Below are positions 1 through 41,026 of a stretch of DNA of 41,026 nt, one piece after another (within the stretch, counting starts at the first letter, position 1; every line of letters begins with the position of its first letter). Under the pieces are notes generated by a model that worked only from the letters and a program-made list of their open reading frames with translations, made no database searches and was not told the origin of the DNA. Origin of the DNA: a virus (taxonomy: Duplodnaviria; Heunggongvirae; Uroviricota; Caudoviricetes); IMG/VR virus record IMGVR_UViG_3300021255_000060, positions 126,961-167,986 of that record; one strand, given 5' to 3'. A program made the position numbers and the translations under genes.

Positions 1-2
1 CA

Positions 3-221
3 AGAAGGGTCTCTACAAATCCAGTTTTGTTGAATAATATTGGAATTTTTGCAAGACCTTTTGTAAGTGCTGGTTTTGCAAGTGATAGAATTACACCAGA
101 ATATCAAAAACAATTAGAATCTGCAAGAAATAATACCGATTTTGAAGTTAAAGAAAAGCAAAATGGTGGAATTGTAAAAAGGCAGAATAACGCCAAAACA
201 AATAGAAAACAAAATAAATAA
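3..221 (+). CDS. 3' end of a gene starting upstream of the window (hypothetical protein)
   Basis: Open frame from position 3 to TAA 219-221; next gene starts at 225. Confidence 0.6.
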   Translation, partial: RRVSTNPVLLNNIGIFARPFVSAGFASDRITPEYQKQLESARNNTDFEVKEKQNGGIVKRQNNAKTNRKQNK

Positions 222-224
222 TAT

Positions 225-797
225 ATGCAAATCTTTATATTCGATAATAGTACAAATACTCTTCGAATAGACGATTATACCATATTATTAATAAAAGAAT
301 TTGCAAAACTATGGGAACCAGAGAGAAATAAATGTAAAGAAGATAAAACTGGAGAGAAAAGACTTCGGGCTTATAAAGAATTTACTTATATCTATCTGGT
401 TCTCGACTTTAAAAGTCCTTATTTTAAATCACCAATAAAAGATAGACAAGAAGCAGCATTAGTTGATTCTGGATTAACAGAAAAAGATCTTAAGGACGAA
501 GACTTTGCTGCAGCATTTAAGAAGTATGAAGAACTTCAAGATGCAGATCCAATTCTTACTTCTATTAAAGTAGCTTATAGAACATTGTATAAATTTCAAG
601 TTTACCTTGACAACATAGATTTTACAGAAGTTGACGTAGATGGTAAACCTATACATAAAGCTAAAGATATATTAGATTCTATTAAACAAATTAGTGTTAT
701 GCGCACTACTTTACAAGAATTGGAACAAACACATAAGACTGATTTGGCAGCACAATCTAAAATTAGAGGAGATGTTGAACAGGGCTTATTTGATTAG
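225..797 (+). CDS. Conserved crAss-like hypothetical protein upstream of TerL (candidate small terminase), 190 aa
   Basis: Clean ATG..TAG ORF immediately upstream of TerL. The small-terminase role is inferred from position only. Confidence 0.7.
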   Translation: MQIFIFDNSTNTLRIDDYTILLIKEFAKLWEPERNKCKEDKTGEKRLRAYKEFTYIYLVLDFKSPYFKSPIKDRQEAALVDSGLTEKDLKDEDFAAAFKKYEELQDADPILTSIKVAYRTLYKFQVYLDNIDFTEVDVDGKPIHKAKDILDSIKQISVMRTTLQELEQTHKTDLAAQSKIRGDVEQGLFD

Positions 798-806
798 AGG
801 GATAAT

Positions 807-3086
807 ATGGCTAAGAAGAGTATAATAGATCCAAAGTGTCTTAAAGATGAAAAACCAAAACCTAAGAAAAAGAAAGTTGAGACACCTTTGGAGAAAAGGA
901 ATAAAATACCGAAATTTACAGAAAACTATGAAGAAAGTTTAATAAGGCAGTTATTTGAAGAGAAAGAAAACAAGATTAAGTCAATTGATTTATCTTCAGT
1001 GCGAGAACAAGAAGATAAACTATGAGTTCACCACAAACGAAATGGCGCAGAATGAGATGTACCAATTGACGAAAAAATTGAATATTTTGATCCAGAACTG
1101 TCTTATGAAATTACTGGATACCGTCCAATTACAATGGAACAAGGTTTGGATTTTGATCCAAAGCCATTTAGAGAATGTGCTATAACTTTTGAATCTACTG
1201 GTAAATATACAGAGTTTCCTAATGGATCTGTACCAAATAAAAAATTTTGAAATAGAGAGATGGATAGGCTTAAAAATGGACTTACTATAGGAAAATATAG
1301 AATTACTGGAGACCATTATTATTTTCTTAATTATTATCGTATGCAGACTGTATTAGAAAATGCAACTGCTGGTACTGGTCGTGAATATAATTTTCCTACT
1401 TTCTTATCAAAACAATACGAGTGGTTTCATTATGTAGAAATGGCTGAAAAATTAGGCTTAAATGTTGGAGCACTAAAAGGTAGAGGTACTGGATGGTCAG
1501 AAATGACAGCTGCGATGTCTGTACGACCATATACTTCAAATCCGGCATATAGAGTGGTTCTTACTGCTTTTGATGATGGTAAATTACAACCACTTCGTGA
1601 TAAATGTTGATATCAGTTAAACTGGTTAAATGCTAACGCATATGGATTCCGGCATATTCGTCAAGTTGTAGATAATGCATATACTAAACGAGCATCCAAA
1701 CGAACAAAAGAAGGAGCTGAAGTTGGATGGATGGCAGAAATACATTCTATTATAGCAGACAAGCCTTCAAAGATTAGAGGTGATCGTACAGATAGATTAG
1801 TGTACGAAGAAGCTGGGTCTAATACAGTTTTATCTAAGTCTTGAATTCAAGGTGACTCTTTAGTTGAATTGGGTGGTAAACACTTTGGAACAAAGATATT
1901 TTTAGGAACTGGAGGTGATGATACAGCATTAGAAGGTCTTGCTACAATGTTTAAGAATCCAAGAGGTGCAAAAGTTTTGCCTTATAAGAATTATGATACT
2001 ACAGAAGGCGATCCAGAAATAACTTGTTTCTTCTGTCCTTCACATAAATTTGCTTTAGTTAGTGAATATTTAGATAATCGTGGTGTAACTGATTGGGTTA
2101 GATTTAAAAAACATTACGAAGAGTATCGCAAAACTTTACATGGTCAAGATTATCTAGATGAATGTGCAGAACATTGTTTTACACCAGAAGAGGCCCTTTC
2201 TAAAACAGGAGAAAATTTATTTGATGCAGAATTAATTGCTGCAAGGATGTCTCAAATCATGACAAAACACAATTGGACAGAACCTAAAAAGATGATGCTG
2301 TTATGAGATAAAACTACAGATAAACAATGATCTAAAATCAATGCTTATGAGTCTCCGCATGGCAATGTACTTGTTGTAGAACCACCATTAACAACCGAAG
2401 ATGGTTCAGCATATAAAAATTTATATGTAGCTGGAATCGACTCTATTGATATTGGACAAGATGAATCTGCATCAGATACAGATGTTTCTGATTTCTGTAT
2501 TGTTATCAAGAAACGTATTAGAGGAATGGACGATCCAAAATATGTTGCTATATATAAAGAAAGACCAAGAGACATTAGACAAGCATATGAAACAGCGCAT
2601 AAGTTATTAGTTTGATATAATTGCAACGCTATGCTAGAAGCAACTAAAATAGGTATTCAAAGATTTTTAGAGGAACGTAAAGCATCCGATAGATTAATGA
2701 AACGCCCAGAATATGCAGTATCTAGTAGAGCAAAAAAGATAGCAACTAAAAAATTAATAGGTCTTACAGCAACAGAATCTGTTATTAAACATGGTTTGGA
2801 ATTAGTTGGAAACTTTCTTAACGATTATTGATATACTATAGATTTTCCTGACATTTTACAACAACTTTTAAAATATTCTTATAGCCAGAAACGTAAATTC
2901 GATATAGTGGCTGCGATGCAGATGGCTGAAGCAGGTGATGAAGAACTATTTGGATTGAATCCAGCTAAAGTAATAGATCAAAGTGCCGTGTGAGTAGATT
3001 TTGGATATTTCCGAGATAAAAATGGGCATGTACAACACGGTGCAATTCCATCAAATAATAAATATGAGACACGATGAAAGACATAG
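807..3086 (+). CDS. terL: Terminase large subunit, ~759 aa with TGA=Trp (ends 3077 if the last TGA is a stop)
   Basis: One frame joins ORFs 807, 1260, 1869 and 2631 across TGA only. Motifs: LKGRGTGWS (Walker A region), RLVYEEAGS (Walker B), YVAGIDSIDIG and KFDIVAA (RNase H-like nuclease). Confidence 0.95.
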
Positions 3087-3370
3087 ATACAGAGATACGT
3101 GAATTAATTAACAAAGTCACAGAAAGAGAGTATGTATCAAAACTTCATGTGGATTATACAGATGGTATATGGACACTTTATTTATATTTAAATAGAGAAT
3201 TAGTCCCTATGGTTATGAGCATTCAAGGAGATTATGAAAAATTTAAAGCTTTTGTTGCTCAAGAAATGAGAAAACGTAGATTACATGAAGTTAAATATTG
3301 AAAAACTAATAGAGAGTTGCCTGCTCTTAACTGTGATGAAGAAACAGGTGAATGGGAATTAGGATGATAA
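3074..3370 (+). CDS. Hypothetical protein between TerL and portal, ~98 aa with TGA=Trp
   Basis: ATG 3074 overlaps the TerL end; reads through TGA 3299 to TGA-TAA at 3365-3370, overlapping the portal ATG. Confidence 0.75.
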
Positions 3371-5583
3371 AAGAAAAAGAAATAGAAAAAATAAACCATT
3401 GTATTAGTGATTTGGTTTATGATAAAATAGCTTTAAAAAAGGCTTATAATTATTATCACGGTATTCGAGATGCCGAACAATTTAGACATATTGAGGAAAA
3501 TTACGGTATCGGAGTTCCAACATCTGTAGGATTCACACCGTTAATTAAAAAACACATTGATGTACTTGTCGGAGAATATCTTGAATTGGACCCTGATTTA
3601 CAAATTACTTGCAAAGATGAGGAAACACTCTCAAATATAATGAGGGATAAAAAACTCAAGATTGATAAAGAACTATATGAATTTTTACGCAAATATTTAC
3701 AAAACGCTATTGTAAATATTTTGTTAAATAGCCAACAACCTGTAAATGATCCTTTTATAGAAAAGGAAATGCAGAAAATTCAAAACGATATAGAACAAAG
3801 TTATATATCTGATTATGAAATTGCTGCACAGAACATTCTTTCATATATTAGAAATTCAAGAGATTTGGATTTGAAAAATAAAATGCGGGAATTATTTACA
3901 GACATATTAGTTGCTGGAATTTGTTATTATCGTGTTAGACCTAAAGGCGATAACATTTCGTTAGAAATATTAAACCCATTAGATACTTTTATAGAACGAA
4001 ATCAAAACGAATTTTATCTAAATAAATCTAGAAGAGCTGTAGTTAGAAGATGGCTAACAAAAGAACAGATTTTAGATGAATTCGGAGATGATTTAGGACC
4101 AGAAGCAATAGATCGATTAGAAGGAATGTTCGAAAGATATTCTTATGATGATAGAGCTGTTGTTGTAAGATCTACTGGAGCGTTATATGATGACAACGCA
4201 GATATACTTGGTAACGGAAAAACTCCGAGTCCTGGTATACTTGGTGGATTAGAAATTCATCCATTGTTTCCTTGGGATGAATCTGGCAGATATACTTATT
4301 CTAATGCTGACGTAATTGAAGTGTATGAATGTGAATGATTGGAATGAAGTAAAAAGAAAAATCGTTCAGTATTACATTATGGAGTAAGAATAGGAAATGA
4401 CATCTTTATTACTCCAGGAGAATCAAAATACTACGTTCAAAATAGAAGTAATCCAAAAGATGTTTCTTTAAACATCAACGGAATGTTTTTTAATGATAAA
4501 AACGGACAGCCGTATAGTCTTATGCTAGCTACAATGAACTTACAGGACAAATATGACTTACTACTGTACTGCAGAGATAATCTAATTGCTACTAGTGGTA
4601 CTGTAGGAGATTGAATTGATATAGCACATATTCCTGTAGCATTGGGAGTTAGTATGCCAGAAAGAATTATGAAATGACAAGCTTACAAAAAGAATGGTTT
4701 GGCATTATATGATTCTTCTCAAGAAGGTGCACAGATTCTTAATACAACTTTTAATGGATTTGATGATACTGTTAAAGCACAGTCTATCCAAGCAATTCAA
4801 ATTGCAATTGAATCGGTAGAAGCACAAGCATCTGCAACAACTGGAGTCTTTGCAGAAAAACTTGGAGGTATCCAAGAAAGAGATGCAGTGTCTAACGTTA
4901 AAGTGGGAATTCATCAATCCTCACTTCTTACAAAACAGTATTTCCATGCTATGGATTTGATGTATAAAGAAGTTAATTATGACCTATTAAATCTGGCAAA
5001 AGTAGTATATAAAAACGGAATCACTGGTTCTATTATTCTTGGAGATAGATTAGTAAAAACATTTACAGCACTTCCAGAACATTACACTTTAACTGATTTT
5101 GATATTCATATTCAAGATAGTTCAGAGGCATATAAAATGCGAGAGGACATAAAAGCAATTAACATTGAATTGATTAAAGCAGGTATGGTTGATGTACAAG
5201 ATACATTGTCTATTATTACTGCAAAGAATATGACTCAGTTAAAGAAGTATGTTGAACAATCTATTAAGAATAAAAAGGCCGAAAACGATATGATTGGGCA
5301 ACTTCAACAGCAAGTTGAACAAATGACAAATGAAAAGAAGCAATACGAACAACAAATGCAACAACTTAATTCTGAAATTCAACGTCTACAAAGTCAGGTT
5401 GAAAACAATAATAGAGAAAAACTTCAAATTGAGAAACAAAAAGTTGCAATTGATGAACAAGTTGCAAAAGATAAAAAGGATTACAATGATAAACTTATTG
5501 AAGTTAAAGAAAAGCAACTTAATGCAGAAATATTGCAAATTAGAGATGGAAATCCTTATAACGACCAAATAAGAGACGTATAA
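3364..5583 (+). CDS. Portal protein, ~739 aa with TGA=Trp
   Basis: Joins ORFs 3352 and 4699 across four TGA. crAss-portal-like sequence (AYNYYHG, TPLIKKHIDVLVGEYL, GICYYRV), C-terminal coiled coil, follows TerL. Confidence 0.92.
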
Positions 5584-5584
5584 T

Positions 5585-6334
5585 ATGGACAGTAGACTTT
5601 TTATGGAAATTGGAATCAACGACAATGGAAATCTATATGTAGTAGATAACTCTCCATATGAACGTTGAATTGAAGAATACGAAGAGGATATAGACCATGT
5701 AGTTTTTGAAAGAGTTTTAAAAATCACAACAGATGATTTGGATTATGAAGTGGTAGACGAAATATCTAATCCTGCTACATCTATCAATGAATTGAGAGCA
5801 GACAAAGAATTTGAATTACCAGAAGATAATTATTATCGTTATCAAAAAATGATAATCCCAACTGTAGAACATCGTGGAGATTCTACATGCTATGCTAGAC
5901 AAATCACTGTTACAATGAATGGTAAAGATCAAATCGATTATGCGATATATATTCTAGAAAACGATATACCAAGACAAGTTGATTTTACAGAAGCATTTGA
6001 TTATGTAAATAACGTAAATACTGGTAATGCATTTTGATTTGATGATGATATATTCTCTATATATAATTTAATAAAATGCTATATTCTAACAGAAAAGGAA
6101 AGATTAGCAGATTGATTAAAGAATAATTGTAAAGCAAATTGTGATAAGTTATCTTTGGTTAATACTAATGCAGATATGTTAATGGCTGCAGTTACAGTAT
6201 TAACTTACTTGATATCTAAAAGACAATTTTTGGAAGCATTTAGATTGTTAAATGGATTATCTACTTGTGGAACTTTATGTAAAGATTTTAGAAACAATAT
6301 AAAGGGTTGCGGTTGTGGAAAATCTGTATATTAG
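5585..6334 (+). CDS. Putative structural protein with Cys-rich C-terminus (CGTLC...GCGCGK), 249 aa with TGA=Trp
   Basis: ATG 5585, three in-frame TGA, TAG 6332-6334; abuts the portal stop. Confidence 0.75.
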
Positions 6335-6506
6335 ACTATATGAGTTGTTAAAAGAAGAAATGTCCGAGTTACGTCTCGGACATTCTTTTAACAGAGAAAG
6401 GATGGCTGAAATGAGAGAATTATGTCACATATTGACATATTTAAAATATGTGGATATGGGCAGTACAGATGTAATGCAAATATTCCAATATTATGACAAC
6501 TTATAA
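6315..6506 (+). CDS. Small hypothetical protein, 63 aa
   Basis: GTG-start ORF overlapping both neighbours in a tightly packed operon. Confidence 0.65.
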   Translation: MENLYIRLYELLKEEMSELRLGHSFNRERMAEMRELCHILTYLKYVDMGSTDVMQIFQYYDNL

Positions 6507-9500
6507 TAAACTTCCATATTCTAATCAATTTGAAAGAGGACATTCTTTTAATTGAGCTGGACATTGAAAAGAAGGCAGATATTATTATAATGATTCATAT
6601 GTTACCGATTTTGTAGTATTAGAGAACGTTGTATTAGTTTGTAGAAAAAATCATTTATCTTCAGATAAGCCAGAATTTGTATATAAAGACGGAAAAATTG
6701 TAGATATTAAATCTCCATTTTGAGAGTTTGTTCTTTGTGCTGAAGCTAGTGGTGGTGTCGCTATAACATCTGCTGAATTTATTGCAAATGCAACATATGA
6801 TGATTTTATTGCAGATCCAAATGTAATAATTGGAGACCCTTATATAAAAATGTACTTTTACTCAGGAGCATATTTATATACTCCTGTAAAAGATATAATT
6901 ACACAATATAAAGTAGGCATTCCGGTTTTAACACAAGCAATGTATGATGAGTTGCCAGACGTTACGAAACCTGATAAATGGTTACAAATTCCAGATGAAA
7001 CTGATTTAACTGAAACTGATGCTGGAGATTATTTGAATATATTATTCTCAGCAATCAGGAAATTACAAGCAGAAGTTACAAAATTAAAAAATTCGTTTGA
7101 TTATGGTATTGTATCTTATACTGGTACTGATACAGCCATGTCTGCAGTTGTTTCAGAATATGATAAAACAGAATCAGAAGAACCTTTATGGTCAATAGAT
7201 GAAGATGATTTATCTATCGTGGAAAATGCTACAATTGACTTTAAATCTCAATCAATACCGCCATTTGTTCCAGTAAACAACTTCCAATATAATGCAAACG
7301 GAGTAGCAAATATTACAGGTACTGTAAAATGAACAGATCCAGAAGAGGAAGGATTTAAAGAGCGCACTTCTGATACTAAGATTTTATTGTATCTTACAAC
7401 CACTACGTTGCATGATACATTTAACTTAGTTGGAATGTATGATAATTCTAGACTTAGTATAGATCTATCTACATTACCAATTCCTGCTGCTAATGATAAT
7501 AAATATAATATTTGTTTTCTTATATCTAGAAACGTTCAGTTAGATGAAGATTCAGAAGAAAAATATGGAGATAACTATATATGAATTAGTGTAAGCTCAT
7601 TTTTAAACGATATTGTTTTACTTGAAGGTTTTTATGACCCGTCTAATGGTAGAATTTCAAAAAGTCAAGTAAATATAGATACAGCTTATACAATTCAATC
7701 TGTTGATCTTGGAGTAGGAGATCTTTATAAATTTAAAGGTTGTTCCAAATATCAAGATTTTAGCAGAAAAGTAATCCCAAGTAAACCAAACGAAAGTGAT
7801 TATAGATATAAAGTAGCACACTTAACCATTAGATCTGTTGACAATTTTGCAGAATTAGAATCTGTAGAAGATTATCTTCTAGAAAACGAAATGATTTGGC
7901 AAGCAGATGAAGATATTTTATGAATTAAAACTAAAAAGGGACTTCGTACAATAGGAAGTTCTGATGGAGGAGACGACTCAGGTATGACACAAGAAGAAAT
8001 ATTACAAATGTTGAAAGACATGGGGATTGTGTATGTTGATGATACAGGTCTCCAACTATCAGACATTTCTGACATTACATTTATAAATGAAGATACTGGT
8101 AAACGATTTAAATTTGGAGTAACTTCAGAAGGAGAATTAAAAAGCGATGAAGTTCCAACTGAAAAATTAAAGGATATTGTTTCTCGTCTTGGAAGTAACC
8201 TTTCAGATAGTACTGGAAAAAGAGGTTTTATTTCAAGATTACTGTGTAGAACAGATGGAAATAATATAGATGCTTCTGCAGAAAAATCAGATCTTAGGCT
8301 TAGATCAGATAGACTGAAAATTGGAGCATTTTATGCGCCATTAAAAACTGATACCAAATTTGGATGTTCGCATGGATATATCGAATTAGAAAATACATCT
8401 GATTCTGATATTCCTTTAGACAATGTGTATCTTCATTTTATGCATCCAGATTCAACTAATGCATTAGTTATAGATAAACTTGAATTGGATGGTTATATTC
8501 CAGCTGGAGGTACTTATTTAATTAGATGTAAACAGTATGCAGATCCAAAAGTTAATGCAGATGTATTCATAAATGTAAATACTTTTGATAAAGAATGGTT
8601 TATTAATGGTGAATTAATGGACCTTAGAGTAGATACAGAAAATACATATGGGTTTCTATTAACATATGGTGATAAAGATGGAAATAATGAAATTACATAT
8701 CAATCATTGTTTATTTCTAAAAATACTGGTGATGTAGATTCTAAAGCGATTTATAGTTATAAATGGTTCTTTATCGATGCTATTATTTTAAATCGAGATC
8801 CATCTAATACCACAAATCAATATTGAGGGTACACTGGAAACGCTAGTAACGCTATAAAACCAAAATCTAATACTATCATTAAAAATACGTTTGAATTAGA
8901 TCCAGCAAAACAAGCGTATCAATCACATACAACATATGATAGTTCAAGATATAGAGTTGAATCTAAAGCAACTGATGTACAGTATCTAAATCTAGATAAA
9001 GAATATATAGAGTTTCCACATACAGTAGATAAATTTCCAGTTAGTAATTATACGCCAAAATCTTCCAGACAGCACAAAAATGTTTCTACAGACAAGACTA
9101 AATTAAACATGGATAAACCAAATATGGTTACTTGTTCATTTGGAATTAATGCTTATAATACAAGAACATTTAATTGGATATCTGCTGGACAATTTGATGA
9201 ATATGTTTGATTAAAATCCGGAAGTAATTGAATCAAATTCGAATCTTACAAAGCATCTGATGCAGATAAAGAAGAACTTGTATCATTTCCTAAAAGAAAG
9301 GAATGAAGTGCCGATGCAATAAATAATATCTATAAACGCATTGTTGGAGATTTTCCTGGAGATGGATCAAAATACACTTCTCATAAATGTATAATTCAAT
9401 TAATTGCTGATTCTGTAGATAATCCTACAACATATACATATATTGTTGGTAGAGCAGATAAAAATGGTAATCCTGATTTTGAACATTGTTCAGAAGAATA

Positions 9501-11052
9501 CACATTTACATTGTACCCAACTAGTTATATTCCTAGAATCTATCAAACAACAGATCAGCAAGGTTTCCATTGAATTGAATACCAAGTTTGAGCAGCTGCT
9601 GCAGACAAATTAAATTCTAAAATTTTAAGTGATTGCCAAAATGAAAACATCATTCCAGTCTTGCTTAATACTGGAGACATGACACAAAATGGTACTCGTA
9701 TCAACGAATGATTAGATTATTATAACGCTGGTATTAATTTGTTTAAACATCTTGAACAAGTAAATGTTGTAGGTAATAATGATCTATGTAATACAGATCC
9801 AGAAATACTTGGAACTGGCGACGATAATGGTAAATCTAATAGCTTCTATTTTCATGTATTTTATTGCTACGAAATAAACGAAAACAATATACCTTTGATT
9901 ACTGGAGATAATGGAGATAAAAAGTATGTTCCTTCATTATATTACATTGATTTTTCAAAGTATCGTTTTGTTATAGTTAATAGTGAGATTACATATGTAA
10001 ATTGTGATGCATGATTTAATAGGCATAAAACAGTAAATGGTACAAAGTATCCAATTAATGTTTATACTGGATGAGCAATAAACAATAAAGAGATAAATAT
10101 TGATTCTACTGATTATTTTGATAGTGGATTTACAAGCATTTATACAATGGTTTACAATATGCTTAATTCTGCTTCTGGAAAGAATGTTATAACAATCTGT
10201 CATGAAATGCCATTTACCGTTATTACAAGGGATGGACTTTCTCCATCAAATAAGAATAATTATCGTTCATTAAGTGGATCTGGTAAATCACTTATTGGAA
10301 GTCATACGAATCAAATTAATGGATATGATATTGTTGGAATTCATTGATTTAGCAGATTAATGGAATTTTTTAATGTTAAATTGTGTCTAGGCGGGCATAA
10401 GCATACATATGCTTGTACTTTCCCAATTTGCGAATATTATTATTACGATAATGGAAATAAAAATAGTTTAACTGATGGATTTATGACTATGGAAAGTACT
10501 CTTGAAAATGAGCTTTCTGTTAATTGAATGTTTGGAGAAACTAATTTAACTAAAAAACCTTTAATTGACAGTTCTTGGTCTAATTCTTATGATTTTACTG
10601 AAGATACATTACATTTTTCTCCAGCAGCACTTGTAGATTTAAGTGATACTACAAAACATCATCCAGTAGTTTATATGATGTGCCAGGCATCTGGTTATAA
10701 GTTGACTTCTAATAAAGAACTACCTAGTATATATCAACATTTTTCTAGAGTTATTCCAGAAACATCTGAAGGATCTGGAAGTGGAAGTGATACGGCTGAT
10801 ACAAATCAACAATTCCCAATGATATGTATTACTAAGTTTACGGAATCTAATAATTCTGTTACATATTCTATTGAACTGGCAAGAATTCATAATATTTTAA
10901 ATAATAAACAAAAGTTCACACAACAAGCGTTTGGTACGAAAGCCCCATTATTTTCTTACGCTAATATTAATCAGGGAAGATTTATTTCTTGAACAATAGA
11001 TAAAGATTCTACTACGGGCGCAGAAACGGAAACTACTTTAATAACAATTTAA
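6493..11052 (+). CDS. Giant putative virion protein, 1519 aa with TGA=Trp: lamin-tail-like domain + purple-acid-phosphatase-like metallophosphoesterase
   Basis: One frame from ATG 6493 to TAA 11050 joins ORFs 6850, 7387, 7984, 9739, 10147 and 10528. LTD-like YIELENTSDSDIPLD...IPAGGTYLIR; metallophosphoesterase motifs TTDQQ (9547), TGDMTQNG (9670), VGNND, CHEMP, GGHKHTY. Confidence 0.85.
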
Positions 11053-11053
11053 T

Positions 11054-14000
11054 ATGAAGCTTAACGGTAAATCTAACGTAATAACAGATGTAGATATAAC
11101 TCTCACCAATACCAAACACATTGGTGAGAGTCTACACTCTGTAATAGAAGAAACAGACGAACGTCTAGATAAACTGGAATCTAACATTAAATGAGTATAT
11201 GAAAATGGTGGTGTTGGTTCTGGTTCTGGCGGTGGTGGAGGAAGTTCTACAAAATGATATATTCGTGCAACATTAGGTGGTATTGCTCTTGAATCAAATA
11301 GTACCGTACCGTTAAGTAATGGTGCTGGAACATACACACTTAGATTGTATACTAGTGGTGGTTCTGGAGACTATAGTGTGTCTTATACTGTTGGTAAAAA
11401 TCCTACAAGAACTGTTAAATTAAATGCGGATAATGGGTGAGCTGTAAACGTATCGTTGGATCTTCAAGAAAATGGAATTATTGAAATAATCGCAAAAGAT
11501 GGTATAATTACTAGAGAAATAACAGGTGTATCATATATTGTTATTCCTTATGCTTTTAGTGTTCCTGCACTATATAGACGCGATGGTAGTCAATATGCAT
11601 CGTCTAGTGGTGATATTGGTGTAAATATTGCTCAAAGAAATGGAATTGTTTTAAAAGCTCCATATATAATTGCAACTCCTGCTCAATTATGTGAATATAA
11701 ATGATATCAAAATGGAGTTGAAATTCAAGACGCTGGAGGAACAATAAGTGATGCTTCTGGAGAGATAATATATGAAATTCCAAGATCGTTAATAGAAAAC
11801 GACAATGCTGGATTATACACATATCAACTAGTTGTGAGTCTATTACCTGTTGGAGCAGTAGAACCAGTAATAATAAGTAATAGCTGTTCATTTAACTTAA
11901 TTCCAGAAACTCTTTATTTAAAAATATCTCCGACTAATTCTGGTGAGGTTATATATACATCTGATGATATTGAAGATCCATATTATTTTGCCACTAATAC
12001 TAAAATTGCACTTAATGTACGTATCTATAAAGGTTTGTCTTCTCAAAACTTGTCTGGATGAGTTAGATGAGAAGTAAATGGAGAAGATCCAGAGTCTTAT
12101 GATGGAAACGGTTCATTAAATGTTACTGATGGATATACTTATAAAATAACAACCCATTTTTTAAACCCAGGAGTAAATAAAGTAACTTTTTACTATGCAT
12201 TAAATGGAGAGCAAGGAACTCCAATTGAAAAGTACTTTTATTGTAAAGAAGTATCTACATCTTATAATTGATTTTTTCAAACAGATACTTCAAATAATAA
12301 TCCAGAAACAAGACGTTATTATATTCCTTCAGAAACTAGTGGTACAACTAAATTATACGGTATAACTGGTGTTTCTGAATCAGCTCTATATATAGAAAAA
12401 AAGAAATCTGATGAATCAGATACAATACTGACAGTTACAGAAAATTACGATGATGGTCAATATACAGGCGATAATCAAATGCTTAATTTTGGTATCCAGT
12501 ATAATGATATCAACAATACAGTTAACCCATTAATTACTTGTTATGATATAACTGGTAGTGAAGCGATTACAATCTATCAAAATAAAATTGTATTTGGAGG
12601 TCAGTTTTCGCAGTCTCCATTAGATTGTAATGTTTTCTTACATAAAGAAGTTGATTATGATCCGGAAAATCCTAAAAAATACCATCTACTAACAATAAAT
12701 GTAGCAACGTGTTATCAAGCAGACAATAATTATTATTATGAAATAACCACATACTTAGACGGTAAAATAGAAGGTACTGTAAGTACTAAAACTATTGCAT
12801 CTGCCAGAATAAATACGGTTGCATTACACAATTCTAACTTCTCTTTAAATCATTTTGAAATTTCAAGTTGAGGTACAAGTGATATAAGACGTGTTTATGA
12901 TATTGATATAAATTGATACTATAATAGTTATGCAGATCGTATTGGATTATCTATTGATCCAGAAGAAACTGAAATTCTAACTCAAATGTTTGATACGTCT
13001 GGAGTTCAGTCTAAACCTAATTATGATATGAATAATCGATTAATTAAGGTTGATGCTGGAATGCCAGAAAATATTGCAGGAAAAATAGATGTTCCAGTAA
13101 TGGTAATAACTTGCAATAAAGATATCATTTATCAAGGAGCGAAAACAGATATTTTTACTTGGATGAACACTTCATATACAGATGGGCAAGTAGGCTTAAA
13201 CTCTGTAACATTGGATGTTCAAAAACTAGAATGGTGTCCTGGAATAAATAAAGAACTAAAAGAAATTAAATTAGAAGGAGAAAATGAAGAAGTTTTGGGA
13301 AGCTTTACATTAGATTTGCAGGGTTCTTCTACAATGACAAATAAAGCGAAAAACTTTACTTTAGCTGTCGAACCTTCTGAATCTATTGCATCACAAAATA
13401 AAGCCGTTCTATTTTCTCCAAATTTTGTTTCTGATGAAGCTTCAACATTCTTACCAGAACGTGCATTTACATTAAAGGCGGATGATGTGGACTCTTCACA
13501 CTCAAATAATACTGCTGTTGGTAAATTTGTAAATGAGAATAATAACTGAAATTATCGTAATATGATTGATTTAATTGGTGTTGAAGATGCCATTAAATCT
13601 CATATTAAACAATGTTTGGAAGGTTTTGCGATGTTGTTATTCTTACAAGTTAAGTATCGTGAAGGTAATACAGACTATAACGATTATTATTATCTTGGAA
13701 TTTATAATTTTAACTTAGGCCGTAATTCTTATTTTAATCTTGGATATACAGATTTAAAACAACTAAGTAGTGTAGAATTAGATGAAAGTGCATTAGACCA
13801 TAATGGTTTTGCTCTATGCGTAGCAAGTGTAGAACCTGTTGCTGGTTTTGTAGCTGCTGAAATTCAAGATAATTCACCGTATTGAGATTTTTCACAATAC
13901 GATCCATCTATTTTATTTCCACTAAATGATACTGAAAGTTCTGGATTTATGTTCGGAGATTTTGTATATGCCCCTAATACTGAAAGTGTTTCTACTAGTA

Positions 14001-17000
14001 CAATGCAGAATCTAGTAAAAAATGTCGCTGGAGCAGGTGGATATTTATTTAACGCAATCGGAAAAGTACCAATACCATGTGATGAATTACTTCCTGGCGA
14101 AGATAAAAACCAAAGAGCTTATCATGATGCAACTATTACATACGATCCTGTAACAGATAAAGATGTTGTAACAACATATGTTAGTGATGTAACTAGACAG
14201 TATGTAAGAACAAGAGATGAAAATGGAAATCATTATACTCCGCATACATCATCTGAAATAGATGTTACTAGTGTCGGTAATTTAATACAATGTATTATTG
14301 ACGATTCTGAAAATGATCATAGAGCACCTTTAGATTATCCAAGTTTAGTATATTATTATACTACATGCATGGCATTAGGTCTTGTTGACTCTGTTGAAAA
14401 GAACTTAAACATTAAAACTTGATCTGCAGCACCAAACGGCAATAATTCTAAATGTGGATTATTCTTCTATGATATGGATACTGCATTGGGAAAAGATAAC
14501 TCTGGTGCAAAGACATCTTATTTTGCTTTTTCTGATTATTGAAAATCTAATATTACTAGATATGATTCTTCGGGTAATGTTATTCCAGATGATGATACAA
14601 TCACAGAAGCAGTGAGAATTGTTAATAATGGTATTACTAATTTTAGAGATACCTTCTTATTTGATTCTGGAGTAAAAGGATATGATACTCCAAGTTCATT
14701 CTTATTTGCAATTGCAAAATATGCATATCATGTAAATTCAGAAGTAAGAGATAATTTCAATTTAATGTTCCCTCAACAGATTTATGCTCAATGAAGAACA
14801 TTAAATGGTCCGCTATCTTCCGCTGATAATTTTATAGAGAAGTATTTTGCATCTAATTTGAAAGATGTACCTGGTTTTCTTATTAATCTTAATTATAGAA
14901 ACAAATATCTTTATGATTATGATGAACAAAAAAATACTTTTGGACATTCTGATAGACTACATGGCATTGGCGTAGAAGAAACAAGAGATTGATTAAGAGG
15001 TCGTCTTAGAATTCTTGATGCTTATTTTAATGTTAATAAAGTTAATATCAACATAACTACTACAATTCCTGAAAAACAAAACGAAGTAACGTTAACAGAT
15101 AATCCAGACGTTTATCTTTTTAGTGATATTTTTTCTAATGGAACAACTGGTTTACAACGTAATCAAGATATGCGATTTACTGTTACTGCTCCAGATTATT
15201 CCCCACTTGTAGCTAGATATGGCGGTGATTATAAATGATATATATTTGAGGATTCTAATATAGCATATGAAACATATGTTCCTTCAAATGGTACTCAATA
15301 TATTATACTTGGTGGTTCTCAACTATGAAGAACTTTGGATTCAATTGATTCGTTTGTTATATCTAAAACAGATTCTAGTAGTTCATTTATATTTGATTCA
15401 GATATTATTGAACATATGATTGGTTCTTCTGGTACTCAAACCGGAAACTGAGTAGTAAATGGCCCATCTTTGGAAGAAATATCATTAACTAGTAGTAATT
15501 ATTCTGGTACTTTAGCGCTAAACAATAGTTTTTATAGTTTAAATAGTGTAAATATTAGCAATTCAAAGATATCTTTATCTGCTAGAGAATGTCCAATTAA
15601 AATAGTAATAGCTAGAAACGTAAAAGGAAATGCAAATATTGAAATTGTAAACTGCTCCGATTTGCAAAATGTTGATCTTACTGGAGCTACACTTCAGAAA
15701 TGTGAAATACGTCCAGCATGAACAAATAATATTAATTTTAGTAGTGTTTATGCTAAAAATGTTATATTGGAAAGTAAAACTCCAGGTACATTTACTGCTA
15801 AAAGTAATGCCTCTCTAACTGATATTACTTTAACTAATTTTGAAAACATTAACATTGATAATTGTTCCAATTTAAAATCGGTGCAGTGTAATGATGAATC
15901 AGCAATAGTTAAAAAGATGACTGTTACAAGTTGTCCGTCTCTTACTAAATTAGTATTAACTGCAGATAATTTGGAGGAACTTAATCTTTCAGGATGTACA
16001 GCACTAAAAGAAATTACTTTAAATGGCACATCTTTCAATAAGTTGAAAATTCTTGGCTTAGGTAATACTCAAGTATCAAAAATGACAATTGGTGGAGTAG
16101 TATATGATAATGGAAATCTTGATTTAACAATGTTCCCATTGTTGTCTAAGTCTACTAGTGGATCATATGTAAGTTTTTATAGTAATCCTGGAGTAGTTTC
16201 TATTAAGTTTGATAATAGTAGTGATACATATTTACGTGTAGATACCAATATCTCTTCTTCAGCCGCTCCGTTCTATAACTGTTCTAATCTTGAGAGAATT
16301 TACGGTTCATTTATTATCATGTGTAATGATTGTTTTTATAAATGCGGTAAATTTTCAATACATGGTTCTGATTTAACACAAGTTACTTGAAATGGGCAAA
16401 GTGTATTAAATGGACAGAAAGTTAAGCACCCTTTAGACTTTACAGGAATTAGAACAATTAATGATTGCTGACCAAGAATAGCAAATGTTACAAATATGCG
16501 ATTTGGAGGAAATTATGCTAGAAATGCATTTAGAGAAACGAATTGCACTATATTTGATATATATTACATATTGTTTGGGTGTAATAATTTACTTTTATCT
16601 TTATCTGAAACTTTTTTCGAGTTAAAAAATTACACATACGGTGAATTTAATTGAACTAATTCAGCAGATAATAGTCCTGATAGAAGAATGTTTAATAATT
16701 GTGGTAATGTACAAAGCATGAGCCAAACGTTTTATCGTACTGGAACTGGAGGAAGTAAATCTATTAGGTTGTTCTCTCCTAGTACAAATCCAATTATTAC
16801 ATCTGATCCAGATCCTTATGCGCGTAGTGTTATTGCAGATGATGGATTATTTTCGCCATTGGTTAATTTAACAAGTTACAGTAGAGTGTTTTTGGGATAT
16901 ACTACATATATTGATAGATTTATTTGGCAAAGATCTCAATTATCAACGTACAATAAGCTTAAAACTATAAATGGTTTTTCTGCTCAATATATAGTCAATC

Positions 17001-19015
17001 GAAACGTAAATGCACTTAATTACAATAATAGAGCTGAATTATCGTATTCCGAATATGGCAACTTAACTGATTTCTTTAAGTGTATTCCTGAACTTTCAGG
17101 TGCGATATATGGTTTATTTAATACAACAAAAACAATAGATTACGATACTGTTTCTGGAATTCCTGATGGAATAACAACACTTTGAAGATGTTTTAGAAGT
17201 ACTGGTGGACGTGGAACAATTGATCTTAATAGAATGTTTAGTAGTTCATCTAATTTAACTTCTATTTTACATAGTTTTATTGCAGTTGGTAGCTCTACAA
17301 CTACAGTTGAAAGTCCTTTATTAGAATTAACTGATGATACTTTTGCTAATTTAACAAAATTAACAAGAATTGGTTATTCGGATGATAATACAAATTATCC
17401 TAGTGGAAATGAACTAACTACAAAATATAGTTTTTCAGGAATAGTTAGAAAATCTTATGAGAATGAATTTCCATTTGATATTTTTGCAAATCACCCAGAT
17501 TTAACTATGGCTTGTGGTATATTTATGAATGCTACTGGTTCTGTGCAAAACCTGCAATTACCAGGAAGATTATTTGAAAACAATAGTAAATTGGAAGAAT
17601 GTTCTGCATTATTTTATAATTTGAATAACGGTACAAATAAATATTCTATATCCGAAACTCATCCAATTTCTTACACCAAAGATAGTGGAAATGCTACAAA
17701 GATTGTGGCAGTAATAGATCCAAGTTCTGGAAGTCCAAACTTTACTAATTGTTCAAATCTTAGAAGGGTTGATTATATGTTTGCAAGTCCAAGTGGTAAT
17801 ACATTCCCGCAATTAACTGGAATGATTCCTAGAAATTTATTCTGACATGGATTAGATGTAGCTAGTAAAATTGTTACTATTAGAGGTACGAACACTAGAA
17901 TATTACATGAGGAAGATACAACTTACTATGAATATATTGAAGAAGATCCAATAGAACAATGGCAAATAGTTCCTTCTGCAACTATAACCGATATTAATAA
18001 TTGTTTTCAACATTGTGATTGTTCTCCATACATTAATATGAATCCAGAATACGAAAAAAATCCAAATTATAGTCCTTTCTTATATGTGTATGAAAATAAT
18101 CGTTGAAAAGAAAACACAAAACGTGACACATTTGAAAATACATATATTTGATCGTATGATGGATATAATGATTATTCTAATGTATGAAGTAATTCTGATG
18201 TTCTTGATTTTGTAGATTGAAATAGAGAAAACATATTTGAAGCTAGAACAGCAAGTTATTCACAAGAACATGATGTTCTTCCAAGTGCACAAAGAACCTT
18301 TATATGTCCTCCAGATTTGTTAAGATTCTGCACAAAATCTGCAAGAATACAAGGATTATTTGCATATTCTGGCGCAACTGGAATGAATACTACATATCAT
18401 AATGAAAGTTTATATAATTATGGTGGTAAATATGCATTTGGATTAAAGGGTAGGATTTGTCCGTATTTATTAAAGCCTGTTTCTGATACAGTAAATGTTT
18501 CTTCAATGTTTGCGTATTGCAAATGTTTAAGTTATATTAGAGATTACGAAGATAACGTAGATTATATGTTACCAGAAACATTCTTCTCTTATACAAAGAA
18601 TGTAAGTAATTTGAGATCTTTGTTCTCGTATACTATACAACCACATTTGATAACATTAAGAAATTGTTTTAAACCTTTAATTCAACCGCTTGAATTAAAT
18701 AATATATTCTATCGTTGTTATTGAAGTGGCTTAAGTGATAGTAAAACACTTATATCTGAGGTATTCAGAACTAATCAGTTAAAGAGTGTTGTAGAAGCAT
18801 TTGCAATGTCTGACAGTAATCAAGACGGTTATCCAAGATCACAATATATTACATTTGAAAATATATTCCCATCTTCTTATGCAGCAGCAAGATACGCTTC
18901 AGATTCAAATTTCTCAAAAGCGTTCTTTGGTTATAGTAGTTCATCGTATGTTACTCATGAAGATCCAAAAACTCTTCCTGATAATACAGAGACTAGAAAC
19001 TATACATATGTTTAA
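11054..19015 (+). CDS. Giant putative virion protein, 2653 aa with TGA=Trp: CotH-like kinase domain followed by LRR and BspA/DUF285-like repeats
   Basis: Frame checked by hand; no TAA/TAG until 19013. CotH-like LQGSST..KN, FTLKAD.VDSSHSNN, YLGIYNFNLGR, VDSVEKN (14384), FYDMD (14465), RDWLRGRL.ILDAYF. LRR-like units ~15450-16300 and FxNxxxLxxxxxxF repeats ~17200-18700. Confidence 0.82.
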
Positions 19016-19030
19016 TAAAAATCAATATTT

Positions 19031-19070
19031 GGCTTTTGGTGTGTTATAAAACACGCCAAAGGCCTTTTAT
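19031..19070 (+). terminator. Rho-independent terminator
   Basis: GGCTTTTGGTGTGTT-ataa-AACACGCCAAAGGCC (15-bp stem, two G-U pairs) followed by TTTTAT, just after the 19015 stop. Confidence 0.85.
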
Positions 19071-19106
19071 TGATAATAAAATCGAATTTTTAAATCTCAA
19101 TATTTT

Positions 19107-19120
19107 TTTGTATATTTGCG
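19107..19120 (+). promoter_or_regulatory. Bacteroidota sigma70-type promoter, -7 element (TAnnTTTG)
   Basis: TTTGTATATTTGCG, identical to copies at 37389 and 39044; intergenic, after a terminator and 15 nt before an ATG. Confidence 0.8.
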
Positions 19121-19135
19121 AAAAATTAGCAGAAT

Positions 19136-19660
19136 ATGAAAGATATAAAAATTAAATATAACGATACTTTTGGAACAATTCACTCTAGAGATTATTATAA
19201 AGGTAAATCCTTTCATTTTGCTGGAGAATGAGTTCCAGGAGCTCACTATTTTAGTGACGATTATAACGTAGACTTTGTAACAAAAGATAATTGTTTACTA
19301 GCATGTGCAAGAAGTCATTTCTCTACATTAGATAAAGAACCAAAAGACTTTATCTATGATGATAATGGTTCTGCAATAGGCATTGCTTCTAGATATTGGG
19401 ATTTTGTACTGTGCGGTTTAAAGGGTATTTCTCCAAGAATTAAAGTAGAAGATGGAGGTTGATGGATCTCTTATAATAATGGTAAAACTTGAGAGAAATT
19501 AACAGACATAATTGATACTTATTGGGGAGATGAAACAGATACAACCATTAATCTATCAGTCAATAAAGTAAGCAAAACGTTATTAACTAATATAAAAGTT
19601 ATAACGGATGAGGATATAGATGATATAATGGAAGATTTTAATATATTTGCTCATGAGTAA
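19136..19660 (+). CDS. Hypothetical structural protein, 174 aa with TGA=Trp; paralogous to the N-terminus of the 6493 protein
   Basis: Absent from the ORF track because of three TGA. KGKSFHFAGEW..DFV...YWDFVL resembles RGHSFNWAGHW..DFV...FWEFVL in the 6493 protein. Confidence 0.75.
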
Positions 19661-20117
19661 TGATAAGTTTTTAACTTTATCTGGATTACGGCATGTGATT
19701 TCAGATTTAAAAAGTTATTTAGATGGAAAAGAATATATTATATCTTCTGCTCTAAATGACTTAGATAGTAGATTGATTGATCAATCACTTGGAATACAAT
19801 ATGATACTACTGCAGGATGAAATAGTAAAACTGGATATATTCCAAAAAAAGGAGCATTAATTATATATTCTGACTATACAACTGTTGATAGAAATGGAAG
19901 AACGCTTCTTGTTCCAGGTATTAAAATAGGTAGTGGAAATGCATATGTACAAGATTTAGCTTTTATAGATGAGGCTCTTGCTAAAAAGTTAGTTAATCAT
20001 ATTAACAATAATATAATGCATACAAATGCAGATGAAAAATCTTTTTGAAATAATAAAATAAACGTAGATGATTCTGCAGAAGTTGTAAATGAATCATTAA
20101 TTTTTAATAGAAACTAA
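19653..20117 (+). CDS. Putative tail-fibre-associated protein, 154 aa with TGA=Trp
   Basis: ATG overlaps the previous stop; two in-frame TGA; TAA 20115-20117, next ATG at 20119. Confidence 0.72.
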
Positions 20118-20118
20118 A

Positions 20119-21171
20119 ATGGCTTTTAACGATACAACTCCATATATTTCGAAGGTTACATTACCTTCTGGTAATACATATAATATAAAAGATGCTGCTG
20201 CACGTGAAGCAATTGCTGCATTAGAAGGAGGATCTTATTTCTTAGGTGTAACAACTACACCTTTAACTGATCAAGCAACAACTAATCCAATTACAGTAGA
20301 TGGAAAATCTGTAACTGTTACAAATGGTAACATTGTTGTATACGGTAATGCTGAATTTATTTGAAATGGTAGTAAGTGGATAGAGTTTGGCGATCTTTCT
20401 AATCTTGGAGCACTTGCTACTAAAAGTAATGTTACATTAAATAAAGGCACAGGTATAAATGTAGTCAGTGGTTATTCTAATCCAACTACAGATAAAGTTC
20501 TTGGTAGTGATGCAACTTTTACTACTACTGTTACTCCAACTACAACCAATGTTAAGGCTACTGCATCTGGTACTGCTGTTGGTGCTAATGGTACTGCGGC
20601 AGCTATTACTGGTTTTGGCACACATAGTACGGATACTTTTGTTAAATCTGTATCTGTAACGCAAGGAAATAAACTTGTAACTACTACAGTTCCTAATGTT
20701 ACTGGTAATACCAATGTTACTGCTAACAAATCAAATTGAGATTTTGCAATGGGATCTGGAGATGCTGCAGAAACATTAATTATTTCTGGAGGTAATGGGA
20801 GTGATGTAACTGCATCTAAAGTCACTCTTGGAACAGCAATCACTGTTGCCACAGGTAGTGCTACAGCTTCTGGTACTGGTGCAGCACTTGTTACTGGTGT
20901 AACAGTTGGTGATTCTGCTACTGCTATTACTGCACTTGGAACTCCTACAACATCTAATTGTTTAACTGGAGTAAAAGTTACTGCACAGCCTACTATTTCT
21001 CTTGCTACTGGTGCTACTGCAGGAACTGGTGTTGTTTCTGTTGCAACTGGTATTACTTCTGCAACAACAACTACAAATAATAAAGATGAAGTTACAACAA
21101 TTACTGGACTTGGTACTGCATCTACACAAAAGGTTGCAAAGTATGATGATTTATCTGTTAGTGTTTCTTAA
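20119..21171 (+). CDS. Thr/Ala/Gly/Val-rich putative tail fibre or spike protein, 350 aa with TGA=Trp
   Basis: Joins ORFs 20119 and 20749 across two TGA (FIWNGSKWIEFG); low-complexity beta-rich composition. Confidence 0.75.
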
Positions 21172-21183
21172 ATATAATTTATT

Positions 21184-24100
21184 ATGGCTGCAGAAATAGG
21201 TACTAATATTAGAAAAGTTCAAACTCCAGATGGAGTCATTCATCCAATACACGATGAAAGAATTCCTGCGGTTGATGCCACACCTACTTCCGGTAGCACA
21301 AATGTCGTTGAATCTGGTGGTATAAAAGAAGCTATAATGGAAAGTGCTGGTGAAGTTATTATTGGCACTCAAACTGCTGCAACTGGCAACTGGACAGGAG
21401 TATCTAAACTTGCCACGGCTTCTGACATGAAGTCTGGCTATCGGTTTACCTACTGATTGCCGTATGCCGGTAGCGGTAATGCTACACTGACGCTTACTTT
21501 CCAGGATGGGACTACCAAGGCAATCGATTGTTATTATAGTGGTAATTCAAGATTAACGACTCATATTGCTGCTGGCAATAAGATTGATTTCTGTTATCTG
21601 GAAAATGCAAATGTTGCCGGAACAAGGTATACTGGCGCATGGATTGATAGAGGCTATGATACTAATAGCTATGATAGGGTTCTATCAAGTTTCGAACGAA
21701 GATATATTTATTCCTCTGAAACGCCTCTTTATAGATATAAATTGTGCGGATATAATAATGGTAAAATTGTTCCATTAACAATAACGAATCAAACAGACGG
21801 AACGATAGTAGATAAAAACCCAGTTGATATTGGGATAGATCCGAACATGGGGCTTGTCTATTATTGGACTACTACAAATGTTACATCGACCTCAACGCCA
21901 ATAGGCTCTCTTTATAATGAGTTAGCCTTATCTGCGACTCAATACGCTTTCAATGATACCGTCCCAGCCTCCGTCGATGTATATTTGAAAGGCGATATTA
22001 AAGATGATGGGCTATTTTACCTTGATACTACCACGCATAAATCGTGGTATGTATTCGCTAAGAATAGAGCACTGGATGGAGAATATAATTCTGCATTTAA
22101 TGTCGGATGTTATTATATGCTTGTTGGCACAACTCCAGGCAATAATAGCATGCAGTTCAAATACAATAACCCAGTTTTCTTATTTAATGGAGAAAAACTA
22201 ATCCCGCTTGAAGAAGTAAAACTTGGCAATCCAGAAGAAAGCACAGAATTTACAATACGGAAAAGCCCCTCAATCTACAAGAATTATGTTCTTACGAAAG
22301 AAGTTAATGGCAGGACTTTAGTATGGAATCAGCTTATTAAAACATTTGACAGTGCGGAAATTAAACCAACCGCCACAGCTGCCTTTTCATATGATGGGAA
22401 TTCTGCAACATCTAATTCATGGAACGCATTTAATCCATTTCGATTCAATATTGGACTTAGCTCAAAAGCGGGCCACTATTTTTATGTTAACGTAAATTAT
22501 TCAACGGATTCAACACCTTCTTTATTTCTTCAATTTGCCGGACAGAATATTCCCAATGTATCGACTACTGGTATTATAAAGAGAATATTCCAAGCAACGG
22601 CACCTTCTGGTGCGAATATTGACTATTTCTCGGTATATGCAGCCGTTGCACAAACAAATGTAATATTAAAGGATTTGTTTGTTATCGACCTCACCCTTAT
22701 GTTCGGTGCGGGTAATGAGCCATTAACTGTTGAAGAGTTTGAAAAACTATTCCCACTGTCTTACTACGACTACAATCCTGGCGAGTTAATTTCGTTCAAT
22801 GCAACTGGGATTGAAACGACTGGGTTTAACCAGTGGGATGAAGAAAGCGAAGACGGCACGTTTGATCAAACTACTGGTGAAAAGATTAATGGAGCTTTGC
22901 ATAGGAGTAAAAATCCGATTTCCGTTTTACCTAATACTGATTATTATTTCAAAAGAGCCGCCGGTGCCGCAAGGTTGTTTTTCTATGATTCCAAATATGA
23001 GCTCATTTCAAGTTTGTATACAACCGATTCCGGAGTATTCACGACTCCGCAATCTTGTCAATACATCAATTTTGCGATAGCCAATCCTACGTGGGACGGA
23101 GTTGACATTTGTATCAATATCTCCGATCCCTCCAAGAACGGAACATACGAACCATACAAGAAATCTACGCTTACATTGGATGTTCCTTCTATGACTTACA
23201 ACAATGTGCAGATATTCCCAGATGGAATGAGGTCTGCTGGAAGTGTTTATGATTCTGCCGTTGTTGATTCTGATGGGTATATTCGAAAGGTTACGAAGAG
23301 GATTGGCGGTGTTGATTTGGGGGATTTTGATTATAACAAATCAAGTTCTGGAGTAGAATTTTATAGGACAACAAATGATTTTCCGGAAGGACGAGCAAAG
23401 TCTGCTACGCGTAATGCGGTTGCTTCAAGTTATTATACTGGTTATGGTCCTTCTTCGGTAGAGCAAACATTTGCATTTGATAGTACGGTCGCTGTATATT
23501 TTAGGACATCTGAATATTCTGATGCAGCTACCTTTAAGGCGGCAATGTCCGGAATAATGTTCTACTATGAACTCGCTACTCCGGTAGAATACACTCTCGA
23601 TAATCCAATCTTCGTAGGCACAGAATATTATACTGGAGGTATACAGAAAGTTGTTCCGGAGAATACATCTGAACCAACCACGACTCCGTTTAATGGTAAG
23701 TTCATATATAGTGATACAAGTTTTGTCGAGAAACAGGATAAGCTGACGTTTGATACAACTCCAACAGAGAATAGCGTAAATCCAGTTACAAGCGGTGGAG
23801 TATATAACGCTATAGAATCATCAACTGTTTGAGAAAGAGGTAGTGGTAGTAATAGTGTTCAAACAAAAGGTTCCGGTAGTACTGCAGATGGAGATTATTC
23901 TGTTGCAGAAGGAGAATCTACTATTGCTAAAGGTGTTTCATCTCATGCCGAAGGACGTGGTAATGTAGCGTACGGTAAGAGATCTCATGCAGAAGGATGA
24001 GTTACTGTTGCAACAGGTGATAATTCACATGCTGAAGGAGTTGGTAGTACGGATATATCGATTACGGTTAGTAGTACAACATCTGACAAAACGTATACAG

Positions 24101-25905
24101 CTAGTAGTATAAATTATCTTAATGTTGGAAGTATTATTTATGGTGATAATGTTACAAAAGTAACAGCTATAGATACATCAACAAGAACAATCACTACAAA
24201 CGACGCATTATTTAATTCAGATGTAGAAAATGCTCCTGTTAAATATAAATCTTCTGGCGCTTTTGGAGCATCCTCTCATATAGAAGGTGTTATAACGAAA
24301 GCATTTGGAAGTGGATCTCACGCTGAAGGTTATAATACAACAGCATATGGCAACTTTTCTCATGCTGAAGGAACTGGTTCAAGTGCTGAAGGAAATAATG
24401 CACATGCTGAAGGGGATAATTCGCGTGCTAAAGGAATTGGTGCACATGCTGAAGGAGATAGTTCACAGGCGGAAGGTAATGCTTCTCATGCAGAAGGAAA
24501 TCGTTCATATTCATCAGGATGAGCATCTCATGCAGAAGGTATTGAAGGCGTTGCTGAAGCAGGTGCTTCTCATGCTGAAGGACGGTATACTTTAGCATCT
24601 GCAGATAATTCTCATGCAGAAGGACTTCAAACAGAGGCGCTTGGAAATAGTTCTCATGCAGAAGGAAATGAAACAAGTGCTCAGGGTATTGCTTCACACG
24701 CAGAGGGAGTAAATACTGAAGCGGTTGGTACAGGTTCTCATACAGAAGGAGTTGGTACACAAACAAATAATTATGGGGAACATGCAGAAGGATTGTATAA
24801 TAAATCAAATTCTATCACTATTAGTAGTATAGGTATTGGTGATTCTGATTCTAATAGAAAAAACGCATTAGAGTGTTTAAGTAACGGAAAAGTATATGTT
24901 TATAATGTTGGAGGGTATACAGGAAAGAGCGTATCAGGAAATAATCTCAGTGTTCACTTAGATACTAAAAATATTACTAGTAAAGAATGAAATTTTATAT
25001 TTGATATTCCAGAAGAGGATAATGGTCAGTATATGTGTTGTTTATATATTGATGATTTTCCTAATAGTGGTACTTGAGAAGATCGCGGATTTAGCACTCT
25101 TGCAGGTTTAATTCAAGCAATATGTACAGGAGAATACGATGAAGTTACAGAATCTAGTAATTATTGTTTATATGGCACTAATTTATTTATGCCTTTAAAT
25201 GAAGAAGTTGTATACGAAGGTGAAACATACACATTATGAAGTGCAATGGGTATTGTTAATGAACGAGATAAATTTAGTCGTATGCATGTGTATGGATTAT
25301 TACCTGAAGATGTCACCTATGAGCAATTGTATAATAATTCAATGGAAGTAGATGTTACTAATGAATATTATCCTTTTTCTATAATATCAACAGGAGAAAC
25401 ACCAGACGAAGGAGGAAATATTTATGCAAATTCTAGAAACTATAGGTTAATTAAAGCAAAACAAATATCTCATATATCTAATCCAATTGATACTAATCAT
25501 TCATCAACAATACAAAAAATAATCTTAGATGATTTTAGTGATTTCAGTTTTTATGCTCAGATGTATAATTATGGACAACCTAATGACATAAACGAGTTTA
25601 TTGATGAAATAAAAACTAATGGTTATTCAGGTGCAGAAACCTTTACTAATACTGGAGAAACTTTTACATATGAAGGTGTAGAGTATGATATTTGAATTAA
25701 TAATAGTGATGGATGCTATGGTGGATTAATGCCCCATAATATAACATATCAAGATTTATATCCACATTCTATAGAATGTGATAGTAAAAATATATATACA
25801 AAATATTGTCCGTTTGTAGTTAGATTTGATTATTGTGATGAAGAAACATTATATACAGATAGAGAAAATACAGATAATTATACAACATTAATTTGTGTTA
25901 TTTAG
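21184..25905 (+). CDS. Large mosaic tail fibre/adhesin with YadA-head-like SHAEG repeats, 1573 aa with TGA=Trp
   Basis: One frame from ATG 21184 to TAG 25903 joins ORFs 21184, 21457, 24793 and 25246; ~14-aa SHAEG repeats; duplicated C-terminal domain. Confidence 0.82.
23941..24792 (+). repeat. Coding tandem repeat: ~14-aa (42-nt) xSHAEGxxTxAxG units (trimeric-autotransporter head-like)
   Basis: About 15 TCTCATGCAGAAGG-like units in frame, interrupted once by a non-repeat insert at ~24050-24270. Confidence 0.85.
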
Positions 25906-25906
25906 T

Positions 25907-26338
25907 ATGAAGCCAATAAAAACTTTTAAAATGGGAAGTAGGGTATTTTTTGAAAATATGCCTGGATTTGAATCAAAAGATATTGATGAATTGTGTATAA
26001 TGGATGTATTTAATTTAAAGGGTAATAGTTTACATCTAAACGGGTTACATGGTAAGGATGTGTTTTTATATAAAGATATGTCTAAAGAAAGATTTATAGA
26101 AGATGCTGGTAAATTACCAATGAAAGTTGGTAAGTTTTTAGTTCCAGAATTTGCTGAATATCTAGGAATGACTATAGAGGATCTAAAAAAGCTAAAACCA
26201 ATAATTGATGCTATTGATGAAAAGCACGAATATGAAAAAGTAATTTTTGATTCTTATATAGAAAACAATGGATTTTATCTTACTGATGAGCAAAGAGAAC
26301 GAGCATTTAAGATATATAAAGAAAAAAGGAATCAATAA
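25907..26338 (+). CDS. Small Pol-beta-superfamily nucleotidyltransferase-like protein, 143 aa
   Basis: ATG 25907 preferred over TTG 25895. MGSRVFFENMPGFESKDIDELC fits the hG[GS]x9-13DhD signature. Confidence 0.6.
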   Translation: MKPIKTFKMGSRVFFENMPGFESKDIDELCIMDVFNLKGNSLHLNGLHGKDVFLYKDMSKERFIEDAGKLPMKVGKFLVPEFAEYLGMTIEDLKKLKPIIDAIDEKHEYEKVIFDSYIENNGFYLTDEQRERAFKIYKEKRNQ

Positions 26339-28605
26339 TGGCATCGGTTAGCACAATTAGACAGTTTGTAATAAATTCTTTACATACATTTTATGAACGA
26401 TTAAAACTAATATTTGATAATCGTTATCTTTCTCGTTCTGGTGGAACAATGGATAATGATTCATCAATTATTATACCCAGCGAAAATAACGAAACAGGGA
26501 ACTGGTCCGAGATAACTCATGAATATTTTTGTATTAATGATTATAGGACTGGCGGATATCTTCTTTTTAGGAACGGATGTGTTGACTTGTCCCCTGATGG
26601 TGGAACAGAATATGAAATTCTTTTTCCTTTGAAGAATGGTAACGTTGCTCTAACATCAGACATTCCTACTATTGATTCCGCCCCAACTTCTGGATCATCT
26701 AATGCGGTATCATCTGGCGGTACATATACTGCAATTCAGAATGCCATTGGCAGCGTTTATCGTGTAAAAGGAAGTAAAGCAACTTATGCGGATCTTCCCT
26801 CTTCTGGAAATGTTACTGGTGACGTTTGAAATGTAGAAGCTGCATATGGCAATTATCCAGCAGGTACAAATTGGGTTTGGACTGGTTCTGCTTGGGATGC
26901 TCTTGGCGGCACAATAAACCTTTCTGCATATCAGACTACTGCTACTGCTGACAGTAAGTACGTAACTGCTCTCGGAACTTCTGGTAATAATCTTACTTGG
27001 ACAAAAAACGGAACTACCAATAATATTACTGTTCCGTTTGCAACGAAAGCATCGCAAGACGAAGACGGCAACTCAATTTCTCAAAAATATCTTAAATACG
27101 AAAAAATAATTTTCCCCACCAGTCCATTTGCTGGCGGTTCTTATGTACTTTCTACGCAATTAAATAATGCGTTTTATGCTCTTCACAAAAGGAAAACGAT
27201 AACTTTCTCTGGCTTTTCTGGGACGCCAGTTGCCTCGCAATTATTTGACAATAACTACAGCTCTGTTGGAAATAATTACATAGCTGCTGGTGGAACTGGT
27301 GTAATTACAATTGGGTCAACAGAAGACGCGGCTTTCACAACGTACACGTACGGTACATTATTGTTGAGTTTTTATGTCGAAAGTACAAAGGCTGCTCCAA
27401 AATCCGTTTCTGTTAGAGCATACGGAACAAAAAGCGGTGTAACCGGATGGCATAATTTTAACGCCACACATAATTACACCGGACCATACGGCACAATCAA
27501 TTCACTGATTTCTGTTTATAACGGTAATATATATAATATAAGATGCTGGGAAATTACAATTGAAGCCGATGATAACCTTCCATGCTATGTTTGTGAAATT
27601 ATGAATATTTTCACGCGTAGCAATGGAGAAGTGGATCAGTCAGTTGTTACCAAATATGCGAATGCGCAAACACTTTATGGTGCAATAACAATAGACAATT
27701 CCATTTCTACCACTGGGAAGGCAACGTTGGATTCACTCGAAGTTACAAATGCATCCACATTGAAAGGCGCTACAACGGTCTCCGGTGCGGCTACATTAAA
27801 TGGTGGTGCAACTATTAAAGGAACTGGAAATGCTGTTACGAACATCAATGGGGCATCTGCTTCGGTTGATTATTCACACATCTTTGTAACTGGTGGATCG
27901 AATAATACAAGACCACTTGTCCTTCAAAATGGATATGGGAATGTTGGTATTGGGGTAACAGCTCCAACACAAAAACTTGAAGTTGACGGCAATGTAAAAG
28001 CGGCTTCTTTCATTAAATCCGGCGGTACATCTTCTCAGTTCTTGAAAGCAGATGGTAGTGTAGATTCAAATACATATGCTCTTGCCTCTGCTATTCCAAC
28101 CGTTGATGCGACTCCAACTGCATCAAGTACAAATGCGGTTTCAAGTGGTGGAGTGTATGCAGAGCTGACAGATGTTGTTCATGAAGGTGACCGAATCGGA
28201 AGTGAATCTTATGTTGATTCTGGTAGTGTTGTAACAGATCTTTCTGGTTATGCGACCAAGGCTTGGGTAGAAGCAAAAGGATATTTAACTCAGGAAACTG
28301 ACCCAGGAGTATACGCTTGGGCTAAGGCCGCTACTAAACCAACATATACTGCAAGTGAAGTAGGTGCTTTACCGAGCAGTACAGTAATACCAACTAGGCT
28401 GACGCAACTCACAAATGATGCAGGATTTATTGCAGGATACACGGAAACTGATCCGGTATTTGTGGCATCTCCAGCTCATGGTATTACTGCTGCTGATATA
28501 ACAAAGCTTCGGGCTTTGCCAACATTCTATTCTGGTACATCGGCTCCGGCAAGTTCTCTTGGAAGTGATGGTGATATTTATTTGCAGACGTCATGAGTAG
28601 GATAG
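26338..28605 (+). CDS. Tail fibre protein, ~755 aa with TGA=Trp (ends 28596 if the last TGA is a stop)
   Basis: Joins ORFs 26338 and 27361 across TGA 26827 (GDVWNV). Typical fibre motifs WVWTGSAWDALGG, FLKADGSVD, ETDP, GSDGDIYLQT. Confidence 0.82.
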
Positions 28606-29459
28606 TAACACATAATGAAACATTTACTGGACATCCAGTATCTTATGACACTACAGACTATAGTTGGTATTCATCTTCAAATATGCAAAATGGATACACG
28701 GACTCTTCAAGCACGTCATATAATAATGTTTATATGACAAGGGGCACAAATGCAGAAACGTGGTTTTATTATGATTTTGATACCTCGTCTATTCCGGACG
28801 GTTCCACAATAAAGTCAGTAAGTTGTACGTCTAAATGCTATTCACAAGGTGGTTCTGCAGCAGTTCCCACTAAATGAATGTGCTTTTTCTCTGGAACAAC
28901 TCAAAAAGGAAATACGTATGCATTAAGTACAACTACAAACGTACGTACTTTAACCTTAAATTCCGGACTCACTCTTTCCGATATTCGTAATGCTAGAGTA
29001 AAAGTATATGCAAAGAGAGGATCTTCGAATACTACTACAAACTATTATATCCGTTTTTATGGAGCTACACTCACTATAAGTTATTCGTATGACGAGACAT
29101 ATTACGAAGTAACCGGTTCGAGCAACAAATCGAGTATTACGGTAACAACTACTGCACCAGAGTTTGCTTCTGGAGATAATGTAACGGTAACAATTACTGG
29201 TGACATCACTGATGCTGTAGTCACAGACAATGGTATTGATGTAACAAACCAATTGTCGGGGTCTGGTACGACACATACATATCAGATTAATGGAATCGCC
29301 GCAGACCACACGATTGTTGTAACAGCGTCCGGGCAGACAATTTTTATAAAACAAAATGGATCTTGGGTTTCTATTGATCAGATATATGTTAAGCAGAATG
29401 GGACGTGGAACCCTATTGATGCGTTGTATCTAAAAGAAAATGGAATCTGAAAAAATTAA
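28593..29459 (+). CDS. Tail-fibre-associated protein, 288 aa with TGA=Trp
   Basis: Joins ORFs 28593 and 28878. The C-terminal triple repeat KQNGSW / KQNGTW / KENGI(TGA) places TGA at the repeat's Trp. Confidence 0.82.
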
Positions 29460-29465
29460 TAAAAT

Positions 29466-29645
29466 ATGGCATACATAAAATACATAGAAGATAAGTCAGG
29501 AACAGTATTTTTCCCCGTTGCTCACGAGAATGGGGTCATAGATGATAATGGTCATTCGCTCGCATCCAAACTCGACACTTTTGTTACAGAAGACCAGCTC
29601 GTCAGACTTACAACAACTGAAATTACAAATTTATTAGATTTATAA
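29466..29645 (+). CDS. Small hypothetical protein, 59 aa
   Basis: ATG..TAA ORF filling the gap between neighbours (below the ORF-track length cutoff). Confidence 0.65.
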   Translation: MAYIKYIEDKSGTVFFPVAHENGVIDDNGHSLASKLDTFVTEDQLVRLTTTEITNLLDL

Positions 29646-29649
29646 TATT

Positions 29650-31572
29650 ATGGCCGTTAGTGCAAATGATAAAATCGTAAGAGGCGGAGATCTTGCTACT
29701 ATTGGTGCGCAGGTCAAAGCCAAACTTGCAGAAAAGGTGTCAAGTGAGAATATAGATAATATACTCTATTTGACATCTGCCGAATATGACGCCATCGCAA
29801 CAAAAGATCCAAATACAATCTATGTTGTTACTGATGGTGGTGCAGAGCTATATCCACAAGATGGCAAGTCTGCATATCAAATATGGCTTGATGAAGGAAA
29901 CACTGGTACGGAGGCTGATTTCCTTGCTTCATTGCAGGGCAATCCGGGATCCTCGCAGGACTATCCGTTCGAACTGGAGAATTCGCTCAATGGAGGCACG
30001 AACAAGGCTCTGGCTGCTGAGCAGGGCAAGGTTCTAGATGGGAAAATAACACAACTTAAATATGATTCTGTTAAGAATGCCTTACCTTCATCTGCCATAT
30101 CAGTACAGGTTGTAAATGAAGATGTAGATCTTATTGTAGAAGACACAGAAATAACTCTTGACACCATTATTTATGACGGGAAATCTCTTCGTACTATTTT
30201 TGAGACAAACAATCTCATAAGTTTTCCTGCTGGTTTTGAGGATGGTCTTGGGACATATACTATTAATGCTGGAAATCCAGTAATTACAACAGAGGAAGCA
30301 GATTCCGGAACACACTCCCTGAAATGTTCCGGCTCATCGTCACAGCAAATCGTCTCTCCAGCAAAAGCGGCTGGTACTGCTTTTTTTGCGTCACGAATTA
30401 AAATAACTTCATGAGTATCTGGATATTGTGGGATTCAATATGGTACAGGTGGTAATACCAATCATGATGGTGGTGTAGCAGGTATCACGGATGGATGAGT
30501 CACGAAAGTGGCAAGGAAAGATGGCTCTAGTTCGTATAATGTCTATATAGGAAGTTTTTCTTCCGCAAATTTGACTGGATATATAGATACACCAGTTATT
30601 GTATTTGACAGTACATTTGATAATGTACCATCTGAATCACTATTTACTACATTGTATAATAAATATGTAGATTTAAAAAGGGGAGATTCTGCATACACAA
30701 CAAGAACTATTAGACTTGCTACTATCGTAGACAAGGAGACTCCATCTGCAAGCGCATGTAAGTCTGCGTTTCTTTCCGCTCTAAATGCGAAGGCATCTTT
30801 TGTTGGTGCAACATCTGCAATTTTTATGGATGCTTCTGGTCTAGTATGGAACGGGTCTGCTGCTTCTGCCAATGATATTTTACATATTCTCGTCCACGCG
30901 TCTGGGATTCGTCAGATAGCAGAGAAGTGGGGAAAGAAAACTTACAACATGTCAATACTTGGTAGTAATGCCAGAACGGAGGCAATAGAGACCTCTGTGG
31001 CTAGTTCGTCTTATGATGAAGTGGCGCACCCTATACTTGGAGGGAAAACTGGGACCATTACTGCTTCCGGTAATGTCAATTACAATCTTGCGTGGATTGC
31101 GAAAATCGGGGATAAAGAATGCGCATGCGTTCTGATGGGGGATTCTACTGATGCAAGACGATGGTCTGATGCAGAGGCTATTGCTGATTACCTCGATACA
31201 GTTATGGCTGGCGGATCAGCAACGTTGAGCATAAACGCCCCGAGAGCTGCGGCTTGTGTTTTGCCGAATAATCCTATTATGTATGACAATACCTCATTCA
31301 ACCTTCTTATCTCAAAATCTGTGGCCGTTACTGGTATTCCGGCATCATTGACAAAGATAATGAGTTTGATTTTAGCATATGATTATATTGTAGATGAAAA
31401 CGAGTTGGTAACAATTGAGTCTTCTGACATCATTGGCGGCTCTGGCGATAATTTGCAAGCTGGAGATGTCGTAACAATAAGGGATCTTGTATATGATATG
31501 CTTCTCCCGTCAAGCAACGATGCAGCTACTGCACTTGCGAGATACGTTGGTGCAAAGATATTGGGCTATTAA
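29650..31572 (+). CDS. Putative tail fibre/spike with C-terminal circularly permuted D-Ala-D-Ala carboxypeptidase (peptidase S11/PBP-like) domain, 640 aa with TGA=Trp
   Basis: Joins ORFs 29650 and 30508 across two TGA. Motifs KTG 31045-31053, SLTK 31345-31356, SSN 31510-31518; N-terminal GKSAYQIW fibre module. Confidence 0.85.
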
Positions 31573-31587
31573 TAATTAATATATTAT

Positions 31588-34158
31588 ATGCAAACAGGTA
31601 AAATATACAAAGGAGCCACCTTGATTAGTGGAGGTGGTTCCAACGGAAAAGATGGTGCATCTGCATATGAACTTTGGAAGGCTGCTGGAAACACTGGAAC
31701 AGTAGCTGATTTCCTTGAATCACTCAAGGGCGAGCCAGGTTCTAGTATTGACTATCCGTTCACACTTGCGGATGACTTAGTTACTACGGACACAACAAAG
31801 GCTCTTGCTGCGCCGCAGGGCGTAGTATTGAAGGAACTTTATGATGGATTGTTTTCGATTAAACAGCGGAATTACACTAATGGTTATAAGTTGGACAATA
31901 ATGGTAAGACAATCTATGATCCGATTTATATAATGTCAGACAAGATACCAGTTTCTACCGGAGATACAGTATATTGGAGATACAACACTACGGCAGATGC
32001 TTCAAACATCAAATTAGTTACATACACGTCCTCTGATGTAAAAATAACGTGGTGGGGCGCAACTTCAAATAACTCAAGAACATTAACTATAGAAGATGCA
32101 AATGTTGCATATTTTAGGGCTGTCATACCAGCCAACCAGTTTTACGCAGGCTACGTAAATATCAATGGTGTTCGTGCATGAACCCCATCCGATGGTGTTG
32201 CGGGTGAGATTGCGTCCTTGAAAAAATCGAGAGATGCAATCTTCTCTGGTGGGAAATATGAGGAAGTTGTCCCAGTCATATGGAATAATGACAATCAATA
32301 CATGGGTGTTGATGGCACATTTATATCAAGTGAAAACGCGCATACGTCTTCTTTGCTTTTTGTGCCTGCTGGGGTTACAATCAATGCAGAGCTTGGTGCT
32401 GGAACAACATGTTCTGCAATAACCGTTGTGGGAGAAGACGGCACATTTATAAGTAGTGCCGCTACTGGGAAAGGTTCAGCAAATACCATCGGTCCGTATA
32501 GTTTTACAGCAAATGAGGATTGCTATGTAATGTTTTCCAGCAGAACGGACGTACATGCGTATATTACGTTTTTGTACGACGGAAGTACTATTTCTGGTGG
32601 TAATGACGAAGAAATAATTTATAGTGGAGAGTTGGTTGGTAATGGTGATACACTTTCGTATCGTAGATTCCCTGCTAGACAAGGCGATTATTTGCATATA
32701 TTCTTCCCTAATGGGAACTGGTCAACTGACAGTAACAGAGAAAGTTATAATAAGTTAATTCTTGGCAGCGTTCGAATAGACGGGGTTGGTTATGCTGGAG
32801 GTGCCGAGGTGTTGAGAGAAGGCTGGGTCTGTCCAGAATATGGTTTTGACTTTATAGTAGAACCATTTAACATTAATGACCCCATATCAGAACCATATGG
32901 CGGATTGTCATATAGGGCGGCATCCGGTGTGCATGTTCCTTTCGTTATTTCAAAGTTGTCAAAAACAACACCAAAGAAATGTTTCGACCTTGAGATGGCA
33001 AGGACGATTCGGTCTGTCAAAGAGAGAATCGTTGATGGTAAAAGCCTTGTTTTCGCAATTTGTAGTGATTTGCATTATAGAGATCTTGAAGAAGGATATA
33101 GGCCCTTTGCTCAATTCTCTCCTATTCAGATGGCTATAACAATGAGGAATTTTACCGAAAAGGTACGTACTGATAACGTTGTGTGTCTCGGAGATATTTC
33201 TGATGGAAGGTGGACTGCTGCGAGGGCTGAATTGGATGCTTATACCTGTCAGTGGTTCTTGGGACAATGTAAGGCCCCCGTCTTAAATGTCGTTGGCAAC
33301 CACGATGATAACCGTTATTATAGCCAGCAAGACGGAGATAGACGGCTAACGCAAGCTGAAATTTATTCGAATATGATGTCTCACAATGACGAGCGCATTA
33401 CTGTTGATGGTGCGATGGGCGGTTGTAACTATTATCGTGATATTGATAGAGCAAAGGTCCGTCTGATTGTCTTAATGGGAATTGATTTTAATGGAAATTA
33501 TAACTTTACAACCGAAACTCAAAACTGACTTAGTGCTACATTTTCTTCTATGCCAGAAGGTTGGAAAGCAATTATTTTTACACACGTTCCCCCAGTTGCG
33601 GCACAAAACTGGAGTGGTACTGCTTATTCCGGAGGAGGATACATATCAGATATTATTTCCGCAAACCTAGACAAGTTCCTTTTCTTATATGAAGGACATA
33701 CGCATATTGATAATGTGTATGTTTCTCCGTGGACAGCAATTAATATCGGTTGTCAAAAAGTGTATAATTCAGAAGATGGCACTAATACGCTCGGCTCTTC
33801 TGCTCCAGAAGGAGCTTGATGGCCTGTTCGTGCTGCTGGTGATTATCGTGAAGTGTTATGGGATGCAGTTGTTGTTGATCAGACTAATTCCCTCCTATCT
33901 TGCATAAGATTTGGAGCAGGGGTCGACAGATATATTCATCTTGAACCGATAACATTGGCTGCGGGAGGATCTGTATCTCTAACCCCATCAGTAATTACTG
34001 CAACGTCATGGGAGACAAGGACAAGTGAAGTGGAGTCAATAAGTATTGCAAATGGCGTTGCCTCTTTAACATCCGCTGCGGTATCAGGATCTCGTCATAT
34101 TGCAATTGCGAAGGACACGGATGGCAATATGGAAATTTGGTGTATTAAAGTTTCATAA
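31588..34158 (+). CDS. Putative tail fibre/spike with C-terminal calcineurin-like metallophosphoesterase, 856 aa with TGA=Trp
   Basis: Joins ORFs 31588, 32218, 33550 and 33853 across three TGA. Full motif set: SDLHY, GDISDG, GNHDD, THVP, GHTH. Confidence 0.85.
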
Positions 34159-34249
34159 CATATTGAATCGTGCCCCTTGCAAATCTCACAACCAGGAAAA
34201 GAATACTCTAGATTATATATTTTAGAGTAGTGGCTTTTACTTTATAATT

Positions 34250-34280
34250 AAAGAGCAGATTTTCACAGTCTGCTCTTTTT
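34250..34280 (+). terminator. Rho-independent terminator closing the tail cluster
   Basis: AAAGAGCAGAT-tttcaca-GTCTGCTCTTT followed by a T run. Confidence 0.85.
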
Positions 34281-34400
34281 ATTTTAAAATTTTTTCTTAA
34301 TAAATACATTCAAGAAGACTTCGAAGAAGTTAATATACCAGAAGAAGAGAATCTGGAAGAAATAGAAGATGAAATAGACGAATTAGTAACATCTGACTAA
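34281..34400 (+). pseudogene. Probable 3' gene remnant (acidic tail ...EEVNIPEEENLEEIEDEIDELVTSD*) with no start codon
   Basis: GAA-rich, coding-like frame ending TAA 34398-34400, stranded between two terminators, no ATG. Confidence 0.4.
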
Positions 34401-34413
34401 TTCAAATTTTTAT

Positions 34414-34450
34414 AAATCCCTGTAACTCAAAAGGTTACGGGGATTTTTGT
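34414..34450 (+). terminator. Rho-independent terminator
   Basis: AAATCCCTGTAAC-tcaaaag-GTTACGGGGATTT followed by TTGTTTT. Confidence 0.85.
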
Positions 34451-34489
34451 TTTATGCTAGTAACGTTGTGTTTCAGCCATTTTGTGTTG

Positions 34490-34513
34490 TATCTTTGCAT
34501 TGTTGATCAACAA
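34490..34513 (+). promoter_or_regulatory. Bacteroidota -7 promoter element TATCTTTG plus adjacent 14-bp palindrome (putative operator)
   Basis: TATCTTTG at 34490-34497; perfect palindrome TTGTTGATCAACAA at 34500-34513; ATG at 34552. Confidence 0.65.
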
Positions 34514-34551
34514 AAGGAAGATTTATAAATTAACAATTAAATTGTAATAAA

Positions 34552-35439
34552 ATGGCAGAAGAAAAAACTTATGTATTTGACGGTGCTTCTCGCAACGATA
34601 TTCCACTTGCCTATGCATTAAACGGTAATGGTGGTTTTGGTAACGGTTTTGGCGGCTGAGGTGGTGGTATCCTTGGTTTCCTTCTTGGTGCACTATTTGG
34701 TGGTGGCTGAGGCGGATTTGGTGGTTTCGGCGGAGGTAACTTCGGTGGAGCTGGATATCTTGGCAATCAGATTAACAATGATAATAATACAGACCTTATT
34801 ATGCAAGCAATTAATGGAACAGATTCAGATGTACGTTTACTAGCTACTACTTTAAACGCAGACGTTAATGAAGTACGCAGCGCTATTTCTACTATGCAAC
34901 TTGCTATTCAGAATGTTGGTTCTCAGGTTGGTATGAGTGGCTTACAGATTCAGAATGCTATTCTTTCTGGAGACGCTGGTATTCAGTCTAAGATTGCCGA
35001 GTGTTGCTGCGAAAATCGTCTTTTGACTACTCAGCAAGGTTATGAAGCTCAGCTTCGTACTATTGAACAGACTAACACTCTTGGTACACAAGCAGAACGC
35101 AATACAAACTCTATCATAAATGCAATTAATGCTCAGACTATTGCAATGAATGATCAGTTCTGCGCACTTAAAGAACGTGAACTTCAAGATAAGATTACCT
35201 CTTTAACTGCAGCTAATACTGCTCTCAAAGGTCAGATTGATAACGCTAATCAAACTGCTGCTGTTGCTGCTATGCTTGCTCCAATTCAGAAAGAAGTTTC
35301 TGAAATTAAGGCTGCACAACCTGCAACTACAACTGTTACTTATCCTCAGTTAACTGCAGTTCCATCTTATATGTTATATGGAAATGGAAGTTATTACGGA
35401 TATCCTTTTTATAATGGAAGTGGCTCTATCTGGGCTTAA
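34552..35439 (+). CDS. Gly-rich hydrophobic N-terminus + coiled-coil protein with CCC motif, 295 aa with TGA=Trp (cassette gene 1)
   Basis: ATG 34552, TGA at 34657 and 34708, joins ORF 34801. GGFGNGFGGWGGGILGFLLGALFGGGWGG segment, heptad region, ECCCEN. Confidence 0.85.
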
Positions 35440-35464
35440 TTTAGCTTAGGAGGGGCTTTACATT

Positions 35465-35800
35465 ATGGCAACTAGTTTTTTATTTAATAGAGTTAATATT
35501 AATGGAATCCCATGTATAGAAACTACCGGTATAACTGAAAGTGCTACATCTGTAACATATAATTTTAATGCGTCTCCATCGGTAAATCCAAGATTTTCTG
35601 GAATTATCGCTGTAAGAGTAGATGTAACACCTACTACAACAACTTTACCAGTAAATTTTAATGTTCCAAGTATAGCTGGAACTACAATTGCTTTAACTCT
35701 TCCAGGAGGTACTCAAGCAACTGGTGACGATTTAACTGCTACCGGAATATACTTGGTATTCTATGATAGAACAAATGGAATTTTACAATTATTAGTTTAA
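35465..35800 (+). CDS. Beta-rich hypothetical protein, 111 aa (cassette gene 2)
   Basis: Clean ORF; Thr/Val/Pro-rich alternating pattern. Confidence 0.8.
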   Translation: MATSFLFNRVNINGIPCIETTGITESATSVTYNFNASPSVNPRFSGIIAVRVDVTPTTTTLPVNFNVPSIAGTTIALTLPGGTQATGDDLTATGIYLVFYDRTNGILQLLV

Positions 35801-35804
35801 TATT

Positions 35805-36308
35805 ATGTTTCAATCAGTAAGACCAAATAGTCCAATTTACGTATTTCATAAAGGCGATAATGTTAGATTAGAAACTGGGTACGTTGTAAATCAACCAATA
35901 CCAAAGCCTAAGTATCAAATGCCACATAATTTTGGACAGACGCAAGAAATGATAGTAGATTTAGTTGTTAAATTAAACGATATGACAGTAAATTACAATG
36001 CGTTACCTGCACAATTAGATATTGCTGATTCTTACAGCAATGGAGAAAATATAGTAATATCTGATAGTCGTGATGCAATAAATGCTGAAATTATTAGTTT
36101 AAAACAAAAAAGTATAGATATAATAAATAGTGTAGATTATCATAAATCGTTAATTAACCAATATGATAAACTACTAGCGGACTTTAATCCAGAAATGGCA
36201 GAAAAACAAGCTCAACAGCAAGAAATTGCTCAATTGAGGAATCAAATGGACGAAATGAGTAAAAATATGGCCTTACTGATTGAGCAATTAAAACAAAAGG
36301 AGAACTAA
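35805..36308 (+). CDS. Hypothetical protein with C-terminal coiled coil, 167 aa (cassette gene 3)
   Basis: Clean ORF, tightly packed. Confidence 0.82.
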   Translation: MFQSVRPNSPIYVFHKGDNVRLETGYVVNQPIPKPKYQMPHNFGQTQEMIVDLVVKLNDMTVNYNALPAQLDIADSYSNGENIVISDSRDAINAEIISLKQKSIDIINSVDYHKSLINQYDKLLADFNPEMAEKQAQQQEIAQLRNQMDEMSKNMALLIEQLKQKEN

Positions 36309-36310
36309 CG

Positions 36311-36514
36311 ATGCGTATGTGGGAAATTAGAGAAAAGGACAAATATAGCGATTATCGCATGGGTAATAGACACATGTCTGCAGAAGAAGCTTACGAATGT
36401 GGTTACGAAGATGGCTACAAAGAAGCTATGGAAGAGATTGAAGAAATGGGTTCTAGAACATCTTCCTATAGAATGGGAGAACGTTCTAGAGATTCAAGAG
36501 GAAGATATCGTTAA
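36311..36514 (+). CDS. Small charged protein, 67 aa (AYECGYEDGY and RSRDSRGRY motifs; cassette gene 4)
   Basis: Clean ORF, tightly packed. Confidence 0.78.
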   Translation: MRMWEIREKDKYSDYRMGNRHMSAEEAYECGYEDGYKEAMEEIEEMGSRTSSYRMGERSRDSRGRYR

Positions 36515-36517
36515 AAT

Positions 36518-36928
36518 ATGAGATTGGATGCAAGAGATAAGTTTCCATCTGGAATGGAAGATTATCTTTCTGCTTATGGATGGCACTTTTCAAAGAAAAT
36601 GTTTGAATGAGCAACTTCAAACATGTACAAAGAAGATATAGCCGGAAATAGATCATATATTAAACCTATGGATAAAGATTCTGTAGATGAGCTGTTAAAA
36701 AGATATAACGTTAACCTAGAAAATAAAAATGGTTACGATTATGTATTTGCAGCAAATATGGCTATGGCAGATTATATGGGATCTTCAATAGAAGATGAGA
36801 AACACATAGCTTTATTCATTAAAGACTATGTAGACGACAAAGATGGATATCCAGAGTTACCTTTTACTAGGTTTTATGCCGATTGTATAGGATCTGGACA
36901 TCCAATATCATGAGAAGACGTAATTTAA
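36518..36928 (+). CDS. Hypothetical helical protein, 136 aa with TGA=Trp (cassette gene 5)
   Basis: ATG 36518, TGA at FEW and ISW, TAA 36926-36928 overlapping the next ATG. Confidence 0.8.
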
Positions 36929-37356
36929 TGATAGTTCAGGAATTCTACCTTGAGGATTGGGATTGATATGTAATTGTATATTACGCAGTTGATACATATT
37001 ATGTAAGTGAGATATTAGGTGAATTGGAAGAAATTGGCTGTTCAGAATACGAGTTAAAAGAAGCAGAGAAAAATTTAATGACAGCAAGATATAATATAGG
37101 ATTAACTTATTCCAACCTCAAGGTTAGATGTTCTGTTGTCGTTATAGGATTAACTTCGTCTCCTGCACAATTTCAAAATACCTTTGATCATGAAAAAGGT
37201 CATTTAGCTATGCACATTTGTATTGAATCAGATATTGATCCATTCTCTGAAGAATATCAGTATTTGACTGGAGAAATCGGACAACAAATGTTTCCAGTAG
37301 CTAAAAACTTTCTTTGTGAACATTGTAGATTAAAATTAAAGGGTGAGGACAATTAG
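36928..37356 (+). CDS. HExxH putative zinc-metallopeptidase-like protein, 142 aa with TGA=Trp (cassette gene 6)
   Basis: ATG 36928, one TGA (WDW); TFDHEKGHLAMH with a downstream PFSEE Glu. Confidence 0.72.
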
Positions 37357-37372
37357 TCTTCACCTTTTTTTT
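37339..37372 (+). terminator. Rho-independent terminator closing the six-gene cassette
   Basis: AAGGGTGAGGAC-aatta-GTCTTCACCTTT plus a T run; overlaps the TAG of the last gene. Confidence 0.85.
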
Positions 37373-37402
37373 GTTTTATCAAATTTTATTTGTATATTTG
37401 CG
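37370..37402 (+). promoter_or_regulatory. Bacteroidota sigma70-type promoter (-33 TTTG, 19-nt spacer, -7 TATATTTG)
   Basis: TTTG 37370-37373, TATATTTG 37393-37400, ATG at 37425. Confidence 0.82.
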
Positions 37403-37424
37403 CCGAATGTAAAATATTAAAACT

Positions 37425-37688
37425 ATGATAGACCAAAATAATATTGATTTCGATAAACTAAAAGGATTTGATACCTATCCAACTGCTGAAGAGGTAGAAA
37501 ACTTTCCTACAATAAAATATACAGTATGAGATAAATTGAAGCAAGCAATAAGAAAATTGCTTCCTCCTGAAAATGTAAAGAGAGGTAGAAATTGACATAT
37601 GTATCCTGGCATTAACCTAAATGGTCCGCCACAATTTTATGAAAATGGAGCGAAAGTTAAAACGAAAGATTTGTTTAATATTTATTAA
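37425..37688 (+). CDS. Hypothetical protein, 87 aa with TGA=Trp
   Basis: ATG after a promoter, two in-frame TGA, TAA 37686-37688. Confidence 0.6.
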
Positions 37689-38037
37689 ATATTCACCTTG
37701 AGTCATTGGCTTATATTATTTAGTTCTTAGTATTTTATCTTGCTATGGTATAAATTTATTTATATTTAATGAAATATTCGGAATTACGGCAATAACAATT
37801 TTATTAGTTACATGTTTATCGTTAATTCTAGAGTTTTGTATATGGCATAGATTACCATTATATTATTCTAGTTTGATTGAGATTATTAATGGAATAGATT
37901 ATTATCTAACAATACCATTATCAAATAAATTTATGCTTATAATATACTTAATAATATTTGGAATATTTATATTGATTGGTGCATATACTAAAAATAAGAA
38001 CAATGTCAAAAGAAAAAGAAGTAATACATCTATTTAA
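37645..38037 (+). CDS. Small multi-pass membrane protein (~4 hydrophobic segments), ~130 aa with TGA=Trp
   Basis: Missing from the ORF track because of TGA 37699. Basic N- and C-termini flank hydrophobic stretches; start could also be 37621 or 37639. Confidence 0.72.
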
Positions 38038-38281
38038 ACATATAATTAAAGAAATAGATTGTGGTAATTCCAAAGTAGATGAAGATGGATATGATTTAAT
38101 TCTTGATTCTATAAACAAAATAACTAATACTAAAAATAAACTAAGCAAATATCAAGCTTGTCAAAAGTTAGGAATTAGTAGAGCAACATTTGATAATAGA
38201 GTTAAGGATGGTAAGATTCCAAAAGGTAGAAAAGAACCTGGATTTAAAGAATTGTTTTGATATGAACAAGATTTACAATAA
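38003..38281 (+). CDS. AlpA/excisionase-like helix-turn-helix DNA-binding protein, 92 aa with TGA=Trp
   Basis: LSKYQACQKLGISRATFDNRVKDGKIPKG...LFW is a typical Xis/AlpA winged-HTH pattern. Confidence 0.78.
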
Positions 38282-38606
38282 ATACATATTGTATTTGGCA
38301 TTAGGATTGATTGTATTTTTAATTTTATTTATAAATCAATCAAGATATAATCGACTACAAAATAAATACAATAGATTAAAAATTGAATCTATTGAACAAA
38401 TTGATTCTCTAACATACATTAATAGAGAACACATGAAAAAGATTTCTGAATTTGAATTAGAAATTAATGAATTGGAAAATACAGTTGATTCCTTAGAACA
38501 AGTTAAGAATAAAATAATAATAAAAAAGGATCAAGTAATTGTTTCTTCTACTATTTCAGAAGGTGTACAACAACTTAAAGATAATTTGGAAAGATGAAAA
38601 GACTAA
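38262..38606 (+). CDS. N-terminal TM + coiled-coil protein (inner-membrane spanin-like), ~114 aa (ends 38597 if TGA is a stop)
   Basis: YILYLALGLIVFLILFI followed by heptads; ATGA overlap with the next gene. Confidence 0.62.
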
Positions 38607-39022
38607 TTACATTTTTATTATTATTTGTTTCTATAATCTGTTCTGCACAACTCCCAAGTGAAATTAAACATGTAGAAATTGTATCAGAAGTAGCAGATAC
38701 AATGATAGTACTAAATAAAATTGATTTGGATAAAATCAATACTGCTTTTTACATGTTAGATGCTTATGATTCATTAAATGTTGTTAGTGAAGAAATGATT
38801 TCTACATTAAAAGTCATAAATAATAACTTGGAAAATGTTATTGAGCAGCAAAAGTATGTAATAGATAATCAAGAAATTCAAATAAAGACAATAAATAGCA
38901 AAAATAAAGATGTTATCTCCGATTTAGAGAAACAAGTAAAGAGAGCAAATAGATGAAAAGCATTTTGAGAAGGAACAACTGGAGTTAGTGTAATTGCAGT
39001 AATTTTACTTGCAATTTTCTAA
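38594..39022 (+). CDS. Signal peptide + coiled coil + C-terminal TM protein (spanin-like), 142 aa with TGA=Trp
   Basis: MKRLITFLLLFVSIICSAQ signal; two TGA (RWKAFW) precede the TM segment GVSVIAVILLAIF*. Confidence 0.62.
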
Positions 39023-39024
39023 AT

Positions 39025-39057
39025 TTTGTTTTTAAAAAATATTTTTGTATATTTGCG
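39025..39057 (+). promoter_or_regulatory. Bacteroidota sigma70-type promoter upstream of the scaffold-like/MCP operon
   Basis: TTTG 39025-39028, 19-nt spacer, TATATTTG 39048-39055, ATG at 39088. Confidence 0.82.
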
Positions 39058-39087
39058 AAGTTTTATTAAAAGTGAACTAATAAGATT

Positions 39088-40200
39088 ATGGAATTTGATG
39101 AAAATTATTCAATTGAATCGCTATTAAGCGATGATGACATTCATGTGGATGAACCATATGCAGAAGATGAAGTAGTAGATTCTGACCCTCTTGGTCTAAA
39201 TGATATTTCGTCTAATGATGATAGTTCTCCTGAAGTAAAAGAAGATCCTTCAGAAGAAGTAGACGACAAATCTTCAGATTTTATATCATCATATCTGAAA
39301 GAATATGGTATTGATGATCCAAGTAAAATTAAATTTGAAAACGAATCTGGAGAAATCGAAGAAGTTGATTTTAATTCTTTATCTGACGAAGATAAATTAA
39401 ATATATTTAAAGAACTGTCTAATCCTGGATATACAGATTATGAAAAAGAAGTTATCAATTACCTACGTACAAATAATGTAACTCTTGATAAACTTATTGA
39501 ATATTATCAAGAACAGGCAATTGAATCTTACCTAAAGGATAATCCAGAAGCCAGACATGAAAAGACATATCAAATAGATGATTATTCAGATGATGAATTG
39601 TATTTAGCAGATTTAAAAACAAAATTCCCAGATTTTACAGATGAAGAACTAATATCTAAGTTGGATTCTGCTAAATTGAATGAAGAGCTATTTGAAAAAG
39701 AAGTTACTGCAATTAGAGCACAATATAAACAACAAGAAGAAGAATATATTGCAGAACAAGAAAGGTTGCAAGAACAAAGTTATCAAGAATTGGAAAATAA
39801 CCTTCAGCAAAGCATGAATAATTTTACAGAAATTTTGCTTGACCACGAAGATCCAAAATCCGATTCTATTGAGATAGAAGATGCAGATAGGACAGATATG
39901 ATGAGATATTTACTTGAAAGAGATAAAGACGGAAAGAGTCAATTAGTTAGAGATTTAGAAGATCCAAATGCTTTAATTGAAATTGCTTATTATCGTACTA
40001 GAGAGCGCGATAATCTTACTGGCTTAACAAGATATTGGAAACAAGAGCTTGCAAATGAACGTAAAGAAAAGGCAAAATTACAGAAAGAATTGGATAAGCT
40101 TAAGAATAAAGGAAATGATTCGTTTGTGGTAACTAAGCCGCAAAAGCCAAGTACTAAATCTGATAAAAAACCTAAAACTGTATTTGACATTTACGGTTAG
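39088..40200 (+). CDS. Acidic crAss-like protein upstream of MCP (putative scaffold/assembly protein), 370 aa
   Basis: Clean ORF, very D/E-rich with coiled coils and a basic tail. Role inferred from position directly before the MCP. Confidence 0.78.
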   Translation: MEFDENYSIESLLSDDDIHVDEPYAEDEVVDSDPLGLNDISSNDDSSPEVKEDPSEEVDDKSSDFISSYLKEYGIDDPSKIKFENESGEIEEVDFNSLSDEDKLNIFKELSNPGYTDYEKEVINYLRTNNVTLDKLIEYYQEQAIESYLKDNPEARHEKTYQIDDYSDDELYLADLKTKFPDFTDEELISKLDSAKLNEELFEKEVTAIRAQYKQQEEEYIAEQERLQEQSYQELENNLQQSMNNFTEILLDHEDPKSDSIEIEDADRTDMMRYLLERDKDGKSQLVRDLEDPNALIEIAYYRTRERDNLTGLTRYWKQELANERKEKAKLQKELDKLKNKGNDSFVVTKPQKPSTKSDKKPKTVFDIYG

Positions 40201-40236
40201 TTGATTATTATAAATTTTTAAAAACTAATAAAAATT

Positions 40237-41026
40237 ATGAGAATATCTGGTTTTACAACTATTCGTCCTAATCAGGCAGAAACTCGTACATATGAAGACT
40301 TTATGCATTTTCTTGGAGTTAAACCTGCTAGACTTGGACTTGTTTCTACTCTATATGATCAGTATACTATTACTCATCTTACAGAGGCACTTCAAAACAT
40401 TTATACAAAGGGTAAAGCAAAGGAAGGATTTAAGAGTGTTGATTCTTTCGTAGTTGAATGGGAAATCGCTGTTAATCGTATTAAGAGAGTTCCTATTCTT
40501 CGCGTAGAAGGTGATGGATGCAATGGCTCTGATATTCTTTTCTATTTCCCTGAGAATTATTATCAGAAATTTGATACTTTTATCATTGAGAAAACCCGTG
40601 ACCTTATCATTGTTATGAATCGTCCTCAACGCCTTCGTGACAATGAGTTCCTTGTAATCGGTAAGATCAATGACTCTGATTATACTTCCGCTATTGTTCC
40701 TGGTGAACTTACTGGTGCAATGACTCGTTTCATCACTAACTATATGCCAGAAATGCACGAGGAAGGTTATACTCGTTATCAGAGCAATACTGAAAAGCAC
40801 AGAACATTTATCGCAACACATCGTGTTGATGTAGATATGTCTGCTATGTACAAACCGCTCGAGGATGTATTCATCCAGATTGGTTCTGGTAAGGATGGCG
40901 GTAAAGACGACCCTGTGTTTACACTTAAGAAAGCTGAACAGCAAGCTATTGACAACTTCATTGAAGCTCGTGATATGGCTATGGTTTGGGGTAAATCCAA
41001 TGTTGATGTAAACGGAAAACCTAAGA
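40237..41026 (+). CDS. Major capsid protein (5' part; runs off the window end)
   Basis: ATG 40237, open to the end. crAss-MCP-like MRISGFTT.RP...TRTYEDFMHFLG, FVVEW, FPENYYQKFD, EMHEEGYTRYQSNTEKHR, WGKSN; strong codon bias. Confidence 0.9.
   Translation, partial: MRISGFTTIRPNQAETRTYEDFMHFLGVKPARLGLVSTLYDQYTITHLTEALQNIYTKGKAKEGFKSVDSFVVEWEIAVNRIKRVPILRVEGDGCNGSDILFYFPENYYQKFDTFIIEKTRDLIIVMNRPQRLRDNEFLVIGKINDSDYTSAIVPGELTGAMTRFITNYMPEMHEEGYTRYQSNTEKHRTFIATHRVDVDMSAMYKPLEDVFIQIGSGKDGGKDDPVFTLKKAEQQAIDNFIEARDMAMVWGKSNVDVNGKPK

Follow-up and report, generated by a model that had tools for sequence, protein, structure and literature searches.

This phage is very probably a complete, zeta-like crAss phage of a standard-code host that switches UGA to tryptophan during infection by means of a tRNA of its own. 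The genome (a ~168-kb phage of 167,986 bp with a terminal repeat) is low in GC (about 32%), and the window analyzed here, a stretch of 41,026 nt, contains the packaging, tail and head (virion-gene) block of a crAss-like phage.

Window genes were called with TAA and TAG as the sole stops. Called in this way they cover 96% of the window, as opposed to 23% if each gene is cut at its first TGA, and neighboring genes mostly abut or overlap, the spacing in most cases lying between -50 and +25 nt. In-frame TGA codons are found in 22 of 30 window genes (103 TGA to 74 TGG), all of them within positions 807-39022. The earlier note had described long open reading frames (ORFs) interrupted by TGA that resolve into abutting, full-length genes when TGA is read as Trp, and these figures bear that description out, as does re-calling of the whole genome, where ORF cover rose from 0.61 with table 11 to 0.89 with table 4, but to just 0.68 when TAG was opened instead. 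The gain in cover with TGA open, far larger than that with TAG open, identifies TGA as the codon that opens the frames. That TAG and TAA end genes, as also claimed, is true of every called gene but follows from the construction of the calls. Across the genome TAA terminates 134 of the 181 called genes and TGA is present in about 40% of them; a few TGAs lie no more than three codons from a TAA or TAG stop, and those may act as stops.

All window genes lie on the plus strand. The terminase large subunit (807..3086; 759 aa with TGA read as Trp; phrog_6681, E=1.5e-58) contains 11 TGA and 6 TGG codons and ends in TAG. It is followed by a conserved 98-aa protein (3074..3370), the last of whose 2 TGAs stands immediately 5' of the TAA stop, and by the 743-aa portal protein (3352..5583; phrog_6547, E=3e-49; 4 TGA, 2 TGG), in which the codons opposite TGA are mostly TGG or TGA. 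Next come a 249-aa protein (5585..6334; 3 TGA, 0 TGG), a putative virion protein of 1519 aa with a C-terminal metallophosphoesterase domain (6493..11052; Pfam PF00149; 18 TGA, 7 TGG), and a 2653-aa protein (11054..19015; 29 TGA, 4 TGG) with leucine-rich repeats (LRR_EndoS, E=8e-8) and a weak CotH-kinase-like region. The Pfam match to CotH falls below the cut-off (E=0.13; 12.1 bits versus 23.8), and the name previously given to this domain says more than the match can show. Three genes at 19136..21171 (174, 154 and 350 aa, with 3, 2 and 2 TGAs) may function in the tail, judging from their position. Two fibre-like proteins follow, one of 1573 aa with repeats (21184..25905; phrog_25468, a family of unknown function; 8 TGA, 8 TGG) and one of 755 aa (26338..28605) with TGAs at 26827 and 28594, the latter overlapping the start of the next gene as ATGA. 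The product of that next gene, a 288-aa protein (28593..29459), has a C-terminal triple repeat. Three internal controls cited in the earlier note are present as written: the repeat at 29349-29450, where KQNGS-TGG, KQNGT-TGG and KENGI-TGA carry the two codons at the same repeat position; GDV-TGA-NV (read GDV-W-NV) at 26827; and RD-TGA-LRGRL at 14990 in the 2653-aa gene.

Two GC-richer fibre/enzyme genes at 29650..34158 use few TGAs; these account for 2 of 7 Trp codons in the first (640 aa, peptidase S11 domain) and 3 of 19 in the second (856 aa, metallophosphoesterase). A six-gene cassette including DUF7841 (34552..37356) contains 5 TGAs across three genes, and five small genes at 37425..39022, one encoding an HTH-like protein, use 7 TGA and 1 TGG. 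Two of these small proteins are membrane-anchored coiled-coil proteins that resemble spanins by layout only. A Pfam search of the five returned no family above cut-off, and the label "lysis-like" found no lysis family match among the last window genes. The region 39088..41025, which holds the gene for an acidic protein of 370 aa and the beginning of what we presume from position and conservation to be the major capsid gene, contains no TGA and provides a contrast case.

To read the meaning of TGA we compared the DNA codons of relatives opposite each site, a comparison that assumes no code. Opposite the window's TGAs, 25 related loci presented 131 TGG codons and 0 codons for Gly, Arg or Gln; TGA itself aside, TGG was the commonest facing codon in relatives, and genome-wide it made up 66% of the non-identical codons. 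In addition, the conserved terminase sites 83, 148, 268 and 346 are TGG in phages that do not recode TGA. Together, these codon comparisons support the assignment of TGA to Trp in this phage. Alignment of terminase and portal had been proposed earlier as a check, and the codon facing TGA most often, TGA itself aside, is indeed TGG. Database proteins that align a Trp with TGA were left out of the evidence in favor of DNA codons, because table 4 could have been used in translating them. No other codon departed from table 11 in a genome-wide alignment test (in which ATG can show substitutions only). Reassignment of CTG, raised by a short-armed tRNA(CAG), was rejected, as CTG aligns with Leu in 78% of cases.

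The suppressor tRNA predicted in the earlier note was found. A canonical 72-nt, Trp-type tRNA(UCA) is encoded on the minus strand at genome positions 79,692-79,763, 47 kb outside the window; it scores 60.1 bits on the Rfam tRNA model, has G73, and shares its anticodon arm, first anticodon base excepted, with the Trp(CCA) tRNAs of relatives. Family searches of the genome, a loose first look that detected its controls but could miss a very divergent gene, found neither RF-1 or another release factor nor tryptophanyl-tRNA synthetase (TrpRS), and no CTA suppressor tRNA was found in the genome. The tRNA(UCA) gene sits at the downstream end of the early-gene arm, and a UCA tRNA is also present in two relatives, G001 and G002. 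A third, G003, is recoded, yet only tRNA-Trp(CCA) was detected there, suggesting that the suppressor is undetectable in some cases. An ARAGORN call of "tRNA-Stop(tta)" at genome 83959-84033 was rejected, since with a one-base shift it becomes a 5-bp stem with a Lys(UUU) loop; the prevalence of TAA as terminator likewise argues against ochre suppression.

TGA use differs sharply between gene classes. Late genes write 61% of their tryptophans as TGA, against 34% for replication genes and 7% for early genes, and the capsid gene has 0 TGA; by location, the TGA counts among Trp codons are 10 of 138 upstream of the tRNA, 53 of 173 downstream and 251 of 413 in late genes (early versus late, Fisher p 2e-34). 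Genes upstream of tRNA(UCA) on the same strand are nearly TGA-free, and early avoidance is likewise seen in relatives. The earlier "genome-wide" is thus too strong: recoding reaches late and replication genes (ligase, NrdD, primase, helicases, polymerase and RNase H), but is sparse in the early arm and absent from the capsid gene. Within late genes the TGA share correlates with the bias toward A-ending codons (rho 0.74, p 2e-5), and we infer that TGA there is for the most part an interchangeable way of writing Trp whose use reflects that general bias. Late TGA use (0.61) nevertheless falls short of the A-ending expectation (0.80), indicating that TGA still costs something.

The phage most likely belongs to the zeta group of crAss-like phages. 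Crassvirales provide the best named terminase matches (one relative's protein is titled "Terminase large subunit [Crassvirales sp.]"), and PHROG matches also place terminase and portal in the crAss type. A 3446-aa gene is a candidate for the large virion RNA polymerase by motif only (DxDxD as GSDLDIDK), a profile search having returned no match; it is unbroken under table 4, and the presence of a large RNA polymerase argues against the epsilon group. PHROG searches gave no match for the major capsid and IHF-like gene candidates, and the capsid candidate has matches in only two phages. The genome shows the 145-192 kb size range and the transcription block that characterize the zeta group (proposed Echekviridae), which lies outside the four ICTV families. 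A terminase tree comprising Steigviridae and Suoliviridae rows, with other families and named zeta genomes absent, separates it from both in a 100/100 clade, and one such clade holds TGA-recoded, TAG-recoded and standard-code branches. Core genes are called as single ORFs here, and relatives' terminases sometimes carry inteins or insertions. The close relatives probably come from rumen sampling projects.

The host is probably a member of the Bacteroidota using the standard code. Translation starts show no Shine-Dalgarno enrichment (15 of 177 versus 9.6 +/- 2.9) and are preceded by A peaks at -3 and at -11 to -14; a missing Shine-Dalgarno and an A at -3 are expected of Bacteroidota starts (PMC6847099). 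An intergenic search for the Bacteroidota promoter motif showed no clear enrichment, and a cassette gene with bacterial homologues in just two MAG contigs offered no host clue. Pointing the other way, hosts among the Erysipelotrichales are predicted for TGA-recoded zeta phages in the literature.

In the mechanism we favor, early genes would be translated by the host's unaltered machinery; tRNA(UCA), charged by host TrpRS, would then build up and outcompete host RF2 at UGA, and replication and late genes would thereby become translatable in full length. Were the host itself to read UGA as Trp (a Mollicutes-like, table 4 host), the phage would simply follow and its tRNA merely add supply. The low GC content fits such a host, and so does the presence, within a MAG labelled "Mollicutes", of a 126-kb contig from a relative whose terminase is 54% identical, but that contig is phage DNA and may have been mis-binned. 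A recoded host would not require early genes to shun TGA (7%) at an A-ending share of 0.74, and with the Crassvirales-type terminase and Bacteroidota-like starts we regard this origin as very improbable. It is more improbable still that TGA specifies glycine (table 25), selenocysteine or a true stop in decayed genes: ARAGORN does name the tRNA "SeC", and the TGAs beside terminal stops would suit the last of these, but opposite TGA four relatives present 185 TGG, as against no more than 9 codons for Gly and 2 TAA, the short-arm cloverleaf is unlike tRNA-Sec, and in 26 of 26 related loci the terminase frame is open but for its TGAs. The codon comparisons refute these readings for most sites.

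A different proposal concerns why the recoding exists. Under a published model (Borges et al.), it is an adaptive timer acting on lysis and virion genes, with TGA specifically enriched there. The strong early/late contrast and the TGA-rich small genes at 37425-39022 are in keeping with this model, which we nonetheless consider rather unlikely here: the late-gene TGA share tracks general third-base bias, making a lysis-specific switch unnecessary, the capsid gene lacks TGA, replication genes are recoded as well, and Pfam identified no lysis gene in the window. The decoding mechanism would be the same under both accounts, the selective reason alone differing. Under our preferred account any delay of late genes would be a by-product, and lysis-specific selection would not be needed.

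Zeta crAss phages are already known from the literature to recode TGA to Trp (PMC7886860, PMC12386605), which makes the present phage an ordinary new example. It shares with the zeta phages of Yutin et al. 2021 (PMC7886860) a size of 145-192 kb, late-biased TGA=Trp, a suppressor tRNA and sister branches with TGA, TAG or standard code, but differs in its intact large RNA polymerase gene under table 4 and in its gene calls, which give no sign of a heavy intron load. Phage Lera and other zeta phages with opal suppression (Babkin et al. 2025, PMC12386605) likewise have TGA-broken genes for TerL, RNA polymerase and helicase under table 11, a tRNA-Sup(TCA), and homologues with TGG at the TGA sites; compared by description, about 18% of Lera's ORFs contain TGA and it encodes a CTA suppressor too, whereas this phage has TGA in about 40% of called genes and no CTA tRNA. 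Code 4 late genes, standard-code-compatible early genes, a suppressor tRNA and a proposed reliance on host synthetase are common to the Agate and Jade gut phages (Borges et al., bioRxiv 10.1101/2021.08.26.457843). Jade phages, however, encode RF1 and TrpRS beside the tRNA, neither of which was found here, and replication genes are in standard code in the examples of Borges et al. but partly recoded in this genome.

What the phage adds is small: late TGA use follows neutral third-base bias, TGA is shunned most by the genes upstream of the tRNA, and a close relative carries a differently built suppressor. Since table 11 breaks terminase, portal and tail genes, the clade needs table 4 for annotation. 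G001, the closest of the complete relatives, with a terminase about 84% identical, has a 94-nt tRNA(UCA) that bears an additional anticodon arm of Trp(CCA) type, whose stem covaries; this tRNA occupies the same interval, between GMP-reductase-like and AAA genes, as the plain 72-nt tRNA here. A narrow literature search found no natural two-armed suppressor tRNA, and a Pfam terminase search of genomes with two-armed tRNAs gave no match, G001 included, and is hence uninformative. We tentatively suggest that these sister phages meet the problem of charging a UGA suppressor differently at one place in the genome. Should the additional arm serve as a decoy for host TrpRS, the pair would constitute a natural test of that idea and would show suppressors being swapped once recoding was fixed.

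Gene calling under the two codes, as suggested in the earlier note, separated them clearly: ORFs of at least 100 aa cover 0.61 of the genome under the standard code (table 11) and 0.89 with TGA open (table 4), compared with 0.68 when TAG is opened. Within the window, the 30 genes called with TAA and TAG as stops give 96% cover and mostly abut, as had been claimed, and this figure would fall to 23% if each gene ended at its first TGA. We counted 103 in-frame TGA and 74 TGG codons in 22 of these genes, and all three internal controls of the earlier note (the KQNGSW/KQNGTW/KENGI-TGA repeat, GDV-TGA-NV in a fibre and RD-TGA-LRGRL in the CotH region) were found codon for codon. Its gene labels fared less well: the resemblance to CotH is only weak (E=0.13), and the window's last genes had no match to any lysis family. 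Some TGAs (window positions 3365, 28594 and 38595) lie just before a TAA or TAG stop or in an ATGA overlap with the next start; these may be read as stop or as Trp, either with little effect, and may once have served as stops themselves, backed up by a later one.

To assign the codon, we wrote every TGA as X in the proteins, aligned these to related DNA and recorded which codons stood opposite. Across 25 loci, the first five genes gave TGA (166), TGG (131), Tyr (36), Phe (16) and Leu (13); codons for Gly, Arg and Gln did not occur. The interchange runs both ways, as relatives often have TGA at the window's TGG sites. Genome-wide, against four relatives, TGG made up 66% of the non-identical codons opposite TGA in conserved context, and no other codon departed from table 11. 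Because all 26 related loci are themselves TGA-recoded, we added terminase outgroups: the standard-code MT835470, the TAG-recoded MT835539, cr1_1 and ProJPt-Bp1. None has an in-frame TGA in its terminase, and each has TGG at two or three of positions 83, 148, 268 and 346. On these comparisons, we conclude that TGA is Trp.

The earlier note had looked to a suppressor tRNA or a release factor beyond the window as decoder. Among the 18 tRNAs that ARAGORN identified in the genome, a minus-strand one at 79,692-79,763 (L001:7692-7763, L001 being a stretch of this genome), 47 kb before the window, has anticodon UCA. This plain 72-nt short-arm cloverleaf has discriminator G73 and scores 60.1 bits on the Rfam tRNA model. 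Because its anticodon arm is that of the relatives' tRNA-Trp(CCA), the first anticodon base excepted, its sequence identifies it as a Trp-derived opal suppressor, and the same match rules out tRNA-Sec. A ACTTACAA motif and then a T-arm-like hairpin lie directly upstream, and a terminator-like hairpin lies downstream. No release factor was found in the genome, nor any tRNA-Trp(CCA) or TrpRS. The suppressor would be charged by host TrpRS and would compete with host RF2 at UGA, as Borges et al. proposed. The tRNA beyond the window completes the mechanism, and the earlier interpretation is supported.

Genes for an MgtC-family membrane protein and a GroEL-like chaperonin (L001:3358-3753 and 4551-6140, minus strand) lie just downstream of the suppressor. 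Three other minus-strand tRNA calls are unusual. An 87-nt tRNA with His anticodon GUG (L001:10395-10481; genome 82395-82481) has a long variable arm, which sets it apart from the short His tRNAs in four relatives, and no Rfam hit at gathering score. One with anticodon CAG (L001:18963-19038; genome 90963-91038) has a short variable arm, a C1-A72 mismatch and G73 and does not look like a LeuRS substrate, yet CTG codons align with Leu. ARAGORN's 'tRNA-Stop(tta)' (L001:11959-12033; genome 83959-84033) is in fact a tRNA-Lys(UUU), somewhat degenerate and called in the wrong register.

G001, the nearest complete relative, carries its UCA tRNA in the corresponding interval, flanked by homologues of the GMP-reductase-like and AAA genes. 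This tRNA, however, measures 94 nt (L105:3892-3985; G001:C1:80187-80280, minus strand) and bears an additional anticodon stem-loop, of Trp(CCA) type, at the variable-arm position, a feature absent from this phage's own genome. An exact pattern recovered such two-armed tRNAs (~94-97 nt) in 14 viral contigs (L098-L111), mostly unrelated TGA-recoded phages. Among ten other records examined, coding cover rose by 0.07-0.30 with TGA open in eight, and none had structural genes in common with this phage. The outer pairs of the extra stem covary, with 5 and 4 of 12 sequences changed on both sides; its inner pairs and loops were set by the search pattern and carry no evidential weight. G003, a close relative, is recoded, yet has no detectable UCA tRNA. 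The sole UCA candidate in relative G005 is an odd 91-nt element near the position of the relatives' suppressor (G005:C1:133098-133188, in L096, minus strand), with a Trp-type anticodon arm and non-canonical D and T arms; G005 also has a tRNA call with anticodon CUA.

TGA is unevenly distributed: its share of Trp codons is 61% among late genes on the plus strand, against 34% for the replication arm and 7% for the early arm. On the minus arm, there are 10 TGA versus 128 TGG upstream of the suppressor and 53 versus 120 downstream (p 2e-7), and early avoidance is seen in relatives too. Lys, Glu and Gln codons have a similar A-ending bias throughout the three regions (0.74-0.80), so selection is the best reading of the early deficit. 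Among late genes, the TGA share tracks each gene's A-ending bias (rho 0.74, p 2e-5, n=26 genes), and TGA is rare or missing in the capsid gene and in the fibre genes of higher GC. 'Genome-wide' is therefore too strong a term for the recoding, and the window can be explained without invoking a lysis-specific switch.

With regard to the host, Shine-Dalgarno motifs at starts show no clear excess (15/177 versus 9.6 +/- 2.9 in shuffles), and adenine peaks at -3 and at -11 to -14. Bacteroidota lack such sequences and favour A-3 (PMC6847099), and the start-site pattern fits a Bacteroidota host. However, a related phage, itself TGA-recoded, is represented by a 126-kb contig inside a 'Mollicutes bacterium' MAG (L154, GCA_022763865.1, JALEQU010000020.1; its annotation, made under table 11, is fragmented), and some opal-recoded zeta phages have Holdemanella or Faecalibacillus host predictions (Babkin et al., PMC12386605), so a Bacteroidota host is not certain. 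Whatever the host's identity, the avoidance of TGA in early genes argues that it uses the standard code.

The window, C1:126961-167986, is the final 41 kb of a single 167,986-bp record that has direct terminal repeats and is rated complete. It carries a terminase (phrog_6681, E=1.5e-58), a portal (phrog_6547), large tail and fibre genes, a six-gene cassette and the start of a presumed capsid gene. One fibre-like gene (29650-31572), with GC above that of the genome, has a C-terminal D,D-carboxypeptidase (peptidase S11) domain. The cassette (34552-37356) encodes a Gly-rich coiled-coil protein with a CCC motif and DUF7841, and keeps 71% identity in both G001 and G002, another relative, whereas the flanking tail genes are far more diverged. 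Elsewhere the genome encodes DNA polymerase, primase, helicases, ligase, NrdD and a 3446-aa product with the polymerase-type motif GSDLDIDK. The terminase's best named matches are Crassvirales (25-29% identity), and the database entry for a fragment from a relative bears the name 'Terminase large subunit [Crassvirales sp.]'. On the strength of its genome size, its transcription block and a terminase clade (100/100) separate from Steigviridae and Suoliviridae, the phage likely belongs to the zeta group described by Yutin et al. (PMC7886860).

TGA-to-Trp and TAG-to-Gln recoding, mainly of late genes and with suppressor tRNAs, has been described in beta, delta and zeta crAss-like phages (PMC7886860). 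The zeta phage Lera carries TGA in its genes for TerL, RNA polymerase and helicase, together with a TCA suppressor (Babkin et al., PMC12386605). Borges et al. (bioRxiv 10.1101/2021.08.26.457843) presented a timing model and, in Jade phages, a module with RF1 and TrpRS that was not found here. TGA-to-Trp recoding of this kind is already published, and this phage is a further example of it.

Follow-up and report, generated by a model that had tools for sequence, protein, structure and literature searches.

The locus raises the question of what six tightly coupled genes, headed by one for a glycine-rich coiled-coil protein with a CCC motif, do for the 168 kb crAss-like phage that carries them. 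The window analysed is the whole stretch of 41,026 nucleotides (positions 126,961 to 167,986 of the IMG/VR record IMGVR_UViG_3300021255_000060), and coordinates refer to it unless another sequence is named. The viruses of the human gut are dominated by crAss-like and other Bacteroidales phages, most of whose genes are functionally uncharacterised. A preliminary description of the region 34490-37372 had proposed an insulated unit, a moron rather than a part of the structural operon.

The cassette is an autonomous transcription unit

The six genes, g1 to g6, occupy 34552-37356 of the plus strand and are separated, in order, by 25, 4, 2, 3 and -1 nt. All the signals with which the unit had been credited were located. 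Two plus-strand terminator-like hairpins lie upstream. The first (34250-34278; a 12-bp stem with a T run after it) closes the tail-fibre gene at 31588-34158, and the second (34414-34446; 14-bp stem) stands directly 5' of the promoter. A hairpin with a T run is also found 5' of g1, in the same position, in most related contigs. The promoter (34465-34497, plus strand; 34465-34513 with the palindrome) conforms to the Bacteroidota type, the Bacteroides consensus being established, and consists of a -33-like GTTG (34465-34468), a 21-nt spacer and the -7 box TATCTTTG (34490-34497, plus strand); a TAnnTTTG -7 box is kept in ~50 distinct loci. A further plus-strand terminator-like hairpin (37338-37368) closes the unit.

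The palindrome is a 14-bp dyad-symmetric element, TTGTTGATCAACAA (34500-34513), over the predicted transcription start. Its symmetry is maintained in related loci with different letters (TGTGATCACA, TGTAGATCTACA, TGTAAGCTTACA and GGTCAGG-n5-CCTGACC). The same genome has a second copy of the dyad, at 115177, and another of its late operons is driven by the same promoter, dyad and leader. A role of the dyad as a 5' RNA stabiliser hairpin was rejected, as the crAss-like loci fold weakly (median MFE -2.3 kcal/mol, median z -0.25) and strong dyad hairpins (-8 to -16 kcal/mol) were found in some prophage-like loci only. Since the predicted RNA folds are weak, a protein operator is the better reading for this window, and the dyad is probably the operator of a neighbouring small HTH protein. 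The candidate regulator is an excisionase/AlpA-type HTH gene at 38003-38281 (plus strand; mad1 HTH, 2e-5; weak match to the excisionase family). A gene of this type immediately precedes g1 in most related phages; it lies within 900 nt 5' of g1 in 35 of 109 loci, and a DnaA_C-type HTH takes that place in 16 further loci of the 109.

In gut metatranscriptomes (4 runs from 3 studies), contigs were found for both 34524-37345 and the capsid region. They allow no ranking of expression and may include DNA carry-over. The contigs begin and end at the predicted promoter and terminator, with 3' ends at 37275, 37316 and 37345; that none fell on the neighbouring 37365-38704 is a weak hint only. We conclude that the cassette is transcribed autonomously, from a host-type promoter that has a predicted dyad operator, up to its own terminator.

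Recoded TGA codons place the cassette in the late programme

Under translation table 11, g1 is interrupted by two in-frame TGA codons (34657 and 34708); with TGA read as Trp, it is a single 295-aa ORF. The same reading fuses other ORF fragments of the window into giant ORFs of 1519, 2653 and 1573 aa, and the genome encodes a tRNA with the anticodon UCA. Within the cassette, recoded in-frame TGA codons occur in g1, g5 and g6, and translation of the cassette requires the phage TGA suppressor tRNA. TGA codons cluster in the structural blocks on the plus strand, and few lie in the replication block on the minus strand. In the TAG-recoded phage cr52_1, the homologous cassette genes hold in-frame TAG. 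As judged from these sequence features, the cassette is expressed late. The moron proposal hence survives in part: the unit is autonomous, but because g1, g5 and g6 carry recoded TGA codons, and because the promoter, dyad and leader are common to another late operon, it is not a moron outside the late programme.

g1 codes for a conserved glycine-rich protein with a CCC motif

The g1 product (34552-35439, plus strand; phrog_16490) has a conserved N-terminus, MAEEKTYVF, a hydrophobic Gly/Phe/Trp-rich segment at about residues 25-72, a 190-aa helical rod rich in Ala, Gln, Thr and Asn that carries CCC and one further Cys, and a Tyr/Gly-rich C-terminal tail ending in SIWA. The head is 54% Gly and 15% Phe, and the tail 21% Tyr and 15% Gly. 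The hydrophobic segment and the CCC motif, both pointed out in the preliminary description, proved to be conserved. The segment is kept in all homologues (Kyte-Doolittle 19-residue maximum 1.3-1.7); it is borderline as a transmembrane (TM) helix in the window (1.34) and plainly TM-like in several clades. Of 41 homologues, 40 contain CCC, with 3-9 Cys per protein (mostly 4 or 8-9), and the prophage-like forms of loci L054 and L069 are even richer in Cys, their Cys-rich tails included.

The codon usage of g1 had been likened to that of the capsid gene, and the CTT, CGT and CAG fractions of g1 (0.56, 0.57 and 0.67) are indeed near the capsid values (0.86, 0.62 and 0.67), those of most other genes being far below; within the cassette the bias is confined to g1 and is not shared by g2-g6. 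From its sequence, this codon choice predicts a very high, capsid-level output of g1. At 50% identity the family forms 880 clusters, and at 90% it forms more than 7,000; a protein atlas search with g1 returned its own unnamed family alone. In line with the suggested fusion-peptide-like segment followed by heptads, the g1 profile (residues 18-130) gave weak matches to coronavirus S2 (875-993) and influenza HA2 (3-89), with E values of 0.004-0.05, which are possibly compositional.

The partners of g1 include a predicted zincin

Neither a signal peptide nor a lipobox was found in any of g2-g6, including g2 (35465-35800, plus strand; 111 aa; start MATSFLFNRVNINGIPC), a beta-sandwich protein. The ESM Atlas model of g2 (pTM 0.71) aligns with TM scores of 0.62-0.64 to domains of large phage proteins that carry Collar, DUF5048 or Gly_rich_2. 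The g3 product (35805-36308, plus strand; 167 aa; phrog_28898) is modelled (pLDDT 86) as an SH3-like beta-barrel (residues 1-87) and a two-helix hairpin (89-166). The barrel superimposes on EF-P domain I (Z 6.7, rmsd 1.8 Å over 58 residues); matches in the structure search were limited to generic SH3-like barrels and helical hairpins, and every viral structural neighbour of g3 is uncharacterised. g4 (36311-36514, plus strand; 67 aa) joins an acidic helix (EEAYECGYEDGY) to a tail rich in Arg, Gly and Tyr, and in cr52_1 a tail of this type is fused to a g5-like domain.

The g5 product (36518-36928, plus strand; 136 aa, with TGA read as Trp at 36608 and 36911; phrog_38431) belongs to Pfam DUF7841 (PF25223; 99.6 bits against a cut-off of 25.2, E 1.6e-28), a domain also carried by its homologues. 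Its model is confident (pLDDT 89.5) and mostly helical. Foldseek found no match to it in the PDB (best E 1.1), and a wide VIA-align search reached at best Z 4.2, with a NEDD8 protease (rmsd 3.9 Å, 96 residues), which like the values for Ulp1-like proteases (Z ≤3.7) is below the tool's meaningful level. The His-Asp-Cys triad of clan CE (Ulp1-like) cysteine proteases is absent from g5, whose alignment has no invariant or nearly invariant Cys. Profile searches of the sequences of solved structures with g2, g3 and g5 gave only noise.

The HExxH partner noted earlier is g6 (36928-37356, plus strand; 142 aa, with TGA read as Trp at 36964), whose start was placed at the ATG overlapping the stop codon of g5 (TAATG). 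Its motif, HEKGH, is conserved: H88, E89, H92, E108, Y112 and C130 are invariant among 16 sequences, and C133 is nearly so. With HExxH and the downstream third ligand E108, g6 has the defining residues of a zincin, and the alignment supports its prediction as a conserved, minimal one. The spacing, with Glu 16 residues past the second His, is that of SprT-like proteins (PF10263), of the ArdC C-terminal domain and of MPTase-PolyVal. Unlike these mobile-element zincins, g6 is a stand-alone protein of 142 aa with a C-terminal CxxC and without a fused ssDNA-binding or polyvalent-protein context, and every match to them is under the Pfam gathering scores. SprT-like matches were weak and limited to 6 of the 16 members (best E 5e-4), ArdC (6i89) matched with E 1.6, and the g6 of the window had no Pfam match and stayed under the gathering cut-off of PF10263. 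In phage C3_41T2LP, the homologue bears the annotation PolyVal metallopeptidase.

The six genes move together among unrelated phages

The preliminary description suggested similar clusters in other gut phages. Of 42 viral contigs, 26 do keep the six-gene order, as do 52 of 79 loci from bacterial assemblies, prophage-like elements of cultured Paraprevotella, Parabacteroides and Bacteroides among them. The carriers are crAss-like podoviruses of ~90-177 kb, phages of 40-75 kb and prophage-like loci. The six genes move together among unrelated phage types, and in this order they recur across Bacteroidales phages that number in the hundreds. All six cultured carriers belong to the Bacteroidales. 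Among carriers in culture are Bacteroides phage C3_41T2LP, Parabacteroides phage PD691P6 and the prophage-like elements of Paraprevotella and Parabacteroides isolates. Since cultured carriers exist, the function of the cassette is directly testable.

The neighbours are usually lysis or tail-fibre genes. In the Paraprevotella, Parabacteroides and Bacteroides isolates, the cassette follows genes for a holin, an endolysin, a unimolecular-spanin-like lipoprotein with a C-terminal TM segment and an HTH protein. In phage PD691P6, the holin and amidase genes are immediately preceded by a g1-like gene, g3 and g5; g5 adjoins the holin gene in B. fragilis phage BF486P2; the cassette is just 5' of the endolysin gene in cr272_1; and g1 is near holin or lysis regulator genes in cr4_1, cr1_1 and cr52_1. 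In the window, the cassette is followed by genes for a 4-TM protein, a TM and coiled-coil protein, and a protein with a lipobox and a C-terminal TM segment (38594-39022), an architecture shared with the lipoproteins of loci L054, L069 and L085. In many crAss-like relatives, tail-fibre and scaffold/capsid genes flank the cassette with no intervening lysis gene, and the adjacency to lysis genes may therefore reflect only a common insertion zone.

None of the six products received a functional name from Pfam, PHROGs, NCBIfam or PADLOC, and a blastn search of a phage collection with the region found nothing. PADLOC-DB 2.0 defence models gave noise-level matches only (g1 to ZorA, 0.039; g3 to PbeC, 3e-4, partial). 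A literature search returned nothing on C3_41T2LP, DUF7841 or the BF and PD phage names, and the epsilon-crAss paper does not discuss the cassette genes. The genes co-occur, and no characterised virion or lysis relative was found. As a gene module the cassette is in our view new, for want of any characterised match; even so, it may in the end serve a familiar purpose, for example as a lysis accessory or a fibre. Six genes and an attached regulator keep their order across phages that otherwise share little, and this conservation, together with the cost, implies an important function beyond the holin/endolysin/spanin model of lysis and the models of crassvirus virion structure.

The favoured, tentative explanation is a late envelope module

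Our best explanation, put forward tentatively, is that the cassette, a portable late module of Bacteroidales phages, may act together with the lysis genes on the host envelope, around lysis or egress at the end of infection. Late timing (the recoded TGA codons, the tRNA(UCA) and the TAG codons of the cr52_1 homologues), the abundance of g1 suggested by capsid-like codons and, as a weak hint, by metatranscriptome coverage, the membrane anchor suggested by the hydrophobic segment of all homologues, the extracytoplasmic character suggested by CCC and the Cys richness of g1, and the linkage of cassette genes to lysis genes in unrelated lineages all point this way. That the cassette tracks host range rather than virion type was also counted for this explanation.

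In such a mechanism, the small HTH protein would bind the dyad over the start site and time expression. g1 would be produced in very large amounts, and its Gly-rich hydrophobic segment would enter the inner membrane, leaving the 190-residue rod outside the cytoplasm, where it would oligomerise and be locked by the CCC cysteines, by analogy with extracellular coiled coils knotted by clustered cysteines. The Tyr/Gly/Trp tail might extend to the wall or the outer membrane. The products of g2-g6 would be partners that remain in the cytoplasm and from there assemble, hold or process g1; alternatively, they would enter the periplasm only after the holin fires. The envelope would thereby be prepared, tethered or breached for progeny release, as a supplement to holin, endolysin and unimolecular spanin and not as their replacement.

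Several observations count against an envelope role. The g2-g6 products have no signal peptides, which would put them in a different compartment from a periplasmic domain of g1; the hydrophobic segment in the window is of borderline hydrophobicity; many crAss-like cassettes are flanked by tail-fibre and scaffold/capsid genes; and lysis proteins are not normally produced at capsid level. In addition, a unimolecular-spanin-like gene in the same genomes already seems to cover the outer-membrane step.

Among known lysis proteins, an i-spanin such as lambda Rz (of Rz/Rz1) is comparable in its predicted features: g1 has an N-proximal hydrophobic, membrane-like segment, a long coiled coil and conserved Cys, and like spanin genes it is late and often adjoins holin and endolysin genes. 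Unlike an i-spanin, g1 is about twice as long, has capsid-like codon usage and appears to be accompanied by five cytoplasmic partners. A two-component spanin would also need a partner lipoprotein, for which there is no gene in the cassette, g2 being without a lipobox; and g1 differs from the unimolecular spanin T1 gp11 in having neither an N-terminal lipobox nor a C-terminal TM segment. Genomes with g1 already own a gene with both.

A bolder version, which we regard as distinctly unlikely, makes g1 a new kind of phage membrane fusogen or envelope staple. On this view, the zincin would cut off a propeptide and bare the Gly-rich fusion-peptide-like segment on a disulfide-locked coiled coil, whose aromatic tail would engage the outer membrane. 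As in the class I fusion proteins influenza HA2 and coronavirus S2, a Gly-rich hydrophobic peptide precedes a long putative heptad region, and the operon's own predicted protease gene could prime g1. Unlike those proteins, g1 has a conserved leader of 25-55 residues before the hydrophobic segment and ends in a Tyr/Gly tail instead of a C-terminal TM anchor. If true, g1 and its five partners would be an unrecognised extra step in the exit (or entry) of Bacteroidales phages, whose hosts are diderm.

Alternative roles of the cassette

A doubtful though serious alternative is a virion accessory fibre or adhesin module, with g1 as a many-copy, disulfide-knotted coiled-coil fibre with a sticky Tyr/Gly end, g2 as its knob or tip, and g3-g6 as adaptors, chaperones and a processing protease, by analogy with the PhicrAss001 head fibres gp21 (a trimer) and gp29 (a dimer), the latter encoded inside the lysis block (PMC10172136). 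The authors of that work suggested that uncharacterised proteins may fill the head-fibre role in other crassviruses (PMC10172136). The resemblance lies in small to medium-sized late proteins from the same part of the crassvirus genome, with an oligomeric stalk and a beta-sandwich (PMC10172136), and a high copy number would account for the capsid-like codon usage being confined to g1. The late expression, the Cys-rich, extracellular-type features of g1, the likeness of the g2 model to tail-fibre tip domains and the proximity of tail-fibre and scaffold/capsid genes fit a fibre as well. In addition, homologues are publicly annotated 'outer capsid protein/viral fiber', and in the putative Methanomassiliicoccales virus vir335 the g1 homologue adjoins a 'tail protein' gene and heads a gene run that includes a candidate tail spike. 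However, the cassette and the conserved g1 N-terminus occur in unrelated virion types, non-crAss phages included, which is hard to reconcile with a protein that docks on one particular capsid or tail. In a fibre, a conserved TM-like segment would be unexpected; the cassette has a regulator, promoter and terminator of its own, and prophage-like elements place the cassette after the lysis genes, outside the structural operon. No sequence relation of g2 to gp21 or gp29 was detected (hhalign probability 0.2-0.3%), and a search of the first 50 kb of PhicrAss001 (structural and lysis genes) with the g1 profile gave no match, the cassette being absent there.

Less probable, and in our judgement unlikely, is a regulated moron that alters the host envelope for superinfection exclusion, receptor masking or defence against rival phages, with g1 as the membrane effector and g6 as a protease that activates g1 or cleaves a target. 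The insulated unit with its dedicated HTH protein and predicted operator over the start site, its portability between phage types, its combination of a membrane protein with a protease, and its place in prophage-like elements, downstream of the lysis genes where the late operon closes, a classic position for lysogenic conversion, would all suit such a role. Yet the recoded stops bind translation to the late, suppressor-dependent phase in the lytic crAss-like phages, and lytic phages usually express their exclusion functions early. For exclusion, a set of six conserved and coupled genes with capsid-level expression would be unusual, and no PADLOC model matched.

A cytoplasmic filament or condensate scaffold, in which g1 and the g4 tail would build a polymer or gel that is attached to the membrane and organises the late stages of assembly, is the most improbable: the layout of g1 recalls intermediate-filament proteins (keratins; crescentin/FilP type) in its Gly/aromatic head, coiled-coil rod, Gly/Tyr tail and Cys for possible cross-links, the acidic helix and RG/Y-rich tail of g4, the high abundance predicted from g1 codons and the lack of export signals on the partners would fit, but this likeness is compositional only, without homology to any known cytoskeletal protein, conserved clustered cysteines would be unusual for a cytoplasmic polymer in an anaerobe, and g1 has a shorter rod and a hydrophobic segment that resembles a membrane anchor in several clades.

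Gene organization and recoding

The cassette comprises six genes on the plus strand: g1 (34552-35439, 295 aa), g2 (35465-35800, 111 aa), g3 (35805-36308, 167 aa), g4 (36311-36514, 67 aa), g5 (36518-36928, 136 aa) and g6 (36928-37356, 142 aa). The intergenic distances from g1 to g6 are 25, 4, 2, 3 and -1 nt. The ATG overlapping the g5 stop codon was taken as the start of g6, rather than that of a longer TTG-initiated ORF, because it agrees with the N-termini of all relatives. In the standard code g1 is interrupted by two in-frame TGA codons (34657 and 34708), and it becomes a single ORF when TGA is read as Trp. This reading is not special pleading, because ORFs of 1519, 2653 and 1573 aa appear in the window on merging fragments under table 4, the 167,986-bp phage genome, of which the window forms the final 41 kb, encodes a tRNA with anticodon UCA (complement 79692-79763, detected with ARAGORN), and TGA codons are enriched in the plus-strand structural blocks and scarce in the minus-strand replication block. 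In recoded gut phages, such a distribution marks late genes, whose translation awaits the phage suppressor tRNA. Outside the window, ARAGORN also called a tRNA whose anticodon, UUA, would decode TAA (complement 83959-84033 of the phage genome, G000 C1).

Transcription signals and expression

The preliminary description presented the cassette as an insulated unit, and each element was located in the window: two terminator-like hairpins upstream (34250-34278 and 34414-34446), a -7 box, TATCTTTG (34490-34497), with a 14-bp palindrome, TTGTTGATCAACAA, three bases after it, and a hairpin downstream of g6 (37338-37368). About 50 distinct related loci repeat this layout 5′ of g1, with a hairpin and T run, a TAnnTTTG box and a dyad 2-4 nt further on. 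The sequence of the dyad varies and its symmetry is kept (TGTGATCACA, TGTAGATCTACA, TGTAAGCTTACA, GGTCAGG-n5-CCTGACC). Since RNA folding of the dyads is weak in crAss-like loci (median z -0.25), we read them as putative protein operators lying over the start site. Of 109 loci, at least 51 have a gene for a small HTH protein directly 5′ of g1 (AlpA/excisionase-type in 35, DnaA_C-type in 16); the AlpA-type HTH gene of the window (38003-38281) is just 3′ of the cassette, not 5′. Between the two upstream terminators, at 34295-34400, there is a short open reading frame with a very acidic C-terminal end (…EEENLEEIEDEIDELVTSD), which bears no resemblance to the HTH gene holding that position in related phages.

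The identical palindrome and leader motif were found once more in the genome, at 115177, before another late operon. Having its own promoter, dyad and terminator, and sharing palindrome and leader with that operon, the cassette is therefore an autonomous unit, yet a member of the phage's late regulon. Of the moron-like separateness proposed for it, autonomous transcription stands, but a place outside the late programme does not, the promoter, palindrome and leader being common to both operons. The second copy (G000 C1 115177-115571, outside the window) consists of the palindrome TGTTGATCAACA and an 'atgtttaac...tttaaatttt' leader. The gene behind it codes for a protein of 115 aa that has a coiled coil and a hydrophobic N-terminus containing Gly. 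The operon that this gene opens also encodes a transglycosylase-like protein and a fibre-like protein of 611 aa.

Metatranscriptome contigs from four runs in three studies span 34524-37345 and the scaffold/capsid region, and no RNA contig from those runs covers 37365-38704. These extents agree with the predicted start and stop. The agreement is no more than a hint, since expression levels cannot be ranked from contigs and RNA libraries may contain DNA. The capsid-like codon bias ascribed to the leading gene holds for g1 and does not extend to g2-g6, g1 alone within the cassette having the capsid gene's codon preferences. The cassette is probably highly expressed.

Conservation and distribution

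Relatives of g1 number more than 7,000 at 90% clustering and form 880 representative clusters at 50%, 491 of them at E≤1e-10. Nearly all are 250-335 aa long, and no fused form was present among the matches listed. Synteny across gut phages, suspected in the preliminary description, was borne out: all six genes are in order in 26 of the 42 viral contigs found through g1 (four or five genes in 13 more), and a g5-seeded search of species-representative bacterial assemblies found g1, g2, g3, g5 and g6 in order in 52 of 79 loci, the rest mostly being cut by contig ends. A 176-kb TGA-recoded contig carries six genes of matching sizes. Crass-like carriers come from several families (cr272_1, cr271_1, cr116_1 and the epsilon-type CrAssE-Sib). 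The 74-kb phage C3_41T2LP of B. uniformis MB20-41 has the full set in order, except that no gene of the g4 type was detected; Dulem virus 40, of 73 kb, has g1, g3, g5 and g6. Parabacteroides segnis BX2 and Paraprevotella clara YIT 11840 carry the cassette in prophage-like elements. All six cultured carriers are Bacteroidales; labels outside this order sit on metagenome bins, and may reflect mis-binned phage contigs. We conclude that the cassette is a real, autonomous, late unit that is very widely conserved.

The cassette proteins

The Gly/Phe/Trp hydrophobic segment and CCC motif attributed to g1 are present and conserved. Its N-terminus, MAEEKTYVF, is kept in 31 of 41 homologues. The head (54% Gly, 15% Phe) has a hydrophobic core with KD values of 1.3-1.7 and is clearly TM-like in some clades; the helical rod of 190 residues is rich in Ala, Gln, Thr and Asn, with an invariant CCC and one further Cys, and the Tyr/Gly-rich tail ends in Trp. 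The g1 profile gives weak matches (E 0.004-0.05) to coronavirus S2 (875-993) and to influenza HA2 (3-89), through the hydrophobic segment and first helix. These matches explain why public annotations read 'spike protein/glycoprotein' and 'viral fiber'; we take the likeness to class I fusion proteins as one of architecture. The leading protein of the cassette can be described as a probably abundant coiled-coil protein with a putative cysteine knot and a segment of membrane-like character.

G2 is a beta-sandwich; its Atlas model is similar (TM 0.62-0.64) to domains at the tips of large phage proteins. The confident g3 model (pLDDT 86) has an SH3-like barrel, similar to EF-P domain I (Z 6.7, rmsd 1.8 Å over 58 residues), and a helical hairpin. 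G4 has an acidic helix followed by an Arg/Gly/Tyr tail. G5 is a DUF7841 protein. Its model is confident (pLDDT 89.5) and matches no known structure convincingly; clan CE proteases rank first, at Z 4.2, and g5 has no conserved Cys. The HExxH motif of g6 is kept among its relatives, along with a downstream Glu and a CxxC, and the protein is weakly SprT/ArdC-like.

Genomic context and possible roles

In the window, the cassette follows tail-fibre genes and precedes what looks like the phage's lysis block (37621-39022): a 4-TM holin-like protein (37621-38037), the AlpA-type HTH protein, a TM and coiled-coil protein (38262-38606), and a protein that combines a lipobox with a TM helix at its C-terminus, the layout of a unimolecular spanin (38594-39022). 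All four genes contain recoded TGA, and the window shows no endolysin gene. Beyond the block come an acidic protein of 370 aa and then the capsid gene. PhicrAss001, a crassvirus, has a matching backbone, with no cassette in the 50 kb of its structural and lysis genes. Prophage-like elements of Paraprevotella xylaniphila, Parabacteroides segnis and Bacteroides gallinarum share the order holin-type membrane protein (confirmed as Pfam Phage_holin_4_1 in P. segnis), endolysin, C-terminal-TM lipoprotein, HTH gene, cassette and convergent genes. Parabacteroides phage PD691P6 carries a divergent g1 (with Gly-rich segment and CCC), g3 and g5 immediately 5′ of a holin and an amidase, and in B. fragilis phage BF486P2 a holin is adjoined by g5. 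In many crAss-like relatives the cassette is flanked instead by tail fibre and scaffold/capsid genes.

We tentatively favour a role on the host envelope around lysis or egress, because the cassette tracks host range (Bacteroidales) and not virion type, because lysis genes repeatedly adjoin it in unrelated lineages, and because the membrane-like anchor comes with extracytoplasmic-type cysteines. Against this, export signals were found in none of g2-g6, a spanin-like gene is already there, and capsid-level output is atypical of lysis proteins. A virion fibre or adhesin, which we consider somewhat unlikely, would account for the abundance and cysteines of g1, the g2 fold and the neighbouring genes, and has a precedent in gp29, the dimeric head fibre of PhicrAss001 encoded within its lysis block (PMC10172136), but neither the hydrophobic segment of g1 nor the portability of the cassette between virion types fits it well. 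A regulated exclusion or defence moron is improbable; no defence-system model matched the cassette products. Least probable is an intermediate-filament-like or condensate scaffold.

Mosaic and divergent forms

Identities to the window vary by clade. In one clade (loci L020-L046) they are 38-41% for g1, 69-71% for g6 and ∼55% for g3, and another (L007-L010) has the opposite pattern, with 66-72% for g1 and 49-55% for g6. These contrasts suggest recombination within the cassette. Suoliviridae such as cr52_1 have a reduced form, which starts with a fusion of g5-like domain and g4-like tail and continues with g1, g2 and then a gene resembling g3. In the TAG-recoded cr52_1 (L003, 4123-6739) the fused protein, with its acidic and Arg-Gly-Tyr g4-like part, has 200 aa, is encoded upstream of g1, and bears the public annotation 'RNA polymerase sigma factor/ubiquitin-like protein'; in-frame TAG codons are present in g1 and the g3-like gene. 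The Caudoviricetes sp. vir335 (L006, 5653-6576), assigned in its own record to an archaeal host of the Methanomassiliicoccales, has a homologue of g1 in which CCC occurs twice. It is not accompanied by g2-g6, and it leads a gene run including a 793-aa putative tail spike.
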